Below, piece after piece: positions 1 to 54,587 of a DNA stretch of 54,587 nucleotides. How positions within the stretch are numbered: the first letter of the stretch is position 1; every line of letters begins with the position of its first letter. The DNA is from Patescibacteria group bacterium (GTDB lineage: Bacteria; Patescibacteriota; Minisyncoccia; UBA10092). The notes below the pieces were generated by a model. The model saw only the letters and a program-made list of their open reading frames with translations, was not told where the DNA came from and searched no databases. The position numbers and the translations under genes are program-made. The stretch spans positions 1-54,587 of the forward strand of contig JAHJZO010000029.1 of assembly GCA_018826255.1 (NCBI GenBank), in the 5' to 3' direction.

Positions 1-420
1 CCAAATCATTTTCACCTCACAATGTGTGAATTTAAAGAAAGTGGCATATCGCAATATATGCAAAGGGTGTTATGCGCGTATACAAAATATTTCAATACAA
101 AATATAAAAAATCTGGACATGTATTTCAAGGCCCTTATAAAGCCATTAATATTAAAAATAATAATCAACTTTTATATTTATCTACATATATTCATCGCAA
201 TCCACGAGAAATTTCTGAATGGAAAAATAAAGAGCATTTGTATCCATGGTCAAGCTATTGGGACTATTTAAAAAATAATAGATGGGGGAAATTATTAAAA
301 CAAGATATTATTTTGGAGCAATTTTCTAATAAAGAAGAATATAATGTTTTTACAAAATCTAGTCTGGCAAAAGAATTGATGGAAAACTTAGATGATGATG
401 ATATTTTAATAGATTTGTAG
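1..420 (+). CDS. IS200/IS605-family Y1 (HUH) transposase / RAYT-like, 5' end cut by window edge
   Basis: Frame 1 is open from nt 1, and PNHFHL (the HUH motif) precedes tracked ORF 22..420. YIHRNP catalytic-Tyr motif present. Roughly two-thirds aa identity to the complete copy at 45770..46450. Confidence 0.8.
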   Translation, partial: PNHFHLTMCEFKESGISQYMQRVLCAYTKYFNTKYKKSGHVFQGPYKAINIKNNNQLLYLSTYIHRNPREISEWKNKEHLYPWSSYWDYLKNNRWGKLLKQDIILEQFSNKEEYNVFTKSSLAKELMENLDDDDILIDL

Positions 421-426
421 CGAAAT

Positions 427-447
427 GTTGGAAACCGAGCTTCTAAC
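427..447. repeat. REP/IS200-end-like hairpin GTTGGAAACCGAGCTTCTAAC just downstream of the transposase stop
   Basis: Reverse complement, with 1 mismatch, of GTTAGAAGCTCGGTTTCTAAC found at 45748..45768 and 46462..46482. Stem is GTTRGAA/TTCTAAC. Confidence 0.75.
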
Positions 448-535
448 ATTTCTAACATTCTTGACTTAACTGGCGGGATGTATTAGATTATTGCAGAGTT
501 TTATTACGGAAAATAAAGAAACGGGAGGAAAAGAG

Positions 536-1183
536 ATGATCTTTGACAATGTGAAGAAAGCAGTTTTTATCGGCGCGCACACCGATGACGAAATGGTTGC
601 CGCCGGAACTTTGAGAAAACTCGTTAAAAATGGCGTTAAAGTTGATGTATTGGCATTCTCCTGTGCTCCAATTCCCGGAAAATCACAGGAAGACACAGAA
701 AGAATTCTTGGACGAGAATTTGCAAAAGCAATGAAAGCAATCGGCGTCGCTTCATTAGAAAACTGGCCACCAATGGACTTTGACCCACGCTCTTTTTCTA
801 GTGGAGAAGACGAAATTCGGCAAATTCTCTATGATTATACCGTTAAAGAGAAGCCGGATATCGCTTTTGTTTTGTCGCCGGAAGACGACCATCAAAGCCA
901 CGCGATGGTTGGTAAATTAGCCGAACGCGTAATGAAAAATAGGGTTCCATTCGTATTAAGGTGTCATTATCCGTGGAATTTCATTAATCCCGGCCGGCGT
1001 AATTTTTTCGTTAAACTAACGCAGGATGAATTCGAGGCAAAGATTGCGGTTATCCGCGCTTATAAATCTCAACATTTCCGCTATGATTATGAGAATCTTT
1101 ACACAGCGCTCGCGAGAGTTGATGGTTTGGCCACAAAAAATGAATTAGCGGAGACCTTTGAAATTACTTATCTTATGGCGTAA
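536..1183 (+). CDS. PIG-L/LmbE-family N-acetyl-sugar deacetylase
   Basis: AHTDDE and DDHQSH metal-binding motifs. ATG at 536 follows GGGAGGAAAAG; the track ORF starts at an upstream TTG (491). Confidence 0.75.
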
Positions 1184-1200
1184 AAGGAGGGAAGATAAAA

Positions 1201-1989
1201 ATGGTTAACGCAAAAGAAATCAGCAACTTTTTAGGCACAACAACGATTGTGGTGGGTGATTCGAAAAAAGTTGTTTATAAAATCTCTAAGATTATTCCCG
1301 GCAAAGTTGGCACATTGTCATTTTGTAAATATGAAGACGGTAGAGCCAAAGGGTTAATCAGTAGGTCGCGCTCTTCAATAATTATTTGCTCTTCACAAAT
1401 ATCGCTTTTCGTTTCAGATTTTATAGGCAAAACTTTTATTTTAGTTCCGCAGCCACGGCTGGCTTTTATGAAAGCGGCAAACGAATTTTTTCCATGGAGA
1501 GATACTCCGGGAATCCATCCAACTGCCGTTATTTCAAACGCTGAAATAGGCAAAAATGTTAGAATTGGAGCAGGTACGGTTATCGGCGGCGAAGGTTTTG
1601 GTTATATGCCCGATGAAAATGGCGAGTTAATTCAATTCCCGCATATTGGCGGGGTAATTATTGAGGACAATGTTGAAATCGGCGTCAATGTCTGCATCGA
1701 CCGAGGCGCTTTAGGCGATACGATTATCGGACGGGGGACAAAGATTGATAATCTGGTTCATGTGGCCCATAACGTTAAAATCGGCAAAAATTGCCAGATT
1801 ATCTGCCTGGTCGGCATCGGAGGCAGTGTGGAAATTGGAGACAATTCTTTCGTCGGCATTTCCGCCTGTATCAGAAATCAGATAAAAATCGGTAAAAATG
1901 CCGTAATCGGCATGGGAGCGGTGGTTGTAAAAAACGTTCCTGACAATATGACAGTCGCGGGTAATCCCGCAAACCCTATTCCCAAATAG
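1201..1989 (+). CDS. LpxD-like left-handed beta-helix N-acyltransferase (hexapeptide repeats)
   Basis: GFGY...VEIG...[30 protein letters not shown] closely follows the LpxD core pattern. AGGAGGG RBS upstream. Confidence 0.7.
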
Positions 1990-2037
1990 GGTTTTTTAAT
2001 TATATAATCTCAAAATCAATTTAATTTTTTGATAAAA

Positions 2038-2739
2038 ATGAAAACGACAATAATTATTCCAACGTATAATGAAAGAGAAAATATAGAGTGTCTTATTGAA
2101 GAGATTTTTTTATTATTGCCAGAAATCAATATTTTGGTTGTTGACGATAATAGCCCTGATGGCACTGCAAGCGCAGTAAAAAAACTCATGGCCAAGTTTT
2201 CCAATCTTTCAATTTTGGGAAGGCCGATAAAAAATGGTTTAGGCGGGGCTTATATTGAAGGATTTAAAAAAGTACTAACTGATTCAGACATTAAAAATAT
2301 TGTAATGATGGATGGAGATTTTTCTCATAATCCGAAATATTTACCCCAACTAATTGCCGAAGCAAAAAATTACAGCTTAGTTGTTGGTTCCCGCTATATC
2401 ATGGGCGGCGGCATCGCCAAATGGGAATTATGGCGGAGAATTCTAAGCGCCGGCGGAAATTTTTATGTCCGGAGCTTATTAGGAAAACAGGTTCACGATT
2501 GGACGGGAGGTTTTAATTGCATCAAAGCCGATTATTTGCGAAAAGTGAATCTGGATAAAATCGATTTATCCGGCTATGCTTTTATAATGGGAATTAAATA
2601 TTTTCTTATTAAAGCCGGAGCCAGCGCTAAAGAAATTCCGATTATCTTTGAGGCCCGTCGCGGCGGAGAGTCAAAATTATCGCATCATATTATAAGCGAA
2701 GGAATTATCGCGCCATGGAAAATGATCTTAAAAAGATAA
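2038..2739 (+). CDS. GT2 polyprenol-phosphate glycosyltransferase (Dpm1/GtrB/CsbB-like)
   Basis: IIIPTYNERENI, VVDDNSPDGT and MDGDFSHNPKYL motifs. ATG at 2038 lies inside track ORF 2029..2739. Confidence 0.8.
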   Translation: MKTTIIIPTYNERENIECLIEEIFLLLPEINILVVDDNSPDGTASAVKKLMAKFSNLSILGRPIKNGLGGAYIEGFKKVLTDSDIKNIVMMDGDFSHNPKYLPQLIAEAKNYSLVVGSRYIMGGGIAKWELWRRILSAGGNFYVRSLLGKQVHDWTGGFNCIKADYLRKVNLDKIDLSGYAFIMGIKYFLIKAGASAKEIPIIFEARRGGESKLSHHIISEGIIAPWKMILKR

Positions 2740-5081
2740 ATTTTTTTAAAAGGAACTATCCGGTAATTCTTCTGGCAGTTTTATCTCTATTGCTGTTTGG
2801 CCGGATTTTATTTTCCGATAGACTTTTTCCCGGATTTGATCCCCTTTTGATTTTTTATCCCTATTCATTTCATTTTTTCCACTTGCAAAGTTTTTGGACT
2901 TCCGGAATATTAAGCGGATTCAATATTGGCGCGACGCCGGCTACTTTTGCCGGTAATTGGATTTACTATTTTTTTGCCAGTGGCATTGGATTCAAATTTT
3001 TTGACTTTATCACTTTTTATAATATTCTGATTTTCTTTTATTTTTTTCTAACGCTTTCTTTCTCATATCTTTCGGCGAGAGCTTTAGGTTTTGATAAATG
3101 GGTCGCAACTCTGGTTGCTTCCGTTTATATTTTTAGCGCCTATAATTTAAGTTGGATGGTGAATATTGTCACGGCGGCGTCACTTTTTATTTTTCCTGCT
3201 ATTATTTATTTTTTGCTTAAGTTCAAAGAACACCATAAGTGGATTTGGCTTTTTTTAGGAGGACTTGTATTAGGGTCCGGCCTGATAATGGCACATCCCC
3301 AATTTGCTTTAATAGCGGTTTTTGGCGGATTTTTATTTTCGTTATTTTTAACTTTTGAATCGGACTTCAAAAAACCTAAATGGATTTTTCTCGTTGCTTT
3401 TTTAGCGATAAGTTTGATTGGATTAGCATTGGCGGCGTTTCAATTAATCCCTGAATATCAAACAGTTCTGTTAACTCAAAGGGGCGAGGCGCTCAGTTTT
3501 TCAGCATCTCAGGAGTGCGCTTTAATCCCGTTGGATTTTGTCAGATATTTTATCCCGAATTTCAATTTTTTAGTTAGTTGCGAATCTCTTTTATACATGG
3601 GAGTTTTACCTCTAATTCTGGCGATTTTGGCAATTTTTTACTCCAGAACTGAAAAAAAGCGTATTTTTTTCTGGATGTTTTTATTGGTGTTTTCTATTTT
3701 ATTTTCCGTTAAATATTCTCCATTGGCTTGGATTTTTCATCAACTTCCGATTTGGCGAAGTGTCAGATCGCCGGGCCATTTTTTAATGCTTTCCGATTTT
3801 GCCTTGGCTGTTTTAGCCGGATTCGGTTTTAATTGGGTTTTAGAAAATAAAGAAAAGTTTAAAGAATCAAAAATATATAGGTGGATTAAAGGGCTTTTTT
3901 TCGGGGGGTTAGCAATAATCTTGGCTATAAACATCGCAAGTTTTTTTAAAAACAAATTTATAAAATTAGCGACAGATTATTTTGACAAGTACTATTATCA
4001 GAAAACCATCGGCTTGCCTTTAGAAAATTACCATCGCTCTATAGAAAACCTTATTTCCAGTAATTTTTATAATTTCAGTTTTTTAAATAAAGATTTTGCG
4101 ATTCCATTTATTCTAACAGTGTTAGCGTTTTTGGTTTTATATTTTATTTACAAATTTAATAAAACAGCGCTTTTTTACGCCGTTATTCTTAGTGGTTTTA
4201 TTTGGACAGTTTCCAGTCCTATGATTTCATCCGGTTTAACAAGGGATTTTTTCAAAGAAACCGAAATCATCGGATTTTTAAAGGATAAAAAATCGCCACT
4301 TCGTATTTATAGCTTACTGCCAGGCCTATCCACTTATCAATTATTGGCCTTAACTTATCCCGGCGTTACGGAATCCGACCAGAATGAATTTTTTAAAACA
4401 ATGCTTCCGCCTAATTTGAATATTGTTTACGGCTTGGATTCTATAGACGGCTACGATGCTTCTATGCCACGGCGGACAGCAAGAATCCTCGCCGAACTTT
4501 TGAGCGAACGCGCCACGATTGGAAATAAAATTGCGGAAGCTAGATTAAAACCGGAAGAAAAAATAAAAATCTTTGAAAGTCGCAAAAACCTACTTTCAAT
4601 GATGAATGTCAAATATGTGATTTCAGCTTATCCGCTTGATGAAAAATTTTTTAAAAAAGTTTTTGAGATTAAAACAACACGCTTTGAGGTTCCAGTTTAT
4701 ATTTATGAAAATAAAAATGTTTTGCCAAGATTTTATTTCGCGAAAACGGTAAATTCAGTTGAATCCGATGAAATGAAGGTTTTGAACGAAATTTTGGCCC
4801 CGGATATTAATTTCGGAGCCATAACGTTTATAGAATGCGGCGACAATTGCGAGGGCGTTTCTTTAGGAAAAATTATTGACTATGAATATAAAAACGGCTA
4901 TTTGCGGATAAATACTGAAAGTCAAATTGGCGGCTGGCTAGTATTCAGCGAGTCATATGACAATAATTGGCAAGCTCTTATAAACGGCGCGGAAGATTCT
5001 ATTTACAGAGCTAATTATATTTATCAAGCGGTTCAAGTCCCGGCCGGGGGAAATACTGTTGAATTTATTTACAAACCATGA
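2715..5081 (+). CDS. YfhO-family polytopic membrane glycosyltransferase (GT-C-like), paralog 1
   Basis: 788 aa with many hydrophobic spans. C-terminal NNWQALINGAEDSIYRANYIYQAVQVPAGGNTVEFIYKP is typical of YfhO. Overlaps the upstream GT2 gene by 25 nt. Confidence 0.7.
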   Translation: MENDLKKINFFKRNYPVILLAVLSLLLFGRILFSDRLFPGFDPLLIFYPYSFHFFHLQSFWTSGILSGFNIGATPATFAGNWIYYFFASGIGFKFFDFITFYNILIFFYFFLTLSFSYLSARALGFDKWVATLVASVYIFSAYNLSWMVNIVTAASLFIFPAIIYFLLKFKEHHKWIWLFLGGLVLGSGLIMAHPQFALIAVFGGFLFSLFLTFESDFKKPKWIFLVAFLAISLIGLALAAFQLIPEYQTVLLTQRGEALSFSASQECALIPLDFVRYFIPNFNFLVSCESLLYMGVLPLILAILAIFYSRTEKKRIFFWMFLLVFSILFSVKYSPLAWIFHQLPIWRSVRSPGHFLMLSDFALAVLAGFGFNWVLENKEKFKESKIYRWIKGLFFGGLAIILAINIASFFKNKFIKLATDYFDKYYYQKTIGLPLENYHRSIENLISSNFYNFSFLNKDFAIPFILTVLAFLVLYFIYKFNKTALFYAVILSGFIWTVSSPMISSGLTRDFFKETEIIGFLKDKKSPLRIYSLLPGLSTYQLLALTYPGVTESDQNEFFKTMLPPNLNIVYGLDSIDGYDASMPRRTARILAELLSERATIGNKIAEARLKPEEKIKIFESRKNLLSMMNVKYVISAYPLDEKFFKKVFEIKTTRFEVPVYIYENKNVLPRFYFAKTVNSVESDEMKVLNEILAPDINFGAITFIECGDNCEGVSLGKIIDYEYKNGYLRINTESQIGGWLVFSESYDNNWQALINGAEDSIYRANYIYQAVQVPAGGNTVEFIYKP

Positions 5082-5776
5082 AAATGCGACGGGTCTATGC
5101 TTTCTCCGCTCTTGGCATCTATATCGCCCCGCAACAATTTTACAATTACTTGCGCGGTAAATTTAGGATTTTCTTTCAGTTTGGCATCGCCAAACAGTTT
5201 CTCTCTCATAGGAGTGTTTAAAGCTCCGGGCGTAATTGAATAACAAGTTACATTTGTGTCCTCCAATTCTTTTGCCACTGCTTGGGTGAGTCCCTCGACA
5301 GCAAATTTAGTGGCCGAATAAAGAGCTAAGCGGGGGTAGCCATTTTTGCCAGCGCGGGACGAAATGTTAATGATGGCTCCCTCATTAATTTTTTTAAAAT
5401 GGGGGATTACCTTTTTTAACATATAAAACATAGAAAAAACATTTATTCTAAAACAATCTCCGATTTCTTTCTCCGTCAGTTTCTCTACTATTTTTAGGGG
5501 CGGGCTCCACCCAGCATTATTAATTAAAATATCCAACCCAAAATTTTTAATAACGCCATTAACCCATTTGAATTCTTTTGCCTTGGAAATATCGGCAACA
5601 AAAATATCTGCTTTGCCGTTTAAGCGGAGTATCTCTTTTTTTGTTTGGGTTAGCGTTTTAATGTGTCTGCCTACCAATATTGTAAGTACTTTTTCTTTGG
5701 CTAGTTCCAGAGCGATAAATTTGCCCAAACCCTGACCGGCGCCCGTAATAATCGCGATTTTATTTGTTAATTTCAT
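5069..5776 (-). CDS. classical short-chain dehydrogenase/reductase (SDR)
   Basis: TGAGQGLG cofactor motif, NNAG, YSATK catalytic Tyr/Lys. ATG at 5776 chosen inside the longer track ORF. Confidence 0.8.
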   Translation of the reverse strand: MKLTNKIAIITGAGQGLGKFIALELAKEKVLTILVGRHIKTLTQTKKEILRLNGKADIFVADISKAKEFKWVNGVIKNFGLDILINNAGWSPPLKIVEKLTEKEIGDCFRINVFSMFYMLKKVIPHFKKINEGAIINISSRAGKNGYPRLALYSATKFAVEGLTQAVAKELEDTNVTCYSITPGALNTPMREKLFGDAKLKENPKFTAQVIVKLLRGDIDAKSGESIDPSHFHGL

Positions 5777-5801
5777 ATAATAAAATATACAGCTTTTTGT
5801 T

Positions 5802-5830
5802 TTGACTTTCAACTTATTATCTTTTACAAT
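5802..5830 (+). promoter_or_regulatory. sigma70-like promoter for the 5844..10989 operon
   Basis: TTGACT (5802-5807), 17 nt spacer, TACAAT (5825-5830). Confidence 0.5.
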
Positions 5831-5843
5831 AGCAGCATTAATT

Positions 5844-7103
5844 ATGAGCTTATTGGGGTTATCGCAAAACGGAAAACACATAACTCAATGTCACATGTGT
5901 CGTGGGGGCGAGTTATTTAACGTGCTCGATCTTGGAATGCATCCACCATCAGACGCATTCTTAAGAGAGGACCAATTATTGGAGCAGGAAGCGTATTATC
6001 CCTTGAAGTTAATAAGTTGCGATAGGTGCGGTTTATTACAAATTGATTATATCGTGCATCCGGAAATCTTATATCAAAGGGATTATCCGTACGAATCATC
6101 CACTACTAAAACCGGAAGAGAGCATTACTATTCTATGGCGGCTGATATTGTCGAGGGGTTCTCAATACCCAAAGGGTCTCTGTCGGTAGATATCGGCAGT
6201 AATGTTGGAGTTTTGTGCGCGGGCTTTAAAAAACTTGGGTTTAAAGCTCTGGGGGTTGATCCTTCAAATACAGCCGCTAAGAAAGCTATTGATAACGGCA
6301 TAGAAACTATTGTTGATTTTTTTAATGAATTTACCGCCGACAAAGTCCTCGGACAATATGGCGCGGCAAAAGTTATTACGGCTACTAATGTTTTTGCCCA
6401 CATAGATGAATTAGACAGTACCGTCAGGGGGATGAAGAAACTATTAGCAAAAGATGGCGTTATCGCTATTGAAGCGCCCTATGCCGTAGATCTAATTAAC
6501 AATTTGGAATACGACACTATTTATCACGAACATATTTGCTATTTGTCGGTTAAGCCGATGAGGTCTTACGTAAAAAGATTTGGGTTGGAGTTATTTGATG
6601 TCAAGAAAGTTTCTATTCATGGCGGGAGTCTCAGGTATTACATTGGGCATGAGGGCTCGCATTCATTGAAGAAGTCAATTAAAGATTATATTTCCGAAGA
6701 AAAAAAGCAGGGACTGTATTCTAAAGCGAAATTGAGGAATTTTGCTCTCAAAGTAGAAAAGCATAAAATGGCTCTCGTTTCACTAATTATGGATTTAAAA
6801 AAAAGAGGCAAAAAGATTGTTGGCATAACTGCGCCAGCCAAGGGCAATACGTTACTAAATTATTGTAATTTAAGCCGGCAGTATATAGATTTTCTAACCG
6901 AAAAAACACAGATAAAAATCGGCCTATATTCACCAGGTATGCATATTCCTATATACTCCGATGAGCATCTTTTTAAAAAGAAGCCCGATTACGCATTAAT
7001 ACTGGCTTGGAATTTTGCGGATGAAATTATGAAAAATTTGCATAAATTTAAAAAGGGTGGCGGAAAATTTATAATACCAATTCCGACTCCAAAAATTATA
7101 TGA
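5844..7103 (+). CDS. NDP-hexose C-methyltransferase-like (Zn-ribbon + class I SAM MTase + C-terminal domain; TylC3-type architecture)
   Basis: N-terminal CHMCRGG...CDRCGLLQ zinc ribbon, VDIGSNVGVL SAM-binding loop and a long C-terminal domain. Confidence 0.65.
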   Translation: MSLLGLSQNGKHITQCHMCRGGELFNVLDLGMHPPSDAFLREDQLLEQEAYYPLKLISCDRCGLLQIDYIVHPEILYQRDYPYESSTTKTGREHYYSMAADIVEGFSIPKGSLSVDIGSNVGVLCAGFKKLGFKALGVDPSNTAAKKAIDNGIETIVDFFNEFTADKVLGQYGAAKVITATNVFAHIDELDSTVRGMKKLLAKDGVIAIEAPYAVDLINNLEYDTIYHEHICYLSVKPMRSYVKRFGLELFDVKKVSIHGGSLRYYIGHEGSHSLKKSIKDYISEEKKQGLYSKAKLRNFALKVEKHKMALVSLIMDLKKRGKKIVGITAPAKGNTLLNYCNLSRQYIDFLTEKTQIKIGLYSPGMHIPIYSDEHLFKKKPDYALILAWNFADEIMKNLHKFKKGGGKFIIPIPTPKII

Positions 7104-7501
7104 TCACATCTAATAAGACAAAACTACAGGTATATAAAATTAAACCCGTATTTAAAGATAAAAGAGGAGAGATTTTTGATATTCTGGAATCTCGGGTAGA
7201 CCATACTGGCATAATCACATTCAAAAAACAGGGGGTTAAAAGAGGTAGTCATTACCATAAAAGATCAATCCAATACACATACGTGTTGGACGGTAAAATC
7301 AAACTTATTACGGCTGACTCTAGTGGTAAGAACAAGAAAGAATTTGTATTGACTCCGGGATCATTCGCGGTTATACCTCCTAAAATTATCCATTTATATA
7401 TTTCTATGACTAGCGCAAAAATTATTGACCTCACAACAATCAGCAGAAAAAAGGATGGCTACGAAAAAGACACCCATAGAGTAGATATAGATAAAATATG
7501 A
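7100..7501 (+). CDS. cupin-fold NDP-sugar epimerase/ketoisomerase-like protein (RmlC/FdtA/WxcM-like)
   Basis: 133 aa. KDKRGEIFDI and RGSHYH cupin motifs. ATGA overlap with the upstream gene. Confidence 0.5.
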   Translation: MITSNKTKLQVYKIKPVFKDKRGEIFDILESRVDHTGIITFKKQGVKRGSHYHKRSIQYTYVLDGKIKLITADSSGKNKKEFVLTPGSFAVIPPKIIHLYISMTSAKIIDLTTISRKKDGYEKDTHRVDIDKI

Positions 7502-8595
7502 GAATTTGTATCGTAGTTGATAATTTGAATCCTCATGCCGGATGGGGCAGGTTGGCTTTGAAAATAGCTGAAAGTTTCAGAGCAAATGGTCACGAAGTCG
7601 GTTTTATTGTTGAAAAAAAGATTGCGGGATTAAGCGCCTCTGATTTGGTGGCTCATTTAAAGTTATCATCTTTAAAAAATCTTTTACGCTTGCCCGTTAC
7701 TTTATTGTTGATTAGAAATTTTATTAAGCCCTATGACGTCATTTTTTGTTTTGACGTAAATCCAAATGCCATTATTCTCAATATGGCCAATCTGTGGCAA
7801 AGAAGAAAAGTTGTTATCTACGCATTGGGGACATACTCCTTATTCGGTGATGGGACATTGATAAAAAATTTTTTTATGCGCTGGGCATACCGAAAAGCGA
7901 AAAAAGTTTTTATTGTGAGTGAGTTTGTTAAAAGGCAAATAGAAATAAATGGATTTAAGCTGAAGAAAGATATTATCGCGCCTGTTGGCGTTGATGCAAA
8001 TTTTTTTCACCCTCTTTTATCGGAAGAGAAAATATTGCCCTATCCTTTTATACTAACGGTGGGGGCCCTTAAGCCTCGCAAAGGATATTATTTTTCCATA
8101 TCGGCATTTAGCTTAATAGCCCAGGAATTTCCGGAGTTAAAATATGTAATTGTTGGCGACCAAGAGATAGGGACATACTATCAAGAAATGAAAAGTTTAG
8201 TTCATAGATTGGGCCTGGATAATCGGGTTATATTTTTGGAGAAAGTTAAAGATGAAGATCTTGTGAGATATTATAACGATGCCAAATTATTTATTTTGAC
8301 TTCCGTAACAGAGTCGGACGCGGTGGAAGGATTCGGCATGGTATATTTGGAGGCAAGCGCATGCGGAACGCCAACGATAGGCGCCTACAATACCGGCGCT
8401 GAAGCGGCTATTAAAAACAACTCAACGGGTATTTTGGTTAGGCATGACCAACAAGAAATTGCCGGCGCAATGAGAAAAATTTTGGTTAATAAAAACCTTT
8501 CTGATGAGTTAGGCAATAATGGAATTGAATGGGCTAATAAATTTAATTGGCCAAATATAACTCGTATTTATCTGGAGAATCTATGTGCGCGCTAA
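7498..8595 (+). CDS. GT4 (GT-B) glycosyltransferase
   Basis: EGFGMVYLEASACGTPTIG, an E-x7-E type motif. Confidence 0.8.
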   Translation: MRICIVVDNLNPHAGWGRLALKIAESFRANGHEVGFIVEKKIAGLSASDLVAHLKLSSLKNLLRLPVTLLLIRNFIKPYDVIFCFDVNPNAIILNMANLWQRRKVVIYALGTYSLFGDGTLIKNFFMRWAYRKAKKVFIVSEFVKRQIEINGFKLKKDIIAPVGVDANFFHPLLSEEKILPYPFILTVGALKPRKGYYFSISAFSLIAQEFPELKYVIVGDQEIGTYYQEMKSLVHRLGLDNRVIFLEKVKDEDLVRYYNDAKLFILTSVTESDAVEGFGMVYLEASACGTPTIGAYNTGAEAAIKNNSTGILVRHDQQEIAGAMRKILVNKNLSDELGNNGIEWANKFNWPNITRIYLENLCAR

Positions 8596-9188
8596 ACACA
8601 ACTAAAGATGTTATTTTTCATGTATTGCCTTATGTAAAAGGCAGGGTTTTAGATCTCGGCGCGGGCACGGCAAAATATAAAGAAATTTTGAAAAAAAATA
8701 GCATCAATTATATTGCCTGCGACACGAAAAAGGATGAAAATATTGATACGATTTGCGATATTACAAATCTTATTTTCCCGGAGGAATCATTTGATACTGT
8801 TGTTTCAACGCAAGTTTTTGAACATATCGACAATCCATTCTCGGCGGTTCGCGAGATCAAAAAAGTTTTAAAGCCCGGCGGCAATGCGATTATTACAGCT
8901 CCCTTTATGGTTCCTTTTCATCCGGATCCAAAAGATAACTTTCGTTTTTCCAAAGAAGGTCTTGAAGAAATTTTTAGATCTTCCGGATTTGAAATTATTG
9001 ATTCCGGAACTTACGGCGGATTTTTTATGATACTTTCCGAAATGATTCATTTTTCTTGGTTTAATCCCTATAAGCGCAAATCCGGGCGTTTTATGGCGAT
9101 TATTGAAAAAATTGCTAAAATTTGTGATAAAATTTTTATTTCAAAAATTATTTACGCCAATACATTTGTAGTGGCCAGAAAAAAATGA
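8583..9188 (+). CDS. class I SAM-dependent methyltransferase (Methyltransf_11-like)
   Basis: VLDLGAGTAKY motif I. ATG 8583 overlaps the upstream stop. Paralog of the next gene. Confidence 0.75.
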   Translation: MCALNTTKDVIFHVLPYVKGRVLDLGAGTAKYKEILKKNSINYIACDTKKDENIDTICDITNLIFPEESFDTVVSTQVFEHIDNPFSAVREIKKVLKPGGNAIITAPFMVPFHPDPKDNFRFSKEGLEEIFRSSGFEIIDSGTYGGFFMILSEMIHFSWFNPYKRKSGRFMAIIEKIAKICDKIFISKIIYANTFVVARKK

Positions 9189-9826
9189 TTTTTCAACCGG
9201 ACCGTTATCTGCTCAAAAAGCAAATAAAAAAATACGCCCATTATATCAAAGGCGTCATTTTAGACGCGGGCGGGGGGGACGGTAATCGCTACAGATCATT
9301 TTTTAAATTTGAAAAATATTTAACTCTCGATATCAATCCTTCAATCAGTCCCGATATCGTAGGTTCCGTTGAAGATATTCCGCTTGGCGATAATAGTATT
9401 GATTCTGTTGTTTCCACCCAAGTTTTGGAACATATCAAAAATCCTCAAAAGGCCGTGGAAGAATTTTATAGAGTTTTAAAAATTGGCGGTTATTGTCTTT
9501 TAACCGCGCCTCAATTTAGTGAATTACACGAAGAGCCGTATGATTATTTTAGATTTACCGCGCTTGGACTTGAAGAATTGTTCAAAAAGGCGGGATTTAA
9601 GATAGTTTTAATTGAAAAACGCGGCGGTTTTTGGTCGACTAACGCGCAAACACGAATCCGCTACGTTATTGATTTATTCCGGCTAAATAAAATACGTTTA
9701 TTGCGATGGATATTCCAACCATTCATCTGGCTGTACGGCATGTCAGCGATTTTATTTGATAATTTTGACAAAAGCCGCGCCGGGCGCAAACATGCCATAG
9801 GCTGGTTAATTATCGCCCAAAAATGA
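9185..9826 (+). CDS. class I SAM-dependent methyltransferase (tandem paralog)
   Basis: ILDAGGGDGNRY. DSVVSTQVLEHIKNP...LKIGGYCLLTAP parallels the preceding gene. Confidence 0.75.
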   Translation: MIFQPDRYLLKKQIKKYAHYIKGVILDAGGGDGNRYRSFFKFEKYLTLDINPSISPDIVGSVEDIPLGDNSIDSVVSTQVLEHIKNPQKAVEEFYRVLKIGGYCLLTAPQFSELHEEPYDYFRFTALGLEELFKKAGFKIVLIEKRGGFWSTNAQTRIRYVIDLFRLNKIRLLRWIFQPFIWLYGMSAILFDNFDKSRAGRKHAIGWLIIAQK

Positions 9827-10989
9827 GAATTCTATTTATTTTAGACGAGTTTTTGCCGGAAAATAACGGTGGCGCCGCCAATATTGCTTTCGGGCTGGCA
9901 AAGGGGATGATAAGGCTCGATCATGATTTATTGGTATTAACAGCAACTTATAATCCGGAAAAAGTTGGCGATATCGAAATTGAGGGCGTTAAAATAAAAA
10001 GAATTTTAGCATATTCTTTCGGACGTTTGCGAAACTTCAAAAATCTTAAAAATCGGGGGATTTTAAATGAATCAGAAAAGATTATAAGGGAGTATCATCC
10101 GGATGTGATTCATATCCACACTTTGCATCACAGATTTTCGTATGGCATTATCGGATTGGCGAAAAAACTTTCTAAAGCTGTTTTTCTCACCCTTCATGAC
10201 GCGCAAACAGTTTTTAATGGAAAATTGTTTCCTAAAAATGATTATAAAATCACTTGGTTTGATAATTTAAAAAAGGATAAACTTGGTTATAATCCTCTGC
10301 AGAAGTTTTTTATTAAAAAGGCGCTGAAAAATGCCGATAAACTTTTTGCAGTTAGCAATGCTTTAAAAAAAGCGCTTGAAGCTAATGGCGCCGGTGATAT
10401 AACGGTAATTCATAATGGAATTAACTTTAATGAGTGGCCAATTGATGAAATTCAGGGAAACAATATTCTTTTTATCGGCAGGGTAGATGAAGCAAAAGGG
10501 GCAAATGTTTTAATTAAAATTATGAGGGCTATTAATAGTAAGATACCAGGCGCCAATCTTATAATTGTTGGCGATGAAAATTTTAAAGCAGGGGATAATA
10601 AAAATATAAAAATACTTTCGTGGCAATACGATAGGATTGAAGTTAAAAAAATTTTTGCCAAAGCTAAAGTAGTCGTTGTCCCGTCGCTTTATTTAGACCC
10701 GTTTCCAACGGTTAATCTTGAGGCGATGGCGGCAGGCCGGCCCGTTGTAGGAACGTGTTTTGGCGGAACGCCGGAAGTTGTAGTTGATAACGAAACGGGC
10801 CATATTGTTAATCCGTACGACGAAAAAAAATTGATTGAAAAAATTGTTGACTTACTAGAAAATCATGACAAGGCAAAATTATTTGGCTCTAACGGCAGAA
10901 AAAGAATAGAAAAATTTTTCAGTTTGGAAAAGCAAATCCAAGAGACACTTACGATTTATAATAAATCGCTAATGAAAGAAAAGCAGTAA
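9823..10989 (+). CDS. GT4 (GT-B) glycosyltransferase
   Basis: DPFPTVNLEAMAAGRPVVGT motif. 388 aa. Confidence 0.8.
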   Translation: MRILFILDEFLPENNGGAANIAFGLAKGMIRLDHDLLVLTATYNPEKVGDIEIEGVKIKRILAYSFGRLRNFKNLKNRGILNESEKIIREYHPDVIHIHTLHHRFSYGIIGLAKKLSKAVFLTLHDAQTVFNGKLFPKNDYKITWFDNLKKDKLGYNPLQKFFIKKALKNADKLFAVSNALKKALEANGAGDITVIHNGINFNEWPIDEIQGNNILFIGRVDEAKGANVLIKIMRAINSKIPGANLIIVGDENFKAGDNKNIKILSWQYDRIEVKKIFAKAKVVVVPSLYLDPFPTVNLEAMAAGRPVVGTCFGGTPEVVVDNETGHIVNPYDEKKLIEKIVDLLENHDKAKLFGSNGRKRIEKFFSLEKQIQETLTIYNKSLMKEKQ

Positions 10990-12196
10990 AAGTTCTGGCG
11001 ATAACGCGAGCCAGAATTAAGCCGATGAGACCGTAAAGAGGAGTTAGAATTGTCATCACCGAGATCTGAAAAATAGGAGAGACAATATTAAACCAATACA
11101 ATTTTTTTATTTTTTTATGAGCCGTTAAAGCAGGAATTATAAAAGTTGCGGGCGTACTTAAAATTGAAATGACGAAAATCTGGGACAGGAAAACAGAATC
11201 CATGTAGCGGGGGAAAAATATACTGTAAAAAAGCGGCGCTAAAATTATATAAGCCACAACAATCACTAAAGTGAAAACCGTTAGAATAATAATTTTTCGT
11301 AGCATTGTTTTTTTCAATTCTTTTTCGCTTCTTTCTGAAAATTTCGGCAATGCTAAATCCGGAAGACCTTTGAGGAGGCCTTTAATTTGTTCCGGCGGAG
11401 CTATGGCGAATGTATAATTGGCAAGATTTGCAGGCCCCAAAAAATGAAAAGCTAAAAATCGGTCAAGATAAGAAGCGATAACTGAAACAATGTTAATAAT
11501 ACTTAAATGTTTCGCATAAGCCATAATTCCCTCATCTTCCCCACTATTAGCGGGTTTTATTTTCATTTTGGTTTTAATGAAAAAGAAAGCGTTGGGGATA
11601 AGATTAGCGAGCAGATATGCAATTACTAAATGAAGAATATTTTTAGTCAGGAAAATTACCGTTATTAAAACTGCGGCAATAAATATTTGACCGGCCACCG
11701 CGTAATAAGCTGAAGTTTTAAATTCCCTTTTACCTATAAGATAAGCATTGTAAATCTGGAAACTGTTGAGCAGGGGGATGAATACCGCTCCGATAAAAAA
11801 AGCCGTTGCCAACATTAAATTTCCGTTATAAAAATAGTAACCCCCGATAATCAAGGCGGCTAAAGTCCCTAAAATTCCGTATTTTAATTTTTTCTTTAAT
11901 CCCAAACTTAGTGAATTTTCAAATCCACGACTGACGGATTGGATAACAGCTGTGTCCATCCCCGGCAAGGCGAAAATCCCAAGAACCGAAATCCATGCCA
12001 AAATATAACTGTATGTTCCGTAAATTTCTTTTGGTAATAAACGCGCAAAGAAAAAAGCCAGAGCAAAATTGACCGCGATAGAAATAAAATTTCCGAAAGT
12101 CAAAAAAGACCCGCCTTTTAAAATATAAGATAGATTTATTTCGAGAAAATCAGAGATTTTATTGAGCAAATTCGCAACACATTTTCTTGGAAACAT
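10949..12196 (-). CDS. Wzx-like oligosaccharide flippase (MOP/Polysacc_synt family)
   Basis: 415 aa polytopic protein whose N-terminal region is typical of Wzx. Convergent 41-nt overlap with the GT4 gene. Confidence 0.65.
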   Translation of the reverse strand: MFPRKCVANLLNKISDFLEINLSYILKGGSFLTFGNFISIAVNFALAFFFARLLPKEIYGTYSYILAWISVLGIFALPGMDTAVIQSVSRGFENSLSLGLKKKLKYGILGTLAALIIGGYYFYNGNLMLATAFFIGAVFIPLLNSFQIYNAYLIGKREFKTSAYYAVAGQIFIAAVLITVIFLTKNILHLVIAYLLANLIPNAFFFIKTKMKIKPANSGEDEGIMAYAKHLSIINIVSVIASYLDRFLAFHFLGPANLANYTFAIAPPEQIKGLLKGLPDLALPKFSERSEKELKKTMLRKIIILTVFTLVIVVAYIILAPLFYSIFFPRYMDSVFLSQIFVISILSTPATFIIPALTAHKKIKKLYWFNIVSPIFQISVMTILTPLYGLIGLILARVIARTFTAFLSLAIYYKS

Positions 12197-12264
12197 AGTT
12201 TGTATTATGTCTTAAATGTAGCATGATGGCAAATATGGAAGAATAGAATAAAAATTCTTTTTAG

Positions 12265-12289
12265 AAAACCGCGTGGGATGCGCGGTTTT
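12265..12289 (-). terminator. hairpin terminator downstream of the 12309..13073 methyltransferase
   Basis: AAAACCGCG-TGGGATG-CGCGGTTTT. A T-run follows on the minus strand. Confidence 0.6.
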
Positions 12290-12308
12290 GTGTTTCAAAA
12301 GTTTATTA

Positions 12309-13073
12309 TTAAAGTTTTTTTACGACAAAGCGCAATCTTCTTGCGGTAAAAAAGGTATCTTGCGGAACGATGTCCAATCGCAACAGTTTAAAAGAATCGC
12401 GGAATTCTTTGGATTTAAAATATGACAAATCAATAAAATTAGAAGACGAAAAATCTTTCATATAATCCAGGTGGGAGAGTTCTTTAATATAATCTTTTGA
12501 CCTGTGAGGAAGCACTATCGGCCCAATCCATCTTATAGCTGTTCCGCCAATACCTAATTTAAAAGTGTTTCTAATAAGAAAAAAGAAAATTTTATTCCAA
12601 GTAATGCGCGGAATGGAATCAATCGCTATAATTGCACTGGGTTTTGCGATATGTTTCAATAACTTAAACTTAGCAGGTGTGTCTCCAGGCACTATGTGTA
12701 AAACACTGTAGGACATTATCAGGTCAAAGCGGTTTTTGAAATTCGGTTTGTCGAGATCCATCATACCATTCAAAAGAAACTCAACACCTTCTTTTTTAAA
12801 AGCAGGATTTTCCAAACAGCGATTAATTGATAAGTCAGAAATATCAGCTCCAACAATGTGGCATTGCCGGTATTTGAGAAGCTCGCGAATTAAACCGCCG
12901 GCACCGCACCCAAGATCAATGCATTCTTCAAATTTATCACGGTAAGGTAATATGTATGTTTTTACAAAATTTTCGTGTATTTCCTGAGGAAAATTACTAT
13001 AAGTATTAAATTTCATTTCGAGCATTTGTTTGATATGATTAAGTATATAAACAAGTGATAGTTTAATTAGCAT
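12309..13073 (-). CDS. class I SAM-dependent methyltransferase
   Basis: CIDLGCGAGGLIRELL motif I. Alternative internal starts at 13025 and 13016 are possible. Confidence 0.7.
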   Translation of the reverse strand: MLIKLSLVYILNHIKQMLEMKFNTYSNFPQEIHENFVKTYILPYRDKFEECIDLGCGAGGLIRELLKYRQCHIVGADISDLSINRCLENPAFKKEGVEFLLNGMMDLDKPNFKNRFDLIMSYSVLHIVPGDTPAKFKLLKHIAKPSAIIAIDSIPRITWNKIFFFLIRNTFKLGIGGTAIRWIGPIVLPHRSKDYIKELSHLDYMKDFSSSNFIDLSYFKSKEFRDSFKLLRLDIVPQDTFFTARRLRFVVKKL

Positions 13074-13136
13074 ACTCTTTAATTCTTGAACTTGGCAAGC
13101 GGATATAAAAAATAAGAATATTTCTTGTAAAACAAA

Positions 13137-15596
13137 ATGTTACAATATTTATATAAAATAATAAATCAAAAAATCATTTGGGGTTTAATGATATTTTGCT
13201 TATTTTTTATTGGGCTTGGCACAATCCTCTGGCCCGTTTTAAGCGGGCAGAAAATATTTAATGACTACTATGTGACGAACTATGCCGTTGGCCAGACCGG
13301 CTATAATTTTTATAAAGATTTCGGCGATAGCTTGAGGCAGGGGCATTTGCAACTTTGGCTATCAAGCTATATGGGGGGCTTCCCCGTATATCTAACGCAA
13401 GCGGGCTTTTTTAATCCCATCGGGATGATTCTTTTTAGGTTTTTTGACTATATTTTTGCCTACAATTGGCTGACTTTTTTAAATTTCCTGTTTGCGGGAC
13501 TGGCAATGTATTGGTTTATAAGAAATTTAAAATTATCAAAATTAGCCGCTATTTTAGGAGGATTTGCTTGGGCGCTTTCTTTTAATAATATCCAATATGG
13601 GTCCATGCTGATTTTTAGTAATCTTTATTTCTTTATTCCGTTGTTTTTTGGCGCAATTCTAAAATTGTCAAGAGGGAATAAAAAATATCTTATTTTGGGC
13701 AGTTTGATCTCTGCCTATGGTTTAATAGCAGGTTTTACAACCTTAGTTTTTTACACGTTTATCACAGGCTTAGCTTGGGCTTTGTTTTTAGATTGGCCAA
13801 AATTTCTTGGAAAGACACTTCGCAATTATATTTTTATTTCTTTGATCGGAATAATCTTAGCGAGTATTTGGCTTTTGCCGGTTTTGAATTATTTGCCGCT
13901 TACCTTGCGGGGAGACGCGATAAGTTCAATAAATTTTTATGATTACTTAAAAATTGGCGATATTTTAAGATTTTTTTATCCTTTTATTCAATTGCCGGGA
14001 TTTGGCGGTTTTTCACTTTTAAGCGGCGTAGCCAATCTTTATGTCGGCATTATCCCGTTTTTATTGGCAATTATAGCTTTTTTTCTGTGGAAAAGGAACA
14101 AAATGATTGCATTTTGGTTAGGGCTTTTCATTTTTGCGTTTTCAATGCGACTTTGGTTTTTTCCGGTGTTCCAATGGCTTCAGTATTTGCCTTTATTCAA
14201 TAAATTCAGAGCGCCTTTCCATTGGTACAGTTTGGCATTTTTTTCTTTATCAGTGCTTTCTGCCTATGGTTTGGATTATTTAAAAGATATTAAAGAAACA
14301 GGGTGGTTCAAGAAGTTTATAAAAATTTTAGAAATTTTCGCGGTTTTAAATATTGCAATTGTTCTGATAATTAATACGGCAATAAAATTTTTTCGTATAA
14401 ATATTTTAAATACCATTTTTGAATATTTTGATAAATATTTATATTCAATCGCCAAAAAAAATCCGATTGATTATTATCATCAAATTATAACGCAGGTTTT
14501 TGATAAAAGCGCTCAAACTTTTTCTTTCTCTAATTACCATTTTTTAATTTCTTTTGTGTTCGTTTTAATAGGCATTTCGATTTTTGTTTTGTATCGGCGG
14601 GATTATATAAGTTTTGAAAAATTTAGAATATTGGCGGTAGCGATTGCAATTCTAAATTTGGTCTTTATCTGGCAGGGATATTATAATTTTACTTCCAAAA
14701 ATTTAATAACCAATCCGCCGGATACAGTTCAATTCATTAAAAAGCAAAAAGAGTCAGATAATTTTAGAGTTTTCAGATTTTATCCGCCGGAAATGTATAA
14801 GCAATTTGGACTTTATGATTTAAAAAATCCTTTGGATTACGATATAAAAACTTTGGGATTACAAATTAATCCCTATTGGATTGATGGGCTCGGCGGAGGA
14901 GAGCCGTTTAGGTCACAGAGAATTTCCGAAGTTCTTGATGAAATCGGTTATGAAGTTTCATCTATGTATGGTCCAGTTTGGATTAAATTCAATGATATTT
15001 CTCTTAACGACAAAACCTCCCGCTTTTCCTCTCCTCAAAACCTAAACCTCATGTCCATGCTTAATATCAAATACGTCTTTTCTTCATTTAAATTACTCAA
15101 CCTGAAACTTATTTATGAAACCACAGCCACGGAAAAAAACATTCCGGTATATGTCTACGAAAATCCCAACGCTATGCCAAGAATATATTTTGCCAATAGT
15201 GTTAAATATATTGACTCTCAGAATGCGTTTGAGGAGCTATTGAAAGTTAAGGATTTTCATGAGATGACGTTGATTGAAGCGACGAAATCCGACCGAAGTC
15301 CGACATCTGGGGATCTCGATGTCGGACTTCAAGAAGTGTCGGATTTTGATATGATAGAATTTAAATCAGAATCAGTAAAAATCAAAACTTCCGGCGATGG
15401 TGGATGGTTAATATATAGTGATGCTAATTTGCCGACCTGGGAAGCGTATATAGACGGCCAAAAAACAGACATTTACACAGCCAACTATCTGTTCAAGTCC
15501 ATATTTGTTCCGGAAGGGGAACATGAAGTGATATTTAAATATCCGGGTTTGTGGGGGCAGTTTAAATATGCGTTCGAAAGTATTTTTGAAAAATAG
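13137..15596 (+). CDS. YfhO-family polytopic membrane glycosyltransferase, paralog 2 (A)
   Basis: 819 aa multi-TM protein. C-terminus WEAYIDGQKTDIYTANYLFKSIFVPEGEHEVIFKYPG. Paralog of 16457..18856. Confidence 0.7.
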   Translation: MLQYLYKIINQKIIWGLMIFCLFFIGLGTILWPVLSGQKIFNDYYVTNYAVGQTGYNFYKDFGDSLRQGHLQLWLSSYMGGFPVYLTQAGFFNPIGMILFRFFDYIFAYNWLTFLNFLFAGLAMYWFIRNLKLSKLAAILGGFAWALSFNNIQYGSMLIFSNLYFFIPLFFGAILKLSRGNKKYLILGSLISAYGLIAGFTTLVFYTFITGLAWALFLDWPKFLGKTLRNYIFISLIGIILASIWLLPVLNYLPLTLRGDAISSINFYDYLKIGDILRFFYPFIQLPGFGGFSLLSGVANLYVGIIPFLLAIIAFFLWKRNKMIAFWLGLFIFAFSMRLWFFPVFQWLQYLPLFNKFRAPFHWYSLAFFSLSVLSAYGLDYLKDIKETGWFKKFIKILEIFAVLNIAIVLIINTAIKFFRINILNTIFEYFDKYLYSIAKKNPIDYYHQIITQVFDKSAQTFSFSNYHFLISFVFVLIGISIFVLYRRDYISFEKFRILAVAIAILNLVFIWQGYYNFTSKNLITNPPDTVQFIKKQKESDNFRVFRFYPPEMYKQFGLYDLKNPLDYDIKTLGLQINPYWIDGLGGGEPFRSQRISEVLDEIGYEVSSMYGPVWIKFNDISLNDKTSRFSSPQNLNLMSMLNIKYVFSSFKLLNLKLIYETTATEKNIPVYVYENPNAMPRIYFANSVKYIDSQNAFEELLKVKDFHEMTLIEATKSDRSPTSGDLDVGLQEVSDFDMIEFKSESVKIKTSGDGGWLIYSDANLPTWEAYIDGQKTDIYTANYLFKSIFVPEGEHEVIFKYPGLWGQFKYAFESIFEK
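15285..15346. repeat. nested in-frame palindrome inside the variable cassette of YfhO paralog A
   Basis: Inner arms GAAGTCCGACAT (15295-15306) / ATGTCGGACTTC (15319-15330). Outer arms AAATCCGAC (15285-15293) / GTCGGATTT (15338-15346). Confidence 0.8.
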
Positions 15597-15602
15597 ATAT
15601 TT

Positions 15603-16454
15603 ATGAAAAAAACAGAATTTTGTCCTATTTGTCGCAAAAAAAATCCAAGCGAATTTGATCATAAAAATGAATTTACTATATGGAAATGTTCCGGTTGTGA
15701 TTTATTATGGACACCAGATGTAAGTGAGGATATTTTAAGAGAATTTTATTCAAAGTCATATTTTAAAAGTCAGCATCATATTTTCGGTTATAGTAACTAT
15801 ATCGAAGATGAAGAAACTCTTCGTATTAATGCTCGCTACATATTATCCGAATTTCCGGAATTCAAAAATCGTTTACCTAAAATGCTTGATATCGGATGTG
15901 CTTACGGTTTTTTATTAGATGAGGCCAGGAAGTTGGGTTGGGGAACAGAAGGTCTGGAATTTAGCACTGAGGCAACGAACTATGCAGTCAATAAATTAAA
16001 TTTAAATGTATCTACTGGCTCTATTATGCAAGCCAATTTTCCTGAAAATAGTTTTGACATTGTTACAATGATAGGTGTTATAGAGCATCTAGCCGATCCT
16101 ATAGCCGCCATTCGCAAGATAAATAAAATATTAAAACTCGGCGGTTACCTTGCCATTACCACTATTAACACCAAGGGATTCGTGAGGTTATTTGATTTAA
16201 AGCCGCCAGAACATACTTTTTATTTTTCTGCCAAAAATTTATCTTTATTATTAAAAACGGAAAATTTTAAAGTAATGAAATCTCTTCCTTATTGGTGCTT
16301 TTATAATTTAAATGAGGCCTTGGATAGAGCTTTTAGATTGATTTTTAAATCTAGTAAAAGAATCGAGGAATTTTTAGGAAAATTCCCTTTTTTGAAATAT
16401 CCAGTAAAAGTGCCAACCAATGAAATGTTTGTATTGGCCCGAAAGATAAAATAA
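15603..16454 (+). CDS. class I SAM methyltransferase with N-terminal Zn-ribbon
   Basis: CPICRKK...CSGCDLLW and MLDIGCAYGFLL. Sits between the two YfhO paralogs. Confidence 0.75.
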   Translation: MKKTEFCPICRKKNPSEFDHKNEFTIWKCSGCDLLWTPDVSEDILREFYSKSYFKSQHHIFGYSNYIEDEETLRINARYILSEFPEFKNRLPKMLDIGCAYGFLLDEARKLGWGTEGLEFSTEATNYAVNKLNLNVSTGSIMQANFPENSFDIVTMIGVIEHLADPIAAIRKINKILKLGGYLAITTINTKGFVRLFDLKPPEHTFYFSAKNLSLLLKTENFKVMKSLPYWCFYNLNEALDRAFRLIFKSSKRIEEFLGKFPFLKYPVKVPTNEMFVLARKIK

Positions 16455-16456
16455 AT

Positions 16457-18856
16457 ATGAAAGTTATTTTTTTATTTTTAATTTGCTTGCTTGTGATTTT
16501 TGGGCCAATTTTATTTGGCGATAAAGTTATTGATGATTTTTTCGGTCTTGATCTGGCTCAATATAAATTTTTAACAGATTTTGGCGATAATTTGAAACAA
16601 AATTTGACACAACTTTGGTGGCCGGATTATCTCGGGGGTTTTCCGATTTATTTAACTCAAACCGGCCTTTTTACTCCTTTAGTTTTTATTTTATATAAAT
16701 TCTTTAGTGGTTTCGCAGTTTACAATTGGCTAACCTTTCTTAATTTCCTGATCGGAGGGCTTGCAATGTATTGGTTTGGTAGAAATTTATCGCTTTCAAA
16801 GATTGCTTCAGTTATTGTTGGCTTAACCTACGTTTTATCCCAAAATAATTTATATTGGGGTCCAACTTTAGTTTTCAGCAATGTTTATCCATTTATCCCT
16901 CTGTTTTTTCTGGCATTATTGAAAATATCAAGAAATGAAAAATTATGGTTTATTTGGGGGGGCTTGATTTCTGCTTATGGATTAGCGGCTGCAGAAATAC
17001 AAATCGTTTTTTACGTATTTGTTATAGGATTTTTTTGGGCTTTATTTTTATTTTGGCAATCAAAAAATCTAAAACCGATTTGGGGATATTTTAGCATTGG
17101 CATTGCCGGAACAATTCTGGCAAGTTTTTGGCTTTTGCCGGTTTTTAATTATCTGAAGTTAACCACTCGGAGCGGAGCTCTAAGCTTTGCCGATTTGACC
17201 TATGACTTTATGAGAATCGCTGACCCTTTGCGATTTTTCTACCCCTATATCCAGTTGCCGCAATTTACCGGTTTAGCGAGTTTAGGCCTCGTTCCCAATT
17301 ACTATATCGGCGCATTTGTTTTCTTTTTGGCAACGGCGGCGCTCTTTCTGGTTGGGAAGAATAAACTTATTGCTTTTTGGGCCGGTGTTGCCACCTTCGC
17401 CTTGGTGGTTAGAATTAAATGGACGGGGATTTTTTGGTTGCTTCATTTTTTACCCGGCTTTGACCGTTTCCGAGGAGTTTTTCATTGGGCATATATAAGC
17501 TCGTTTGCTTTGGCGCTTCTTGCCGGTTTCGCCGTGGATAATATGGAGCAGATTAAGGAATCAAAATATTTTAAAAAATTTGTTAACGCGCTGAAAATTT
17601 TTGGATGGACAAATATTATTTTAGTTGCAGTCATATTTTTAACCAGTTTGTTTCGTGCCAGAATCTTAAATAAAATTTTCCAATTCTTTGATACAAAGAT
17701 TTATCAGACAACAAGGCAATTTCCCTTAGAACATTACCATAATGTCATTACTTCGGAATTTGATAAATTTTTAAACGCTTTTAGCTTAAGCAATTATCAT
17801 TTTCTTATTTCATTTTTGAGCATTTTAATCGCAGTATTAATTTTTATTTTGTATCAAAGAAATAAAATTACTTTTGATAATTTCAAAAAATCAGCGTTTG
17901 TATTCACGTTCTTAAATTTGGTTTTAATCTGGCAAGGTTATTACAGTTTTATCCCGCAGAATAAAATCACCAATTATCCCGATACGGTAACTTTCATAAA
18001 AAATTACTATCATGGTGAAGAAAAATACAGATTTTTCAGATTTTATCCGCCGGAATCCTATCAAGAATTCGGAGTTTTCAATGTTAAGGATTGGTCTGAC
18101 TATAAATTAAAAACCTTAGAATCAAATATAGGCGTTTATTTTGATATGGATACTTTTGGCGGACTGGAGCCATTTATGTCGGCCCGCATTGCCGATATTT
18201 TTGATGAAATAGGATTTGAGAGGCCTACGGCGATTTCAGGCGAACCTTGGCTTCGCTCTACGAAGTTGTCTTTAACCGACAAAACCTCCCGCTTTTCCTC
18301 TCCTCAAAACCTAAATCTCATGTCCATGCTCAACATCAAATACGTCTTTTCTTCATTTAAATTACTCAACCTAAAATTAGTCTACGAAACCACAGCCACC
18401 GAAAAAAACATTCCGGTATATGTTTACGAAAATCCCGATGCTATGCCAAGGATATATTTTGCCAAGGAGGTTAAATATATTGATTCAGAAAGCGCTTTTG
18501 GCGAGCTATTAAAAGTTAAGGATTTTCATGAGGTGACGTTGATTGAATGCGAAAGAAATTGTCCCAAAATATGGATTTCCGACTTCAAAAATTCCCCGAA
18601 GTCGGAAATCAATATTTTCGAATCGCAACTTATTAAAATCAAAACTTCCGGCGATGGCGGATGGTTAATATACAGTGATGCCAATCTGCCTACTTGGGAG
18701 GCGTATATAGACGGCCAAAAAACGGATATTTACACAGCTAACTATTTATTTAAGTCCGTGTTTGTTCCGGAAGGGGGACATGAAGTGATATTCAAGTATC
18801 CCGGGTTGTGGGAACAAGATAAAGCGGCGCTCAAGCGCTTAATTTTTCGTTACTAA
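16457..18856 (+). CDS. YfhO-family polytopic membrane glycosyltransferase, paralog 3 (B)
   Basis: 799 aa. Colinear with paralog A and near-identical in two C-terminal tracts. Confidence 0.7.
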   Translation: MKVIFLFLICLLVIFGPILFGDKVIDDFFGLDLAQYKFLTDFGDNLKQNLTQLWWPDYLGGFPIYLTQTGLFTPLVFILYKFFSGFAVYNWLTFLNFLIGGLAMYWFGRNLSLSKIASVIVGLTYVLSQNNLYWGPTLVFSNVYPFIPLFFLALLKISRNEKLWFIWGGLISAYGLAAAEIQIVFYVFVIGFFWALFLFWQSKNLKPIWGYFSIGIAGTILASFWLLPVFNYLKLTTRSGALSFADLTYDFMRIADPLRFFYPYIQLPQFTGLASLGLVPNYYIGAFVFFLATAALFLVGKNKLIAFWAGVATFALVVRIKWTGIFWLLHFLPGFDRFRGVFHWAYISSFALALLAGFAVDNMEQIKESKYFKKFVNALKIFGWTNIILVAVIFLTSLFRARILNKIFQFFDTKIYQTTRQFPLEHYHNVITSEFDKFLNAFSLSNYHFLISFLSILIAVLIFILYQRNKITFDNFKKSAFVFTFLNLVLIWQGYYSFIPQNKITNYPDTVTFIKNYYHGEEKYRFFRFYPPESYQEFGVFNVKDWSDYKLKTLESNIGVYFDMDTFGGLEPFMSARIADIFDEIGFERPTAISGEPWLRSTKLSLTDKTSRFSSPQNLNLMSMLNIKYVFSSFKLLNLKLVYETTATEKNIPVYVYENPDAMPRIYFAKEVKYIDSESAFGELLKVKDFHEVTLIECERNCPKIWISDFKNSPKSEINIFESQLIKIKTSGDGGWLIYSDANLPTWEAYIDGQKTDIYTANYLFKSVFVPEGGHEVIFKYPGLWEQDKAALKRLIFRY
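18574..18610. repeat. in-frame 13-bp-stem palindrome inside the variable cassette of YfhO paralog B
   Basis: GATTTCCGACTTC (18574-18586), 11-nt loop, GAAGTCGGAAATC (18598-18610). Shares the TCCGAC/GTCGGA core with the paralog A palindrome. Confidence 0.8.
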
Positions 18857-18866
18857 TTTTCAGATT

Positions 18867-19613
18867 TTATTTTTGAGCAATAAGACTAAACCAATTTTTG
18901 ATTTCCAATTTTTCCAAAAGTTGATACATAACACTATAAGTCACCAAAGGATAACGATGAATTTGAATTATTTTCGGCATTTCTTTTATGATCCATCCCA
19001 TATCCAATCTTTCATGATTAAGATAGTAATCGGCCAAAACCGCATCTGAAGTTTTTTTAAAAAGATGATCATAGACAGTAGGAATGACTTTTTTTGGCGA
19101 ATGAATAAGTTTATTAATAAACGCGTCTAAGAGCTCTAATAAAGAGCGTTTTTTTAACGGTTCATTAAAGATAAAAATGAGGCCGTCCTCTTTAAGCATT
19201 CCCAAGGCCATGCGGATTACCTTTTTGTATTCATAGATATGATGTAGAGAAGCGGCAAACATAATGAGATCGTATTTTTGAGTATTTTCTTCAAAAAACT
19301 TCTCTACCTCAATGCAAATCTTTATCAACTTTCCCTTGCCCGGATATTTGTATAAGTCCAGCATATCCGGAGAGAGGTCAAGGGCGTAAAGAGTGTATCC
19401 CAATTCTAAAAATGCCTTACTTAATAAACCAGTGCCGCAGCCAACGTCTAAAATTACGGGTTCTTTTTTGTTTTTTAAGATACTGTCAATAAGTTTAATA
19501 TCAGTCCAATACGAGTTCCAAATTTGATTACAAAATAGATGCTCGGCGTTATAAGAGCGAGAAATCTCCTTTGATAAATTTCGGTTGGCTTGAAGAATTT
19601 TATTTTGGCCCAT
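18867..19613 (-). CDS. class I SAM-dependent methyltransferase
   Basis: ILDVGCGTGLLSKAF motif I. Confidence 0.75.
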   Translation of the reverse strand: MGQNKILQANRNLSKEISRSYNAEHLFCNQIWNSYWTDIKLIDSILKNKKEPVILDVGCGTGLLSKAFLELGYTLYALDLSPDMLDLYKYPGKGKLIKICIEVEKFFEENTQKYDLIMFAASLHHIYEYKKVIRMALGMLKEDGLIFIFNEPLKKRSLLELLDAFINKLIHSPKKVIPTVYDHLFKKTSDAVLADYYLNHERLDMGWIIKEMPKIIQIHRYPLVTYSVMYQLLEKLEIKNWFSLIAQK

Positions 19614-19641
19614 TTTGTCAGTATTTAATATTTAAAAAATA

Positions 19642-21297
19642 TCATTTGGGACCGACGGTAAAAACATATAGGCCTTGAATGTCCATGATAGGAGAGACGT
19701 TTTTCATATTTTTTGCCAATAGTTCTTGCCGTATTTTTTCAACGTCAGATTTATTTTCGGCAATTAAGAAAGAATAAAATGGATACTCGGAACGATTTCT
19801 AAACCACCAAAAATCCACCAGCAAGTCATGGCTATTCGCAAAATCAATTTTTATCATTCCAAGATAATATTCAAAGTTAAATGTCGGAAACTGCGATTGC
19901 CAGATCCGATTTTTAGGAATAATTCTAAAAGCCATTTTTTCTTGGTTCGGAAAAAAAGTTTGAATTGCTTTGCTGAATTCAATTACTTCTTTTGGTGGAA
20001 CATTATTTGGCCATTCTTTCACATAACTCCAAGTATTAGAAAACTGATATGTCCACAACGCCATGATGATTAAAATCAGGAACCCGAATAAAAATCTTTC
20101 TTTTTGTCCCAGTGATTTCTTTTGCTGAAAAATTTCCAAAACAACAATAGTTGAAGTCCCGATGAGCAACCCCCAAAACGCGGCGGTTAAAACGCCCTGA
20201 TAAGGCCAGCCTCCGGTAGCATTGACAAAAAATGGCTGGATAATGGCGGCAACCGCCAAAATGACAATGATTTTGAAAAAATAATGATTTAAATTTAATT
20301 TTGTTCTCAATTTCCATAAAATTCCGATAATTAAAACAGCACTTCCCAATGTGGTGATTGTTTTTTTGAAAAAATAAAAAGTTTTTACGCTTGTCATCGT
20401 AACAAAAGGTCCCGTTAAACCAACGATAAAATTTTTAACGCCCCTGAATGTTCTCTCAGTATAAATATAACAAAAATCGCTTATCATATTATGCCAGCCC
20501 AAATACCATGTATTTTGGATAATTTGCAACATGAATCCTAAAATTGGCGCCGAAGCGAAAATCAGCCACTTTTTCCAAAGGAATTTTTTTAAAACAAAAA
20601 TATCAAATAAAATAAGATAGGCAAATATATAAAAAGTAGCGTCGTAGGAAGAAAGAGACAATATCAAATAGGCGAACCAGATGTATAGATTATACTTTTT
20701 GTATTTTTCAGGAATATTAAAATTTTGCCAAGCTTGAACGCTTAAATAAAGAATTAAAAAAATAAATAAAATAGTCCATGACTGGAAAGCGGAATCAGCA
20801 TAATTTAAAAAAGTAACTGAAAAACCATAATAAAAAACCGCAATGGTAGCCGTTGCCTTGTTTGAAACCGATTTGATAAACCAATAAAAAAATCCTAAAG
20901 CCAAAAGAGAAAGGAAAATAGAGAAAAATCTAAATAGAAATCTTTCTGTAATTCCGATTTTAGTAAGAATTGCATAGGGAGCAAGGAAAAATGGGGGATA
21001 ATGTGTGTAATGAATAGGGCCGCGAGTTAAAGAACCATCCATTGTGTCAATCGGGCGATTCCTGAATTCCGGTTCGTCCAAATAATGAATAAGTTTACTG
21101 TAAGGTTGCGGTATAAATAAAAAATAATTTTTGGCAAGCCCATCTTTTGCCCAATATTGGCTGGACATTAAAATTTGAGCCGAACCAAAGCCCCAACCAT
21201 CCCAACCGTTTTCATCCATTGCTTTAATACTCAAATAAGAACCCAAAATCAAAATAATTATTAAAATCGGCAGATATTTTTTCACAAAATCAATCAT
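19642..21297 (-). CDS. large polytopic membrane protein of unknown family (candidate GT-C transferase/polymerase)
   Basis: 551 aa, more than 10 hydrophobic spans, long first loop with acidic/aromatic residues (DENGWDGWGF). No family motif recognised by eye. Confidence 0.35.
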   Translation of the reverse strand: MIDFVKKYLPILIIILILGSYLSIKAMDENGWDGWGFGSAQILMSSQYWAKDGLAKNYFLFIPQPYSKLIHYLDEPEFRNRPIDTMDGSLTRGPIHYTHYPPFFLAPYAILTKIGITERFLFRFFSIFLSLLALGFFYWFIKSVSNKATATIAVFYYGFSVTFLNYADSAFQSWTILFIFLILYLSVQAWQNFNIPEKYKKYNLYIWFAYLILSLSSYDATFYIFAYLILFDIFVLKKFLWKKWLIFASAPILGFMLQIIQNTWYLGWHNMISDFCYIYTERTFRGVKNFIVGLTGPFVTMTSVKTFYFFKKTITTLGSAVLIIGILWKLRTKLNLNHYFFKIIVILAVAAIIQPFFVNATGGWPYQGVLTAAFWGLLIGTSTIVVLEIFQQKKSLGQKERFLFGFLILIIMALWTYQFSNTWSYVKEWPNNVPPKEVIEFSKAIQTFFPNQEKMAFRIIPKNRIWQSQFPTFNFEYYLGMIKIDFANSHDLLVDFWWFRNRSEYPFYSFLIAENKSDVEKIRQELLAKNMKNVSPIMDIQGLYVFTVGPK

Positions 21298-21315
21298 TTC
21301 CGAATTTTAATCGTT

Positions 21316-21344
21316 TTGACAATCTAAGTCAAAAGTCATATAGT
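21316..21344 (+). promoter_or_regulatory. sigma70-like promoter for the B12-radical SAM gene
   Basis: TTGACA (21316-21321), 17 nt, TATAGT (21339-21344). GGAGGTG RBS precedes ATG 21390. Confidence 0.55.
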
Positions 21345-21389
21345 TGTCTTCAATGTTCGTTCCCAATTAAATAAAACGGAGGTGAGAAA

Positions 21390-22979
21390 ATGTATCCGAA
21401 ACTTGATGAAAAAAAAGTTTGTTTTGTAACGCCGCCGTCGGCTTTTTCGGCCTATACCGGGACGGCTATTAATGCCGCGACACAGATTTATCCCTATTTG
21501 TCTTATCAGTATCTTTCGGCTTGGCTCAAAGAAAAAATTAAAATGGGGCTTAAGACAAGAGTTCTTGATATGGGGATTGCACCCGATCCATGGCCACTTT
21601 TGGGGCGCTTTCTGTTAAGGGAAAAGCCGAAATATTTAGGGCTGTCTTTCACAACGCCATTGTTTTATGAAGCCAAATTGATAGGCCTGATAGCTAAAGA
21701 TCTTCTTGGGCCGGAACTCGTTTTGATTCATGGTAATGTCCACGCATCAACACTATATGAAGAAAGTTTAACGGAAACAATGTGCGATGTTATTGTGAAG
21801 GGCGAAGGCGAGGTTACTTTCGGAGAAATTTGCCAGGGAAAGCCATTTAACGAAATTTTGGGCGTAATTTATCGCGCTGACGATTGGCGGAAACAACTCA
21901 TTTCTGCCGAGGAAATTATCAGCCGCCGAGTAAAAGGCGAGTCCTGTTATGATATCGCCAAAAATGCGGTTTTTTCGGAAGAGCCCGATATAAGAAGTAC
22001 CATATATTGGGGATCGCGTCCGTACATAGGAAGTTCAAAAAATAACAGCTTAGACGATTTGCCGTTTCCCGACATGGAACTTTACGATATTTATCGTTAT
22101 AAAAATCCGGATATCATTGCTCACGGTTATCCGATGCAGCAGGTTGAAACCAGCCGCGGCTGTCCCTTTACCTGCAATTTTTGCAGTTCTGAAGACACAT
22201 ACAGAGCAATGAGCCCGGATTATGTCATTGAGCTTTACAAATATCTCATAAAATGCGGGGTAAAAGAATTTCGCCTTATTGATGACCAGTTTCTTATTAA
22301 TATAAATAGAGGAAAGGTTATTGCGCAAAAAATGCTGGAAAATAATATAACCATTTCCTGGAATATGGCCAATGGCGTCAGGGCTGACCGAGTTGACAGG
22401 GAATTTCTGGAACTTGCCGCCAGATCGGGATGTTATCAAGTTGGAGGCGGTTATGAATCGGGAGACCAGGAGTCGCTGGATTCAATCCAGAAAAATCTTG
22501 ATATTGAAAAAAGCATTGAATGCATGAAAATGATTAAAGAATTAGATATTGAAACAGTGGGCTTTTTTATGTTTGGAACCCCAGGTGATACCGAAAGGTC
22601 GATGCAGAAAACCATTGATTTTGCCAAAAAACTGATGCCTGATTTTGCCAAAGTTACCGTTTGCATCCCGTTTCCGGATACCCGCCTTTATGCTGATTAT
22701 GAAAAGCGAGGGTTAATATTAAGTAAAAAATGGGATGATTATAACATTCATAAAGCGGCGAGATTATTCAAACACCCGAACGGTTTAACGCCGGAAATTC
22801 TGGAAAAATTTTATTGGAAATTTTATCGGGAGTTTTATCTGAATCCGAGATATCTTTGGTGGAAGGGCCGTAAAAGTTTGAGGGATGGAACTTTTTTCAG
22901 AAACGCGAATCTGGCAAAAAAACTTTTCTTTGCCAAAATAATACCCGATAGCCCGTTGAATTGGGCGTTAAAAAAATAG
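21390..22979 (+). CDS. class B (cobalamin-binding domain) radical SAM enzyme
   Basis: N-terminal B12-binding-like domain, then RGCPFTCNFCSS (CxxxCxxC). Appears monocistronic, sitting between its own promoter and terminator. Confidence 0.75.
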   Translation: MYPKLDEKKVCFVTPPSAFSAYTGTAINAATQIYPYLSYQYLSAWLKEKIKMGLKTRVLDMGIAPDPWPLLGRFLLREKPKYLGLSFTTPLFYEAKLIGLIAKDLLGPELVLIHGNVHASTLYEESLTETMCDVIVKGEGEVTFGEICQGKPFNEILGVIYRADDWRKQLISAEEIISRRVKGESCYDIAKNAVFSEEPDIRSTIYWGSRPYIGSSKNNSLDDLPFPDMELYDIYRYKNPDIIAHGYPMQQVETSRGCPFTCNFCSSEDTYRAMSPDYVIELYKYLIKCGVKEFRLIDDQFLININRGKVIAQKMLENNITISWNMANGVRADRVDREFLELAARSGCYQVGGGYESGDQESLDSIQKNLDIEKSIECMKMIKELDIETVGFFMFGTPGDTERSMQKTIDFAKKLMPDFAKVTVCIPFPDTRLYADYEKRGLILSKKWDDYNIHKAARLFKHPNGLTPEILEKFYWKFYREFYLNPRYLWWKGRKSLRDGTFFRNANLAKKLFFAKIIPDSPLNWALKK

Positions 22980-22981
22980 AA

Positions 22982-23006
22982 AAATGCCCGCATTACGCGG
23001 GCATTT
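22982..23006. terminator. bidirectional hairpin terminator between convergent genes
   Basis: AAATGCCCGC-ATTAC-GCGGGCATTT. Confidence 0.7.
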
Positions 23007-23706
23007 AAATTATTCTGGCTAAATTAATTATGGTTTTTCCGATGAGAAAAACATTTTTCCAATTGATAACATTTGATTTTCCGTATACTCTTTCTTGATT
23101 ACAGAAGGGGACCTCCACATATGAAATTTTTTTCTTAACCAATTGAATCAGTATCTCTGCCATATAAGCGGGGCTGTCGGTGGTCATTGAAACCGTTTTC
23201 AATATATCGCGTTTAAAAAAACATGGGCCGTTAAAATATTTCAGATGTAAGCCGAAAAGAGCATTAAATGTCATAGTATAACTTCGTGACAACATTGAAC
23301 GAAAAAACGTGCGCTGTTGAGGATTGGCGACATAAGGAATGATGACATCGGTTTTCCCGATTTGTTCAAAAATTTTTTGTATACTTTCCAAAATTATCTG
23401 GTTATCTCCCGGAAACCAGCCGACATAATCTTTAACGGCGGCGCGGATTCCCGTCCTGATATTGTACCCCAATCCTTTTGGCTTGGGGTTGGACATCACT
23501 TTAATGCATCTGTTGTTGAGTGACAGTTCGGCGGCAACTTTTTCCGTTTCATCCGTTGAGCCGTCATTTATAATAATTATTTCATAATCGGAAAGTTCTT
23601 GATTTTCCAAAGCCAATAAAACATTTTGAATCGTTTTTTCAATGTTACCGGCTTCGTTTAAAGCGGGGATAATTATTGACACGGAATTATTCATGTCTTT
23701 AATCAT
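23005..23706 (-). CDS. GT2 polyprenol-phosphate glycosyltransferase-like (paralog of 32614..33333)
   Basis: VSIIIPALNEAGNIEKT, IIIINDGSTDET. Colinear similarity with the 32614 GT2. Confidence 0.75.
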   Translation of the reverse strand: MIKDMNNSVSIIIPALNEAGNIEKTIQNVLLALENQELSDYEIIIINDGSTDETEKVAAELSLNNRCIKVMSNPKPKGLGYNIRTGIRAAVKDYVGWFPGDNQIILESIQKIFEQIGKTDVIIPYVANPQQRTFFRSMLSRSYTMTFNALFGLHLKYFNGPCFFKRDILKTVSMTTDSPAYMAEILIQLVKKKISYVEVPFCNQERVYGKSNVINWKNVFLIGKTIINLARII

Positions 23707-23746
23707 AAATCAATTCCTTTCTTTGTAAAGATACAAGCCGTTTTTC

Positions 23747-23775
23747 TTGACATCCGCGGTTTTATTTGTTATTAC
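23747..23775 (+). promoter_or_regulatory. candidate promoter for the 23820..26583 operon
   Basis: TTGACA (23747-23752), 17 nt, TATTAC (23770-23775). Confidence 0.4.
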
Positions 23776-23819
23776 AAGTCCATTCAGATCTTTGAAAATT
23801 TAACATAGGGAGGGAAGAT

Positions 23820-24839
23820 ATGCAAACTTTAGTTACCGGTGGAAAGGGTTTTATCGGCAGTCATTTGATTGAAAGATTATTGAACGATGGTCACGAGGTT
23901 GTATGTCTGGATTTGGAAGAAGCGTCCAATCGAAATATTGAATGCTTTCTCCATAATGAAGGTTTCGTTCTAGTCAATAGGAATATTGTTTCTCCTTTTT
24001 CTGTTAGAAATATTAAAGACATTTTACGCGATTACGAAATTGATATAGTTTTCCATTTGGCGGGTCTTGCGGACATTGTTCCGTCAATACAAAATCCTAC
24101 GGAATATTTCGCGACCAATGTCATAGGGACGCTCAATATACTTGAAGCGGCTCGCGAATATGGAAAACTCCAAAAATTTATCTATACTTCTTCATCGTCT
24201 ATTTACGGAATTCCTGAATTTTTTGAAATTCCAACTTCCGAAGAAATTCCGATCAAACCGCAATATCCCTACGCCGAAACAAAATATCAGGGGGAAAGAT
24301 GGGTAAGTCATTATGGCCAAATTTACAAATTGCCCACGATTTCTTTGCGTCTGTTTAATGTCTATGGACCGCGGTCGCGGACAACCGGGACTTACGGCGC
24401 GGTATTCGGGACATTTTTGGCGCAGAAAATAAACGGCAAACCATTCACAGTTGTCGGCGACGGGAGGCAATCAAGGGATTTCACTTTCGTCACGGATGTT
24501 TGCGACGCTTTTGTAAGAGCGGCGGAATCCAAGATATCAGGAGAAGTATTTAATGTCGGCTCCGGAAAACCGCAAACAATTCTGCGATTGGTTGAACTTT
24601 TGGGAGGCGATATTATTCACATCCCCAAAAGGCCGGGCGAACCGGATAAAACTTGCGCCGATATATTGAAGATTAAAAACACGCTCGGTTGGACGCCGAA
24701 AGTTTCGTTTGAGGAAGGCGTGAAAATTATGCTGGATAATATTGATTACTGGAGAAACGCGCCCGTATGGACGCCCAATTCAATCTGGGAAGCGACCAAA
24801 GATTGGTTTGAATTTTTGGGCGGCAAGGAGGGAAAATGA
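23820..24839 (+). CDS. extended-SDR NAD-dependent nucleotide-sugar epimerase/dehydratase
   Basis: VTGGKGFIGSHL Rossmann motif, YAETK catalytic Tyr/Lys. GGGAGGG RBS. Confidence 0.8.
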   Translation: MQTLVTGGKGFIGSHLIERLLNDGHEVVCLDLEEASNRNIECFLHNEGFVLVNRNIVSPFSVRNIKDILRDYEIDIVFHLAGLADIVPSIQNPTEYFATNVIGTLNILEAAREYGKLQKFIYTSSSSIYGIPEFFEIPTSEEIPIKPQYPYAETKYQGERWVSHYGQIYKLPTISLRLFNVYGPRSRTTGTYGAVFGTFLAQKINGKPFTVVGDGRQSRDFTFVTDVCDAFVRAAESKISGEVFNVGSGKPQTILRLVELLGGDIIHIPKRPGEPDKTCADILKIKNTLGWTPKVSFEEGVKIMLDNIDYWRNAPVWTPNSIWEATKDWFEFLGGKEGK

Positions 24840-25474
24840 CAACACTGGCGAAAAAGACTTATCAGGAATTGAGAAATCTCGGCGTTGATAAAGCGGATGA
24901 TTATTTCAGCGCGCTGACCGGTATCTTGAAAAAAGTGCGCGTAACTTCATGCGCGCTCGAAACGGGAAACGCGCTGGAAATAAATTATGCCATTAATATA
25001 GTCGCCAATTGCTTGCGCGGCGCCCTTTTGGACAAGAAAAAATTTATTGCTGTTGGCAATGGTGGTTCGGCGGCAATCGCAATGCACGCGCTTGTCGATT
25101 ACGCCAACGCCGGCGGTTTGCAAACAATGGATTTAATGAATCCGGCATTAGTTACCTGCATGGCAAATGATTATGGGTATGAAAAGGTTTTTGCCAAAAA
25201 CATAGAAATGCATGTTGAAGAAAGCGATGTTTTGTTTGCCATCTCAAGTTCGGGCCAATCGCCTAATATTCTTTCAGCTTGCGACGCGGCAGACATAGGG
25301 TGCAAAATAATTACCTTTTCCGGCTTCAGCCCGGAAAATCCTTTGAGGAAATTAGGAAGTATAAATTTTTACGTTCCTTCTAGCCATTATGGGTTTGTGG
25401 AACTGGCCCATCAGATACTTATCCATTGTATTTTGGATTTTTACCTAAAAAAACTGATCAAAGAAAGAGGTTGA
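24836..25474 (+). CDS. gmhA: SIS-domain sedoheptulose-7-phosphate isomerase-like (GmhA-like)
   Basis: VGNGGSAAIAMH and AISSSGQSPNIL align with the GmhA pattern CGNGGS...STSGNS. About 210 aa. Confidence 0.65.
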   Translation: MTTLAKKTYQELRNLGVDKADDYFSALTGILKKVRVTSCALETGNALEINYAINIVANCLRGALLDKKKFIAVGNGGSAAIAMHALVDYANAGGLQTMDLMNPALVTCMANDYGYEKVFAKNIEMHVEESDVLFAISSSGQSPNILSACDAADIGCKIITFSGFSPENPLRKLGSINFYVPSSHYGFVELAHQILIHCILDFYLKKLIKERG

Positions 25475-25479
25475 TTCTC

Positions 25480-26583
25480 ATGAATAGAATGATTTTAGAC
25501 GGCCATAAACTATTGTGGCACAGAGAAAGGGTTGAAGCGTGGCATGGGGGCGAGAGAATAGCGCCGATTACCATTGATTGCGCCTTAACGAGAAGATGCA
25601 CTTATCGATGCGCCTATTGTTATGGTCAGTTGCAGGCAAATGATGAAAGGAAAATGACCAAAGATATTATTTTTCGTTTTCTTGATGACGCGGCCGAAAT
25701 TAGCGTTAAAGCAATTAGTTTTGTCAGTGACGGAGAGAGTACATGTTCTCCCCACCTATATGACGCTATTTTGCGCGGTAAGAAAAATGGTCTTGATATA
25801 GCGTTGGGAACTAACGGCTATTTGCTGAAAGAGGAAAATTTAGAGGAGATTCTTGCTTGCCTTACTTATCTCCGTTTCAATATCTCTGCCGCGGAACCAT
25901 CTAGTTACGCGAGAATAATGGGGTGCAAGGAAGAATGTTTTTTGGTGGTCCGCGATAATGTCAAAAAATGCGTAGAAATTAAAAAGAAAAATAATCTTGA
26001 CGTTACTATTGGCTTGCAAATGGTTCTTTTACCTAGTTTTAAGGACCAAATAATTCCTTTGGCGGAACTTGGTAAGGAGTTGGGCGTAGATTACTTTGTC
26101 ATCAAACATTGTAGTGATGACGAGAGTCATACCCTTGGGATTGATTATTCAAAATATTTTGGGTTGACCGGATTGTTGGAAGAGGCAGAGTCATATTCGG
26201 AAAGCGATTATCTGGTGAAAGCTAAATGGTCCAAAATTTTAAGCAGGGGCGAGAGAAAATATTCTCAATGTTATGGACCGGCTTTCATCATGCAGTTTTC
26301 CGGTTCCGGCCTGGTCGCTCCTTGCGGCATGCTGTTTAACAGAAAATATAAAAAATATCACATAGGAAATATCGCGAATGTTTCTTTTAAGAAAATATGG
26401 CAAAGTGAAAGATACTGGGAAGTGATTAATTTGATTGGCTCGGAAAAATTTGATGCCAGAACAATGTGCGGGTCGCTATGCCTTCAGCACAAGGCAAATG
26501 AATTTCTGTGGGATTTGAAAAACGGAAAAGCAGTGTTAAGAGATACACATGGGGAACTACCCATGCATATAAACTTTGTTTAA
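25480..26583 (+). CDS. radical SAM enzyme with Cys-containing C-terminal region
   Basis: CTYRCAYC cluster motif. Additional C-terminal cysteines (QCYGP...APCG...MCGSLC). ATG 25480 follows AGAAAGAGG. Confidence 0.75.
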   Translation: MNRMILDGHKLLWHRERVEAWHGGERIAPITIDCALTRRCTYRCAYCYGQLQANDERKMTKDIIFRFLDDAAEISVKAISFVSDGESTCSPHLYDAILRGKKNGLDIALGTNGYLLKEENLEEILACLTYLRFNISAAEPSSYARIMGCKEECFLVVRDNVKKCVEIKKKNNLDVTIGLQMVLLPSFKDQIIPLAELGKELGVDYFVIKHCSDDESHTLGIDYSKYFGLTGLLEEAESYSESDYLVKAKWSKILSRGERKYSQCYGPAFIMQFSGSGLVAPCGMLFNRKYKKYHIGNIANVSFKKIWQSERYWEVINLIGSEKFDARTMCGSLCLQHKANEFLWDLKNGKAVLRDTHGELPMHINFV

Positions 26584-26604
26584 CGGGCGCTTGACGCCCG
26601 TTTT
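26582..26604 (+). terminator. rho-independent terminator
   Basis: AACGGGCG-CTTGA-CGCCCGTT followed by TT. Confidence 0.7.
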
Positions 26605-26677
26605 AATTTGTTGTATGTTTCGGGCATAAAATTTTTTGGCACTTTTAAAAAATAATAACGAAGGAGGAGATACCATA

Positions 26678-28231
26678 ATGGCCCTGAATCGCAAGATAAA
26701 GACATTGGAAGAATTTATTGTTGAATTGAAAAAGTTGAGAAATTCCGGTAAAAAAATCATACACTGCCACGGAGTATTTGACTTGGTGCATATCGGCCAC
26801 ATCCGCCATTTTTCCATCGCCAAGGCCTTGGGGGATATTTTAGTGGTTACAATCACTCCGGACCAATACGTGAACAAGGGCCCAGGCAGGCCGGTATTTA
26901 CGGAGGCTCTCCGCGCCGAATATATTGCGGCGCTTGAGCCGGTTGATTACGTAATAATCAACAATTGGCCGACGGCGGTTGAAATAATAAAGGCGATTAA
27001 ACCGGATGTTTATGTTAAAGGCCAAGATTACGCGGACTCTGAAAAAGACGAGACCGGAGGGATACACTGTGAAAGAGAAGCGGTTGAATCGGCGGGCGGG
27101 AAGATCCACTTTACCGGCGATATTACTTTTAGTTCCAGCTCGCTTCTTAACGAATATTTTGATATTTATCCCAGAGAAGCCCAGGATTTTTTAGCCGGTT
27201 TTCGGAAAAAATATTCAGCCGAAAAAGTCATTGAAATGCTGAAAAGTTTGAAATCAATGAAAGTTTTGATTATTGGTGAAACGATTCTGGATAAATATCT
27301 TTTTATGGCTCCGATGATGGGCAGGCCGCTAAAGGGGAATCACATTGCCGCCAGAACTATTGGGGAAGAAACCCACGCCGGAGGTATTCTGGCCTGCGCC
27401 AATCACTTGGCGAATTTTTGCGGCAATGTTGATTTGATAACAGCCATTGGTAATAACGGAAATGAAGAATTCGTCAGGGCGCATCTCAAATCAAATATAA
27501 ATCTCCAGTTATTTTATCATGATGTCGCGCCGACAATTGTTAAAAGGCGATTCATAGAAACTTCTTTCAGGTCCAAATTATTCGAAGAATATATTCTTGA
27601 CGACAGGCCGTCGCCGGAGCTAGATGAGAAAATAATGAGCTATCTGCGCGGCATTCCAAGAGACCTCGTTTATGATTTGATTCTTGTTTTGGATTACGGC
27701 CACGGGCTGATCACTCCACGGCAAATAGATTTTCTCTGCAACCAGAGATTTGATTTTTTGGCGGTAAATGCTCAAACAAACACCGCCAATATGGGATTTA
27801 ATTTGATAACAAAATATCCCAGAGCCAACTATTTTTGCCTGGATGATATAGAACTGAGATTGGCTTTTCACGACAATTACAGTGAATCGGCGAAAATTAT
27901 AACGCGTTTAGCGGATAGGGCTTCAAGCTCCAGAGCTTATATGTCCAGGGCCGTCGCGGTTACATTGGGGCATTTAGGGTCAATGGTCTATGACGCGAAA
28001 AAAAATGAACTCTGCAAGGCGCCGGTGTTGTCCCAGAAAATCGTTGATACCACCGGAGCCGGAGATGCGTTTTTCGCGTTAACCGCTCCCTGCGTCGCCA
28101 AGGGATTTTCCATGGATTTAGTGGCTTTTATAGGCAACGCGGCTGGAGCTTTGGCCGTTGGCTATTTAGGCAACCAGAAATCAATTGAAGCGACTCCGTT
28201 TTTCAAATTCATAACGGCTTTGCTTAAATAA
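26678..28231 (+). CDS. bifunctional nucleotidyltransferase (N-terminal) / PfkB sugar kinase (C-terminal); HldE/RfaE-like with reversed domain order
   Basis: N-terminal HGVFDLVHIGHIRHF (HxGH cytidylyl/adenylyltransferase motif). C-terminal KVLIIGETILDKY and DTTGAGDAF (PfkB). GGAGGAG RBS. Confidence 0.7.
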   Translation: MALNRKIKTLEEFIVELKKLRNSGKKIIHCHGVFDLVHIGHIRHFSIAKALGDILVVTITPDQYVNKGPGRPVFTEALRAEYIAALEPVDYVIINNWPTAVEIIKAIKPDVYVKGQDYADSEKDETGGIHCEREAVESAGGKIHFTGDITFSSSSLLNEYFDIYPREAQDFLAGFRKKYSAEKVIEMLKSLKSMKVLIIGETILDKYLFMAPMMGRPLKGNHIAARTIGEETHAGGILACANHLANFCGNVDLITAIGNNGNEEFVRAHLKSNINLQLFYHDVAPTIVKRRFIETSFRSKLFEEYILDDRPSPELDEKIMSYLRGIPRDLVYDLILVLDYGHGLITPRQIDFLCNQRFDFLAVNAQTNTANMGFNLITKYPRANYFCLDDIELRLAFHDNYSESAKIITRLADRASSSRAYMSRAVAVTLGHLGSMVYDAKKNELCKAPVLSQKIVDTTGAGDAFFALTAPCVAKGFSMDLVAFIGNAAGALAVGYLGNQKSIEATPFFKFITALLK

Positions 28232-28236
28232 GAAAC

Positions 28237-28260
28237 AACCCCGCAAGCTTGCGGGGTTTT
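28237..28260 (+). terminator. rho-independent terminator (CCCCGCAAGCTTGCGGGG type)
   Basis: Perfect 18-nt palindrome at 28239-28256 followed by TTTT. Confidence 0.8.
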
Positions 28261-28323
28261 AAGTTTTGTAGTATAGTAACCGCCGATCTAGAGGTCTTTA
28301 AAAACTTAATTATGGAGGTGAAA

Positions 28324-29340
28324 ATGTCTAAGAAAATCTTAGTTATCGGAGGCGCCGGTTATGTCGGCAGCGCTCTGGTGCCAAAATTGTTGGACGCGGG
28401 GCACTATGTCCGTGTTTTGGACACATTTTGGTTCGGCGATGGTGTATTTAATGATTGGATTTTGAAAAATAGCCGAACAAGCATAAACAGATTGGGATTT
28501 GTTAAGGGCGATATTCGTAATTGTGATTTGGAACAAGCGATGAGAGACGTAGATTGCGTTATTCATCTGGCTTGCATTTCAAACGATCCGAGTTTTGAAC
28601 TCAATCGTGATTTAGGCCGTTCAATAAATTATGACGCGTTTTTGAAAGTTATCATAGCGGCGCAAGAGAGTAAAATCGGGCGTTTTATTTTTGCTTCTTC
28701 CAGTTCCGTTTATGGCGTCAAAAATACGCCGAACGTTACGGAAGATATGTGCCTTGAACCGCTGACGGATTATTCAAAATACAAAGCGTTTTGTGAAATG
28801 GAGCTTCAAATGATTCCAACCGAAAAATTGCCCTGGGTAATTATTCGCCCGGCGACGGTCTGCGGCTACGCGCCGCGCATGAGGTTGGATTTATCGGTTA
28901 ATATCCTGACGATGGCGGCTTTAACAAAGGGAAAAATCATGGTTTTCGGCGGATCACAGATCCGTCCCAATATCCATATTGAAGACATGACGGATTTGTA
29001 TGTTCGGCTGGTTAACGAAGAGGACGATAGAATAATCGGTCGGACATTCAATGCCGGCGGGAGTAATCTCAGCATTGAGACAATCGCCGAGCTGGTAAAG
29101 AAAATCATTGAACAATGCATGGCGAAGAAAATCGAAATTGAAAAAGTACCGACCTGGGATTTGCGTTCTTATCATGTTTCGTCGGCAAAGATAGAACGCC
29201 AGCTTGGCTGGCAAACCATTCGCGATGTACCGGATGCCGTTGTTCATTTGATGAAAGCATTCAACGCCGGATTGATTCCGAATCCCGACGACCCGAAATA
29301 CAGCAATATCAAAACAATGAAAGTGTTGAAAATCCAATAA
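28324..29340 (+). CDS. extended-SDR NAD-dependent nucleotide-sugar epimerase/dehydratase
   Basis: VIGGAGYVGSAL, YSKYK. ATG 28324 follows GGAGGTG. Confidence 0.75.
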   Translation: MSKKILVIGGAGYVGSALVPKLLDAGHYVRVLDTFWFGDGVFNDWILKNSRTSINRLGFVKGDIRNCDLEQAMRDVDCVIHLACISNDPSFELNRDLGRSINYDAFLKVIIAAQESKIGRFIFASSSSVYGVKNTPNVTEDMCLEPLTDYSKYKAFCEMELQMIPTEKLPWVIIRPATVCGYAPRMRLDLSVNILTMAALTKGKIMVFGGSQIRPNIHIEDMTDLYVRLVNEEDDRIIGRTFNAGGSNLSIETIAELVKKIIEQCMAKKIEIEKVPTWDLRSYHVSSAKIERQLGWQTIRDVPDAVVHLMKAFNAGLIPNPDDPKYSNIKTMKVLKIQ

Positions 29341-29351
29341 AGGAGGATGAA

Positions 29352-30482
29352 ATGGGCGAAGCAAAAGTTCACTATAATTATTTAGACAAGCAATTTAAGA
29401 TTGGAGGGCCTCTGGTAAAGCAGATTCTTGAAGATATTGAAGGACTTGTCAAAACCGGCCAGTTTACTCTCGGCCCGCAAGTCGCGGAGTTCGAAAAAGA
29501 GTTTGCGAAAATTTGCGGCGTCAAGTACGCGATCGGCATCAATTCGGGAACGGACGCTCTGATTCTCATCTTGAGAGCCCTGGGCATTGGATTGGGCGAT
29601 GAAGTCATCACCCAACCGAATAGTTTTATCGCTACGGCAAATGCCATCAGATTTGTCGGCGCCAAACCGGTTTTCGTCGACGTGACTGATGATTACATGA
29701 TTAACCATCTTCAGATCGAAAAGGCCGTTACGTCCAAGACGAAAGCCATATTGCCGGTTCACTTGACCGGGAATCCGGCGGGCATTGTCTGCGCCTCTGA
29801 AATTGCAAAAAGACGCAATCTTTTTCTGATAGAGGATGCGTGTCAGGCCATCGATTCATCAGTTAATGGAAAAATGGCCGGAAGCTGGGGGATCGCTGGG
29901 GCGTTCAGCCTCCACCCTTTGAAAAATCTCAATGTATGGGGCGATGGCGGAATGGTTACCACCGATGACGGCGAGCTGGCAATGAAGATTACCTTAATGC
30001 GCAATCATGGGCTGGAAACAAGGGATGATTGCGTGATGGTTGCCGGCAACTGCCGATTGCACACCATTCAGGCCGTCATCGGTTTGCGATTAATTACGGA
30101 CGTTCCCAGGATTTCCAGCAGCAGAATTATGAACGCCACGATGTATAGCAAGTATTTGGCCGATGTTGATGGGGTAAAGCTTCCTCCGCGCTTTGCCAAT
30201 GTGCGGCAGGTGTACCACACATTTGTCATTCAGGTTAAGAAGCGCGACGAACTGCAAAAATTTCTGGAACGCAACGGAGTTGAAGTTAAAGTTCATTACC
30301 CGATTCCGATTCATCTGCAGAAACCGTATCTGGAAATGGGATACAAAAAGGGCGATTTTCCCGATTGCGAAAAGCAATCAGAAAATATTATTTCTCTGCC
30401 CATTCATCAGTACTTATCGGCATCGCAGATTATGAAAGTAATTAATTTAATCAGAAAATTTTACGGCGCGAAAACCGTATAA
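29352..30482 (+). CDS. DegT/DnrJ/EryC1/StrS-family PLP-dependent sugar aminotransferase
   Basis: GINSGTDALIL. FSLHPLKNL carries the PLP-binding Lys. Confidence 0.85.
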   Translation: MGEAKVHYNYLDKQFKIGGPLVKQILEDIEGLVKTGQFTLGPQVAEFEKEFAKICGVKYAIGINSGTDALILILRALGIGLGDEVITQPNSFIATANAIRFVGAKPVFVDVTDDYMINHLQIEKAVTSKTKAILPVHLTGNPAGIVCASEIAKRRNLFLIEDACQAIDSSVNGKMAGSWGIAGAFSLHPLKNLNVWGDGGMVTTDDGELAMKITLMRNHGLETRDDCVMVAGNCRLHTIQAVIGLRLITDVPRISSSRIMNATMYSKYLADVDGVKLPPRFANVRQVYHTFVIQVKKRDELQKFLERNGVEVKVHYPIPIHLQKPYLEMGYKKGDFPDCEKQSENIISLPIHQYLSASQIMKVINLIRKFYGAKTV

Positions 30483-30490
30483 CAAACAAT

Positions 30491-30518
30491 TCCCCCGCCA
30501 TGGCGGGGGACTTTTTTT
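30491..30518 (+). terminator. rho-independent terminator
   Basis: TCCCCCGCCATGGCGGGGGA followed by CTTTTTTT. Confidence 0.8.
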
Positions 30519-30596
30519 GTTTGACAATAGTTATAATGTGTATTATTCTCCGAACACTTGAAATTCTTTGAAAATTTAATAAAAAGGAGGTAGCAG

Positions 30597-31562
30597 ATGA
30601 GCGTAAATGAGCTTTTGAAATTGTATTTTGAAATGTTGAGGATAAGGATGGTTGAAGAGAGATTGACCGATTGGTGCAATAAAAAGTTGGTAAACGCGCC
30701 GGTCCATCTCTCAATTGGTCAGGAGGCCGTGGCAGTTGGAATTATGGCGGCTTTGAACCCCGAGGATAAAATTATTTCAGGCCATCGTTGCCACGCGCAT
30801 TATCTTGCCAAGGGCGGCGATTTAAAAAAAATGTTTGCCGAAATTCTCGGTAAAGCCACAGGTTGCTGCAAAGGCAAGGGCGGCACGATGCATCTTTTTG
30901 ACGATGAAGCCGGCCATGTGATTTCGGCCCCGCTTGTTGCCGCCAGCATTTCATTTGGAGTCGGTCTCGCGCTTTCTTTCAAAATGAAAGGCGAAAATAA
31001 AATAGCAGTTGTGTTTCTGGGCGACGGAGCGGTTGAGGAGGGAATTTTTTGGGAAAGCATCAATTTTGCTTCGGTGTTTCATCTGCCCGTTTTGTTCGTT
31101 TGCGAGAATAATCTTTACGCCACTCATTCGCACATTTTACAACGCCAACCGTCGGAAAATATCACTGAACGCGTAAGACCGCATAAGGTAAACGCGCATC
31201 GCATCAATGACGGAAATAATGTTTTTCTCGTAAGGGAAATTGCCAAGGCAAAGGTTGAATTAGTCAGAAAAGGCCAGCCATGTTTTATTGAGGCCTGTAC
31301 ATACCGGCTCCGAGAACACTGGGGAGTAGGTGAAGATTGGGATCTCGGTTACCGCAGCCGGGAAGAAGGGGAAAAGTGGATGGAAAAATCCCCGCTGAAA
31401 CAAGCTGAAAAAACGTTTTTGAATCGCATCAGCGCGCCGATGCTTCATTCGAAAATTAAAAAAATGGAAGAGGCGATAAAAAAAGAAATTGACGAAGCGG
31501 AAGAATTCGCGTTCAATAGTCCGCAGCCGCCAAAAGAAGATTTACTATCGGAGGTGGGATAA
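30597..31562 (+). CDS. ThDP-dependent 2-oxoacid dehydrogenase E1 component, alpha subunit-like
   Basis: GDGAVEEGIFWESINFASVFHLPVLFVCENNLYA (ThDP-binding GDG...NN motif). Confidence 0.8.
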   Translation: MSVNELLKLYFEMLRIRMVEERLTDWCNKKLVNAPVHLSIGQEAVAVGIMAALNPEDKIISGHRCHAHYLAKGGDLKKMFAEILGKATGCCKGKGGTMHLFDDEAGHVISAPLVAASISFGVGLALSFKMKGENKIAVVFLGDGAVEEGIFWESINFASVFHLPVLFVCENNLYATHSHILQRQPSENITERVRPHKVNAHRINDGNNVFLVREIAKAKVELVRKGQPCFIEACTYRLREHWGVGEDWDLGYRSREEGEKWMEKSPLKQAEKTFLNRISAPMLHSKIKKMEEAIKKEIDEAEEFAFNSPQPPKEDLLSEVG

Positions 31563-32545
31563 TGGGAATGAGAAAGATAACCTATAAAGACGCTTCAGCC
31601 GAAGCATTGCTGATGGCGATGGAGGAAGATAAAAATGTATTTCTTATCGGCGAAGGCGCCGACCATATTAACGGTATTGGCGGGCAGTGCTTACCGGCCA
31701 TCAGAAAATTTCCCGACAGAGTTATTGATACGCCGCTTTCCGAAAACGGACTGACCGGTTTTTGCGTCGGCGCCGCGCTGAATGGAATGAGGCCGGTTTT
31801 AATTCACCAGCGAGACGATTTTATGCTGTTAGCGATGGACCAAATGTTCAATCAAGCGGCCCAGTTACGATATGCTTCCGGCGGCCGCCATAGGGTTCCG
31901 TTAACTATTTTAAGTTTTATTGCCCGCCGTCCCGGAGAGGGAGTTACGCATAGCCACAGCTTGCAGTCCATTTTTGCCCATTTTCCGGGTATTAAAGTCG
32001 GAATGCCGGCAACCGCTATGGATGCCAAGGGAATGCTTTTAAGGGCTATTTTTGACGATGATCCTGTAATAATTCTTGAACACAGACATAATCCACTTTA
32101 TAACCGCGAAGAATATGTCCCAGCAGAGCATTACGAAACATCTCTTTCGTCTCGAGTGGTGCTTTTGGGGGACGACATCACGATTGTAACAATATCCATT
32201 ACCCTTCTTGACGCATTAAAAGCGTCTTACGATTTCCTTCTGGAGAAGGTTATTTTTCCTGAAATTATTGATTTAAGATGGCTTCGGCCGCTTAATATTG
32301 AACCGATTATTCAATCAGTGAAAAAAACAGGAAAACTTTTGGTTGTTGATACCGGCTGGAAATCGTGCAGCATTTCTTCGGAAATCGTCGCTCTGGTCGC
32401 CGAGCAGGCGCATGGACATCTCAAATGTCCGCCGCGAAGAATCGCTTTACCCGACGCTCCCTGCCCGGCCAGTCAATATTTAGAGCCGTTGTACCATCCC
32501 AATTCCGAGATGATAATCCAGGCCGTTGAAGAAATGGTTAAATAA
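31562..32545 (+). CDS. E1 component beta subunit-like (transketolase pyrimidine-binding + C-terminal domain)
   Basis: TAATG overlap with the alpha gene. FLIGEG...DTPLSENGLTGFCVGAALNGMRPV is typical of E1 beta. Confidence 0.8.
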   Translation: MGMRKITYKDASAEALLMAMEEDKNVFLIGEGADHINGIGGQCLPAIRKFPDRVIDTPLSENGLTGFCVGAALNGMRPVLIHQRDDFMLLAMDQMFNQAAQLRYASGGRHRVPLTILSFIARRPGEGVTHSHSLQSIFAHFPGIKVGMPATAMDAKGMLLRAIFDDDPVIILEHRHNPLYNREEYVPAEHYETSLSSRVVLLGDDITIVTISITLLDALKASYDFLLEKVIFPEIIDLRWLRPLNIEPIIQSVKKTGKLLVVDTGWKSCSISSEIVALVAEQAHGHLKCPPRRIALPDAPCPASQYLEPLYHPNSEMIIQAVEEMVK

Positions 32546-32551
32546 TTTACG

Positions 32552-32575
32552 CCCCCGCAAGCTTGCGGGGGTTTT
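32552..32575 (+). terminator. rho-independent terminator (CCCCGCAAGCTTGCGGGG type)
   Basis: CCCCCGCAAGCTTGCGGGGG followed by TTTT. Confidence 0.8.
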
Positions 32576-32613
32576 AATTTGTTTTTTATAAATTTAATGT
32601 TAAAATTTTTCAC

Positions 32614-33333
32614 ATGAATAAATCTATTTCAATAATTATTCCGGCGTATAACGAGGAAACAAAATTAAAACCGACAGTTGATTCGGTTTTGGATCGCCTG
32701 GAAAATAACGCAATTTCCGATTTTGAGATTATTATTTTCAATGACGCTTCAACCGACAGGACGGGCGAAGTCGCCGATGATTTGGCGATGCAATTTTCTC
32801 AAGTTAAGGTGGTTCATAATGCCAAGAATATGAATCTTGGATTTAACATTGTCAGAGGTTTCCAATTGGCAACCAAAGAGTATGCCGGATTCGTTCCGGG
32901 TGATAACGAAACTGCTCCCGAGGCGCTGGATAATATTTTTCAGGCCATAGGAAAAGCGGATATTGTCATTCCTTACATACAAAATCCCGAAGTCAGAATC
33001 TGGGGCAGGCGGATTCTTTCAAAAACTTATATTGCGATAATAAATACGGCTTTCGGATTAAAAATACGATATTACAACGGTATGTGTTATTTCAAAACCG
33101 AAATGGTAAAAAAAGTCACGGTTTCTACTCACGGCTTTGCGTACATGACCGAAATATTAGTCAAACTTTTAAAATCAGGCGCTACTTTTGTTGAAGTGCC
33201 GATGATAAACAGAGCAAGAGAAAGAGGAGCAACCAAAGCGTTTAGGATTAAGAACATTGCAAGTGTTTTCAAAACGTTTTTAACTCTTTTCTGGGAAGTC
33301 CAGATTTTAAGAAAACGAATAAATCTGTCTTGA
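32614..33333 (+). CDS. GT2 polyprenol-phosphate glycosyltransferase-like
   Basis: ISIIIPAYNEE, IIIFNDASTDRT. Paralog of 23005..23706. Confidence 0.75.
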   Translation: MNKSISIIIPAYNEETKLKPTVDSVLDRLENNAISDFEIIIFNDASTDRTGEVADDLAMQFSQVKVVHNAKNMNLGFNIVRGFQLATKEYAGFVPGDNETAPEALDNIFQAIGKADIVIPYIQNPEVRIWGRRILSKTYIAIINTAFGLKIRYYNGMCYFKTEMVKKVTVSTHGFAYMTEILVKLLKSGATFVEVPMINRARERGATKAFRIKNIASVFKTFLTLFWEVQILRKRINLS

Positions 33334-33407
33334 CGGGTCTCGCTTTTTGTGGGAGCATAAGCAGCAGTTTTTTGACATTTCAATAATACATTTATAGGAG
33401 GAAAGAA

Positions 33408-34682
33408 ATGAAAGTAATGCTGATAACCCTTCCGAAGGAAGGGCAAACGAAGGACTTCACTACGCCGTCATTTTATTCATCAAATCCTGTGCGCTATATC
33501 CCTCTCGGGATATTGGCGGTCGCCACCAGCATATCGCCGGACCATGATATCCGGATATTAGACGCCGACAGTTATGGTCTTTCCATTGATTACACCGTAA
33601 GAAGAATCAATGAATTCGCGCCTGACGTTCTCGGAATCAGCGCAGTTACCAGAAAAGCATTTGCAATGAGCAAAATTCTAAAACGGGCTAACGTTTCGTT
33701 AAAAGTTGTCGGAGGTCCGCATGTTACGCATTATGCCAAGGAAACAATAAATTTAGGGGCCGACGCGACATTCAAGCATGATAGCGACCGAAATTTCAAT
33801 GAATGGCTCAATACAGGGTGTAAAAGAGGCATTTATGAGGATTATATTAGAAATATCGATTCTCTGCCGTTTATCAGAAGGGAATTTTCCGGGTTTGAAT
33901 TGGAAGATTATATGTTAAGCGGGGAAGACACGCAAAAAACGCTGTTCAAGCAAAAAAGCTTGAGGCGTCTCGCAATGATGAGTTCCAAGGGCTGTCCTTT
34001 CCGATGCGTTTTCTGCGACGTTCAGGATAAAGAATTTCGTTTTCTGTCTCCCCAAAGAGTTGTCGATGAGATGGAGCACCTTTTGTCTTGCGGCGCGAAT
34101 TCCATCCATATTCTTGACGATTGCTTCAACACCGACAGCAACAGAGTTATTAAAGTGTGCGAGGAGATTAAAAAAAGGGGACTAAAATTCCAGTGGAGTT
34201 GCAGAGGAAGGGCAGTTTTGGACAGGACCACGGCCGAAGCTCTCCAATCAGCCGGTTGCGTCAGAATGCATGTCGGGATAGAAAGCTTGAATCCGGAAGT
34301 GCTCAAATGGATGAACAAAAGAATAACGGTTGAAACGACAGGAGAGTTTTGTGATCTATGCAACGAATACGGCATAGAAATTGTCGCCTATTTTGTCCTT
34401 GGCGCGCCCATGGAAACAAGAGAATACCGCGAAAAACTTCCGGATATGATCCGCGAGTTGAAAATCAAGTATCCCTTTTTCAACATCCTGTATCCTTCGG
34501 CTAACACGAAATATTACCGAGAGCTGATGGCCAATGGAACATATAAAATGGATTATTGGCAGGCATTCGCCGAAAAGCCAGTGCCCAATTTTGAAATACC
34601 TCTTCCTCGCTCAGAGGAGTTGCAGGATGAGTTGGAAAAAACGGCCGAAAGGTGCATAAAAATATTTTTCAATGGAGGTTAA
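33408..34682 (+). CDS. class B (cobalamin-binding domain) radical SAM enzyme
   Basis: N-terminal B12-binding-like domain, then KGCPFRCVFCDV. Confidence 0.75.
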   Translation: MKVMLITLPKEGQTKDFTTPSFYSSNPVRYIPLGILAVATSISPDHDIRILDADSYGLSIDYTVRRINEFAPDVLGISAVTRKAFAMSKILKRANVSLKVVGGPHVTHYAKETINLGADATFKHDSDRNFNEWLNTGCKRGIYEDYIRNIDSLPFIRREFSGFELEDYMLSGEDTQKTLFKQKSLRRLAMMSSKGCPFRCVFCDVQDKEFRFLSPQRVVDEMEHLLSCGANSIHILDDCFNTDSNRVIKVCEEIKKRGLKFQWSCRGRAVLDRTTAEALQSAGCVRMHVGIESLNPEVLKWMNKRITVETTGEFCDLCNEYGIEIVAYFVLGAPMETREYREKLPDMIRELKIKYPFFNILYPSANTKYYRELMANGTYKMDYWQAFAEKPVPNFEIPLPRSEELQDELEKTAERCIKIFFNGG

Positions 34683-34684
34683 TA

Positions 34685-35683
34685 ATGACCCAAAGAATCG
34701 CGATTATTGGCAGCAATTCTTTTTCCGGCAGTCACCTGGTTGATTTTTTTCTGAAAAATTCAAATTGGGAAGTAATCGGCTTAAGCCGATCACCGGAATA
34801 TCCCGCGCTATTTTTGCCTTATCTTTATCAAAAAGAAAGGTCTCTGAGATTCAAATTTTTTCAGGTAAACATAAATACGCAGCTTCCGGACATTGTTCAT
34901 CTATTTGACATCATGAAGCCGGAGGTCATTGTTAATTTTGCCGCGCAGGGCAACGTCCAGTACAGCTGGAATCATCCGGAGCATTGGCTTATGACCAATA
35001 CGCTTGGCGTGGCGAGTTTGGCATTCGCCTTGCGCGACAAGCCGTACTTAAAAAGATTTATCCAAATTTCAACTCCGGAAATTTACGGGCTTTGTCGCAA
35101 TTATCAGGAGGATTCCAACTGTTACAATCCTTCAACACCGTATGCAGTTTCCAAGGTAGCCGGCGATTTGTTTCTAATGGCAATGTTTAAGAAATTTAAG
35201 TTTCCGGTTTCTTTTATCAGATCGGTTAATGTGTATGGCATTCACCAGCAACTGTATAGAATAATTCCGAGAACGATTATTTTTTTGAAAAAAGGCATTC
35301 CAGTTCCGCTTCATGGCGGGGGAAAAACGCAAAGAAGCTTCATTCATATATCGGATGTTTGCCATGGAATCCACAGCGTTATTCTTAATGGTAAAGCGGG
35401 AGAGGCGTATCACTTTTCCGGCGGGAATACAATGGAAATAAGAAACTTGGTAGAATTAATTTGCCAAAAAATGAATCGCGATTTTGAAATGTCAACCGAA
35501 ATAACCGAAGATAGGGCAGATCAGGACCCCATGATTGATTTAGATTGTTCCAGGACAAAAGAGGGAATCCTCTGGCAGCCCCAGATTGAACTCTACAATG
35601 GCATTGATGAAGTGGCTCGATGGATTAACGAAAATTGGGAAGAAATTATAAAATATCCATTTGAATATATTCATCAAGAGTAA
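34685..35683 (+). CDS. extended-SDR NDP-sugar 4,6-dehydratase-like
   Basis: IIGSNSFSGSHL, YAVSK, GGGKTQRSFIHISDV (RfbB/Gmd-like pattern). ATG 34685 follows GGAGG. Confidence 0.6.
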   Translation: MTQRIAIIGSNSFSGSHLVDFFLKNSNWEVIGLSRSPEYPALFLPYLYQKERSLRFKFFQVNINTQLPDIVHLFDIMKPEVIVNFAAQGNVQYSWNHPEHWLMTNTLGVASLAFALRDKPYLKRFIQISTPEIYGLCRNYQEDSNCYNPSTPYAVSKVAGDLFLMAMFKKFKFPVSFIRSVNVYGIHQQLYRIIPRTIIFLKKGIPVPLHGGGKTQRSFIHISDVCHGIHSVILNGKAGEAYHFSGGNTMEIRNLVELICQKMNRDFEMSTEITEDRADQDPMIDLDCSRTKEGILWQPQIELYNGIDEVARWINENWEEIIKYPFEYIHQE

Positions 35684-35703
35684 CCCCGCAACCGCGGGGT
35701 TTT
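35684..35703 (+). terminator. rho-independent terminator
   Basis: CCCCGC-AACC-GCGGGG followed by TTTT. Confidence 0.75.
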
Positions 35704-35707
35704 AATT

Positions 35708-35737
35708 TTGACAGGGAGTTAATTTTATGTTTATATT
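35708..35737 (+). promoter_or_regulatory. sigma70-like promoter for the 35789..38341 operon
   Basis: TTGACA (35708-35713), 18 nt, TATATT (35732-35737). Confidence 0.45.
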
Positions 35738-35788
35738 GCCACGAATCTTATTTCTTTAAAAATTTTAATACGATGAGGAGAATCTCTA

Positions 35789-36676
35789 ATGAAAAGCGAC
35801 AGAAGAAGGCGAAAAATTGTAATATTGGGTCATACAGGTTTTCTGGGAAGTTGTCTTTACGAGAATTTCAGCAAAGAAATTGAGTATGAAGTTTATGGGT
35901 TTTCTTCGGCTAATGTAAATTTATCGTCATCAAAAGAATGCCAAAAATTGTTGAGCGTTATTGATAAAAACAGTACCGTCATAATGACGGCGACATCTCT
36001 GGTTAAGAATAAGGACTTTATTTCCTTCAGGAATGATTTTGACATGTTACTTAATACTGCCGAAGTTTTTTCTTTGGCGGGCATCCAACATTTGATTTAT
36101 ATCAGTTCTATTGCGGTATTTGGCCGTCATTCTGAATCAGTAATAACCGAATCAAGTTATCCGAATCCGGATGACCTTTATAGTTTTTCTAAACTTTTAG
36201 GCGAGCAAATTTTTGAACGTATTTGTCGCAATTCCGGAATTCACCTAACAATTTTACGCCCTGGAACTTTTTATGGCCTCAATGATAAGACGAGTCCCTT
36301 TTTTAGATTCTTGGGAGGCATTAAAAGTAACGGGGAAATTAAAATTTATGGTGATGGTTCTTCAAAACTTTTCTGGGTTCACAAAGTGGACTTGTGTCGC
36401 ATAATCCAAGCGGCTGTCGCGAGTTGCAATCCTGGGATTTATAACATTGTTACAGAGAGCGAAGGTATTTCTTTGTTAAAACTTGCAGAATTGATGTTTC
36501 AAATTTGCGCTCTCGGGCATCGGATTAAGATTGAATTTATTCCAAGCGCAAAAGTTCCCGTTGATTTGCGGTTTGATATATCAAAATCAAAATCCTGTTT
36601 TTCAGGGATAAAACATATTAAATTGGAAGATGGTTTAAAAGAATATCTCAATCAAACTGACAAAAAGGAGGAATAA
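35789..36676 (+). CDS. extended-SDR NDP-sugar reductase/epimerase (RmlD/DmhB-like)
   Basis: ILGHTGFLGSCL, YSFSK. GAGGAG RBS. Confidence 0.6.
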   Translation: MKSDRRRRKIVILGHTGFLGSCLYENFSKEIEYEVYGFSSANVNLSSSKECQKLLSVIDKNSTVIMTATSLVKNKDFISFRNDFDMLLNTAEVFSLAGIQHLIYISSIAVFGRHSESVITESSYPNPDDLYSFSKLLGEQIFERICRNSGIHLTILRPGTFYGLNDKTSPFFRFLGGIKSNGEIKIYGDGSSKLFWVHKVDLCRIIQAAVASCNPGIYNIVTESEGISLLKLAELMFQICALGHRIKIEFIPSAKVPVDLRFDISKSKSCFSGIKHIKLEDGLKEYLNQTDKKEE

Positions 36677-36678
36677 CA

Positions 36679-37332
36679 ATGGCAGAAATAAATTTACTGG
36701 ATACTTACCCCAAAGAAAATCGCGACGTTGAGGGACGATTTAAGCAAATCACGAAAGAACATCACAAAATTGCCCGTCAATTCGGAGAGGAATTTTTTGA
36801 AGGCGACAGATTAGTCGGCTACGGAGGGTATATCTATGACGGCCGGTGGGCGAGCGTAGTTAAAAGATTCAGGGATCACTATGGGCTGACTTCTGAAAGT
36901 AGTGTCCTTGATATAGGTTGCGCCAAGGGATTCATGCTTCATGACTTCCAGCGGATTATTCCCGGCATCAAAGTGGCGGGAATAGATATTTCCGCTTACG
37001 CGATCGCCAACGCCAAAGAAAGCGTTAAAGCGTTCGCGCGGGTAGGCAATGCGAAAGAATTGCCTTTTCCCGATAAATCGTTTGACCTGGTAGTTTCTAT
37101 TACCACACTTCATAATCTGCCTATTAAAGAATGCAAACAGGCGATTCGCGAAGTGCAAAGAGTATCGCGAAAACACGCTTTTATTACTCTTGATTCCTGG
37201 CGCAACGAATACGAATGCGAGAGGATGATAAAGTGGAATTTGACAGCGCTGACCTATATGAGCGTTGAGGACTGGAAGAAATTATTCACCGAAGTCGGTT
37301 ATACCGGTGATTACTACTGGTTTATTCCATAG
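36679..37332 (+). CDS. class I SAM-dependent methyltransferase
   Basis: VLDIGCAKGFML motif I. Confidence 0.75.
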   Translation: MAEINLLDTYPKENRDVEGRFKQITKEHHKIARQFGEEFFEGDRLVGYGGYIYDGRWASVVKRFRDHYGLTSESSVLDIGCAKGFMLHDFQRIIPGIKVAGIDISAYAIANAKESVKAFARVGNAKELPFPDKSFDLVVSITTLHNLPIKECKQAIREVQRVSRKHAFITLDSWRNEYECERMIKWNLTALTYMSVEDWKKLFTEVGYTGDYYWFIP

Positions 37333-37342
37333 AGGTGGCGAA

Positions 37343-38341
37343 ATGAAAACTAAAGCGGCGGTTTTAAGAAATATTGGCGGACCATTGATAATTGAGGAAC
37401 TGGAAATCCCCAAATTGGGATTTGGACAGGTTCTTGTAAAAATACTGTATAGCGGACTTTGCCGAAGCCAGCTAAATGAAATTAAAGGATGGAAGGGCAA
37501 AGACCATATTCCTCACCTTTTGGGTCATGAGGCGTCAGGCGAGGTTCTAGAAATTGGAGATAGCGTTTCTAAAGTCAGGCCTGGCGATTATGTCGTATGC
37601 AGTTGGATAAAGGGCGCGGGATTGGATGTTCCGCTTATCAAATATCGCGCGGGCGATGGCAGTGTTGTAAATGCCGGAGCCGTGGCGACATTTTCCCAAT
37701 ACGCGGTTATTTCAGAAAACCGGCTGGTTCCGGTCTCAAGAAAAATTGGCGGTGAAGTGGCGGCCCTTCTGGGTTGCGCCGTGCCAACGGGCGCCGGCGT
37801 GGTTGATCATTCGGATATCCCGCTTGGATCAAAATTAGCCATATTCGGCATTGGGGGCATCGGCGCCAGCGCTTTATTGAAAGCTCTTTCCCTTAAAATA
37901 AGATGCTTTGCTATTGATGTGGCTCAATGGAAATTAGATTGGGCGGAAAAAATTGGAAGTGTTGCTATTCATTTTGATCATGTTAAAAAATATGCGCCCT
38001 TTGATTCTGCGGTTGAATGCAGCGGTAGCAGAACTGCTATGGAGGCAGCTATTAATCTGACTAAGAGTGATGGCGCAGTGATTGTTGCCGGCAACTTGGA
38101 ACCGGGAGAAAAAATTGCTATTGACCCTTTTGATTTAGTAAAAGGTAAAAGGATAAGCGGTACTTGGGGCGGAGGATGTTTTTTGGATGATGATATCCCG
38201 CGCTATGCTTCCGAATATCTCTTCGGTTATCTGTCACTTGAAAATTTAATAACCCGTATTTATTCTTTTGAAAAGATAAATCTGGGATTAGCAGAATTAA
38301 ATTGTGGTGAATTAATCCGGGGAATTGTAAAAATTTCCTGA
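37343..38341 (+). CDS. zinc-type medium-chain alcohol dehydrogenase/reductase
   Basis: GHEASGEVLEIG zinc motif, GLCRSQ, FGIGGIGASAL Rossmann loop. ATG 37343 chosen inside the track ORF. Confidence 0.8.
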   Translation: MKTKAAVLRNIGGPLIIEELEIPKLGFGQVLVKILYSGLCRSQLNEIKGWKGKDHIPHLLGHEASGEVLEIGDSVSKVRPGDYVVCSWIKGAGLDVPLIKYRAGDGSVVNAGAVATFSQYAVISENRLVPVSRKIGGEVAALLGCAVPTGAGVVDHSDIPLGSKLAIFGIGGIGASALLKALSLKIRCFAIDVAQWKLDWAEKIGSVAIHFDHVKKYAPFDSAVECSGSRTAMEAAINLTKSDGAVIVAGNLEPGEKIAIDPFDLVKGKRISGTWGGGCFLDDDIPRYASEYLFGYLSLENLITRIYSFEKINLGLAELNCGELIRGIVKIS

Positions 38342-38348
38342 AAACAAA

Positions 38349-38370
38349 ATCCCCGCTTAGCGGGGATTTT
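38349..38370. terminator. bidirectional hairpin terminator between convergent genes
   Basis: ATCCCCGC-TTA-GCGGGGAT followed by TTTTT. Confidence 0.7.
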
Positions 38371-38384
38371 TTAATTGATAAAAT

Positions 38385-39722
38385 TTATTTTCCCGCGCCG
38401 GAAAGTAAAATGCGAATTGTTTTTAACATAATTGATAAATCAAGAAACGCCGAACGGTTTTTCAAATAATATAAATCGTATTGGAGTTTTTCCAAGGTTT
38501 CTTTGAAAGTAGGGCCGGCATTAGGATTATGAAGTTGCGCCCAGCCGGCGATTCCCGGTTTTATCAAGTGCCGCATTTCATAAAAAGTAATTTCTTCCGA
38601 TAGTTTTTTTGCAAGCTCCGGTTTTTCCGGCCGCGGGCCGATAAACGACATTTGTCCAAGTAAAATATTCCAAACCTGTGGCAGTTCGTCAATATGAGTT
38701 TTGCGCAAAAATTTACCGACTAATGTAGATTTTTCTTCATATGATGTTCCGGCTTCTCGCGCGCTTGAGCCGCTAATCAATGACCTAAACTTTATTAAAG
38801 TAAATATTTGCCCATTTTTACCCACGCGCTGTTGTCTGTAAAAAACAGCTCCCGGATAAGACACTTCTATGGCTAAAACTACTAAGGGCGATATTATCAA
38901 TGTTATCAACCCAAGTATGATTGAACCGATAATATCAAAAGTTTTTTTTGTCGTTTCATAAAATCCTTTGGTAGATTGTCCGATATTTTCCAAAAACCAG
39001 GCCTCTTGGATAATTGAAATCGGCACACGGTTTGTCGTGGTTTCGTAAAATTTATCCAAATCATTAATGACAACGCCCTTTTTAAAATATTTGAAAAGCA
39101 AATAAGATAATTTTTTTGAATGATCAAACTGTTCGACTGAAACTATTAGTGAAAATTTTTTATCTTGCCAAAGATTTTCTAATTCGGCGGCATTGTCAGG
39201 CGCTAGAATTCCGACAGTTTGATAGCCCAGTTGTGGATTATTGCTCAAAAATTCTTTTAGCTCCATTATTTCTGGGCTGGCGCCAAGAAATGCAATCCCG
39301 ATTTTGAACGCTTTGGTAGCCCACTTATTAAAATATTGCCTCCAAAAATAAAGAATAGCCATGGTTAGGGCCAAATCAATAAACAAATTTATTTTTGGCG
39401 TAATTATAAAATATGGTATAAAATAAAAGAAAGAAACAGCAATTGCCGCGTTAACGCCAAAAGTAATAATGAGATTTTTGTAAAACAACCCTTCATTTTT
39501 AAGTTTTGACAAATCATAAAGACCCGCAGCCCAAAAAACGATTAGCCAGAGCGCGAATATTATGCTAAAAGGGACAAGATGGAGGGGGATGGAATTTTTG
39601 AGAACAATATAATCACGATTGATTAATGCGTAGCGGATAATGAGAGTCAGCCCTAAAGCCGCATAAAATATTACAACATCGCTCAAGACCAATAAAGATA
39701 CTTTTAGTTGTTTACGCCACAT
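38385..39722 (-). CDS. polyprenyl-phosphate sugar-phosphate transferase (WbaP/EpsB-type initiating enzyme)
   Basis: RQQRVGKNGQIFTLIKFRS and DELPQVWNILLGQMSFIGPRPE bacterial sugar transferase motifs, with N-terminal TM segments. Confidence 0.9.
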   Translation of the reverse strand: MWRKQLKVSLLVLSDVVIFYAALGLTLIIRYALINRDYIVLKNSIPLHLVPFSIIFALWLIVFWAAGLYDLSKLKNEGLFYKNLIITFGVNAAIAVSFFYFIPYFIITPKINLFIDLALTMAILYFWRQYFNKWATKAFKIGIAFLGASPEIMELKEFLSNNPQLGYQTVGILAPDNAAELENLWQDKKFSLIVSVEQFDHSKKLSYLLFKYFKKGVVINDLDKFYETTTNRVPISIIQEAWFLENIGQSTKGFYETTKKTFDIIGSIILGLITLIISPLVVLAIEVSYPGAVFYRQQRVGKNGQIFTLIKFRSLISGSSAREAGTSYEEKSTLVGKFLRKTHIDELPQVWNILLGQMSFIGPRPEKPELAKKLSEEITFYEMRHLIKPGIAGWAQLHNPNAGPTFKETLEKLQYDLYYLKNRSAFLDLSIMLKTIRILLSGAGK

Positions 39723-39725
39723 ATT

Positions 39726-41978
39726 ATGAATTCTAGCATACTATTAAAACTTATAAAATTCGGAATCGGTTTTATCCTATTTATCCCGCTTTACATCGGC
39801 GGTTCTTTTTTCTTTCCTTTTATTTTCCCGAAAATATGGCTTTTTCAATTGGTTACCGAAATTATTTTATTCCTTTATATTATTTTGGCGCTTACGGACG
39901 CGCGTTTTAGGCCAAAATGGAATTTAGCGCTTGGCGCGACAATGTTGCTTACAATAATTTTAATAATCACAAGTTTTACGGGAGTTGACGCTTTCAGGAG
40001 TTTTTGGGGCAATACCGAAAGAATGTCCGGCATAATTACGTGGTTTCACTTTGTGATTTTTGCCATAATTTTGTCCAGCGTTTTAACGACCGAAAAAGAA
40101 TGGCGAAAATTTTTTGGTATAGCGGTTATTGTCAGTGTTTTGGAATTCTTTTATACTCTGGCCCAATATTTTAACGCTTCTTGGGCATGGCTTCCATCAA
40201 GCCAGTCCGGGACGATTGGCAATGCCGATCTTTTGGGAAGTTACGCAATCTTTGGCGCCTTTTTCGCGCTTTATTTGTGGAAAAACTCAAAATCCGATTT
40301 CAAGTATTTTTGGGCAACCGCTTTTTTTCTTAATATCGGCACTCTTTACATAGCAAGCAGCCGAGGCGCCATTATTGGGTTTGTTATCGGGATTATTGCT
40401 TATATGCTTCTTAATATCGCTGATAATCGTGATCTCTGGAAAAAGTGGGCGATTATAGCAGCTATCCCGCTTTTAATCTATGGCTTTTTATGGACAATCA
40501 GAAGTTCCGATTTTATTAACAATAGCGTCCAACTTACCCGGTTAACAAATATTTCCTTGAAAGGCGATACGATTCAGCAACGTTTCACAGAATGGGGGAT
40601 TGCTTGGGACGCATTTTTGGCGCGCCCAATTTTCGGTTTTGGGCCTAATAATTATTTGTATCTTCACAATGCCTTTCTTGATCCAAGGGTTTACGAGCTT
40701 CGCGAAACCAACTTTGATCGCGCTCACAATGCCTATTTGGACTATGCCTCAATGAGCGGAATTTTAGGTCTCTTGGGTTATCTATTTTTGATCGGCGCTT
40801 TATTTTGGGTGTTTGTAAAGAATAAATTATGGATTCCTGCGTCATTAATGGTCGCTTATGCGGTGCAGAGTTTTTTTGTTTTTGATAGCCCAGCAAGTTA
40901 TATTGCGCTTTTTTTGACGATTGGATTTGCCATCTATAAAACTGGAAATTCCAATGACCAAATCCCAAGTTCTCATAAAGATCTCCCGAAGGGAGACAAG
41001 CAAATCCCAAATCCCAAATCTCTAAATTCCCAAACTATTATCGCTCTCTCTCTTGCCGCCTGCATCTTGTCGTTTTATATATTTTGGCAAGTGAGTGTTA
41101 AGCCGGCGGTAGCGAACAACGATTTTGTGAACGCTTTTAATAATCCGTCGCTTGGCGCCGAAGAATCGTTTAATCTGTATAAAAAGGCCGTGGCTCAAGA
41201 AACTCTTGGCACTACGGAATTTCGCAATCAGTATAATCCTTGGCTTCAGAAAAATTTGAACAATTTTAAACCGGAAGAACGTATTACAGTATTAGATTTT
41301 GGTATTAACGAGCTTGAAAAAGAAGTTAAAACTCATCCCATGGTTTTTAGTTATTTAAATCTCGGCCAAATTTATAATTATAAGGCGAGAGGATTTCAGG
41401 ACGAATCGGTGCGGATGGCCTTTTTTGAAAAAGCGGCAAGCGCTTACGATGAAGCCCTGAAACTTTCTCCAAACCGGTTGGAGGTCTTTTATTCTTATTT
41501 ACAACTATCTTTTGACGCTAAAAAATACGATAAAGGCGCAGAGTTGATGGAGCAGGTCGCTTCTCGCGCTCCTAATTATTGGCAAACCCATTGGTATCTC
41601 GGTTTTGCCTATACTATGGCGGGAAAAGATGAAGAAGCGGCGAAGGCGCTGAATAAAGCATTGGCAATTTTCTATAATCACAGCGGCGTGATTATAGAAA
41701 ATGGCAGATTAAAGTATGATTATGACAAAGCTCTAAATTTTGCGCTCGGTTTTGCGCCGAAGCAAGAAATTTTGGGAGCGGTGAATCCCTATATATGGCT
41801 AAAAATGTGGCCAGAACTTTTATTGCTTTATTTATCGGCCGAAAAAGGCGATCCCGAGGATATTCAACTGCACCAATCGCTCGCGCTGGTATACCAAAAT
41901 CTCGGCTTAAACGACAAAGCCAACGAAGAATTAAAAATTGTAAGGGCTTTGTCTGAAAATCAGAGCAGAAGCGAATGA
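39726..41978 (+). CDS. O-antigen ligase/polymerase-like (Wzy_C) membrane protein with C-terminal TPR repeats
   Basis: SSRGAIIGFVIG...FGFGPNNY...AHNAYLDYASMSGILGL. C-terminal TPR-like helical repeats. Confidence 0.8.
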   Translation: MNSSILLKLIKFGIGFILFIPLYIGGSFFFPFIFPKIWLFQLVTEIILFLYIILALTDARFRPKWNLALGATMLLTIILIITSFTGVDAFRSFWGNTERMSGIITWFHFVIFAIILSSVLTTEKEWRKFFGIAVIVSVLEFFYTLAQYFNASWAWLPSSQSGTIGNADLLGSYAIFGAFFALYLWKNSKSDFKYFWATAFFLNIGTLYIASSRGAIIGFVIGIIAYMLLNIADNRDLWKKWAIIAAIPLLIYGFLWTIRSSDFINNSVQLTRLTNISLKGDTIQQRFTEWGIAWDAFLARPIFGFGPNNYLYLHNAFLDPRVYELRETNFDRAHNAYLDYASMSGILGLLGYLFLIGALFWVFVKNKLWIPASLMVAYAVQSFFVFDSPASYIALFLTIGFAIYKTGNSNDQIPSSHKDLPKGDKQIPNPKSLNSQTIIALSLAACILSFYIFWQVSVKPAVANNDFVNAFNNPSLGAEESFNLYKKAVAQETLGTTEFRNQYNPWLQKNLNNFKPEERITVLDFGINELEKEVKTHPMVFSYLNLGQIYNYKARGFQDESVRMAFFEKAASAYDEALKLSPNRLEVFYSYLQLSFDAKKYDKGAELMEQVASRAPNYWQTHWYLGFAYTMAGKDEEAAKALNKALAIFYNHSGVIIENGRLKYDYDKALNFALGFAPKQEILGAVNPYIWLKMWPELLLLYLSAEKGDPEDIQLHQSLALVYQNLGLNDKANEELKIVRALSENQSRSE
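40971..40999. repeat. in-frame GC-rich hairpin module (TCTCCC-GAA-GGGAGA) within the ligase gene
   Basis: Exact 21-mer AGATCTCCCGAAGGGAGACAA (40979-40999) is shared with gap (48640-48660). Flanked by CAAATCCCAA direct repeats at 40959-40968 and 41001-41010. Confidence 0.85.
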
Positions 41979-41997
41979 TTTTTAAAAACAAAACCTT

Positions 41998-42015
41998 ATC
42001 CCGCCGCGGCGGGAT
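41998..42015 (+). terminator. weak hairpin terminator
   Basis: Perfect palindrome ATCCCGCCGCGGCGGGAT. The T-run is displaced (GCTCAGTTTT). Confidence 0.4.
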
Positions 42016-42066
42016 GCTCAGTTTTATTGCTAAATTGTATCATTTCATGATAAAATTTAGATAAAA

Positions 42067-42897
42067 ATGGCAAAGTTCAGAATAGTTTTTGGATTTATTT
42101 TATTGATTTTATTTTTTGTCGCGTTATTTGTCGGCTTGCCTTATCTTTTTCAAATACTGAAAACAAGTTCAATAACAAACTCCCCCCGGTTTATGTTTTC
42201 ATCCACTTCCACTGTGCCGTGGAATTTTAGTTATTTTTATAGTCAGCCAATGAGTTCAACATATCAATATCAACAAAATCAACAATATCAACAAAAAGTA
42301 AGAATCGGAAGCATTTCCAGTTATGGCGCCACCCAAATTAGTTTACAATCCGCATCTTATGAAAGTCCGGTAAATATTACCGGCTGGAGAATTAAAAGCG
42401 CTCAAAAAGGCGAGACTCTTATAGGCAAAGGAATCAATCTGGTTCAATTTGATTCAGTTTCTTCCGATGTCTGGCTTAATGGCGGCGAATCGGCCGACAT
42501 TATCGCCGGTGTGAGCCCGATGGCTGCCAATTTCAGGGTTAATATTTGTTTTGGAGGAATAAATAACCTGTATAATCTTGGTTACGCGTCCTGTCCGGCG
42601 ATGGCAATGTATGATCTGACAGGCCTTGATAGTTCCTGCCAGGATTTGATATTGCGAAGCAGCTCGTGCCAAGCTCCGAGCGATAATATATTAAACGGGC
42701 AAACCTCCAAGTGCCGAATATGGTTTGAAAAAAATGTCAATTACAATGCCTGTGTTAATCAATACCGCAACAGCCGCGATTTTTATAGGGGATGGAAAAT
42801 TTATACCGGCAACAGTAATCAGATTTTTGACCCGCTTCATGATAAAATTGAACTTCGCGATCAAGCCGGGCGATTAATCGACAGCCGCCAGTATTAG
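42067..42897 (+). CDS. membrane-anchored, Cys-rich hypothetical protein with possible lamin-tail (LTD)-like fold
   Basis: N-terminal TM helix. VRIGSIS...VNITGWRIKS...HDKIELRDQAGRLIDSRQY resembles the LTD pattern. Eight Cys in the insert. Confidence 0.35.
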   Translation: MAKFRIVFGFILLILFFVALFVGLPYLFQILKTSSITNSPRFMFSSTSTVPWNFSYFYSQPMSSTYQYQQNQQYQQKVRIGSISSYGATQISLQSASYESPVNITGWRIKSAQKGETLIGKGINLVQFDSVSSDVWLNGGESADIIAGVSPMAANFRVNICFGGINNLYNLGYASCPAMAMYDLTGLDSSCQDLILRSSSCQAPSDNILNGQTSKCRIWFEKNVNYNACVNQYRNSRDFYRGWKIYTGNSNQIFDPLHDKIELRDQAGRLIDSRQY

Positions 42898-42914
42898 TTA
42901 TCCACATATTTACA

Positions 42915-42942
42915 TAGACAAGCACAATTATAGGTATATAAT
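42915..42942 (+). promoter_or_regulatory. sigma70-like promoter for the surface-protein gene
   Basis: TAGACA (42915-42920), 16 nt, TATAAT (42937-42942). Confidence 0.5.
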
Positions 42943-43010
42943 CAATGATAGAAGTGCATAAACTGCATGATTTGGCGGTTTTTATAATTAACTTGGTTAA
43001 AATAAATAAA

Positions 43011-44957
43011 ATGTCACGAAAATATTTTATAATTCTTGGGCTGTTTTTAGCCGTGAGTGTTTTTGTTTCCAGTGCCGGTATTGTAGGGGCCTATACTACT
43101 ACTGCCGTATGGACCGGCGGTGGCGATGGAGTGACATGGACTGATCCCGGTAACTGGGGGAATACGAGCAGTAACGCTTATCCTGGCGCTTCTACGACTG
43201 ATGCGGTGTTAATTTCCACGCAGACGCCGACGGGCGATATTATTGTCAGGGCTACATCTACGCTTCCCGGTTCGTTAAGTACATTAACGCTTGGCGCGGC
43301 GAATACCGGCGGCCCGACTCTTATTTTGGGCAATGGAGCCACAATTTCCGCCAGTACCTCAGTCATTCTCGTTAGTACTAGCACGCTTAAACTAGGCGAT
43401 AGCACTTGGGGTAGCGGCAATTTAACTTTTGCCAATGGCAATGATAGCGCCATACCGTTTAGATTTGGCACTACCACAACTGCTTTTACAGCTGCGACAG
43501 GCACAGTTACATTTACCGGCACAGGCAGCAATATTGTTATAGCGACAACTACTTACTATAATCTCAATTTAACTCCAACATCTACTGCCACAACCGTTAC
43601 TTATAAATTTGGCGCCGATAGTTTTTCCTGTACATCTGGCGGTTGTACTGCCACTACTACTGTGTCTAATGTTCTTACTGTTAGTCCTGGCGCTCGCGCT
43701 AATTTTAACAGTACGACTCTTATTTTGTCGGGTTCTGGAACAGTATTTTCAAAAGCCAATGGCACATTTATTGCCAATGGCTCGGTAATTCAATATACCT
43801 CCGCTTCAGCCACCAATATTGCTACCGGCACTTATGACAACCTTAATATCAGCGGAGCGGCTACCAAGACCCTACTGGGCAACACGACCGCGACCAGTAC
43901 AGTAACAGTTGCTTCCGGCTCAACATTGGCAATAAGTACTTATACATTCACCGCTACCGGTTCTACTTGGACCAATAGTGGAACGGTTACCGAAGGAACA
44001 GGTGGTAAAATAACTTTAGCTTCAGCCACCACGTTAGCCGACAGTGCCGGCACCAGTAAATCGTCATTTGATGGCGACGCTCGGGATAGCGTTTATTTCA
44101 AGGTAACCGATACAAGTTTAAACCTTTTAGCTGCAACGGCTGAAACTTTAACATGTACAATTAGAGCAGTTAGTGGCATTAGCGATACTGAAACAGTTAC
44201 TCTCACTGAAACAGGCGTTGCCACAGGCATCTTTTCGGGTGGCGTTACTTTTGGTATGTCAGGCACAGATGTTGCCAGCCAGCTTGATTATCAGGGAGGA
44301 GGCACTTTGACCGTCACTTGGGTTGACAAACAAGATTCTGATGATACGGGCACCGGCAAGACAGGTACATTTACCGGCACTGCCCCGGGAGGTGGCGGTA
44401 GCAGCGGTTCTGTAGCGACAACTGCGACGACCGCGACAACTGCGACGACAGCTACCACCGATACAACGACAGCTACCACTGACACAACAACTACTACTAC
44501 CGACACAACTACAACAACAGCGACTCCGGCAGTTACGACTGGCCCGACGCTTGATAGTATTCAAACAAAAATTGCGGCCGCGGTGGCCAGTATATCCGCT
44601 CTTCCGGCAAACCCATCAGCTGCTGATTTAACCGCTGTTCAAGCTCAAATCGCCGCTATTTTGGCTGATATTCAGGCACTTCAGGGGACAACGCAAGGCG
44701 CGGCTCTCGGACTTAACTTCACTACACCGCTGTCCTATGGCATAACAAATAGCAGTGTGACGGATCTTCAAAATGCCCTTAAAACCGATTCGTCGGTTTA
44801 TCCTGAAGGATTGGTAACCGGTTACTTTGGTCCAATGACTTTGAGGGCAGTTCAGAAATTCCAAGAAAAATATGGTATTGCCGCGAGTGGTGAACCCGGC
44901 TATGGTTATGTCGGTCCGAAAACCAGGACGAAACTGAACGAACTTTACGGTCAATAA
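43011..44957 (+). CDS. secreted Thr/Gly/Ser-rich surface protein with C-terminal peptidoglycan-binding (PG_binding_1-like) domain
   Basis: Signal peptide MSRKYFIILGLFLAVSVFVSSAGIVGA. Poly-Thr linker. C-terminal LQNALK...GYFGPMTLRAVQKFQEKYGI. Confidence 0.7.
   Translation: MSRKYFIILGLFLAVSVFVSSAGIVGAYTTTAVWTGGGDGVTWTDPGNWGNTSSNAYPGASTTDAVLISTQTPTGDIIVRATSTLPGSLSTLTLGAANTGGPTLILGNGATISASTSVILVSTSTLKLGDSTWGSGNLTFANGNDSAIPFRFGTTTTAFTAATGTVTFTGTGSNIVIATTTYYNLNLTPTSTATTVTYKFGADSFSCTSGGCTATTTVSNVLTVSPGARANFNSTTLILSGSGTVFSKANGTFIANGSVIQYTSASATNIATGTYDNLNISGAATKTLLGNTTATSTVTVASGSTLAISTYTFTATGSTWTNSGTVTEGTGGKITLASATTLADSAGTSKSSFDGDARDSVYFKVTDTSLNLLAATAETLTCTIRAVSGISDTETVTLTETGVATGIFSGGVTFGMSGTDVASQLDYQGGGTLTVTWVDKQDSDDTGTGKTGTFTGTAPGGGGSSGSVATTATTATTATTATTDTTTATTDTTTTTTDTTTTTATPAVTTGPTLDSIQTKIAAAVASISALPANPSAADLTAVQAQIAAILADIQALQGTTQGAALGLNFTTPLSYGITNSSVTDLQNALKTDSSVYPEGLVTGYFGPMTLRAVQKFQEKYGIAASGEPGYGYVGPKTRTKLNELYGQ
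44415..44520 (+). repeat. imperfect tandem ACN/GCN codon repeats encoding the TTATTATTATTATTDTTTATTDTTTTTTDTTTTT linker
   Basis: Read directly: GCGACAACTGCGACGACC... and GATACAACGACAGCTACCACT units. Confidence 0.8.
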
Positions 44958-44973
44958 AGAGAAATGACTAAAA

Positions 44974-45006
44974 CCTCCCCCGCAAGCTTGCGGGGGAGGT
45001 TTTTTT
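44974..45006 (+). terminator. strong rho-independent terminator (CCCCGCAAGCTTGCGGGG type)
   Basis: CCTCCCCCGCAAGCTTGCGGGGGAGG followed by TTTTTTT. Confidence 0.85.
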
Positions 45007-45016
45007 GTTACCCTAT

Positions 45017-45046
45017 TTGACAGATTGCGTTCTACCCGTATAGAAT
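45017..45046 (+). promoter_or_regulatory. near-consensus sigma70-like promoter upstream of the truncated dehydrogenase ORF
   Basis: TTGACA (45017-45022), 18 nt, TAGAAT (45041-45046). Confidence 0.5.
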
Positions 45047-45055
45047 GCGTAAAAT

Positions 45056-45691
45056 TTGATTTTTAACAATTCGACAGAAAGAGAGGTTGCTATAGTCGAT
45101 GAGGCCATCGGCTATGTTCGGGATTACAAAATTGTGATCATCAAATCAACCGTTATCCCGGGTACAACCGATGCGCTTCAGATTAAATATTCTCAGCACA
45201 AAATTTTATTTTGTCCGGAGTTTTTAACCGAAAAAACAGCACATGAAAATTTTCAAAACCCCAAAATTAAAATTGTTGGTGATACGCTAAAAAGTAATTC
45301 AGTCGCTCTTGCGGTGCGCGGGCTTCTACCCGAGGCGAAGTTTAATGCGATTATGCCGGCAATGGCCGCTGAACTTTTTAAGTATTTTAGAAACAGTTAT
45401 CTGGCAACAAAAAATTCGTTTTTCAACCAGATTTATGATTTGTGCCAAATAACCGGCATTAACTATTCTTTCATAAAAGATTGCGCCGAAGCGGATCCGT
45501 GGATTGGGCCGGAACATCTCGACCCATGGCATGGCGGTTTTCGCGGTTTCAATGGAAAGTGTTTGCCGAAAGATACGGAAGCTCTGCTGAAATTTGCCGA
45601 TGGATACGGTATAGATATTAGTGTTTTAAGAGAAGTTGTGAAATACAACTCTTTACTTCTTGAGTCGCAAAACATTAAAAAAGACAGTTAA
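45056..45691 (+). pseudogene. UDP-glucose/GDP-mannose dehydrogenase-family fragment lacking the N-terminal Rossmann start and the C-terminal UDP-binding domain
   Basis: IIKSTVIPGTT, FCPEFLTEKTA and FNGKCLPKD (catalytic Cys) align to about residues 90-295 of E. coli Ugd. No GxGxxG. Only a TTG start and no RBS. Confidence 0.55.
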
Positions 45692-45698
45692 TTCTAAA

Positions 45699-45726
45699 CC
45701 CTCGCAAATGCGAGGGGTGTTTTTTT
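45699..45726 (+). terminator. rho-independent terminator
   Basis: CCCTCGC-AAAT-GCGAGGG followed by GTGTTTTTTT. Confidence 0.7.
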
Positions 45727-45742
45727 GTGTTAGATAAATGTT

Positions 45743-46482
45743 ATAATGTTAGAAGCTCGGTTTCTAACATTATAAATCTATCATTAACAAATTATCGTCT
45801 GAATATTCTTTGGATTGTTTGGCGATACTAGTTTCTACAAAATTTTTATATTCATTTCCAGTAGAAAATTGTTGAATAATAATATTTCGCTTTAACAATC
45901 CATTCCATCTATTTTCTTTTGAGCAATCTTGATAGCTCGACCATGGATAGGCAAGTTCCTTATTTTTCCATTTAGGTATTTCTCTTGGATTGCGATGAAT
46001 ATAGGTAGATAAATACAAAAGCTGATTATTGTTTTCAACATTTACCGCTTTATATGGGCCTTGAAACAAGTGTCCGGTCTTTTTATATTTTGTATTAAAA
46101 TACTTAGTGTAAGCGCAGAGAACTCTTTGCATATACTTAGCTATGCCGTCTTCTTTCACTTCGCGCACAATAGCATGAAAATGATTTGGCATCATGACAA
46201 AATTTACCAACTCCACATACCTTTCTCTCAGTACTTGTTGTACCGTTTCTTCCACTATGTTAAAAGCTCGGTTTTTAACATAGTGTGATGTTTGACGACC
46301 CAAATTATAAAAAACTATCGGAGACTGAAGATAAATAATTAAAAACAAAAATCTAATCCTATCTTTTTCGTCTAAAAATAGCGGCTGTTTATTGTTGCCT
46401 CTGTTAAAAATATGATAATGTTCGCCCGGAGCGATAATAGTTTTTCTCATAATATAATAATGTTAGAAGCTCGGTTTCTAAC
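45743..46482 (-). mobile_element. complete IS200-like / RAYT unit: Y1 transposase gene flanked by identical 26-nt hairpin-containing repeats
   Basis: ATAATGTTAGAAGCTCGGTTTCTAAC occurs at 45743-45768 and 46457-46482 in the same orientation, bracketing CDS 45770..46450. Confidence 0.75.
45770..46450 (-). CDS. IS200/IS605-family Y1 (HUH) transposase / RAYT-like
   Basis: PNHFHAIV (HUH) and YIHRNP (catalytic Tyr). 226 aa. Confidence 0.85.
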   Translation of the reverse strand: MRKTIIAPGEHYHIFNRGNNKQPLFLDEKDRIRFLFLIIYLQSPIVFYNLGRQTSHYVKNRAFNIVEETVQQVLRERYVELVNFVMMPNHFHAIVREVKEDGIAKYMQRVLCAYTKYFNTKYKKTGHLFQGPYKAVNVENNNQLLYLSTYIHRNPREIPKWKNKELAYPWSSYQDCSKENRWNGLLKRNIIIQQFSTGNEYKNFVETSIAKQSKEYSDDNLLMIDL

Positions 46483-46571
46483 CGCCAATGATAGAATAAC
46501 AGATAATAGATATAATAGGTAGGACTAGGTTTTAATGTTTAGGAGGCGGATTGCTTTTTTTATTTTTTCGA

Positions 46572-46590
46572 ATTACAATTGTATTGTAAT
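46572..46590. promoter_or_regulatory. perfect 8-3-8 inverted repeat (candidate operator) upstream of the dsbA-grx-trxB cluster
   Basis: ATTACAAT-TGT-ATTGTAAT, ending 19 nt before ATG 46609. Confidence 0.35.
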
Positions 46591-46608
46591 AGTAAAATAA
46601 CAAAAAAC

Positions 46609-47283
46609 ATGGAAGAACAAAGCAACAAGTTTTTAATACCGGTGGCGATTGGTTTTGCGGGGATAGTAATTGCCATTGCCGTGATTTATTCCGCTCAGAA
46701 TCCTTCTCCGAACGCGGGAAAAAATAATGAAAGAACAGCTGCTCTGGCGGCTTTGCCTGCCGTTTCTTCAAGCGATTTTGTTTTGGGAGATCAAAACGCG
46801 CCGGTGACCGTAATAGAATATGGAGATTTCCAATGCCCGTTCTGCAGCAAGTTTTTTGAAGATACCGAATCAACACTCCGGGAAAAATATATCAAGACGG
46901 GAAAAGTTAAGTTTATCTATCGCGATTTCGCCTTTTTGGGCGATGAATCGTTTTGGGCCGCCAATGCGGCCCGCTGCGCCGGAGAACAGGGGCAATTTTG
47001 GCAGTATCACGATTATCTCTACAGCAATCAAAGCGGCGAGAATCAGGGTGTTTTCAGCAAGAGTAATTTGAAAAGTTTCGCGGCGGTGTTAGGGCTTGTT
47101 CAGGAAAAATTCGATTCTTGTCTTGATTCCGATAAATACGCGGCCGCTATTCAGAAAGAAACCAAGGAAGGCGGCGAAGCCGGAGTTTCCGGGGTACCGG
47201 CTACTTTTATCAACGGAACGCTTTATAACGCTTCGCCATCCAGCGCGTTTATACAAATCATTGATAATGAGTTAAGTAAGTGA
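46609..47283 (+). CDS. membrane-anchored DsbA-family thiol:disulfide oxidoreductase
   Basis: N-terminal TM helix. DFQCPFCSKF CxxC motif. AARCAGEQGQFW is typical of the family. Confidence 0.8.
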   Translation: MEEQSNKFLIPVAIGFAGIVIAIAVIYSAQNPSPNAGKNNERTAALAALPAVSSSDFVLGDQNAPVTVIEYGDFQCPFCSKFFEDTESTLREKYIKTGKVKFIYRDFAFLGDESFWAANAARCAGEQGQFWQYHDYLYSNQSGENQGVFSKSNLKSFAAVLGLVQEKFDSCLDSDKYAAAIQKETKEGGEAGVSGVPATFINGTLYNASPSSAFIQIIDNELSK

Positions 47284-47507
47284 AAATAACCATTTACACA
47301 ACAGCCGGATGCGTGTATTGCAAAATGGCAAAGGAGTTTTTTAAGCGTAATAAAATTTCTTACGAAGAAAAAGACATTTCTGATGATAACGCCAGGCGGG
47401 AGATGATTGAGAAATCAAATCAGCTCGGAGTGCCGGTTATTGATATTGACGGACAGATTATAGCCGGTTTTGATGAAGATGTGGTGAAAAAATTATTGAA
47501 GTTATGA
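47280..47507 (+). CDS. glutaredoxin/NrdH-like small redoxin
   Basis: 75 aa. TAGCVYCKMAKEF CxxC. GTG start in a GTGA overlap with the upstream stop. Confidence 0.75.
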   Translation: MKITIYTTAGCVYCKMAKEFFKRNKISYEEKDISDDNARREMIEKSNQLGVPVIDIDGQIIAGFDEDVVKKLLKL

Positions 47508-48463
47508 TTTATGACACAATAATTATTGGCGGAGGGCCTGCCGGCGTGGCGGCCGGTGTTTATTCTGCTCGTAAAAAATTAAAAACATTAATTATAACAG
47601 AAAGTTTTGGCGGGCAATCAACGGTTGCCGAGAATATCGAAAATTGGATTGGCGCCAAAAAAATTTCCGGCATTGAATTTGCTAAGATGCTTGAGGAGCA
47701 TATTAGAGCGCAAGAAAATGTTGAAATAAAAATGCCGGAGAACGTAGTTGACATTAAAGAGTTGCCGGGTGACCCGACTGCGCGGGCAGGCTGGGAAGTC
47801 ACAACCGATAAAAATAATTCTTATCAAGCCAGGACTTTAATTGTCACTTCCGGGGGCCGCCGCCGCCGTCTTAATGTTCCGGGCGAGGATAAGTTTAAAG
47901 GCAAGGGGGTTGCTTATTGTTCAACTTGCGACGCTCCGGTTTTTAAAAACAAATCAGTTGCGGTTATCGGCGGCGGCGACACCGGTCTGGAAGCAGCGAT
48001 TGACTTAGCGCAATATGCCGCCAGGGTTTATTTAATAAGCAACAAAGAATCGCTTGTTGGCGACCTTTCAATTCAGGAAATGGTTAAAAATTCTGAAAAG
48101 ATAACTGTTATAGAAAACGCGAATGTTCAAGAAATCTTAGGCGATAAATTTGTTTCCGGCCTCAAGTATTTTGATAAAAACGACAATCAAATTAAAGATT
48201 TAGATGTTGAAGGAATTTTTGTTGAAATTGGATCAACGGCAAATTCAGAATTTATTAAAAAATTAGTGAATACCAATCAAAAAGGAGAAATTATCATTGA
48301 CCATAAGACCGGCGCAACGTCTCGTCCCGGAATTTTTGCGGCCGGCTTCATAACCGACGAAATTTACAAACAAAACAACATTTCTGCCGGGGATGGTGTC
48401 ACGGCCGCCCTTTCGGTGTATAATTATTTGATAAATAATAAAACATGGCAAAAACAAAAATAG
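47504..48463 (+). CDS. trxB: thioredoxin-disulfide reductase
   Basis: IIIGGGPAGVAAGVY FAD motif, CSTCDAPVF redox-active disulfide, VIGGGDTGLEAA NADPH motif. Confidence 0.9.
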   Translation: MIYDTIIIGGGPAGVAAGVYSARKKLKTLIITESFGGQSTVAENIENWIGAKKISGIEFAKMLEEHIRAQENVEIKMPENVVDIKELPGDPTARAGWEVTTDKNNSYQARTLIVTSGGRRRRLNVPGEDKFKGKGVAYCSTCDAPVFKNKSVAVIGGGDTGLEAAIDLAQYAARVYLISNKESLVGDLSIQEMVKNSEKITVIENANVQEILGDKFVSGLKYFDKNDNQIKDLDVEGIFVEIGSTANSEFIKKLVNTNQKGEIIIDHKTGATSRPGIFAAGFITDEIYKQNNISAGDGVTAALSVYNYLINNKTWQKQK

Positions 48464-49500
48464 CGATTAATGGTTTTGGACGGATAGGGCGCATTTTTTT
48501 CCGCCACGCGTTTGAATGCCCTGACGTGGAAATTGTCGCGGTTAACGACCTGACGGAGCCTGAAAATATGGCTTATCTTTTAAAATACGACACGGTTTAT
48601 GGTCCCTATGACAAAAATGTCAAATGTTCTCCCTATGGGAGATCTCCCGAAGGGAGACAAATGTCAAATGTCAAAAATATTTTGGTGGTAGATGGAAAAA
48701 AAATCAGGATACTACAGGAAAAGGACCCTTCAAAACTTCCTTGGAAAGAACTGGGTGTCGATATTGTCGTTGAATCAACCGGTGTTTTTGAGTCAAACGA
48801 GAAAGCGGCGGCGCATTTAACTGCCGGCGCCAAAAGAGTAGTTATTTCCGCTCCCGCGAAAGATGAAATAACTCCAACTGCTACTCCGAATGTCGGAGAA
48901 GAATTTTTAAAAAACGGCAAAATAACCTCTAATGGCTCTTGCACTACCAATGCGGCAACACCAGTGATGGCGGTGATGTCTGAAAATCCCGGAATTAAAA
49001 AAGCCGTTTTAAGCACTGTGCGCGCGTATACCGCATCTCAGGGATTGATTGATGGTTCGGATAAAAAAAATGACTACAGAAGGGCCCGAGCGGCGGCGCA
49101 AAATATTGTTCCTTCAACATCCGGAGTTGCTACGGCGGCTATAAAAGCGTTTCCGTCGCTGAATGGAAAGTTTATCGGCATTGCTTTAAGAGTGCCGATA
49201 ATTTGCGGTTCTATCATTGATTTTACTTTTATCGCTAATCGTTCTACTACGGCTGAAGAAATTAATTTTATTTTCAAAAAAGCGGCGGCCGAAAAACAAT
49301 GGAAAGGAATTTTAACAGTTACCGAAGAGCCGTTAGTTTCAAGCGATATTCTTAAAAATTACCATGGCTCTATCGTGGATCTTTCTATGACAAAAGTTGT
49401 TGACGGGGATTTAGTTAAAGTTTTGTCATGGTACGACAATGAATGGGGGTACGCTTCAATGTTGCTTAAGCATGTTTTGGCGGTAAGTAAATTATTATGA
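48445..49500 (+). CDS. gap: glyceraldehyde-3-phosphate dehydrogenase (type I) carrying a short in-frame insert
   Basis: INGFGRIGRIF. SCTTNA catalytic Cys. WYDNEWGY near the C-terminus. Confidence 0.9.
   Translation: MAKTKIAINGFGRIGRIFFRHAFECPDVEIVAVNDLTEPENMAYLLKYDTVYGPYDKNVKCSPYGRSPEGRQMSNVKNILVVDGKKIRILQEKDPSKLPWKELGVDIVVESTGVFESNEKAAAHLTAGAKRVVISAPAKDEITPTATPNVGEEFLKNGKITSNGSCTTNAATPVMAVMSENPGIKKAVLSTVRAYTASQGLIDGSDKKNDYRRARAAAQNIVPSTSGVATAAIKAFPSLNGKFIGIALRVPIICGSIIDFTFIANRSTTAEEINFIFKKAAAEKQWKGILTVTEEPLVSSDILKNYHGSIVDLSMTKVVDGDLVKVLSWYDNEWGYASMLLKHVLAVSKLL
48628..48660. repeat. two tandem 15-nt hairpin units (TCTCCC-TAT-GGGAGA, TCTCCC-GAA-GGGAGA) in frame within gap
   Basis: Units at 48628-48642 and 48643-48657. 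12-nt direct repeat AATGTCAAATGT at 48616-48627 and 48660-48671. Confidence 0.85.
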
Positions 49501-50108
49501 TGAACAGACAAATAAAAATTGCCGTTATAGTTGCTATAATTTTGATTCTTAGTTCTGGCGGTTATTTTGCTTATACAAAATACTTTTCCGCCAAAACTCC
49601 CGAAATTTCCGAAAACGAAAATATTCAGCCTCCAACGGAAAATAACGCGACATCTACTCCGGAAAAAACAACTCCGAAAGAAATTACGGTTTTACCCGGC
49701 TATAAGTTGTATAAAAATTCAGAATTTGGTTTTGAAATTCAATATCCCGAAACATGGATTGTCGATGAAGAGAATATTGAAAATGTAAGAGGCGAAAACA
49801 CAAAGGCATTTTATTTCAAAAAGCCAAATAGCGATTTACGATTTGCGATATTGCCTAGAGACGGGCTTAGTTATGGTTTACCCAGCAATGGCGCTTCCAG
49901 CGAAGTTCTTATCGGTGGCTCTTCCGGAAACCAGAGAAAATGGACGCTTCCTGATGGCCGCCGTCTTTGGCTTCTCAATCCGCGATACGGATTGTATAAT
50001 TGGTCGGAAGACATCGGCAGAATCGATATTCAATCAAGCGCGACTGACCCGGCAGGCGATATCGCTATTTTTGAAACAATGTTAAATAGTTTTAAATTAT
50101 CAAAATGA
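49497..50108 (+). CDS. membrane-anchored hypothetical protein
   Basis: N-terminal TM helix (IAVIVAIILILSSGGYFAY). No recognisable motif. Confidence 0.5.
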   Translation: MMNRQIKIAVIVAIILILSSGGYFAYTKYFSAKTPEISENENIQPPTENNATSTPEKTTPKEITVLPGYKLYKNSEFGFEIQYPETWIVDEENIENVRGENTKAFYFKKPNSDLRFAILPRDGLSYGLPSNGASSEVLIGGSSGNQRKWTLPDGRRLWLLNPRYGLYNWSEDIGRIDIQSSATDPAGDIAIFETMLNSFKLSK

Positions 50109-50551
50109 TTTACATTGGCGCTGACCACAGGGGCTATAGTTTAAAAGAAGCTATTAAAGGTTATTTATCCGCCCAAGGCGGACCAGCCGCAGGCTGGAAA
50201 GATCTTGGAGCTTTTAAGTATGACCCAGATGACGATTATCCGGATTACGCCTTGGCGGTTGCCCGAAAAGTTGCTGAAGATTCGGAAAACAGCCGCGGAA
50301 TTTTAATTTGCGGTTCAGGCGTCGGCGTTGATATTGTCGCCAATAAAATAAAGAATATTCGTTCGGCGCTTTGTTTTGACGCTAAGCAAGCGCAAGCTGG
50401 TCGCAACGATGACAACACAAACGTCTTGTCGCTTCCGGCAGATTATATTTCCGAAGATTTAGCCAAGGAAATTACCAAAGTATGGCTCGAAACGCCGTTT
50501 TCCGGAGAAGAAAATCACACAAGAAGAATTGAGAAAATTAAAAAGATTTAA
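50105..50551 (+). CDS. rpiB: ribose-5-phosphate isomerase B (RpiB/LacAB family)
   Basis: GADHRG, ILICGSGVGVDIVANK, NDDNTNVLSLP. Confidence 0.85.
   Translation: MIYIGADHRGYSLKEAIKGYLSAQGGPAAGWKDLGAFKYDPDDDYPDYALAVARKVAEDSENSRGILICGSGVGVDIVANKIKNIRSALCFDAKQAQAGRNDDNTNVLSLPADYISEDLAKEITKVWLETPFSGEENHTRRIEKIKKI
50166..50196. repeat. two 15-nt hairpin units in frame within rpiB
   Basis: TATCCGCC-CAA-GGCGGACC (50166-50184), then CAGCC-GCA-GGCTG (50184-50196). Encodes SAQGGPAAG. Confidence 0.8.
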
Positions 50552-51119
50552 GAATCTCAAAATCTTTTTTGAGAGTTTCTTTGGTGCTGTTATTGTAAAT
50601 GGCGACGGCGGGATGATAGAGAGGGATTATTGTCACTTTTTCAGCGGAGAAAATTTTGCCATGCATAATACTGATTGGCTTTAATTCGGATTCCAGTCCG
50701 AAATTTTTTATTATATAGGCCATTGAAAAACGGCCGAGCGTCGCGATTACTTCCGGTTTGATTATTTCAATCTGGCGAATCAAAAAAGGCGAGTAGAATT
50801 CTATTTCTTCCGGTAAAGGGTCTCTGTTAAATGGCGGCCGGTCTTTAACGATATTTGTGACATAGACGTTTTTTCGGTCTAGGTTGATTGATTGCAGAAG
50901 TTCATCTAAAATGCGCCCGGCCGCCCCGCAAAAGGGGCGGCCGGTAAGCGCTTCATTTTTTCCCGGCGCTTCGCCGATGAACATTATTTTTGCGTAATGG
51001 TCGCCCTCGCCGATAACCGGCAAGAAATTATTTTTAATTCTAAAATCATAAAGCGGCGAATTTTTTGCCGCCACAATCTCGTCTTTTATCTTTTTTAGCT
51101 GTTCAGTTCGGTTTTCCAT
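50538..51119 (-). CDS. family-4 uracil-DNA glycosylase
   Basis: GEAPGKNEALTGRPFCGAAG motif. Confidence 0.8.
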   Translation of the reverse strand: MENRTEQLKKIKDEIVAAKNSPLYDFRIKNNFLPVIGEGDHYAKIMFIGEAPGKNEALTGRPFCGAAGRILDELLQSINLDRKNVYVTNIVKDRPPFNRDPLPEEIEFYSPFLIRQIEIIKPEVIATLGRFSMAYIIKNFGLESELKPISIMHGKIFSAEKVTIIPLYHPAVAIYNNSTKETLKKDFEILKSF

Positions 51120-51197
51120 ATTCTAAGATTATAAAATTATTATAATAATTGCAAAAAAACTTGTAGATTTATTTTTTTGGTGTAAAATTAAATTATT

Positions 51198-52565
51198 ATG
51201 AATGGACAGAATGGGCATAATGGAAAAAATATATCCGCCACAGGCGGACCCGCCACAGGCGGACCCGCCTCTGGCGGGGAACCAAAAAAGTTTTTGTTTA
51301 TCTCATTGGAAAGTTTAAGCGGCGATCTTGCGTGGCAGTTGACCAAAGAAGGCCACAAAGTTAAAGCTTACATAAAAGATAAAGGTGATGCCGATGTTTA
51401 TGATGGTTTTATAGAAAAAGTTGATAATTGGGAATCGCACAAAGATTGGGCGGATGTGATTGTTTTTGACGATGTGGAATTTGGAGAAATTGCCGACAAA
51501 TTAAGAAAAAATGGCAAGTTAGTTATTGGCGGCAGTAAATATACCGATGAATTGGAAATGGATAGGGATTTTGGCCAAGGCGAAATGAAAAAATATGGAG
51601 TTAATACTCTGCCTCAGTGGCAATTTTCCAGCTACGATGGAGCCATTGAATTTATTGAAAAAAATCCCGAAAGATATGTTTTTAAACCCAGTGGGAATAC
51701 TCCATCCGCTGGTAAAGGTCTTTTGTTTCTGGGCCAAGAGGAAGATGGAAAGGATTTGCTTGAGCTTTTGAAACAGAACAAAAATTTATGGACTAAAAAA
51801 GTTCCGGTTTTTCAACTTCAAAAATTCGTTTCTGGAGTTGAAGTGGCAGTCGGCGCGTTTTTCAACGGCAAAGATTTTATTTTGCCGATAAATGTCAATT
51901 TTGAACACAAAAGAGTTTTCCCCGGCGACATTGGTCCATTTACCGGCGAAATGGGTACTCTGATGTTTTGGAGCGAGCCCAACAAGTTATTTCATATGAC
52001 TCTTGAGAAAATGAAACCGGCTTTGGTGGAATCCGGCTATATCGGTTATATCGACATAAATTGCATTGTCAATGGCAAGGGGATATATCCTCTGGAATTT
52101 ACGGCGCGTTTTGGCTATCCGACTATTCAGATTCAATCTGAAGGAATAACAATGCCTACGGGCGAATGGCTTTATAAATTGGCGAGCGGAGAGAGTTTTG
52201 AATTGAAAACCAAAAAAGGTTTTCAGGTCGGGGTGAGAGTTAATGTCCCCACACTTTTTGTAAAATCCACGGACAAAGAAACCATTGAAATGTATCGGGA
52301 TCTGCCGATTCTTTTTAAGAAACCGGATAATTTAGACGGAATTCACATTGAAGATGTTAAAAAAGAAGATGGCTCATGGCGAGTTGCCGGCGTATCTGGT
52401 TGCTTAATGGTCGTTACCGGTTCTGGCACCACTGTTAACGAAGCGAGACAGCAGGTTTATTCCAGAATAAAGAACATAATGGTTCAGGATATGTTTTATC
52501 GAACTGATATCGGGCTGAAATGGAACACCGATAGCGACAAGCTCCAAACTTGGGGTTATTTATGA
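51198..52565 (+). CDS. PurD-like ATP-grasp protein (phosphoribosylamine-glycine ligase-like) with repeat-built N-terminal extension
   Basis: LAWQL and EHKRVFPGDIGPFTGEMG resemble the PurD motifs ALAWKL and DHKR...GPNTGGMG. Confidence 0.6.
   Translation: MNGQNGHNGKNISATGGPATGGPASGGEPKKFLFISLESLSGDLAWQLTKEGHKVKAYIKDKGDADVYDGFIEKVDNWESHKDWADVIVFDDVEFGEIADKLRKNGKLVIGGSKYTDELEMDRDFGQGEMKKYGVNTLPQWQFSSYDGAIEFIEKNPERYVFKPSGNTPSAGKGLLFLGQEEDGKDLLELLKQNKNLWTKKVPVFQLQKFVSGVEVAVGAFFNGKDFILPINVNFEHKRVFPGDIGPFTGEMGTLMFWSEPNKLFHMTLEKMKPALVESGYIGYIDINCIVNGKGIYPLEFTARFGYPTIQIQSEGITMPTGEWLYKLASGESFELKTKKGFQVGVRVNVPTLFVKSTDKETIEMYRDLPILFKKPDNLDGIHIEDVKKEDGSWRVAGVSGCLMVVTGSGTTVNEARQQVYSRIKNIMVQDMFYRTDIGLKWNTDSDKLQTWGYL
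51232..51279. repeat. three tandem 15-nt hairpin units in frame at the 5' end of the ATP-grasp gene
   Basis: CCGCCACAGGCGGAC x2 then CCGCCTCTGGCGGGG. The first unit, TATCCGCC-ACA-GGCGGACC, matches the rpiB unit arms exactly. Confidence 0.85.
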
Positions 52566-53626
52566 GGTTACAAACATTTAGTTTTATATTTTCAATGGCC
52601 ATAACAATTATGGCGATGGTTTTCTTTTTCCCCAATTTCCAGAAATCAATAAAAAACAATACGGACTTAAGCATTAAAATCGCAACATCAACTGTAAATT
52701 TGCTGGCTACAAGTACGCCGGTCGTAAGCGAGCAGATTATAAATTTACCAATTCCAAAAAAATCTCTTCCAATATCTAAACCTATTCCTAACATTGCGCC
52801 TCTCGCGGTAGTCAAAGAGGTAATAAAAGAAGTTTCTTCAAAAAGTCTTGGAGAGTTAATCAATAGTTCGGTCGTACAGCTTTATTGCGGTTATTTCAGT
52901 GATGAGGGGGCGACATTTTCGGATATTTCGCGGGGGACGGGCATAATTATAAACCCCAAGGGCGAGATTTTAACAAATCGTCATATTATCTACGATGAAA
53001 ATTTGAAAAAAGCCAGAAATGATTGTTTTGTTTTAAAAAGCCCATTCCCAAATGAAAAATCTCAAAATCCCAAGATTTATTACTTTACCGAAATTGTCGG
53101 TTATCCCGCAGTTGAAAAATTTAGCGATTCTTTCAGCGAAGACAAATATTACAACGACTTTGCTATTCTTAAAATTATTTCAAAAATTAGCAGCGAATCT
53201 AAGGTGAATCTTATTTTAGGATTTGATTATGCGTCACTGGAGGATTATTCGGTATTGGAAAATAATAATTTATTTAATTATTTACCAATTGATTGGGATT
53301 ATAATCCAAAAGATGGAGATTTTTTAATTACTTTGGGATATGGCGTTGACGCCTCGCATATGGCTAATAAAATTACTTCAACTATCGGAAAACTTATCGG
53401 CAATATTAATACGGATGGAAGCTTAAAACCGCAAATTCTTTTAATTGAAAGCAATGCGACGGCCGGATTTTCCGGCGGAGCTTTAATCAATCCTCAATCA
53501 AAAGGCCTTATTGGATTAATCAGCTGGATAACTAGCGGCGATGAACCCGGCAAATATACGGTGGCGATTTTCCGCGATTTTTTGCGGGACCTAATGTTCC
53601 AGGACTTAAATTTTGAGTTAAAATAA
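52562..53626 (+). CDS. membrane-anchored trypsin-like serine protease (no PDZ domain seen)
   Basis: Catalytic triad contexts TNRHI, NDFAILK and GFSGGALI. ATGA overlap with the upstream gene. Confidence 0.75.
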   Translation: MRLQTFSFIFSMAITIMAMVFFFPNFQKSIKNNTDLSIKIATSTVNLLATSTPVVSEQIINLPIPKKSLPISKPIPNIAPLAVVKEVIKEVSSKSLGELINSSVVQLYCGYFSDEGATFSDISRGTGIIINPKGEILTNRHIIYDENLKKARNDCFVLKSPFPNEKSQNPKIYYFTEIVGYPAVEKFSDSFSEDKYYNDFAILKIISKISSESKVNLILGFDYASLEDYSVLENNNLFNYLPIDWDYNPKDGDFLITLGYGVDASHMANKITSTIGKLIGNINTDGSLKPQILLIESNATAGFSGGALINPQSKGLIGLISWITSGDEPGKYTVAIFRDFLRDLMFQDLNFELK

Positions 53627-53642
53627 GGTATTATGTGCTCAA

Positions 53643-54443
53643 ATGAATAACGTCCCCTCTTTTTCAGTAGTCATTATATCTTATAATGGAAGAGATTTTT
53701 TGAGAAAATCTCTGAAAGGACTTGAGCAAAGTATATGGCATCCAAATAAAATTATCGTGGTTGACGATCATTCAAGCGATGATACCGGAATGATGGTCCA
53801 GAAAGAGTTTCCTTATGTGGAATATATTTACAATGAAAATAACATTGGCCCTACTGCATCAAGAAATAAGGGGGCGGGACTGGCACTTGGCGAATACATA
53901 GTATTTCTTGATAACGATATTATAATACGGCCGGATTCCTTTGAGCGTCTTATTTCGTTTCTTAACGCGACTAAGGATGCGGGAATGGTTGGGGGTAAGT
54001 TGTTAAATGAACGAGGGGAGAAAATATTTTGGAATATGGGGCATCGTCATAATTTTATCCGTCAAGCAATTGGGAAGATTTTGTATTTTTTTCTTAAGCC
54101 ATTTCTTGAACATTCAACGCGAGCGAGAGATTTTCTTATGAATTTTTCTTTGAATTACTGGGATTACGATAAATCGATTTTAGTCGGGTGGGTTATTGAG
54201 AGTTTTATCGCGGTTCGTATTGAGCCTTTCAAGCGAGTGCGAGGTTTTGATGAACAATTTTTTATGTTTCACGAAGGGCCTGATCTTTCCGAACGGTTTC
54301 GCAAAATTGGTTATAAAACATATTTTGTACATAATGCCTTGGTAACAATGTTAGAAGGCCACAGCCATTTACCGGCGAAACGTAAAAAGATGTTTCGTGT
54401 CTCAACTTGGCGATATTACAGAAAACATTATTTACATTTTTAG
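53643..54443 (+). CDS. GT2-family glycosyltransferase
   Basis: FSVVIISYNGRDFL, VVDDHSSDDT, FLDNDII (DxD). Confidence 0.8.
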   Translation: MNNVPSFSVVIISYNGRDFLRKSLKGLEQSIWHPNKIIVVDDHSSDDTGMMVQKEFPYVEYIYNENNIGPTASRNKGAGLALGEYIVFLDNDIIIRPDSFERLISFLNATKDAGMVGGKLLNERGEKIFWNMGHRHNFIRQAIGKILYFFLKPFLEHSTRARDFLMNFSLNYWDYDKSILVGWVIESFIAVRIEPFKRVRGFDEQFFMFHEGPDLSERFRKIGYKTYFVHNALVTMLEGHSHLPAKRKKMFRVSTWRYYRKHYLHF

Positions 54444-54477
54444 CTTTAGCTAAGGGTAATTTTGTTCTATACCGTTT

Positions 54478-54517
54478 ATCGTTACCAAATTCTGCTGTAG
54501 CAAGAATTGGTAACGAT
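54478..54517. other. long imperfect hairpin downstream of the last GT2 gene
   Basis: ATCGTTACCAAATTCT...AGAATTGGTAACGAT, a 15-16 nt stem with one bulge. No T-run; TATAAT follows at 54520-54525. Confidence 0.4.
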
Positions 54518-54587
54518 GATATAATATATCTATATGGGGCAGGAGAATATTGGTAGGAAAATATTAAAATATCTATTAATCGGAGGC

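Follow-up and report, generated by a model that had tools for sequence, protein, structure and literature searches.

The 54,587-nucleotide stretch of Patescibacterial DNA analysed here (the window) contains, in full form, a gene cassette that is widespread yet uncharacterised. We put at about even the chance that the block is, more specifically, the most complete form of a modular cassette that spans phyla and builds a modified nucleotide-heptose through the steps proposed below. No paper describing this cassette was found in the literature.

Organization and distribution of the cassette

Pfam and NCBIfam scans bear out all 15 genes of the original prediction together with their domains (Table 1); no protein of the block reaches an NCBIfam equivalog cutoff. 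The six short transcription units, each closed by a GC hairpin, stand as predicted, and a T-rich tail follows every hairpin. The CCCGC..GCGGG pattern occurs in 10 copies in the window versus 0.18 expected from shuffles, and the six terminator-bounded units correspond to modules gained or lost among other genomes. SDR2, SDR3 and the Zn-ADH probably start at the internal ATGs listed in Table 1, since a start at the TTG/GTG codons further upstream would run into a terminator or into the gene before. The block had been thought to begin at position 23005, but the conserved unit reaches further upstream through B12a, a polytopic membrane protein and a YfhO-like protein, all syntenic in relatives. 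The host was described as CPR-like, and this is consistent with the nearest homologs of the window GAPDH (Patescibacteria MAGs, 59-65% identity) and with the closest named homologs of the fusion protein NTK and of the GT2 proteins, which belong to Azambacteria, Parcubacteria and Paceibacterota.

Table 1. Genes and terminators of the block and its surroundings, with positions in the window.
Feature	Position	Strand	Domain or other evidence
YfhO-like polytopic membrane protein, putative GT-C glycosyltransferase	16457-18856	+	partial Pfam YfhO
Polytopic membrane protein, 551 aa, candidate lipid-linked-sugar transferase	19642-21297	-	~7 hydrophobic segments
B12a, B12-binding-domain radical SAM	21390-22979	+	Radical_SAM 70 bits, B12-binding 22.7 bits (weak)
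GT2a, short GT2 glycosyltransferase	23005-23706	-	Pfam Glycos_transf_2 94 bits
SDR1, GalE/UXS-like extended SDR	23820-24839	+	Pfam Epimerase 203 bits
SIS, GmhA-like isomerase, NTK-linked clade	24836-25474	+	SIS_2
rSP2, radical SAM/SPASM	25480-26583	+	Pfam Radical_SAM + SPASM; CTYRCAYC motif
Terminator, unit 1 end	26582-26602	+	GC hairpin + T-rich tail
NTK, HldC-like nucleotidyltransferase (N-terminal) + HldA-like PfkB kinase (C-terminal)	26678-28231	+	CTP_transf_like + PfkB
Terminator, unit 2 end	28237-28258	+	GC hairpin + T-rich tail
SDR2, partner of DegT	28324-29340 (upstream start 28249)	+	extended SDR
DegT/PseC-type PLP sugar aminotransferase	29352-30482	+	Pfam DegT 345 bits
Terminator, unit 3 end	30491-30510	+	GC hairpin + T-rich tail
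E1 alpha, ThDP-binding subunit	30597-31562	+	E1_dh 186 bits
E1 beta	31562-32545	+	Transket_pyr + Transketolase_C
Terminator, unit 4 end	32551-32572	+	GC hairpin + T-rich tail
GT2b, GT2 with polyprenyl-phosphate-GT-like predicted fold	32614-33333	+	AF2 pLDDT 90
B12b, B12-binding-domain radical SAM	33408-34682	+	B12-binding 40.6 bits, Radical_SAM 84 bits
SDR3, 4,6-dehydratase-like SDR	34685-35683 (upstream start 34652)	+	RmlB-like
Terminator, unit 5 end	35682-35701	+	GC hairpin + T-rich tail
SDR4, RmlD/GDP-fucose-synthase-like reductase or epimerase	35789-36676	+	Pfam Epimerase 90, RmlD_sub_bind 50 bits
Class-I SAM methyltransferase	36679-37332	+	Pfam Methyltransf_11/25/31
Zn-ADH, candidate branch-ketone reductase	37343-38341 (upstream start 37265)	+	ADH_N + ADH_zinc_N
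Terminator, unit 6 end	38350-38366	+	GC hairpin + T-rich tail
Bac_transf polyprenyl glycosylphosphotransferase	38385-39722	-	context gene, convergent with block

Full-length homologs with the nucleotidyltransferase-then-kinase arrangement form thousands of 90%-identity clusters, and NTK has full-length relatives in 80 or more species-level genomes, which span over 15 phyla. In the 33 of 80 loci flanked by 8 kb or more on each side, the neighbors of NTK comprise SDR1 (88%), a ThDP enzyme (76%), SDR2 (58%), any SIS protein (55%) and any radical SAM enzyme (52%). The modules found optionally near NTK are SDR2, DegT, the methyltransferase, the Zn-ADH, radical SAM enzymes and GT2 proteins; the co-occurrence counts given for these and other genes are raw, unadjusted for phylogeny or truncated contigs. 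The gene order of the window is kept in Patescibacterial relatives, and co-conservation of these genes across phyla is strong; chance does not account for their adjacency.

The kinase, the nucleotidyltransferase and the isomerase

NTK contains the same domains as HldE in permuted order. The original prediction of a kinase and nucleotidyltransferase fusion was right as to both domains but not as to their order, the nucleotidyltransferase coming first and the kinase second. The NCBIfam models rfaE_dom_II (104 bits) and rfaE_dom_I (78 bits) match residues 32-161 and 202-514, respectively, while residues 322-470 of E. coli HldE align to the N-terminus of NTK and residues 5-308 to its C-terminus. 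PDB matches are 5x9q, 3glv and 4e84, and the HxGH and GAGD motifs are invariant. The kinase domain, approximately 25% identical to HldE, is matched by ribokinases over its C-terminal ATP region alone; full-length matches are confined to heptose-7-P kinases, namely the heptose-7-P kinase model and HldA. Judging from sequence, our best guess for the nucleotide of the NDP-heptose is ADP, given that an invariant phenylalanine occupies the place of an arginine tied to CTP/UTP use.

The SIS protein adjoins NTK in 33 of the 37 loci that have one. As predicted, it scores best against GmhA, with 76-80 bits on GmhA models (cutoff 209-276) versus 50 bits for DiaA and E values of 1e-17 versus 1e-11 for the respective PDB structures; KpsF/GutQ models yield no match. 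The catalytic and metal residues of GmhA are kept conservatively, with the substitutions E65D and Q172E, whereas DiaA has lost two of the catalytic and metal residues. In the SIS tree, however, the protein does not fall inside GmhA: it belongs to an NTK-linked clade of its own, sister to GmhA plus DiaA. A canonical GmhA-type SIS takes the place of this clade in seven loci.

The window was predicted to lack a GmhB-type phosphatase, and indeed E. coli GmhB finds no BLAST match among window ORFs of at least 70 aa, nor do Pfam scans of the window ORFs detect a HAD domain. GmhB was likewise not found in about 90% of related loci; five (L008, L050, L051, L065 and L072) have a true GmhB homolog as the immediate neighbor of NTK, SIS or GmhA. 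With no phosphatase in the window and most relatives, the 7-phosphate could stay on the sugar, or the sugar could be another one.

These observations bear on an alternative to which we assign a low but appreciable probability, namely that the same cassette logic serves a non-heptose sugar, the SIS protein and NTK using some other keto/aldo phosphosugar (a hexose, or an octose of the kind found in lincosamide biosynthesis), or that the 7-phosphate is never removed and a different NDP-sugar results, which then undergoes tailoring. The separate SIS clade with its two substitutions, scores that all fall far under equivalog cutoffs, the scarcity of GmhB, and the change of the HENase (F/L)xxGxSTT motif to ITFSSS point in that direction. 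Against it, heptose enzymes give the best matches and the only full-length ones, several loci have canonical GmhA or GmhB in place of, or in addition to, members of the cassette, SDR2 is similar to a dehydrogenase of a heptose locus (see below), and gmhB is unlinked from gmhA and hldE in E. coli as well. We infer that the actual sugar is a heptose, and likewise its nucleotide and the order of the steps. On grounds of homology and context, the SIS protein would convert sedoheptulose-7-P to heptose-7-P, the HldA-like domain of NTK would phosphorylate C1, a GmhB-type phosphatase encoded outside the window would take off the 7-phosphate, and the HldC-like domain would then yield NDP-heptose.

Proposed oxidation, amination and branching

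All four SDRs that had been predicted are present, and only SDR3 is 4,6-dehydratase-like (T-P-E and YxxxK). SDR1 is the most constant neighbor of NTK, directly adjoining it in 50 of 79 loci. Its top PDB match is the UDP-glucose 4-epimerase 7ys8 (E 6e-54), its motifs are TSSSSIYG and YAETK, and by PDB comparison it is not HldD-like. SDR1 and SDR2 look like epimerases or oxidases from their sequences, inasmuch as SSS stands in place of D/E catalytic motifs. The ten best PDB matches of SDR3 are all dTDP-glucose 4,6-dehydratases; it carries STPEIYG and YAVSK motifs and scores 184 bits on TIGR01181 (cutoff 365).

SDR2 is present in 55-58% of NTK loci. Its best PDB match is 6vo6/6vo8 (124 bits, the next being 80 bits), and the 6vo6 sequence is 96% identical to a C. 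jejuni chromosomal sequence 1-4 kb from a GmhA gene; judged by this locus context rather than by a database label, 6vo6 is probably Cj1427, the GDP-heptose C4-dehydrogenase of the C. jejuni capsule locus. One Desulfobacterales locus (L185) has E1 alpha, E1 beta, DegT and a B12 radical SAM enzyme, in that order, after a 6vo6-like SDR. The DegT protein, with lysine motif SLHPLK, matches PseC (248 bits), ArnB (199 bits) and DesI (182 bits), all under cutoffs. SDR2 and DegT form a recurrent pair, adjacent in 11 of 24 loci. This pairing, together with the resemblance of SDR2 to the C. jejuni heptose-locus dehydrogenase, strengthens the earlier proposal that the sugar is aminated. SDR1 would epimerize or oxidize NDP-heptose, SDR2 would generate a 4-keto intermediate, and DegT would aminate the 4-keto group; SDR3 may provide a 4,6-dehydration route.

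The proposal of a C-branched sugar also gains support, a ThDP enzyme being so regular a member that it almost belongs to the cassette core. The E1 alpha subunit contains the ThDP motif GDG...NN from residue 142, and 22 of the 80 loci have the E1 alpha and beta genes beside NTK. A split transketolase is found at 24 of 80 NTK loci and occurs together with the E1 pair in none of the 80, a non-overlap with a hypergeometric probability of 4e-4 without phylogenetic correction. We liken the window pair to AviB1/AviB2 and Pau11/Pau12, branch-adding ThDP pairs proposed to use pyruvate for attaching a two-carbon unit (acetyl) to a keto-sugar (PMC4753412). Of the 80 loci, 19 contain an ortholog of the methyltransferase (37-62% identity), which frequently lies beside ThDP genes, and in six of the six loci having a Zn-ADH ortholog, it adjoins the methyltransferase, a ThDP gene or SDR3. 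E1 alpha/beta would use ThDP and pyruvate to place an acetyl branch on the keto-sugar, the Zn-ADH would reduce the branch ketone, and the methyltransferase and SDR4 may finish the sugar.

Every family in the block is common and terminators separate its units, such that one might instead see several unconnected pathways that are merely neighbors: an E1 of housekeeping pyruvate or acetoin metabolism, generic SDRs, and radical SAM enzymes of no relation to these. We find this scarcely credible. Synteny contradicts it, order and content recurring across phyla; no E2/E3 genes are found among the scanned window ORFs; and the E1 pair and the split transketolase exclude one another next to NTK.

Radical SAM enzymes, proposed lipid loading and export

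rSP2 is unusually conserved, with homologs 74-91% identical in several phyla and a mean column identity of 81%. The best Foldseek match of its AF2 model (pLDDT 70, moderate confidence) is DesII (E 2e-12), which is also among its weak sequence matches. Taken with the DegT score on the DesI model, this raises the idea of a DesI/DesII-type pair in which transamination precedes radical deamination, leaving a sugar that is deoxygenated rather than aminated. We judge this quite improbable, because rSP2 orthologs reside mostly in loci without DegT and beside GT2, the partner of DegT is SDR2, and the rSP2 model itself is of low confidence.

B12a (motif CPFTCNFC) is syntenic in L170-L172. HpnJ is the top-scoring model for both B12 enzymes, with 147 bits for B12a (cutoff 578) and 112 bits for B12b; B12b is related to AprD4 as well (74 bits, likewise under cutoff; PDB 6fd2, E 7e-18). 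In the cassette as we read it, rSP2, B12a and B12b may contribute additional C-methylation, dehydration or redox reactions.

Loading onto polyprenol phosphate, as originally proposed, gains support from the predicted structure of GT2b, for which the top 25 Foldseek matches are ArnC, GtrB and DPMS (E 1e-14 to 4e-11, TMq 0.61-0.78). GT2b homologs in Patescibacteria are 70-92% identical. GT2a is 43% identical to GT2b and syntenic in L170; both GT2 proteins lack the TM helices that GtrB and ArnC possess. GT2a and GT2b would attach the resulting sugar or sugars to polyprenyl phosphate.

Three YfhO-like paralogs are encoded in the window (2715-5081, 13137-15596 and 16457-18856). In the last, which has 9-11 hydrophobic segments and keeps its position in L171 and L172, the Pfam match covers only the C-terminal ~55 residues; the YfhO matches as a group are limited to the C-terminal ~60. 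The 551-aa polytopic protein has no Pfam or NCBIfam match, and its orthologs keep place and orientation in L002 (61% identity), L170, L171 and L172. Three-component glycosylation systems offer a precedent (PMC7389260, PMC8035078) for the proposed last step, in which, after flipping, the YfhO-like and polytopic proteins would transfer the sugars to a surface polymer or protein.

Alternatively, the end product could be a modified glycolipid and not a donor for glycosylating the surface, with GT2 joining the sugar to polyprenyl phosphate or another lipid phosphate and the radical SAM enzymes then remodelling it in the manner of the HpnI/HpnJ hopanoid cyclitol ether. Of 23 loci, 11 have GT2 directly beside a radical SAM gene, HpnJ leads the models for B12a and B12b, and the L173 operon has IspH, a UbiA prenyltransferase and a polyprenyl synthase as immediate neighbors. 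We nevertheless hold this to be improbable: HpnJ scores lie far under cutoff, isoprenoid genes occur in that single locus only, and the window encodes Wzx, a Wzy_C/TPR protein and PGT beside the three YfhO-like proteins, a set typical of surface glycan assembly. The neighboring Bac_transf gene scores 184 bits on Pfam Bac_transf and 289 bits on TIGR03025 (cutoff 296).

Most likely, then, the product of the cassette is a nucleotide-activated seven-carbon sugar that is oxidized, aminated, two-carbon-branched and exported on a lipid carrier. The exported sugar would serve, we propose, to decorate the cell surface.

Organization of the block and its surroundings

Pfam and NCBIfam assignments for the 15 ORFs within 23005-38341 agree with the genes and domains originally predicted for this block. 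Catalytic signatures are intact in all three radical SAM proteins (CxxxCxxC in rSP2, B12a and B12b), in E1 alpha (the GDG...NN ThDP motif), in DegT (the SLHPLK lysine motif), in the nucleotidyltransferase-kinase fusion NTK (HxGH and GAGD) and in the four SDRs (YxxxK in 4/4). SDR3 moreover possesses the Thr/Glu/Tyr/Lys pattern typical of 4,6-dehydratases, and dTDP-glucose 4,6-dehydratases account for each of its ten best PDB matches, in keeping with the description of one SDR as 4,6-dehydratase-like. Three annotated starts overlap a terminator or an upstream gene; internal ATGs at 28324 (SDR2), 34685 (SDR3) and 37343 (Zn-ADH) yield protein lengths that agree with those of homologs. Scans of the window for tRNAs and Rfam families return no matches.

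Features of the window and of related genome loci (L-numbers), with family assignments from Pfam/NCBIfam for the block
Feature	Position	Description
C-methyltransferase and cupin	5802-7501	TylC3-type sugar C-methyltransferase (Methyltransf_13/14) with small FdtA/WxcM-like cupin
Unknown membrane protein	19642-21297 (minus strand)	551-aa polytopic protein
B12a	21390-22979	B12-type radical SAM
GT2a	23005-23706 (minus strand)	GT2, in block
SDR1	23820-24839	extended SDR, in block
SIS	24836-25474	SIS_2 protein, in block
rSP2	25480-26583	radical SAM/SPASM, in block
NTK	26678-28231	CTP_transf_like + PfkB fusion, in block
SDR2	28324-29340	SDR, in block
DegT	29352-30482	DegT aminotransferase, in block
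E1 alpha, E1 beta	30597-32545	ThDP enzyme pair, in block
GT2b	32614-33333	GT2, in block
B12b	33408-34682	B12-binding-domain radical SAM, in block
SDR3	34685-35683	RmlB-like SDR, in block
SDR4	35789-36676	SDR, in block
Methyltransferase		class I, in block
Zn-ADH	from 37343	in block
Identical hairpin core	28240-28255; 32554-32569; 44979-44994	terminators with core CCCGCAAGCTTGCGGG
Dehydrogenase fragment	45056-46450	UDP-glucose/GDP-mannose dehydrogenase fragment, 211 aa, with an IS200-like Y1 transposase beside it, encoded on the other strand
Inserted small genes	L170 7424-8898	PaaX_M/Cas2-like and DUF2238-like
Stand-alone nucleotidyltransferase and NUDIX hydrolase	L002 10742-11893; L171 13786-14957; L172 13792-14943	between DegT and E1 alpha
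Split transketolase in addition to E1 pair	L171/L172 17193-18922
~175-aa hydrophobic tandem proteins	L004/L005 12339-13390; L173 11109-12840; L174 11118-12163	no Pfam match
Cassette with isoprenoid genes	L173 13079-17024 (Omnitrophica)	abuts IspH, polyprenyl synthase, UbiA prenyltransferase and flavin reductase

The plus-strand genes form six transcription units, as had been proposed, and a GC hairpin with a T-rich tail follows each. The window holds 10 copies of the CCCGC..GCGGG hairpin design where 0.18 would be expected, and this is thus the genome's usual terminator. Three of the terminators share an identical core with a HindIII site in the loop, and related hairpins terminate most operons of the window.

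The block sits within a glycan island of ~42 kb that also encodes three polytopic YfhO-like proteins (putative GT-C proteins), GT4s, a Wzx, a TylC3-type C-methyltransferase with many further methyltransferases, a PIG-L deacetylase, a polyprenyl glycosylphosphotransferase and a Wzy_C/TPR protein; housekeeping genes lie beyond 46 kb. The TylC3-type gene and its companion cupin point to another deoxysugar pathway, encoded separately within the island. A UDP-glucose/GDP-mannose dehydrogenase fragment, missing most of its N-terminal domain and its entire C-terminal domain, probably represents a gene disrupted by an IS200-like insertion. GC content is 0.41-0.46 in the block (24001-38000) versus 0.34-0.38 upstream, and 0.33-0.36 among the upstream membrane-protein genes (12001-22000). 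We do not read this shift as a sign of recent transfer, and it does not clearly indicate foreign origin, because the 42-48 kb region is also at 0.41-0.43 and the low-GC genes mostly encode membrane proteins. The designation of the genome as CPR-like holds, since the window's GAPDH is nearest to Patescibacteria MAGs (59-65% identity) and the nearest named NTK and GT2b homologs come from Azambacteria, Parcubacteria and Paceibacterota.

Conservation of the cassette across phyla

A homolog search with NTK returned thousands of matches, and each of the 120 listed contains both domains. A scan of genomes gave 80 species-level loci (L007-L086) with full-length matches (44-54% identity), spanning Nitrospirota, Omnitrophota, Elusimicrobia, Chloroflexota, Planctomycetota, Desulfobacterota, Bdellovibrionota, Alpha- and Gammaproteobacteria, Patescibacteria and archaea, with the cultured strains Azospirillum sp. 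INR13, Paramagnetospirillum marisnigri SP-1 and Terasakiella sp. PR1 among them. Briefly, all ORFs of these loci were translated, and each was given its best-matching protein from the window plus an extra reference query set; percentages refer to the 33 loci with at least 8 kb on both flanks. SDR1 directly adjoins NTK in 50 of 79 loci and is present in 88% of the 33; where the SIS protein occurs, it adjoins NTK in 33 of 37. SDR2 is found in 58%, any radical SAM gene in 52%, DegT and any GT2 in 39% each, and a methyltransferase in 33%.

Of the 80 loci, 22 have the E1 alpha/beta pair next to NTK, 24 have a split transketolase there, and none has both (hypergeometric P = 4e-4, phylogeny ignored). 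One or the other is present in 76% of the 33 loci with good flanks, making the ThDP enzyme close to a core component of the cassette. Unlike these 80 loci, the patescibacterial contigs L171 and L172, and they alone, encode a split transketolase in addition to an E1 pair; the window has the E1 pair only.

Four patescibacterial-type contigs (L002, L170, L171 from GCA_016188835.1, and L172) possess the window's gene order: YfhO, the unknown membrane protein (minus strand), B12 radical SAM, SDR1, SIS, radical SAM and NTK, followed by SDR2, DegT, E1 alpha, E1 beta, methyltransferase, Zn-ADH and GT2. The entire order is seen in L171 and L172, and L002 and L170 preserve the parts they span. In the slot 3' of SIS, the type of radical SAM gene differs between genomes, and the window's six terminator-bounded units correspond to modules gained or lost elsewhere. 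L170 is the nearest relative, its NTK being 89% identical, and there two small genes interrupt the cassette precisely at the terminator that separates rSP2 from NTK; unit boundaries thus serve as insertion points. Three of the four contigs carry a stand-alone nucleotidyltransferase, 52% identical to the N-terminal domain of NTK, with a NUDIX hydrolase; this pair, absent from the window, might re-activate the sugar with another nucleotide. The original prediction was to fall if the genes of the block were not co-conserved in relatives and were neighbors merely by chance. Recurrence of both order and modules in relatives excludes chance adjacency.

Evidence on a proposed heptose substrate

NTK unites the domains of both HldE activities in reversed order, nucleotidyltransferase first and kinase second, an arrangement found in the window protein and in all of the 120 listed homologs. 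Its N-terminus aligns with residues 322-470 of E. coli HldE, the adenylyltransferase (36% identity), and its C-terminus with residues 5-308, the kinase (26% identity); rfaE_dom_II matches at 104 bits and rfaE_dom_I at 78 bits over its full length, and HxGH and GAGD are invariant in 11 homologs. The protein nevertheless falls under the HldE equivalog cutoff (132.6 bits vs 521). Ribokinase-type models match just the ATP-binding end of the PfkB domain; its whole length is covered solely by the heptose-kinase model and HldA (4e84), which favors a heptose-kinase-like assignment over a ribokinase one. The motif (F/L)xxGRSTT, through the arginine preceding STT, marks CTP/UTP-promiscuous heptose nucleotidyltransferases of the HENase STTR5 subclass (PMC11573728). 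Aligned by eye, NTK reads ...ITFSSS at this stretch and lacks the motif arginine. Because an invariant phenylalanine (F151) takes its place, our best guess from sequence is that the nucleotide would be ADP.

The SIS protein matches SIS_2 at 52 bits (Pfam), GmhA models at 76-80 bits versus 50 for DiaA (NCBIfam), and GmhA structures at E 1e-17 versus 1e-11 for DiaA (PDB). In a neighbour-joining tree with few references and no support values, it joins a 41-member clade of NTK-linked SIS proteins that lies outside the GmhA clade and is sister to E. coli GmhA, DiaA and canonical-like SIS proteins together. The GmhA-like assignment thus stands at the level of best models and structures and fails at that of clade membership. 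We take S55, H61, E65, D94, S119-T120-S121, S124, Q172 and H180 (E. coli numbering) to be the catalytic and metal residues of GmhA. At least 90% of the 41 clade members retain S55, H61, N93-D94, S124, H175 and H180, and the GmhA site changes at E65 (to D), Q172 (to E) and S119-T120-S121 (STS to SSS); DiaA lacks E65 and H180. By sequence, the SIS protein is a divergent, catalytically plausible GmhA relative and not an equivalog, because it misses all curated cutoffs by a wide margin (80.5 bits vs 276; 76 vs 209).

No GmhB-type phosphatase was found in the window, as first noted; in E. coli, gmhB is likewise unlinked from gmhA and hldE. With E. coli GmhB as query, homologs appear in 7 of the 80 loci (E 1e-13 to 1e-32), directly beside NTK, SIS or GmhA in five of them (L008, L050, L051, L065 and L072), and a canonical GmhA-type protein replaces the NTK-linked SIS protein in 7 loci. 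Two ~175-aa proteins beside SIS in Nitrospirota, seen in 4-5 loci and missing from the window, were considered as substitute phosphatases and rejected as hydrophobic membrane proteins. Tandem pairs or triplets of such proteins occur with the cassette in Nitrospirota and Omnitrophota, and by analogy with ArnE/ArnF could form a small heteromeric flippase. SDR1 was also rejected as an HldD ortholog, its best matches being GalE and UXS, with no ADP-heptose 6-epimerase among the best 60 PDB matches.

The best PDB match of SDR2 is 6vo6/6vo8 (124 bits; next 80), and SDR2 shares 33% identity with 6vo6, a C. jejuni protein. The 6vo6 chain sequence, rebuilt from the alignment, is 96% identical to a C. 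jejuni chromosome gene located 1-4 kb from a GmhA gene. We presume 6vo6 to be Cj1427, the GDP-heptose C4-dehydrogenase; three papers searched for this correspondence with PDB code 6VO6 contain no confirmation. In L185 (Desulfobacterales), which has no NTK nearby, a 6vo6-like SDR is followed by E1 alpha, E1 beta, DegT and a B12 radical SAM gene, a run that ties the ThDP module to a 6vo6-type dehydrogenase. Beside the best-match evidence, GmhB adjacency, replacement by canonical GmhA, the likeness of SDR2 to 6vo6 and the L185 context all support a heptose.

The GmhA/HldE system is a close but inexact precedent. Shared with it are a GmhA-like active site in the SIS_2 isomerase, PfkB heptose-kinase-like and cytidylyltransferase-fold nucleotidyltransferase-like domains in one protein, an SDR encoded beside NTK, and GmhB adjacent in some relatives; setting the window apart are the permuted domains, the separate SIS clade, scores all under equivalog cutoffs, a GalE/UXS-like SDR1 in contrast to HldD, a CPR host and a window without GmhB.

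Tailoring, export and the predicted product

In the C. jejuni capsule pathway, GDP-heptose is oxidized at C4 by Cj1427 and diversified by the 4,6-dehydratase DdahA, epimerases and C4-reductases (PMC10680097, PMC7949155). The window resembles this logic of C4 oxidation followed by SDR diversification in having a 4,6-dehydratase-like SDR3 and a reductase-like SDR4. In contrast, C. jejuni uses GDP-alpha-heptose made by HddA (a GHMP kinase) and HddC, and its pathway has no ThDP enzyme, no radical SAM enzymes and, in the heptose branch, no aminotransferase. In septacidin biosynthesis, an ADP-heptose-derived heptose is oxidized at C4' by SepI and transaminated by SepG to a 4-amino-heptose, with SepJ/SepA epimerases also present (PMC9978623). 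By analogy, SDR2 may generate a 4-keto intermediate that DegT would aminate, the same logic of C4 oxidation and transamination. Septacidin, however, is an actinomycete secondary metabolite tailored after attachment to its nucleoside scaffold, and its pathway lacks C-branching, a radical SAM enzyme and a lipid carrier.

The E1 pair, with its ThDP-binding alpha subunit and beta subunit, lies in a sugar-nucleotide cluster, and the window ORFs scanned include neither a lipoyl nor an E3 gene; the best NCBIfam match of E1 alpha, PDH E1 alpha, falls short of the cutoff (278 bits vs 394). For AviB1/AviB2 (avilamycin) and Pau11/Pau12 (paulomycin), E1-like pairs without E2/E3, a C-4 acetyl branch derived from pyruvate has been proposed, which ketoreduction by Pau7 then converts to a hydroxyethyl group; YerE serves for yersiniose (PMC4753412). 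The window is similarly organized, with an E1 pair lacking E2/E3 and, alongside it, a candidate ketoreductase (Zn-ADH) and a methyltransferase. The known enzymes differ in acting on dTDP/CDP-6-deoxyhexoses in actinomycetes or Yersinia, the predicted acceptor here being a heptose; the likeness to AviB1/AviB2 is one of organization only, and in other genomes a split transketolase replaces the E1 pair. Six loci carry Zn-ADH, and in each of them its neighbor is the methyltransferase, a ThDP gene or SDR3, which fits a reductase of the branch ketone. By this analogy, the E1 pair would add an acetyl branch from pyruvate and Zn-ADH would reduce it. The bradyrhizose pathway was dropped as a lead; the only paper found states that its genes are not known and names neither a transketolase nor a radical SAM gene.

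Homologs of the radical SAM protein rSP2 in Omnitrophota, Nitrospirota, Auribacterota and Patescibacteria (loci L014, L022, L025, L035-L038, L043, L173 and L174) share 74-91% identity with it, with a mean column identity of 81% over 16 sequences versus 45-55% for neighboring enzymes. This conservation suggests very strong constraint or recent spread. In other genomes rSP2 adjoins a GT2 gene. Its structural model (pLDDT 70, moderate confidence) is nearest DesII, then anSME, SkfB, BlsE, MoaA and viperin; neither its sequence nor its structural match places rSP2 among DesII-type sugar-nucleotide lyases (rSAM_desII 36 bits vs cutoff 450; Foldseek top match TMq 0.54-0.61). B12b is nearest AprD4 among solved structures and HpnJ among NCBIfam models.

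Both GT2 proteins had been predicted to be Dpm1-like. The GT2b model (pLDDT 90) supports this in part, its predicted fold being nearest ArnC, GtrB and DPMS, which make up all of the top 25 Foldseek matches (E 1e-14 to 4e-11; best other GT2 structure 5e-11) and include the Pyrococcus dolichyl-phosphate mannose synthase. Against it, GT2a and GT2b contain no hydrophobic segment and so lack the TM helices of GtrB and ArnC, GT2b having just one C-terminal helix (212-231). Some DPM1 enzymes have no TM helix. Three-component glycosylation systems combine a polyprenyl-phosphate GT2 (CsbB/GtlA/GtrB/ArnC), a flippase and a GT-C protein (YfhO/GtlB/ArnT) (PMC7389260, PMC8035078). The modeled fold of GT2b and the nearby YfhO-like proteins, one of them syntenic with the cassette, fit such a system, in which GT2, flippase and YfhO-like GT-C may together export the sugar. 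The window departs from it in the helix-free GT2 proteins, in a YfhO similarity that is C-terminal only, and in that no GtrA-type flippase was identified. The isoprenoid genes abutting the cassette in L173 hint that the product may be a glycolipid or may have a lipid carrier of its own.

The evidence supports, in outline, a variant of nucleotide-heptose tailoring assembled from known types of parts. Our search of the open-access literature on combinations of heptose, radical SAM, thiamine, aminotransferase, transketolase and Patescibacteria found no published description of the cassette, consistent with the initial impression that the combination matches no characterized pathway. A fuller reading, which we offer tentatively and regard as possible but on balance unlikely in all its details, is that the cassette makes an undescribed nine-carbon, C-branched amino- and/or deoxy-heptose derivative, its two-carbon unit supplied by pyruvate through the E1 pair or by a ketose donor through the split transketolase, and that this sugar is displayed on the surface of CPR bacteria and many other uncultured lineages, and that the near-invariant rSP2, tightly linked to GT2, performs new radical chemistry on the NDP- or lipid-linked sugar.

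The surface glycans of CPR/Patescibacteria, which live on host cells to which they attach, are almost wholly uncharacterized; the block points to a concrete, conserved and testable pathway for one of these glycans. Its core, comprising the permuted HldE, SDR1, the ThDP enzyme and, in most cases, a radical SAM enzyme, occurs in more than 15 phyla, and because a few cultured Alphaproteobacteria also carry it, the biochemistry can be approached in tractable organisms. NDP-heptoses are innate immune agonists (PMC11461863), and the cassette, if the reading is correct, would be a further source of them. A heptose-based branch would then join the short list of ThDP-dependent systems for sugar C-branching, and a function would emerge for a radical SAM family that keeps ~75% identity across phyla.

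Follow-up and report, generated by a model that had tools for sequence, protein, structure and literature searches.

A coupled pair of E1 alpha/beta genes from a Patescibacteria group bacterium, situated without E2 or E3 in a cassette of heptose-type sugar genes, most likely forms a C-C bond on a keto-sugar destined for a cell-surface glycan. The pair occupies positions 30597-32545 of contig JAHJZO010000029.1 (assembly GCA_018826255.1), of which the whole stretch of 54,587 nucleotides was analyzed and is referred to here as the window. By analogy with the E1-like pairs of antibiotic-sugar pathways, and with moderate confidence, we read this pair as an E2-independent carboligase that attaches a C2 unit from pyruvate to a nucleotide-4-keto-heptose. 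The original prediction had proposed such a transfer onto an NDP-ketosugar, and this idea is supported in part by the E2/E3-free pair, its scores below the dehydrogenase cut-offs, its separate clade, the conserved nucleotide-sugar cassette, and the SDR gene often found just upstream; the sugar itself, however, is of the heptose type and is likely not the product of a dehydratase.

The E1 alpha/beta pair and its clade

The E1 alpha-like ThDP-binding subunit (30597-31562, + strand, 321 aa) matches Pfam E1_dh (1.4e-54), and the E1 beta-like subunit (31562-32545, + strand, 327 aa) matches Transket_pyr (7.9e-26) and Transketolase_C (8.2e-25). The two genes are translationally coupled as originally described, with the alpha stop codon TAA overlapping the beta start codon ATG in TAATG at 31560-31564. 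The predicted ThDP motif of the alpha subunit was also located and is intact, with GDG at aa 142-144 (nt 31020-31028) followed after 25 residues by ENN at aa 170-172 (nt 31104-31112); this motif and the catalytic residues alpha-His241, beta-Glu61, and beta-His130 are kept in at least 95% of 90 sequences. The fold of the pair is clear from sequence matches to the PDB, where PDH/acetoin dehydrogenase-type E1s score best and PDH E1s are the nearest solved structures. The window E1 alpha matches human PDH E1 alpha at 3.5e-46, and the window E1 beta matches PDB E1 beta chains at 1e-54 to 6e-56.

The pair has the domain composition of a PDH E1, namely an E1_dh alpha and a Transket_pyr/Transketolase_C beta with the ThDP motif, Glu, and His. 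Against the NCBI PDH equivalog/subfamily models, E1 alpha scores 278 bits with TIGR03182 and E1 beta 248 bits with NF006667, under the respective cut-offs of 394 and 321 bits. Pfam identified only E1_dh and transketolase-type domains in the pair, and not the single-chain TPP_enzyme_N/M/C layout of the YerE/acetolactate-synthase type. A DXP_synthase_N match spans only 66 residues (1.1e-6, Pfam), the threshold for a transketolase/DXP synthase domain was not reached, and the NCBIfam dxs and transketolase scores of 29-40 bits are far under the cut-offs of 395-510. Identity as a phosphonopyruvate or sulfopyruvate decarboxylase was rejected, as no PEP mutase occurs among the annotated ORFs of the window and these decarboxylases belong to a different ThDP family, ALS/POX.

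E2 and E3 were predicted to be missing from the window, and neither was found there: their Pfam domains are absent among 46 scanned ORFs of at least 150 aa (47 are listed in the window), and a six-frame translation of the window contains no E2 catalytic/lipoyl motif. The sole Pyr_redox_2 protein of the window (47504-48463), because it measures 319 aa, has the size of a thioredoxin reductase and not of LpdA. The six-frame search for DHRxxDG and lipoyl-lysine motifs was extended to 84 loci totaling 1.37 Mb, made up of the window, 81 loci related to it, and two duplicate views. It returned only three antisense matches, all spurious, and a hidden E2/E3 near the pair was accordingly rejected for these loci. 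All four control E1s, by comparison, have an adjacent E2 and LpdA, and one has LipA as well. Both lipoamide-acylation histidines are kept in the pair, so that the sequence alone is compatible with a lipoyl partner.

A motif scan of GTDB species genomes uncovered at least 563 relatives of the pair, and its clade is found in Patescibacteria, many Proteobacteria, Rokubacteria, Planctomycetes, and archaea. Placement against dehydrogenase E1s was carried out with a neighbor-joining distance tree of E1 alphas, without support values, in which 86 cassette-type sequences including that of the window form one clade and the four E2/E3-linked controls form its sister clade. The pair thus belongs to a distinct E1 clade, separate from E2/E3-linked E1s. 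Identity to PDH/acetoin dehydrogenase E1s is about 35-41%, and the best 120 matches of a protein search stay above approximately 54%. The clade has HRCH where dehydrogenase E1s have HRGH, EEG for NxG, REH(W/C/V)G for GHS, and beta-R84 for Phe; its signature residues in E1 alpha are P35, C65, E147, R183-Q184-P185, and E240, and beta-R84 is joined by the clade-specific R122 and R175. The arginines alpha-R183 and beta-R84, R122, and R175 would fit an anionic NDP-sugar substrate. Among plasmids, tblastn picked out two clade members from Streptomyces, each in a non-sugar secondary-metabolite cluster, one with a condensation-domain protein and ACP and KS genes (L084) and the other with an adenylation enzyme, an acyl-CoA dehydrogenase, and P450s, as read by eye from the ORFs (L088). 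Clade membership by itself is therefore no proof of a sugar substrate.

The pair had further been described as its own unit with a leader and a terminator, and flanking signals consistent with this were identified on the + strand. These comprise a terminator-like GC-rich hairpin and T-run after the upstream aminotransferase gene (30491-30510), a sigma-70-like promoter match TTGACA-17-TATTCT (30521-30549; 10 of 12 positions, a consensus match only), a ribosome-binding site AAGGAGG 6 nt before the ATG (30584-30590), and a terminator-like hairpin with the recurrent palindrome CCCCGCAAGCTTGCGGGG (32551-32572). Exact copies of this 18-mer lie at 28239, 32553, and 44978, and variant copies at 30493 and 35684. 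Near-identical hairpins stand on the 3' side of further genes in the locus as well, so the E1 pair is not uniquely insulated. A riboswitch or leader RNA before E1 alpha was rejected, as Rfam gave zero matches across the whole window.

A heptose-type cassette around the pair

The genes surrounding the pair, all on the + strand, make the predicted "sugar operon" specifically a heptose-type one, through its GmhA-like and HldE-like members. SDR-A (23820-24839; Pfam Epimerase, GDP_Man_Dehyd) is a GalE/UXS-like NAD-dependent epimerase/oxidoreductase with the motif SSSSIYG...YAETK and without the Asp/Glu pair of 4,6-dehydratases, and among PDB proteins it is most akin to UDP-glucose 4-epimerase and UDP-GlcA decarboxylase. 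It is followed by a SIS-domain, GmhA-like sedoheptulose-7-P isomerase (24836-25474; Pfam SIS_2), whose NCBIfam match to phosphoheptose isomerase (1.3e-22) stays under the cut-off, and by a radical SAM/SPASM enzyme (25426-26583; Pfam Radical_SAM and SPASM). NTK (26636-28231) is a reversed-order HldE-like fusion wherein NCBIfam rfaE_dom_II (residues 32-161, 4.8e-30) precedes rfaE_dom_I (residues 202-514, 8e-22), placing the heptose-1-P nucleotidyltransferase at the N-terminus and the PfkB heptose-7-P kinase at the C-terminus. SDR-B (28249-29340) has its best PDB match in 6VO6/6VO8 (7.7e-35), which we take to be the Cj1427 entries, and is a putative nucleotide-heptose C4 dehydrogenase and hence the putative maker of the keto-sugar. 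Weak heptose_epim matches were also found by profile search.

An aminotransferase and a GT2 flank the pair on its two sides, as had been noted. The former, of the DegT/DnrJ/EryC1 family (29352-30482; Pfam 9e-103), is similar to PseC, ArnB, and DesI with scores below their cut-offs; a DesI/DesII-type reading of DegT together with the radical SAM enzyme was rejected, the DesII match being generic (36 bits vs a cut-off of 450). The latter (32614-33333; Pfam Glycos_transf_2) is small, at 239 aa, and is a candidate transferase for the modified sugar. Further tailoring genes span 33408-38341 and encode a B12-radical SAM (33408-34682), a 4,6-dehydratase-like SDR (34652-35683), an RmlD-like SDR (35789-36676), a methyltransferase (36679-37332), and a Zn-ADH (37265-38341).

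Synteny of the pair with sugar genes is kept across phyla at 42-74% identity. Plasmid NZ_CP054615 of Azospirillum oryzae holds counterparts of all eight cassette genes (SIS, NTK, two SDRs, radical SAM, DegT, and E1 alpha/beta), 43-56% identical and arranged as SDR-SDR-NTK-SIS-SDR-E1 alpha-E1 beta-DegT-DegT-hyp-rSAM-NUDIX. Here SDR-A is 55% identical to SDR2, the SIS protein 46% and the radical SAM/SPASM protein 56% to their namesakes, NTK 45% to its counterpart, SDR-B 50% to the SDR directly upstream of E1 alpha, and DegT 46% to DegT1. Among 38 loci with full 10-kb flanks, NTK is present in 28, SDR-B in 25, and DegT in 19; nucleotide-sugar genes, counted as any of these three, lie beside the pair in 37 of the 38, and E2 lies beside it in none. 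SDR-B is adjacent to or near the pair, within 300 bp in 17 of 43 loci. In Patescibacteria a GT2 is conserved downstream of the pair (the order E1 alpha-E1 beta-GT2 also occurs in L002 and L092), and the methyltransferase and Zn-ADH recur with the pair in L004, L005, L012, L050, L052, and L092, the last being a close relative that also holds a gene of the GT9 heptosyltransferase family. A literature search on the cassette found no relevant published work.

Two non-homologous heptose-activation systems accompany the pair, the HldE-like system of the window and Azospirillum, and an HddA/HddC-like system on pDMC1 of S. magneticus, where the pair occurs with GmhA and LhgO. SDR-B, E1, and DegT are common to both, which points to a nucleotide-keto-heptose as the substrate. 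The lhgO gene, for L-2-hydroxyglutarate oxidase, is present in four related loci and in one of them (L058) is directly upstream of E1 alpha. Some proteobacterial loci combine E1 alpha/beta with two DegT genes and PIG-L and have neither SIS nor NTK in the vicinity; the pair in these loci co-localizes with enzymes acting on nucleotide sugars. L048 carries the pair with RfbF/RfbG-like CDP-hexose genes. An ALS/YerE-like ThDP enzyme is encoded in L036, L048, L050, and L052, directly adjoining the pair in L050, so YerE-type branching may not be the reaction of the E1 pair. Were the YerE-like enzyme to carry out the C2 branching, the pair would need to have another task.

Proposed pathway and alternative readings

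From this gene content we infer the acceptor, the regiochemistry, and the step order of the pathway. Sedoheptulose-7-P would be isomerized by the SIS protein, and the isomerized heptose would be phosphorylated and nucleotidylated by the reversed HldE-like fusion. SDR-B (28249-29340) would then oxidize C4 to yield a nucleotide-4-keto-heptose, with the alpha-ketoglutarate recycled in some relatives, presumably by L-2-hydroxyglutarate oxidase. A nucleotide-heptose oxidized by a Cj1427-like C4 dehydrogenase, and not a 4,6-dehydratase product, is the likely substrate of the pair. The pair would decarboxylate pyruvate to hydroxyethylidene-ThDP, and this acyl-anion equivalent, rather than being handed to lipoamide, would be added to the sugar carbonyl in an acyloin-type carboligation to give a C-acetyl-branched sugar. 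Analogy with the antibiotic-sugar pairs suggests pyruvate as the donor, C4 as the site, and a C2-branched sugar as the product. DegT, the other SDRs, the Zn-ADH, and the radical-SAM enzymes could then transaminate, reduce, or methylate the branched sugar, which the small GT2 and YfhO-type GT-C enzymes may place on the cell surface. A GDP-fucose-synthase-like 4-reductase comes after E1 beta in S. magneticus; it is a poor fit with a C4 tertiary alcohol, unless the side-chain ketone is what it reduces.

The same chemistry might act on another carbonyl, with the C2 unit placed on an exocyclic aldehyde or ketone (C6 or C7) or on a 3-keto intermediate to give a nonose ending in CH3-CO- and subsequently aminated by DegT. 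DegT lies directly after E1 beta in many loci and could aminate the new ketone, and genes of the UDP-glucose-dehydrogenase family, whose reaction proceeds via an aldehyde, are present in 12 loci; the weak heptose_epim matches point the same way, HldD-type SDRs being oxidizers of heptose C6. We regard this variant as unlikely, since the SDR most closely linked to the pair resembles a C4 dehydrogenase structure rather than HldD, and the cassette has no conserved dedicated primary-alcohol oxidase. It is improbable that the pair performs no sugar carboligation and instead decarboxylates a 2-oxo acid for acyl or aldehyde supply (e.g. N-acylation of the DegT product) or rearranges the carbon skeleton by AcoAB-like C-C cleavage. 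The cassette lacks an oxidant or acyl carrier for converting hydroxyethyl-ThDP to an acyl donor; NTK, SDR-B, SDR-A, and E1 stay together in subclades that have no DegT; and ring cleavage would destroy the glycosyl donor. Such roles would nevertheless suit the frequent DegT partners, the membership of a C-C-cleaving acetoin enzyme in the E1 family (as in the context of L091), and the YerE-like enzymes of four loci, which leave room for another E1 function.

Action on sugar phosphates in the manner of DXS or transketolase, wherein a 2-oxo acid and an aldose phosphate would give a ketose phosphate for the SIS isomerase and the kinase-nucleotidyltransferase, has in its favor contiguous NTK-SIS-E1 alpha-E1 beta genes in L011, L047, L065, and L076, transaldolase genes in five loci, and the weak DXP_synthase_N and dxs matches of the pair. 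The pyruvate-derived product would, however, be a 1-deoxyketose, unusable by a GmhA-type aldose-ketose isomerase; many loci have E1, two DegT genes, and PIG-L without SIS or NTK; and the pair accompanies two unrelated activation systems and also the RfbF/RfbG-like genes of L048, all of which makes this role quite doubtful. An ordinary catabolic pyruvate or acetoin dehydrogenase E1, with its E2/E3 elsewhere and the sugar setting coincidental, is very improbable: although the PDB entries nearest to the pair are PDH E1s and it keeps the catalytic histidines, the scores fall under the PDH cut-offs, the clade stands apart from E2-linked E1s, the sugar-gene synteny is conserved across phyla at 42-74% identity, and E2 is found in none of the 84 loci. 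Patescibacteria, to our knowledge, also generally lack PDH complexes and the TCA cycle.

Carboligation onto a nucleotide-4-keto-heptose is the preferred reading. For two decades the C2 branches of antibiotic sugars have been ascribed to E1-like pairs, and the reaction is not known to have been reconstituted. Such pairs are no oddity of actinomycetes: at least 563 species-level genomes of bacterial and archaeal phyla contain members of a distinct clade with a conserved nucleotide-heptose cassette. A nucleotide-heptose, a Cj1427-like oxidase, and alpha-ketoglutarate offer the field defined substrates, and Azospirillum oryzae KACC 14407 and Solidesulfovibrio magneticus RS-1 are cultured hosts for genetics. 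The signature residues separate clade enzymes from true dehydrogenase E1s; current annotation mislabels the former "pyruvate dehydrogenase E1", which can distort metabolic reconstructions of the CPR. We tentatively suggest that the clade is a large group of E2-independent carboligases which, together with the cassette, would make undescribed C-branched or C2-extended (nine-carbon) amino-heptose nucleotide sugars. Polyprenyl-phosphate-dependent GT-C enzymes (YfhO-/ArnT-like) would deliver these to the cell envelope in Patescibacteria, Rokubacteria, many Proteobacteria, and some archaea. If true, largely uncultivated lineages would carry a new family of higher-carbon sugars on their surfaces.

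Comparison with known systems

By gene layout, the window pair can be likened to AviB1 (AAK83190)/AviB2 (AAK83191) of avilamycin, Pau11/Pau12 of paulomycin, and EvdU5/EvdS3 of everninomicin, which are likewise E2/E3-free alpha/beta pairs in sugar clusters, with pyruvate as the proposed C2 donor. A 4-keto-sugar-making enzyme accompanies them, a part that SDR-B may play in the window. These PDH-E1-like pairs are proposed to put a two-carbon branch on 4-keto sugars, in roles that are genetic or proposed only, and in the avilamycin and paulomycin pathways the proposal is that glycosyl transfer comes first and the C2 unit is attached afterwards, not on the NDP-sugar (PMC4425429, PMC4753412, PMC10338323); pyruvate-dependent C2 transfer by such pairs is undemonstrated in vitro (PMC10338323). 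They serve actinomycete antibiotic pathways with hexose- or pentose-derived sugars, whereas the cell-envelope cassette of the window pair is of the heptose type and is found in many phyla. Between Pau11 and AviB1 themselves the identity is just 37%. The reaction proposed for the window pair is that of YerE of the yersiniose pathway, a ThDP-dependent enzyme that moves a C2 unit from pyruvate onto the carbonyl at C4 of an NDP-ketosugar destined for a surface polysaccharide (cited in PMC4753412 and PMC10338323). YerE, however, is a single-chain acetolactate-synthase-type flavoprotein from another ThDP family, and since YerE-like genes occur beside the E1 pair in four related loci, the two enzymes may not be interchangeable.

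PdhAB and AcoAB share with the window pair the fold, domains, ThDP motif, and catalytic Glu and His, but the four controls of this type have E2/E3 nearby and the window pair has no E2, E3, or LipA nearby. DXP synthase and transketolase are E2-independent C-C bond formers of the same ThDP superfamily that use a ThDP-bound C2 carbanion; they differ in being single-chain or split pairs with Transketolase_N and in accepting aldose phosphates, and their similarity to the window pair is weak (1e-6 to 1e-10). The Campylobacter jejuni capsular heptose pathway (GmhA, HddA, HddC, Cj1427, epimerases, and reductases) shares with the window cassette the synthesis of a nucleotide-heptose and then, putatively, its oxidation at C4. 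Cj1427 uses alpha-ketoglutarate and yields L-2-hydroxyglutarate in making GDP-4-keto-heptose (PMC10680097); SDR-B resembles 6VO6, and the lhgO, HddA-like, and HddC-like genes of loci related to the window recall the same pathway. The window cassette departs from it in activating the heptose with a reversed HldE-like fusion and in adding the E1 pair, aminotransferases, and radical-SAM enzymes to a route which in C. jejuni proceeds without a ThDP enzyme.

The E1 pair and its envelope-glycan setting

The window contains a real, well-defined pair of E1-like genes, an E1 alpha-like ORF (30597-31562, + strand, 321 aa; Pfam E1_dh, 1.4e-54) and an E1 beta-like ORF (31562-32545, + strand, 327 aa; Pfam Transket_pyr and Transketolase_C). 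In the sequence, the TAA stop of E1 alpha overlaps the ATG of E1 beta (TAATG), bearing out the overlapping gene pair of the original prediction, and the ThDP motif described there is intact (GDG-X25-ENN, aa 142-172 of E1 alpha). When the pair is aligned with PDH E1 from human and Geobacillus, E1 alpha is seen to keep the catalytic alpha-His (H241) and E1 beta the cofactor-activating beta-Glu (E61) and beta-His (H130). Pfam places the predicted aminotransferase (DegT) upstream and the GT2 downstream, and the reported absence of E2 and E3 from the window held both by Pfam (46 of the 47 ORFs with 150 aa or more) and by motif scan. The claim that the pair forms its own unit with a leader and terminator stood in part: its 5' side carries a GC-rich hairpin ending in a T-run (30491-30510), then a promoter-like match (30521-30549) and the sequence AAGGAGG, and its 3' side carries a second hairpin (32551-32572), but these hairpins are not unique to it, because an 18-nt GC-rich palindrome, CCCCGCAAGCTTGCGGGG, also follows other genes of the window. 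Exact copies occur at 28239-28256, 32553-32570 and 44978-44995, each just past a stop codon, with close variants at 30493-30508 (after DegT) and 35684-35699 (after another SDR); 0.03 would be expected by chance. Two readings suit the element, an intergenic terminator used repeatedly or a REP-like sequence.

The window as a whole is a large envelope-glycan locus of a low-GC organism. It encodes three YfhO-type GT-C paralogues (2715-5081, 13137-15596 and 16457-18856), several small GT2s (three of ~235 aa at 2029-2739, 23005-23706 and 32614-33333), GT4s, many methyltransferases, a Wzx-like flippase, a Wzy_C/TPR protein and an initiating Bac_transf. The three YfhO and three GT2 genes suggest several parallel polyprenyl-phosphate-sugar/extracytoplasmic glycosylation modules. 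Around the E1 pair are heptose-type genes: a GmhA-like SIS isomerase, an HldE-like fusion, two GalE-like SDRs that lack the Asp/Glu pair of dehydratases (SDR-A, 23820-24839; SDR-B, 28249-29340), a radical-SAM/SPASM gene and DegT. In the 531-aa fusion (26636-28231), the N-terminal part matches the adenylyltransferase domain of HldE and the C-terminal part its (PfkB) kinase domain, an order opposite to that in HldE itself; this reversed nucleotidyltransferase-kinase (NTK) arrangement, of about 510-530 aa, is kept across phyla in 44 loci. Elsewhere in the window, a UDP-glucose/GDP-mannose dehydrogenase gene adjoins an oppositely oriented gene for an IS200-like Y1 transposase (45056-45691 and 45770-46450); its 211-aa product comprises the central domain and part of the N domain, and the gene is probably truncated.

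A conserved cassette distinct from dehydrogenase-complex E1s

Several comparisons indicate that the E1 pair is not a dehydrogenase-complex E1. It scores below the cut-offs of both NCBIfam PDH profiles (278 bits against 394, and 248 against 321). Matches at 35-41% identity in a plasmid collection all have E2 and LpdA directly downstream (Agrobacterium, with LipA too; Priestia pdhA; C. difficile; a Rhodococcus acetoin operon), while those at 44-48% do not. The phylogenetic placement against PDH and acetoin E1s proposed with the original prediction put the pair outside the clade of four E2/E3-linked controls, which is sister to all 86 cassette-type sequences in a neighbor-joining tree. The cassette clade has its own alpha residues, absent from all controls and from human E1 alpha (P35, C65, Y69, L70, E147, R183-Q184-P185, E240 and G243), and its own beta residues (R84, 100% conserved where the controls have Phe; R122; R175). 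An anionic nucleotide-sugar would be a better match than a lipoyl arm for the clade's additional arginines.

The nearest E1 alpha relatives come from Patescibacteria metagenomes (54-99% identity); the same neighbors occur on contigs with 59-73% identical E1 alphas, one of which also has a GT9 heptosyltransferase-family gene. A search for two motifs of the family (TYRx[RK]EHWG and HRCH[AG]HYL), run on a single genome for each GTDB species, confirmed at least 563 relatives, among those listed being Patescibacteria, Alpha-, Beta-, Gamma- and Deltaproteobacteria, Rokubacteria, Planctomycetes, Nitrospinae, Elusimicrobia, Chlamydiales, Firmicutes and archaea. Neighborhoods were surveyed for the best 80 loci by clustering ORFs and re-scoring them by tblastn with the window proteins, and co-occurrence was counted in the 38 with full 10-kb flanks. 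NTK was present in 28 of the 38, SDR-B in 25, SDR-A in 21, DegT in 19, SIS in 14 and radical-SAM/SPASM in 11; 37 loci had one or more of NTK, SDR-B and DegT. SDR-B lay within 300 bp of the E1 pair in 17 of 43 cases. The whole cassette is found in cultured Azospirillum oryzae on plasmid NZ_CP054615, in the order SDR-SDR-NTK-SIS-SDR-E1 alpha-E1 beta-DegT-DegT-hyp-rSAM-NUDIX, with eight proteins 43-56% identical to their window counterparts. The E1 pair is thus part of a conserved cassette, far commoner than is visible from the window alone, and its cultured hosts allow direct testing. GC content is 41-46% in the cassette region (about 24000-38000) against 33-36% in the upstream YfhO/methyltransferase region (12000-22000), a difference that, taken with the conservation across phyla, would fit a horizontal origin of the cassette.

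Variants of the cassette were also observed. Natural single-chain E1 alpha-beta fusions (ORFs of 641-718 aa) occur in several phyla (loci L006, L027, L031, L053, L061 and L077) and would be handy for expression and structure work. In proteobacterial cassettes, a ~360-390-aa protein with no Pfam or NCBIfam match (cluster c10, 11 loci; L085, 16270-17352) is always encoded just 5' of the radical-SAM/SPASM gene, with no counterpart in the window. A proteobacterial sub-cassette, E1 alpha-E1 beta-DegT-DegT-PIG-L (L045, L046, L059, L060, L063 and L068), resembles an Arn-like lipid-carrier modification pathway; L045 and L068 add a small GT2, a NUDIX protein and a large protein with many membrane passes, which its sequence tentatively marks as GT-C/ArnT-like.

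Candidate substrate and proposed reaction

The best solved relative of SDR-B, a putative nucleotide-heptose C4 dehydrogenase, is 6VO6/6VO8 (7.7e-35), which we take to be structures of Cj1427. Cj1427 is a GDP-heptose C4 dehydrogenase whose bound NADH is re-oxidized by alpha-ketoglutarate, yielding L-2-hydroxyglutarate (PMC10680097). L-2-hydroxyglutarate oxidase genes lie inside four heptose/E1 clusters (L086, 22365-23567; L019; L058, directly 5' of E1 alpha; L073), and the one among them on S. magneticus pDMC1 exceeds its NCBIfam cut-off, implying that an alpha-ketoglutarate/L-2-hydroxyglutarate redox shuttle serves the sugar C4 dehydrogenase. On pDMC1, the E1 genes are joined by GmhA, a kinase resembling HddA and a nucleotidyltransferase resembling HddC, a GDP-heptose route rather than the HldE-like one; the E1 pair therefore accompanies two unrelated activation systems. 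It is found with two DegT genes and PIG-L alone in some Proteobacteria, and in L048 with RfbF/RfbG/RfbH-like CDP-hexose genes, assigned by eye from their sequences. A nucleotide-keto-sugar is the likely factor common to these contexts, which counts against a rival reading wherein the pair plays a DXS-like role on sugar phosphates.

We lean, by a modest margin and by analogy, towards an E1 pair that adds a pyruvate-derived unit to the carbonyl of a heptose keto-sugar, generating a C-acetyl branch. The pair would decarboxylate pyruvate to hydroxyethylidene-ThDP and add this unit to the sugar carbonyl, most likely at C4; the branched product could then be aminated or reduced by DegT, the SDRs or a Zn-ADH, and exported by the downstream GT2 and GT-C enzymes. 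Two observations call for caution. Four loci also encode ALS/YerE-like ThDP enzymes, assigned by eye from ThDP motifs (L048, 15262-16992; L050, 8149-9951, directly 5' of the E1 pair; L052, 17904-19673; L036, 13599-16319 and 19094-20939), and therefore have two distinct steps that depend on ThDP. Recruitment of the clade also extends beyond glycan biosynthesis: two Streptomyces plasmid members lie in non-sugar secondary-metabolite clusters, one on S. griseofuscus pSGRIFU1 (L084, 11998-14044) with condensation-domain protein, ACP, PPTase, TE and KS genes, and one on S. albogriseolus pSALBX2 (L088, about 11974-13982) with adenylation enzyme, acyl-CoA dehydrogenase and P450 genes, identified by eye.

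Among antibiotic sugar clusters, the roles of the E1-like pairs AviB1/B2, Pau11/12 and EvdU5/S3 come from gene knock-outs and proposals, and in avilamycin and paulomycin C2 addition is proposed to follow glycosyl transfer (PMC4425429, PMC4753412, PMC10338323). Relative to the C2-branching idea of the original prediction, the reaction favored here differs in its heptose scaffold and in having a C4 dehydrogenase in place of a dehydratase.

Follow-up and report, generated by a model that had tools for sequence, protein, structure and literature searches.

Two hairpin blocks in unrelated genes and their empty alleles

The window, a stretch of 54,587 nucleotides with a G+C content of 0.33 to 0.46 from a Patescibacteria group bacterium, an ultra-small member of the CPR, carries the 21-mer AGATCTCCCGAAGGGAGACAA twice on the + strand, at 40979-40999 in an O-antigen-ligase-like gene and at 48640-48660 in gap (Table 1). 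These are its only matches in the window, even when up to three mismatches are allowed, and none is expected by chance (0 in 100 dinucleotide shuffles). Both copies contain the hairpin TCTCCC-GAA-GGGAGA, and the module is read in a different frame in each host, as KDLPKGDKQ in the ligase-like gene and as GRSPEGRQ in gap; the shared 21-mer, the hairpin, and the change of frame had all been noticed in the sequence-only reading and are confirmed. The core that the two elements share is 18 nt long, as the final CAA of the 21-mer is target sequence that is already present in both empty sites. The gap copy has a complete second unit, TCTCCCTATGGGAGA, at 48628-48642.

Table 1. Host genes, hairpin elements, target triplets, and 7-nt arrays in the window
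Feature	Positions	Strand	Remarks
Host gene 1: Wzy_C (O-antigen-ligase-like) and TPR protein	39708..41978	+	Pfam annotation of orthologs
24-nt short-form element (TCATAAAGA plus hairpin TCTCCC-GAA-GGGAGA), O-antigen-ligase-like gene	40973..40996	+	encodes (S)HKDLPKGD
CAA target triplet directly 3' of ligase copy	40997..40999	+	present in L228 empty allele
7-nt tandem array CAAATCC, 4.6 copies, beside ligase copy; extra unit at 40959-40968	41001..41034	+	Tandem Repeats Finder; unchanged in element-free L228
Host gene 2: type I glyceraldehyde-3-phosphate dehydrogenase (gap)	48445..49500	+	comparison with solved GAPDH 1hdg
7-nt tandem array AAATGTC/CAAATGT, interrupted by gap copy	48613..48675	+	Tandem Repeats Finder; equal unit number in L228 and L055 without element
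30-nt full double hairpin (TCTCCC-TAT-GGGAGA / TCTCCC-GAA-GGGAGA), gap	48628..48657	+	encodes SPYGRSPEGR
CAA target triplet directly 3' of gap copy	48658..48660	+	present in L228 and L055 empty alleles
Double hairpin TCCGCC-CAA-GGCGGA / CCAGCC-GCA-GGCTGG, related class, inside rpiB	50168..50197	+	net +3 aa versus L055/L057; also in L228
Three tandem 15-nt hairpins (TCCGCC/CCCGCC stems), related class, in frame at PurD N terminus (SATGGPATGGPASGG)	51234..51278	+	missing in L055 and L057 orthologs; DNA fold z-score -5.7

As a reference for empty alleles we used L228, a close relative that is 93 to 97% identical to the window over 14 kb. L228 is empty at both sites, the window having gained exactly 24 nt in the ligase-like gene, where the empty allele reads GTTC^CAAGC (^ marks the insertion point) within DNA that is 94% identical, and exactly 30 nt in gap, where the flanks are 97% identical. 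The ligase block is also missing in the ortholog P0121 (95% amino acid identity), and the gap block in the outgroup L055, whose empty site reads AAATGT^CAAATGT with identical flanks. In each case the CAA that follows the insertion on its 3' side was there before, and there is neither target duplication nor footprint. Both copies in the window were inserted recently and precisely, and the DNA element that they represent is mobile and very small. The empty sites in orthologs, which the sequence-only reading had suggested seeking for the ligase, support its proposal of a mobile, DNA-level palindromic mini-element inserted in frame in unrelated genes.

Two details of that proposal need revision. 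The unit TCATAAAGA does precede the ligase hairpin, but it is not a degenerate second unit: together with the hairpin it makes up a short form of 24 nt, which arrived as a complete block and is also seen elsewhere in other genomes, the window 24-mer being present at about seven further sites (metagenomes and L052). Decay in place of the first hairpin is ruled out, as the 24-nt form is absent from L228 as a block and found elsewhere. The repeats CAAATCCCAA that bracket the ligase copy at 40959-40968 and 41001-41010, with an offset of 42, are where they had been placed, but they are not flanks of the target-site-duplication type, as they belong to 7-nt tandem arrays that are unchanged in L228 without the element. 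Target-site duplication is ruled out by the exact empty alleles, of which four kinds (gap, ligase, tRNA-Cys anticodon loop, and D-loop) show none; copies with 7-nt flanks are also not depleted in ORFs. A classical MITE, derived from a DDE transposase and defined by terminal inverted repeats and target-site duplication, does not fit these observations.

Independent insertions are found in the same gap loop of the orthologs P0005 (with TCACCC stems), P0008, P0016, and P0036 and in the ligase linker of P0135, P0140, P0146, P0160, P0176, P0179, and P0199. L055 has its own copy at another ligase loop, where L228 has a different hairpin. Over the 14 kb compared, three intragenic hairpin indels distinguish the window from L228, the window having two of the hairpins and L228 the third, and judged by these the element is active on a time scale of 3% genome divergence.

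The ligase insert had been expected in a loop between the Wzy_C domain and the TPR region. A structure model of the protein (pLDDT 87) agrees, placing it in the sole disordered loop, which separates the Wzy_C membrane domain from the TPR part; residues 410-429, which include the insert, are the only stretch below 50. The GAPDH model is poor overall (pLDDT 59), and for this protein we used its N-terminal part together with the alignment to the solved GAPDH 1hdg, where the insert appears as a 14-residue gap; it falls between strands 59-63 and 78-82 of the model. As modeled, the element peptides sit in surface or linker loops.

Structure, distribution, and host genes of the element

The element is built from a 15-nt hairpin module, with a 6-bp G+C-rich stem (TCNNCC/GGNNGA) and a 3-nt loop (TNC/GNA), usually two in tandem. 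We saw forms of 30 nt (two modules), 24 nt (short), 31 nt (bulged first hairpin), and 45 nt (three modules), starting with TC(T/C/A), finishing with (A/G)GA, and flanked by TTG and CAA. Pair 7-15 of hairpin 1 is CG 35 times, GC 11 times, AU 4 times, and GU twice. Compensatory stem changes amount to 19 double-change cells against 5.5 in shuffles, and 0 of 500 shuffles reach the observed value. Because stem pairing is preserved in this way, it is a folded single strand, most simply of DNA, that matters. As a DNA triloop, C-GNA-G is highly stable.

More than 100 species-representative genomes, nearly all of them CPR, contain exact copies. A search for further copies, as the sequence-only reading had advised, found 54 loci with the 21-mer and 68 with the dimer pattern in such genomes, far above the approximately 0.3 expected, and all hosts found belong to the CPR or other uncultured phyla. 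The sequence-only reading was aware of no such element described for CPR-type genomes; its occurrence there stands, but a limitation to the CPR does not, as many phyla harbor a sister family, with TCCGCC stems. No match to a curated Rfam family was found (Rfam gave only tRNAs, in 10 loci, and nothing in the window), and a known RNA family was dropped as an explanation; literature searches by keyword and by sequence or peptide string found no description of the element. It is apparently a very small, undescribed kind of jumping DNA and, at 24 to 30 nt, would be about the smallest mobile element known to us.

Host genes, confirmed by Pfam for 19 of the 20 ORFs tested, encode GyrA, SecA, RelA/SpoT, IF-2, TsaD, aminoacyl-tRNA synthetases, Pol I, PolX, UvrC, UvrD, PPDK, and AsnB, with the RelA/SpoT hit at an identical site in two classes. 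Copies are read in all three frames across unrelated genes, yielding peptides such as SPxGRSPxGR, LPxGDLPxGD, and SLREISRRE, and the frames used contain no stop codon within the element. Long ORFs hold 49 of 92 30-nt copies and 0 of 15 31-nt copies (Fisher p = 4e-5). The element survives in genes because its lengths of 24, 30, and 45 nt are multiples of three, it brings no stops, and its peptides lie in surface or linker loops. The same properties suggest that it is translated and not spliced out; splicing from the mRNA is unlikely, as only multiple-of-three lengths are found in ORFs. Our best reading is of a selfish, recently active mini-element that is tolerated as it keeps the frame and lands in loops. 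When viral contigs were scanned with a 17-mer, there were only five matches, all of them single hairpins in G+C-rich phages and compatible with chance, and phages were dropped as candidate vectors.

Conservation of an exact 18- to 21-mer across CPR classes, with stem pairing maintained, might instead mark an ancestral signal that benefits the host and is under selection without being mobile, be it a protein-binding site, an RNA regulatory hairpin, or an uptake sequence. We hold this to be very improbable: the 97% identical relative is empty at both window sites, occurrence among orthologs is patchy, the same loops hold different stem families, the positions are arbitrary in unrelated genes and all three frames, and two copies per 54.6 kb are too sparse for an uptake sequence. 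Individual copies might have a secondary function. An assembly, adapter, or chimera artifact, which restriction-site-like palindromes at the center (AGATCT, GGATCC) could bring to mind, is hardly conceivable given assemblies from many unrelated projects and assemblers, invariable in-frame placement in ORFs, taxon restriction, compensatory variation, and an identical filled gap allele in an independent data set (P0001).

Target sites and 7-nt arrays

The element lands directly 5' of CAA(A/G), or more loosely VAA, often at the junction of two A-rich 7-nt array units. Every exact empty site shows ^CAA; target variants of the 24-nt form are ^GAA, ^CAA, and ^AAA, and in the dimer-pattern sample, oriented by the GAA loop, CAA stands on the 3' side of roughly half of the copies. 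The abutting 7 nt on both sides match at six or more of seven positions in 22 of 102 TCTCCC-family and 8 of 123 TCCGCC-family copies (controls, 0.27%), and the flanks show raised lag-7 periodicity. The preference for 7-nt array junctions is not accounted for by the model of nuclease cutting and break repair set out below.

These flanks raise the question of whether any dedicated enzyme is involved, as the element could also have been placed by template switching during replication, or by ectopic gene conversion, with A-rich microsatellites of 7-nt units at donor and recipient as the points of exchange. Flank identity above controls and the lag-7 signal would fit, as would the exactness of insertion into arrays that pre-exist in the empty alleles. 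However, the 7-mers differ between sites of one genome (CAAATGT versus CAAATCC, about 5 nt shared), some 70% of copies lack 7-nt flanking repeats, including all tRNA-Cys sites and RelA, and neither the identical core across classes nor the constant link to a nuclease cassette would be explained. We consider this route improbable.

A tRNA-Cys cassette and possible modes of movement

Across the CPR, hairpins of this family occur in a cassette that consists of a 5' fragment of tRNA-Cys, the hairpins, an ORF for a small GIY-YIG nuclease of approximately 80 amino acids, and an intact tRNA-Cys, into which the ORF runs for its stop codon. The hairpins sit at G34^C35AAA in the anticodon loop or at AGC^CAAGTGG in the D-loop, the same ^CAA junction as in dispersed copies. 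An empty and a filled allele are given by L023 and L051, the latter matching L023 except for an added cassette, which the element delimits at G34^C35. In the first loci, none of the eight GIY-YIG genes of the subfamily is more than about 110 nt away from a hairpin unit, and species representatives contain at least 575 related stretches. Among 58 CPR loci examined, a hairpin-bearing tRNA fragment lies upstream of the ORF in about 52 (counted by eye) and an intact tRNA-Cys follows it in 53; a perfect-stem scan flags hairpins in 55 of all 80 loci. Stems in the cassettes vary widely yet remain paired, nested insertions included, and in an Omnitrophota relative the corresponding position is occupied by TCCGCC-type hairpins. 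A GIY-YIG ORF that sits at its target gene beside a displaced, incomplete copy of that target is found in L004, L021, L051, L054, and L229-L286.

We infer that the cassette is the home of the hairpin family and that its GIY-YIG nuclease moves the element. The nuclease would cut ^CAA sites, break repair would copy a hairpin block from an existing copy into the break by means of short flanking matches, and solo copies would be non-autonomous offshoots of the cassette. Taken as a whole, a mobile hairpin element of 15-nt modules, with the cassette as its probable home and nuclease-driven insertion at ^CAA as its proposed mode of movement, is the best explanation, to which we give a probability of about 70%. 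Counting against the nuclease link, the 54.6-kb window has no GIY-YIG gene of the cassette subfamily, and the domain of about 80 amino acids has no obvious DNA-binding part; we know of no activity for such a protein. The tRNA fragment could also be a neutral sink with two ^CAA targets, which would explain its near-universal occupancy. Stem matching between solo and cassette copies was dropped as evidence: in about a dozen genomes with both, there was no clear match except in one case, TCTGGC in LCKC01.

Free-standing GIY-YIG homing endonucleases, such as the phage T4 seg genes in tRNA regions, likewise pair a small ORF at a tRNA gene with a partial target duplicate beside it, but the cassette ORF is only about 80 amino acids long, has no separate DNA-binding domain, takes its stop codon from the tRNA, and has a hairpin block attached. 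To our knowledge, homing endonuclease genes are not accompanied by scattered copies of hairpins alone. The mitochondrial double-hairpin element (DHE) of Allomyces reportedly adjoins the ORF of a mobile endonuclease by which a portion of atp6 was duplicated (Paquin et al. 1994, 2000), paralleling the arrangement of tRNA-Cys fragment, hairpins, and GIY-YIG ORF. A more tentative extension is that hairpin block and 80-amino-acid nuclease form a new class of transposable element, whose autonomous form in the tRNA-Cys gene carries a replacement tRNA part, while the nuclease cuts ^CAA and 24- to 31-nt derivatives are copied into breaks genome-wide. Were this true, loops rich in G, P, S, and R would continually be added to essential CPR proteins, and other stem families would do likewise in Omnitrophota, Ignavibacteria, Planctomycetes, and others.

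The element might alternatively be moved as single-stranded DNA by an HUH tyrosine (Y1) transposase of the IS200/IS605 or REP-associated (RAYT) type. Lack of target duplication, a short one-sided target (^CAA, equivalent to 3' of TTG on the other strand), and structure-conserved hairpins all suit such an enzyme, and the window encodes a RAYT-like Y1 protein at 45770-46450 (HFH and YIHRNP motifs; Pfam Y1_Tnp, 3.9e-10) in a gene that is itself an insertion relative to L055. The best NCBIfam match of this protein is REP-associated tyrosine transposase, but with a score of 41.8 against a cut-off of 80. The gene and its homologs (L013, L035, L143) are flanked by hairpins of their own (GTTAGAA..TTCTAAC, TTGGAAG..CTTCCAA) and not by the element, and homologs occur in only 3 of approximately 225 element-bearing loci, so a link to the window gene was rejected. 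IS200/IS605 ends have a spacer between hairpin foot and junction, which the element lacks. Orientation relative to GC skew (45/79, p = 0.26) reveals no significant replication-strand bias, so that targeting of single strands at the fork is neither supported nor excluded. We regard a Y1 transposase as unlikely.

The original report on Rickettsia palindromic elements (RPEs) is said to have described in-frame palindromic repeats in Rickettsia protein genes. RPEs are selfish palindromes that lie in frame within protein genes, often essential ones and unrelated to each other, and that add translated peptides to the protein surface (PMC10969869). The present element is likewise a translated, in-frame palindromic repeat, and the earlier view of it as a smaller element of the Rickettsia kind holds for an in-frame mobile palindrome, with a roughly fivefold difference in size. 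Compared by description, RPEs measure about 100 to 150 bp, encode a conserved peptide of 30 to 50 amino acids, form ten sequence families, and are confined to Rickettsia, whereas the element measures 24 to 31 nt, or 45 nt when it has three of its 15-nt hairpin modules, extends across CPR classes with a sister family in other phyla, and is tied to a cassette of tRNA-Cys and GIY-YIG.

Mitochondrial DHEs and the GC clusters of yeast mitochondria are short, G+C-rich, and potentially mobile, occur in compact A+T-rich genomes, and fold into two adjacent hairpins; their sequences are nearly identical from one species to another, and rRNA or protein genes occasionally contain them (PMC10085805, PMC4478555, PMC2800124). 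The element shares the two adjacent G+C-rich hairpins and the A+T-rich genome. DHEs and GC clusters, however, are organellar, DHEs residing in the mitochondrial genomes of fungi, and they are mostly intergenic and about 35 to 45 nt or longer, GC clusters having AG target duplications, whereas the host here is bacterial (by its gene content), about half of the copies are in ORFs, and insertion is at ^CAA without duplication. REP elements are extragenic, with a GTAG or CGTC tetranucleotide tag at one end (PMC3733652). Like REPs and REPINs with their RAYTs, the element forms palindromes of 20 to 40 nt, often in doublets, with structure-conserved stems, no target duplication, and a RAYT-like gene in the window; unlike them, it is often intragenic, starts with TC, and has no such tag. 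A REP RAYT gene is flanked by its own REPs, whereas the local RAYT-like gene has other hairpins. Palindrome-associated elements derived from IS200/IS605 have hairpin ends and insert beside a short specific sequence without duplication. The element resembles them in its hairpins, its lack of duplication, and apparently its short target, but theirs are distinct left and right ends with guide and linker sequences and a length of about 100 nt or more, in contrast to two abutting 15-nt hairpins.

Precise, duplication-free, frame-keeping insertion at ^CAA, together with a minimal GIY-YIG nuclease at tRNA-Cys, makes the insertion mechanism directly testable. The element shows one way in which loop insertions enter the proteins of reduced, fast-evolving bacteria, and it may explain some of the otherwise unexplained short inserts in proteins of the CPR. 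Such blocks should be anticipated in gene calling and in alignments, and they also provide strain-level markers.

Precise, duplication-free insertion at CAA

The sequence-only reading had proposed that the ligase-like gene and gap share an exact 21-mer, AGATCTCCCGAAGGGAGACAA, and this is borne out at both places. With up to three mismatches allowed, no further match occurs in the window, and the 21-mer is absent from all 100 shuffles of it. The gap copy consists of two complete 15-nt hairpins in tandem, TCTCCC-TAT-GGGAGA and TCTCCC-GAA-GGGAGA, embedded within a CAAATGT array, and in the ligase copy the first hairpin is replaced by TCATAAAGA. The direct repeats CAAATCCCAA described around the ligase copy, at an offset of 42, are present and form part of a 7-nt tandem array, CAAATCC, of 4.6 copies.

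Features of the window, with coordinates
Feature	Position	Strand	Remarks
Ligase-like host gene	39708-41978		ORF; Wzy_C + TPR protein; holds first 21-mer copy
First 21-mer copy	40979-40999
24-nt block, ligase	40973-40996		TCATAAAGATCTCCCGAAGGGAGA
gap host gene	48445-49500		holds second 21-mer copy
Second 21-mer copy	48640-48660
30-nt block, gap	48628-48657		complete tandem
A-rich 7-nt arrays by the copies	41001-41034; 48613-48675
purD sister-class member	51234-51278		three tandem 15-nt hairpins TCCGCCACAGGCGGA CCCGCCACAGGCGGA CCCGCCTCTGGCGGG; +15 aa at PurD N-terminus
rpiB sister-class member	50168-50197		double hairpin TCCGCCCAAGGCGGA CCAGCCGCAGGCTGG
RAYT-like Y1 (HUH) transposase gene	45770-46450	(-)	HFH and YIHRNP motifs
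Hairpins on both sides of RAYT-like gene	45745-45771; 46459-46482		GTTAGAA-gctcgg-TTTCTAAC
Diverged second RAYT-like copy, partial	1-420		hairpin 424-450
20-nt palindrome CCCCCGCAAGCTTGCGGGGG	28238-28257; 32552-32571; 44977-44996		two identical, one at 90%
Adjacent paralogues	13137-15596; 16457-18856		ORFs, ~800 aa each

Empty sites were compared in three fetched relatives and, as the sequence-only reading had suggested looking for, were found among orthologues of both genes. In L055, a syntenic outgroup whose GAPDH is 78% identical to the window's, gap reads GACAAAAATGTCAAATGT^CAAATGTCAAATGTCAAAAATG, and the window has the identical sequence plus exactly 30 nt. The closer relative L228, 93-97% identical in DNA across window positions 36664-50813, is without the element at gap (AAATGT^CAAATGT) and at ligase (AAGTTC^CAAGCAAATCCC), the 30-nt and 24-nt blocks being the sole differences from the window at the two sites. 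The ligase orthologue P0121, 95% identical, also lacks an insert in the linker. Taking L055 as the outgroup polarizes the difference as a gain in the window. Between filled and empty alleles no base is duplicated or lost at the junctions, the 7-nt arrays are unchanged, and at both sites the CAA closing the shared 21-mer belongs to the target. Insertion at ^CAA is precise, recent and duplication-free. The empty alleles, together with the spread over independent assemblies, exclude both an ancestral functional site and an artefact.

The flanks had also been read as resembling target-site duplications, and this did not hold: the empty alleles already have the repeats. Across the family, 22 of 102 copies have left and right 7-nt flanks that match at six or more of the seven positions (9 perfect; control 0.27%), with identity confined to length 7 in exact register; in the sister family, which has TCCGCC stems, the figure is 8 of 123. 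These repeats are not made by insertion, since 30 + 7 nt breaks the frame and since copies with them are, if anything, more frequent in ORFs. A rival to an enzyme-made insertion is that enzyme-free template switching between 7-nt arrays would spread copies. Insertion at CAA shares one junction, N^CAA(A/G), at all exact empty sites (gap, ligase, tRNA-Cys anticodon loop and tRNA-Cys D-loop), and unbiased samples show enrichment of TTG before the element and of CAA, GAA or AAA after it.

A-rich arrays of 7-nt period (CAATTTT, CAAATGT, GAAACTG and others) flank elements elsewhere, as in stretches L039, L077, L022, L014, L313 and L317, with the element exactly on a unit junction. Arrays without an element also occur in coding loops, as in one GAPDH clade (NVKCQMSNVK).

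The same loops are occupied differently in other orthologues. Most of 120 GAPDH relatives have a short loop, with a total length of 336-337 aa; P0005 carries a different element one base away, its four arms altered in concert (TCACCC/GGGTGA), and P0008, P0016 and P0036 have other inserts derived from hairpins. About ten other ligase orthologues have independent linker inserts (SPFGGSPEGRQ, HPTGDHPKGD, EISRRET and other G+C-rich hairpins). A second ligase loop exists in three states, because L055 holds its own TCTCCC-family copy, CAAGCTT[TCCCCCTACGGGGGATCTCCCGAAGGGAGA]CAAGCTC, L228 a different hairpin and the window nothing. The L228 hairpin, after LYLW at ~4250-4300, is an unrelated, in-frame, perfect 47-nt one, ATATCGATATCCGACATC-aaagttccccc-GATGTCGGATATCGATAT.

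A paired module read in frame

Every unit is a hairpin of 15 nt, in which a 6-bp stem closes a loop of 3 nt. A pattern blind to the loops collected 69 dimers, whose first loop is TNC (chiefly TAC or TGC) and whose second is GNA (chiefly GAA), and the whole 30-mer is therefore near-palindromic, with GATC at its centre. Folding permits two hairpins or one long hairpin, for DNA and RNA alike. Among 57 copies picked by the second hairpin alone, pair 7-15 of the first is CG in 35, GC in 11, AU in 4 and GU in 2, which are compensatory changes; double-change cells in this hairpin number 19, against 5.5 in shuffles, and the observed score was reached in 0 of 500 shuffles. Hairpin pairing is maintained. 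Besides its 30-nt form, the element occurs shortened to 24 nt, at 31 nt with a bulged first hairpin, and as tandem arrays (L008, period 37).

Copies are used in each of the three frames (SPxGRSPxGR, LPxGDLPxGD and SLREISRRE). That genic copies are translated through and filtered for frame is shown by their lengths: 49 of 92 copies of 30 nt lie within long ORFs compared with 0 of 15 copies of 31 nt (p = 4e-5). The ligase structure model (pLDDT 87) has one disordered stretch only, residues 410-429, which is the insert loop; it connects the last Wzy_C helix to the helix running to the TPR part, the location that the sequence-only reading had suggested checking. In GAPDH the insert lengthens a beta-hairpin turn, with a 14-residue gap relative to 1hdg.

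Hosts and distribution

Further copies, which the sequence-only reading had thought worth seeking, exist outside the window. Among species-representative genomes, surveyed as 8-kb stretches of which some may be wrongly labeled, 54 stretches contain the exact 21-mer, where we estimate ~0.3 would be expected, and 68 the dimer pattern. CPR lineages account for nearly all record titles (Saccharibacteria, Nomura-, Wolfe-, Yanofsky-, Doudna-, Shapiro-, Ames-, Azam- and Berkelbacteria, and others); a few records carry other labels, and a single Kineococcus match looks like chance. A Pfam scan recognized housekeeping genes in 19 of 20 host ORFs, including RelA/SpoT, IF-2, GyrA, SecA, TsaD (twice), Pol I, PolX, UvrC, UvrD, PPDK, AsnB and aminoacyl-tRNA synthetases of three kinds. 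The GyrA host gene (L033, 2177-6223) also holds an intein with a LAGLIDADG domain. RelA/SpoT copies occupy an identical site in two classes: in L007 (Spechtbacteria, ~5351-5380) and L040 (Saccharibacteria, ~2494-2523) the element is at the same synthetase-domain codon, VFC^K (DNA TTTTG^CAA), which suggests recurrent insertion into one target.

The sister family, with TCCGCC/GGCGGA stems and centre GGATCC, is present in at least 120 stretches. Among the matches listed, its hosts beyond CPR are Omnitrophota, Kiritimatiellae, Lentisphaerae, Ignavibacteria, Planctomycetes, Chloroflexota and Bacteroidota, and 69 of 126 copies are within long ORFs (peptide SAxGGSAxGG). The window holds two members of this class. 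The L055 and L057 orthologues lack the purD triple hairpin, and the rpiB double hairpin is common to the window and L228, the insert region reading YLSAQGGPAAGWKD versus YLQELN-YNWED in relatives.

The tRNA-Cys cassette and candidate enzymes

At seven loci (L004, L021, L037, L038, L054, L063 and L051) the element lies between G34 and C35 of a tRNA-Cys 5' fragment, followed ~10 nt on by an 80-aa GIY-YIG nuclease ORF and then by an intact tRNA-Cys. Lacking its own stop codon, the ORF terminates within the tRNA D-loop, at its TAA. L051 corresponds to its relative L023 plus a cassette with the element at both ends, inserted at G34^C35. A nuclease profile search of species representatives gave at least 575 related stretches, the best 80 of which were fetched and 58 CPR loci examined. 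In these 58, the tRNA directly after the ORF is intact tRNA-Cys in 53 and tRNA-Ser in 3, and most (~52, counted by eye) bear hairpin modules within the tRNA fragment upstream of the ORF; a scan limited to perfect 6-3-6 stems picked out 55 of the 80 loci (28 dimers and 27 single hairpins). The modules are located at CTG^CAAAAC and/or AGC^CAAGTGG, with stems highly diverse yet paired (TCTCCC, TCCCCC, TCTGCC, TCTCGC, TCTGGC, TCCCGC and TGTCCC) and nested insertions in several loci, and in an Omnitrophota relative the equivalent place is occupied by TCCGCC-type hairpins. The element family is in fixed association with the nuclease cassette.

The cassette module is kept across CPR (L229-L286; for example, L021 1500-1900, L051 2830-3340 and L054 235-830), usually followed by tRNA-Leu(TAA). 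At some loci partial copies of the tRNA follow one another in series, with a hairpin block in each.

We infer that the GIY-YIG nuclease may be the enzyme responsible: it would cut at ^CAA, the junction found in the tRNA-Cys loops, and the hairpin block would be copied from an existing copy during repair. The window itself has no GIY-YIG gene of the cassette type. A rival explanation, that a Y1 (HUH) transposase moves the element, draws on the RAYT-like gene in the window; that gene, however, is flanked by hairpins of its own. It is a mobile insertion, as it is present in L228 yet missing from the syntenic spot of L055.

No Rfam family corresponds to the element, and text and sequence-string searches of the accessible literature found no description of it. 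Its proposed likeness to Rickettsia palindromic elements stands as to behavior, at a size five times smaller (PMC10969869). Mitochondrial double-hairpin elements and GC clusters look similar, whereas the present element is bacterial and frequent in genes (PMC10085805, PMC4478555, PMC2800124). REP/REPIN and IS200/IS605 derivatives are likewise duplication-free, but tag, location and cognate gene set the element apart from REP/REPIN.

Two other features of the window concern different repeats. Each copy of the 20-nt palindrome lies directly past an ORF end, with a T run after it, and these look like a terminator-like repeat family. Near their 3' ends, the two adjacent paralogous ORFs share DNA blocks of 85-89% identity.

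Follow-up and report, generated by a model that had tools for sequence, protein, structure and literature searches.

The window analyzed here is a stretch of 54,587 nt from a Patescibacteria group bacterium (GCA_018826255.1 JAHJZO010000029.1:1-54587). Its type I GAPDH gene (Table 1) contains two tandem 15-nt hairpins, H1 and H2, with the sequences exactly as described in an earlier, sequence-only reading of the same DNA. Together they form a 30-nt insert (48628–48657) that corresponds to GAPDH codons 62–71 and appears to be translated through as SPYGRSPEGR; the translation of the ORF across this region is ...YDKNVKCSPYGRSPEGRQMSNVKNILVVDGKKI. The hairpin pattern exceeds chance in the window, with three occurrences of TCTCCCNNNGGGAGA for 0.04 expected from shuffles. 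The third occurrence (40982–40996) is within the Wzy_C/TPR gene and belongs to a second copy of the element, the presence of which had also been claimed.

Table 1. Coordinates of the GAPDH insert, its flanks, and the other modules of the window
Feature	Position	Strand	Remarks
Host gene GAPDH, type I, 351 aa	48445–49500	+	ORF call; homologs with PF00044/PF02800; top PDB match 1HDG, E 9e-89
Heptamer tract, left part (ACAAAAATGT CAAATGT)	48611–48627	+	Host sequence; unchanged in L202/L203 and L192
Hairpin unit H1 = TCTCCCTATGGGAGA	48628–48642	+	TCTCCC-TAT-GGGAGA; 6-bp stem, TNT/TNC-type loop
Hairpin unit H2 = TCTCCCGAAGGGAGA	48643–48657	+	TCTCCC-GAA-GGGAGA; C-GAA-G mini-hairpin loop
Heptamer tract, right part (CAAATGT CAAATGT CAAAAAT)	48658–48678	+	TRF: period 7, 2.6 copies; unchanged in empty alleles
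Second element copy, 24-nt variant, TCATAAAGA + TCTCCCGAAGGGAGA	40973–40996	+	In frame in Wzy_C/TPR membrane protein (39708–41978); junction TTC^CAA
CAAATCC heptamer tract beside second copy	40997–41034	+	TRF: period 7, 4.6 copies; kept in empty allele L203
Module pair, other sequence family (TCCGCCCAAGGCGGA CCAGCCGCAGGCTGG)	50168–50197	+	In frame in RpiB (SAQGGPAAGW); L192 ortholog has unrelated sequence there
Three tandem 15-nt CCGCC-family modules	51234–51278	+	In frame, N-terminal extension of PurD/GARS (SATGGPATGGPASGG); site polymorphic vs. L202
Period-9 tract before PurD modules	51200–51226	+	Tandem-repeat analysis

Canonical GAPDHs of 336–337 aa are shorter than the window protein by 14–15 residues, 10 of which come from the hairpins and about 4 from a loop variant made of the heptamer tract. 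The extra segment noticed from the sequence is thus real, and slightly smaller than the 15–17 residues then estimated. The canonical relatives, including P0002 (L191) with 86–89% identity, have no counterpart of the insert (…YDKSVEIK-NSEMIVDGK…); the closest relatives of canonical length are empty at this site, and a loop of equivalent length is not general among the orthologs. In the alignment with solved GAPDH structures, 1HDG shows a 14-residue gap at the insert (…PGKV–gap–EYTENSLIVDGKEI…). In an AlphaFold model of low confidence, because of a shallow alignment (mean pLDDT 51), and used for the local strand-loop-strand pattern alone, residues 63–75 form a loop between strands 59–62 and 76–82. 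Mapped on this model, as had been proposed, the insert sits in a loop between two predicted β-strands of the NAD-binding domain.

A metagenome scan with GAPDH as anchor led to two Hainich groundwater contigs (L202 and L203), 97–99% identical to the window around GAPDH. Positions 48628–48657 are exactly missing from both, and the heptamer tract is unchanged. The boundaries of the insert are unique, since a shift by one base fails to recreate the empty allele, and the junction is TGT^CAA. In L192 (protein P0007), the loop has the tract only, without hairpins, as an uninterrupted (AATGTCA)x4 translated NVKCQMSNVKN; the window corresponds to the L192 tract plus exactly 30 nt. At the Wzy_C/TPR site, L203 is without exactly the 24 nt of the second copy, with the adjoining CAAATCC tract intact. 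Both events, of 30 nt in GAPDH and of 24 nt in Wzy, are scar-free and in-frame gains or losses. A search for related loci by GAPDH returned only distant genomes (at most 65% identity), which are unusable for empty-site comparison. The insertion of a palindromic element into a GAPDH loop, as had been suggested, is thus borne out by empty orthologous sites and by exact presence or absence between near-isogenic strains, and the insert-free alleles to be sought in metagenome data do occur in contigs.

The flanks require a different interpretation from the one initially given. Because the empty alleles keep an identical tract and differ by the 30 nt alone, there is neither a target-site duplication nor a compensating indel. 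The 12-nt direct repeat AATGTCAAATGT (48616–48627 and 48660–48671) had been considered as flanking the insertion; it is present, but, since CAAATGT is tandemly repeated in the right flank, it is part of a pre-existing heptamer array. The repeat offset of 44 nt is also present, but not as the sole offset: AATGTCAAA recurs at 51 nt, that is 17 codons and in frame. The compensating indel invoked to restore the frame (an "extra AA" in the left flank) has to be abandoned, as the same AA is present in L202 and L203. The unchanged tract likewise rules out the heptamers as target-site duplications of the observed events.

The second copy in the window is read in another frame (…HKDLPKGD…) than the GAPDH copy. 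A segment common to the two sites, AGATCTCCCGAAGGGAGACAA, is translated SPEGRQ in one and DLPKGDK in the other; the use of different frames means that the common unit is a DNA and not a protein motif. The identical 24-nt variant recurs at L108, an unrelated locus in an unrelated genome. The Wzy loop of L203 contains a different 51-nt palindrome, local sequence included.

In other lineages, double hairpins occur at or adjoining the same GAPDH codon, and at least three hairpin families are found at this loop. In L193, a TCACCC-type pair (TCACCCTACGGGTGA TCACCCGAAGGGTGA) is located eight nucleotides further along the heptamer tract. In L196, a TCCGCC-type pair (TCCGCCAAAGGCGGA TCCGCCCTTGGCGGA) forms an exact 30-nt insert without flanking repeat, and L194 and L195 contain versions of that pair partly decayed by point mutation. 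This decay and the empty sister alleles suggest that the insert is neutral in GAPDH and dispensable in the sister strains. When the loop is masked and a neighbor-joining tree is drawn, at least five lineages are seen to have the heptamer-tract loop, and in each case the sister has a canonical loop. Further, the window GAPDH just downstream of the loop resembles P0005 and not its overall nearest relative, P0002. On the basis of the tree and of this P0005-like stretch, recombination seems to transfer loop cassettes from one GAPDH allele to another.

The 20-nt core of the element, GATCTCCCGAAGGGAGACAA, is found exactly in at least 110 stretches of a species-representative genome collection (about one expected by chance). 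Nearly all these stretches belong to Patescibacteria (CPR), among them Saccharibacteria, Parcubacteria groups, Azambacteria, Nomurabacteria, Shapirobacteria, Amesbacteria, and others. Scattered non-CPR matches are accounted for by chance, a 17-mer being expected about 69 times in the collection. Five H2 matches in viral contigs, all in contigs of 57%–64% GC without H1 or CAA, were also attributed to chance. The plan of the module is TC-N4-loop-N4′-GA, twice, for two 15-nt units. Nearly all core copies are preceded by a second hairpin, the stem of which differs by compensatory changes (TCTCCC/GGGAGA, TCCCCC/GGGGGA, TCTGCC/GGCAGA); in a few copies (like L091 or L108), the first unit is truncated or decayed. 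In H1, pair 3–13 is T–A in 51 copies and C–G in 33, and pair 4–12 is C–G in 72, G–C in 13, and A–T in five. The predicted minimum-energy structure of the insert is a long single hairpin (–26 kcal/mol, z –6), yet the covariation favors two separate hairpins, and the long fold was discarded. The first loop is usually TNC (TAC, TTC, TGC, or TCC in 95 of 113 copies) and the second GAA (usually GNA), so that each DNA strand presents one C-GNA-G loop. Very stable DNA mini-hairpins are formed only by GNA loops closed by C–G (PMC13037366, PMC3201870), and the ssiA priming signal of RSF1010 includes a CCGAAGG hairpin (PMC13037366). Stem mismatches are equally G–T (19) and A–C (18) and do not point specifically to an RNA structure.

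A second sequence family, with TCCGCCnnnGGCGGA twice, is present in more than 120 stretches from CPR and several other uncultivated phyla; the modules in RpiB and PurD of the window belong to it. Searches of Rfam with the window and nine loci gave no match at gathering thresholds and, at permissive thresholds, nothing meaningful for the element. No description of these elements in CPR was found in the literature searched. The double-hairpin element is a modular DNA element widespread in Patescibacteria, with the GAPDH copy as a solo copy.

Copies lie within ORFs of at least 150 codons in 69 of 118 cases (∼58%), whereas random positions drawn from these loci do so in 81%. The genic copies are mostly in the sense orientation (53 sense, 16 antisense), with sense frames distributed 24:10:19. 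The consensus is free of stops in all three sense frames, with SPxGR-SPEGR, LPxGD-LPKGD, or SLRG-ISRRE as peptides. RelA/SpoT is one of the hosts, with the same site filled in two genomes (L013 and L086), and in CysRS the element occurs just ahead of a KMSKS-like motif (L348). Intergenic copies show no orientation bias with respect to GC skew or neighboring genes, and there is no signal of a replication-strand bias (the element strand has a positive GC skew for 55 of the 109 copies). With unbiased intergenic copies, the sense bias is more likely due to an A-rich target or to selection than to replication-strand specificity. A unit length that is a multiple of three, stop-free sense frames, and peptides rich in Gly, Pro, Ser, and Arg would explain why the insert is tolerated, as peptides of this composition should be well accommodated in surface loops.

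The junctions obtained from independent sources are TGT^CAA, TTC^CAA, CTG^CAA (tRNA-Cys), and TTG^AAA (tRNA-Ser), together with the flank logos; they are consistently (T/C)TG^(C/A)AA-like. In a search without forced CAA, the 3′ flank is A-rich (AAA, CAG, GAA, TAA) and the 5′ flank most often TTG. A frequent layout is CAAnnnn-[H1H2]-CAAnnnn, and the flanks adjacent to element copies show a period-7 signal. The left and right flanks share an exact repeat of 7 nt or more in 36% of the copies, versus 8% of shuffled pairs and 5% of far flanks. In 1.6 Mb of element-bearing loci, perfect period-7 tracts number 148 for a shuffled expectation of nine (∼16-fold), and 15% of period-7 tracts lie within 25 nt of a GC hairpin versus 4.3% of sequence. 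Since near-isogenic empty alleles keep their tracts, the heptamer tracts are either preferred targets, each unit boundary being nnn^CAA, or scars of older events.

Several copies of the element follow 5′ fragments of tRNAs. In L231, the element is in a partial copy of tRNA-Ser(TGA), at CTTG^AAAAC. In a larger group, it lies in the anticodon loop of tRNA-Cys(GCA), with GGTCTG^CAAAAC as the junction. There, an ORF of 80–83 aa starts about 11 nt downstream of the element and ends at an intact tRNA-Cys; it corresponds to a GIY-YIG catalytic domain (PF01541, E 1e-17). At this nuclease locus, the GGGAGA arm is 11–14 nt before the ATG. In 2.27 Mb of loci, the subfamily has 11 members, and each of them has a hairpin module at no more than 17 nt, a proximity that applies to 4.3% of the sequence. 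These loci were chosen for containing the element, and the test was repeated starting from the protein. All five close homologs obtained by protein search alone have the double hairpin upstream in a tRNA-Cys pseudo-fragment and an intact tRNA-Cys downstream, with the element in the anticodon loop in four and in the D-loop, at AGC^CAAG, in one. A distant homolog has no double hairpin. In total, the double hairpin is directly upstream in a disrupted tRNA-Cys in 16 of the 16 subfamily members examined, 15 of them at CTG^CAAAAC and one at AGC^CAAG.

In 12 nuclease loci, all 144 cells of the hairpin alignment pair, and six of the 12 pairs have compensatory double changes, a result reached in none of 500 shuffles; slid controls pair at 36%–61% only. 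The pairing and the compensatory changes indicate that the hairpin structure is under selection at the nuclease locus, where the loops remain TNC and GNA. IF-2/RbfA is found upstream in three nuclease loci, and from this synteny the locus is taken to be conserved and probably old. With tRNA-Ser and modules of the TCCGCC type, L308 has the same layout, and a related one is seen with the D-loop of tRNA-Asp in L274. The window contains no GIY-YIG gene. In CAYHOD01, most dispersed copies differ in H1 from the cassette copy.

The module has been copied between unrelated sites and genomes. The best reading of these data, which we adopt with moderate confidence, is a scar-free mobile double-hairpin module, tolerated in a surface loop of GAPDH, with the GIY-YIG nuclease as candidate driver. 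The element is probably selfish and nuclease-driven, the nuclease step being suggested by the association at the tRNA loci. The small GIY-YIG nuclease would cut (T/C)TG^(C/A)AA-like sites, perhaps when these are part of hairpin loops; copying or ligation would then bring the module into the cut, without target duplication. Filled loops could then spread between GAPDH alleles by homologous recombination. This mechanism, the most likely of those considered but more tentative than the mobile module itself, would make the element a cis-element of the GIY-YIG nuclease cassette. The link to the nuclease is strong but could be indirect, if pseudo-tRNA loops derived from cassettes merely serve as neutral, well-matched targets. 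Against the nuclease as driver are the IF-2/RbfA synteny, which would fit a stable locus of long standing better than a unit that is still mobile, the lack of a GIY-YIG gene in the window, and the deviating H1 of most dispersed copies in CAYHOD01. A broader and unlikely proposal would be an unrecognized minimal system, in which an 80-aa GIY-YIG enzyme, kept beside tRNA-Cys across CPR, moves 15-nt modules scar-free via hairpin-loop or (T/C)TG^CAA sites. Such a system would continually remodel surface loops of essential proteins and, in doing so, leave behind pseudo-tRNA fragments and 7-bp tandem tracts.

The foremost rival is movement of the module, as a minimal non-autonomous element, by a hairpin-recognizing HUH/Y1 transposase of the IS200/IS605 or RAYT type; H1 and H2 would then be the left- and right-end hairpins in a single-strand "peel and paste" reaction. 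Scar-free gain or loss without target duplication, one hairpin at each end of the element, and a short preferred left-flank sequence (TTG/TTT) would all agree with it. Besides, CPR do have an IS200-like TnpA (L348); tandem GC hairpins are located at its end, and CCCGAAGGG is included in one of them. We nevertheless consider this rival quite unlikely. The only such gene returned by tblastn with Y1/RAYT queries (approximate, of limited sensitivity) in 2.3 Mb of element-bearing loci is that IS200-like gene; its end hairpins differ from the element, and its proximity to the L348 module was taken as a coincidence. The expected strand bias is also absent, since orientation is uncorrelated with GC skew and intergenic copies are unbiased. 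IS608 uses guide and cleavage sequences, for which 30 nt would be too short. Thus, of the IS200/IS605 traits, the absence of target duplication and the hairpins at both ends are present, whereas a TnpA with matching ends and a strand bias were not found in these loci.

More doubtful still is a role of the double hairpin as a selectively maintained signal in DNA or RNA (for single-strand priming, protein binding, uptake, or as a leader sequestering the RBS), with genic copies that would arise and spread by recombination, for the most part, and not by transposition. The presence on each strand of one C-GNA-G mini-hairpin, a very stable DNA motif that priming signals like ssiA also possess (PMC13037366), is compatible with such a role. 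So are the selected structure at the nuclease locus, with its GGGAGA arm close to the ATG, and the GAPDH loop cassette, which is not monophyletic and hence points to allelic transfer. However, the GAPDH element is absent in sister strains and thus dispensable, and in L194 and L195 the element decays by point mutation. The same 24–30 nt in unrelated genes are beyond the reach of recombination alone, and the balance of G–T and A–C mismatches leaves no RNA-specific trace.

Capture of blunt TC...GA hairpin fragments as filler at double-strand breaks, with 7-nt staggered cuts leading to the heptamer duplications, is very improbable. It would account for units that begin with TC and end with GA, so that tandem units meet at GA|TC, and for the excess of period-7 tracts and their enrichment beside hairpins. 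Yet the number of heptamers is unchanged in the observed gain or loss events, neither end-joining genes nor a staggered-cutting nuclease were identified, and the consistent junction and orientation rules favor a specific reaction.

Local slippage or template switching, or an assembly artifact, is effectively excluded. The flanks are indeed tandem repeats, and the 51-nt palindrome of L203 includes local sequence; but the same 21-nt sequence occurs in another gene of the window in another frame, the exact core copies come from independent assemblies of many laboratories, and P0001, an independent assembly with 99% identity, also has the insert. The same sequence in unrelated genes and genomes, read in different frames, rules out a local slippage origin. 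In the initial alternative of a mobile or slippage-generated insert, it is therefore the mobile one that stands, with presence or absence between strains, hundreds of copies elsewhere, and empty sites.

Effectively excluded as well is the idea that the 30 nt are left untranslated, through removal from the mRNA or ribosome bypass (as in T4 gene 60 or the mitochondrial byp): despite the strong predicted hairpin and the matched flank codons (AAA at 48622 and 48673), the insert is in frame and stop-free, as in 53 other sense genic copies in all three frames, so that its removal is unnecessary, hopping from one 12-nt repeat to the other would change the frame and lead to a stop, and the frame-breaking or stop-bearing insert typical of programmed bypass is not seen here.

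Tiny and streamlined as they are, CPR genomes tolerate a repeat by which peptides are added to essential enzymes, GAPDH, RelA/SpoT, CysRS, RpiB, and PurD among them. At 30 nt, and with scar-free gain or loss, the element comes close to the smallest that mobile DNA can be. The modules cause length variation in marker proteins, and module indels at the strain level can break assemblies or alignments and could serve as strain markers. Through the strict association with a bare GIY-YIG nuclease domain, the mechanism becomes amenable to testing. If the nuclease link is true, one would have a compact structure-specific DNA insertion system; if the 80-aa enzyme does insert or excise the modules, this would be a new mode of DNA mobility.

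Several known systems share some of these features. Classical MITEs, derived from DDE transposases, have target-site duplications, terminal inverted repeats, and sizes of ∼50–500 bp. The present element has no target-site duplication (flanks identical at the 30-nt GAPDH and 24-nt Wzy sites) and consists of self-complementary 15-nt units, 24–45 nt in all. REP/REPIN-RAYT and IS200/IS605-derived hairpin elements are also short, structure-recognized hairpins without target-site duplication. REPs are extragenic, have a 5′ GTAG, and flank a RAYT gene. In CPR, more than half of the copies are within long ORFs, the left flank is TTG/TTT without GTAG, and tblastn with an approximate RAYT query gave weak matches in non-CPR loci only. 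In a TIGR array, the tandem units are 36 nt long, variable spacers separate conserved edge and loop repeats, and there are box C/D motifs and a neighboring Tas gene (PMC12045711). It was considered for the tandem 37-nt units in L014 and L011 and rejected, the CPR copies being single genic units without variable spacers.

The nuclease locus itself is reminiscent of the Seg proteins of phage T4. Seg proteins are encoded by free-standing GIY-YIG homing endonuclease genes in a tRNA gene region. In both cases, a small GIY-YIG gene lies among or inside tRNA genes, with the target partly duplicated. The CPR cassette differs by its bare catalytic domain of ∼80 aa and by the structured double hairpin always upstream. 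We know of no dispersal of the hairpin alone through a genome in Seg or I-TevI systems. The DNA mini-hairpins of the d(GCGAAGC) type constitute a structural motif and not a genetic element, and their relevance here may lie in the loops: H2 has C-GAA-G, and H1 gives C-GNA-G on the other strand.

The double-hairpin elements (DHEs) of Allomyces, the GC clusters of yeast, and other organellar hairpin repeats are short GC-rich sequences in AT-rich genomes, with two hairpins, and are both intergenic and in frame within genes. No dedicated enzyme is known for these elements. The CPR element is similar in being a short GC-rich double hairpin with intergenic and in-frame genic copies; but the mitochondrial elements are organellar and unrelated in sequence, whereas the CPR element spans a bacterial phylum-level radiation and has a candidate nuclease. 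Rickettsia palindromic elements (RPEs) are selfish palindromic repeats found in frame in unrelated, often essential, protein genes, to which they add a tolerated peptide (PMC10969869). The CPR element is likewise palindromic and in frame within protein genes. RPEs, however, are ∼100–150 bp long, form families restricted to Rickettsia, and have a conserved peptide, whereas the CPR element is modular, with 15-nt units and a total of 24–45 nt, and is read in all three frames. Unlike RPEs, it occurs in many CPR classes, with scar-free presence or absence and a link to a GIY-YIG nuclease and tRNA locus, and it matches no Rfam or known family. Much smaller than the Rickettsia and mitochondrial elements, the CPR element would, by analogy, work as they do, as a selfish palindrome tolerated in frame.

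The low-GC CPR loci compared (1.6 Mb) contain 148 perfect tandem tracts with a period of 7, where shuffles predict 9. Period 7 is enriched far above periods 5, 6, and 9, and its tracts are ~3.5-fold enriched in proximity to GC hairpins. Arrays of 37-nt units in three compared loci show that the two hairpin units, H1 + H2, together with one heptamer, can be tandemly amplified. The positions of these and other features are collected in the table.

Positions of tandem tracts, hairpin elements, and associated genes (L-numbers, compared loci)
Feature	Position	Strand	Context
Period-7 tracts	window 41001-41034; 48658-48675		
37-nt units (CAATTTT + H1 + H2), head-to-tail	L014 1780-1890; also L011, L076		
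tRNA-Ser(TGA) 5'-half partial copies, in tandem	L231 6040-6320; also L210, L227		directly upstream of intact tRNA-Ser
tRNA-Cys/GIY-YIG layout (examples)	L052 1500-1900; L403 300-720		
GIY-YIG gene between two copies of a 59-nt repeat, one per side	L274 450-860	minus	
CCGCC-family hairpin modules in RpiB	window 50168-50197		in frame
CCGCC-family modules, triple unit, in PurD	window 51234-51278		in frame, N-terminal extension
RelA/SpoT with double hairpin	L013 4147-6354; L086 1296-3497		…HTTVF[CLPMGDLPKGDK]GGHITEFQIRT…
CysRS with TCCGCC-type pair	L348 1887-3347		directly upstream of KMSKS-like RMGKS motif

Parts of tRNA genes accompany the double hairpin in several CPR loci. A conserved order is a tRNA-Cys 5' pseudo-fragment, the gene of an 80-aa GIY-YIG nuclease, and an intact tRNA-Cys, with the double hairpin in the anticodon loop of the pseudo-fragment (loci L008, L052, L053, L080, L082, L104, L110, L220, L225, L249, L282, and L403-L407). 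Compensatory evolution is seen in the hairpin stems of this locus, which often has IF-2/RbfA on its upstream side and tRNA-Leu on its downstream side. The 59-nt repeat of L274 is the 5' part of a tRNA-Asp, and a TGACCC/TCACCC double hairpin is present in its D-loop, at TTT^AAC. Other GIY-YIG genes (L398, L284, and L041) have hairpins of the GTCATTGCGAG...GAAGCAATC type directly upstream; at L398, a second hairpin of that type occurs downstream in inverted orientation. Each partial copy of tRNA-Ser(TGA) stops at CTTG^ and continues into a double hairpin and ~20 nt; between these copies and the intact tRNA-Ser, there is no nuclease gene (L231, L210, and L227). Across the 54.6 kb of the window (1-54587), no Rfam family, tRNA included, is found at gathering score.

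The same H2 forms the tip of a longer hairpin in a distinct repeat, ...GTCATTGCGA-TCTCCCGAAGGGAGA-GAAGCAATC..., found in the Elusimicrobia MAG MGVE01 (L222, L236, L243, L250, L252, L259, and L260), with at least 10 copies within one genome.

Hairpins also occur within protein genes. In the RelA/SpoT synthetase domain, the double hairpin occupies an identical position in two genomes. Next to the PurD modules of the window is a period-9 tract (51200-51226), and both tract and modules are polymorphic with respect to L202, a near-isogenic contig. One loop of the Wzy_C protein displays three states among relatives: the site is empty in the window (40292), holds a perfect 51-nt palindrome, AAATATCGATATCCGACATC-aaagttccccc-GATGTCGGATATCGATATTT, in L203 (4240-4290), and holds a TCCCCC/TCTCCC double hairpin in L192 (1705-1732).

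The GAPDH genes of these Azambacteria-like populations look mosaic. Alignment and tree place the heptamer-tract loop of GAPDH in non-sister lineages, and the downstream 60 nt of the window GAPDH are closer to those of GAPDH P0005 than to those of the window's nearest relative.
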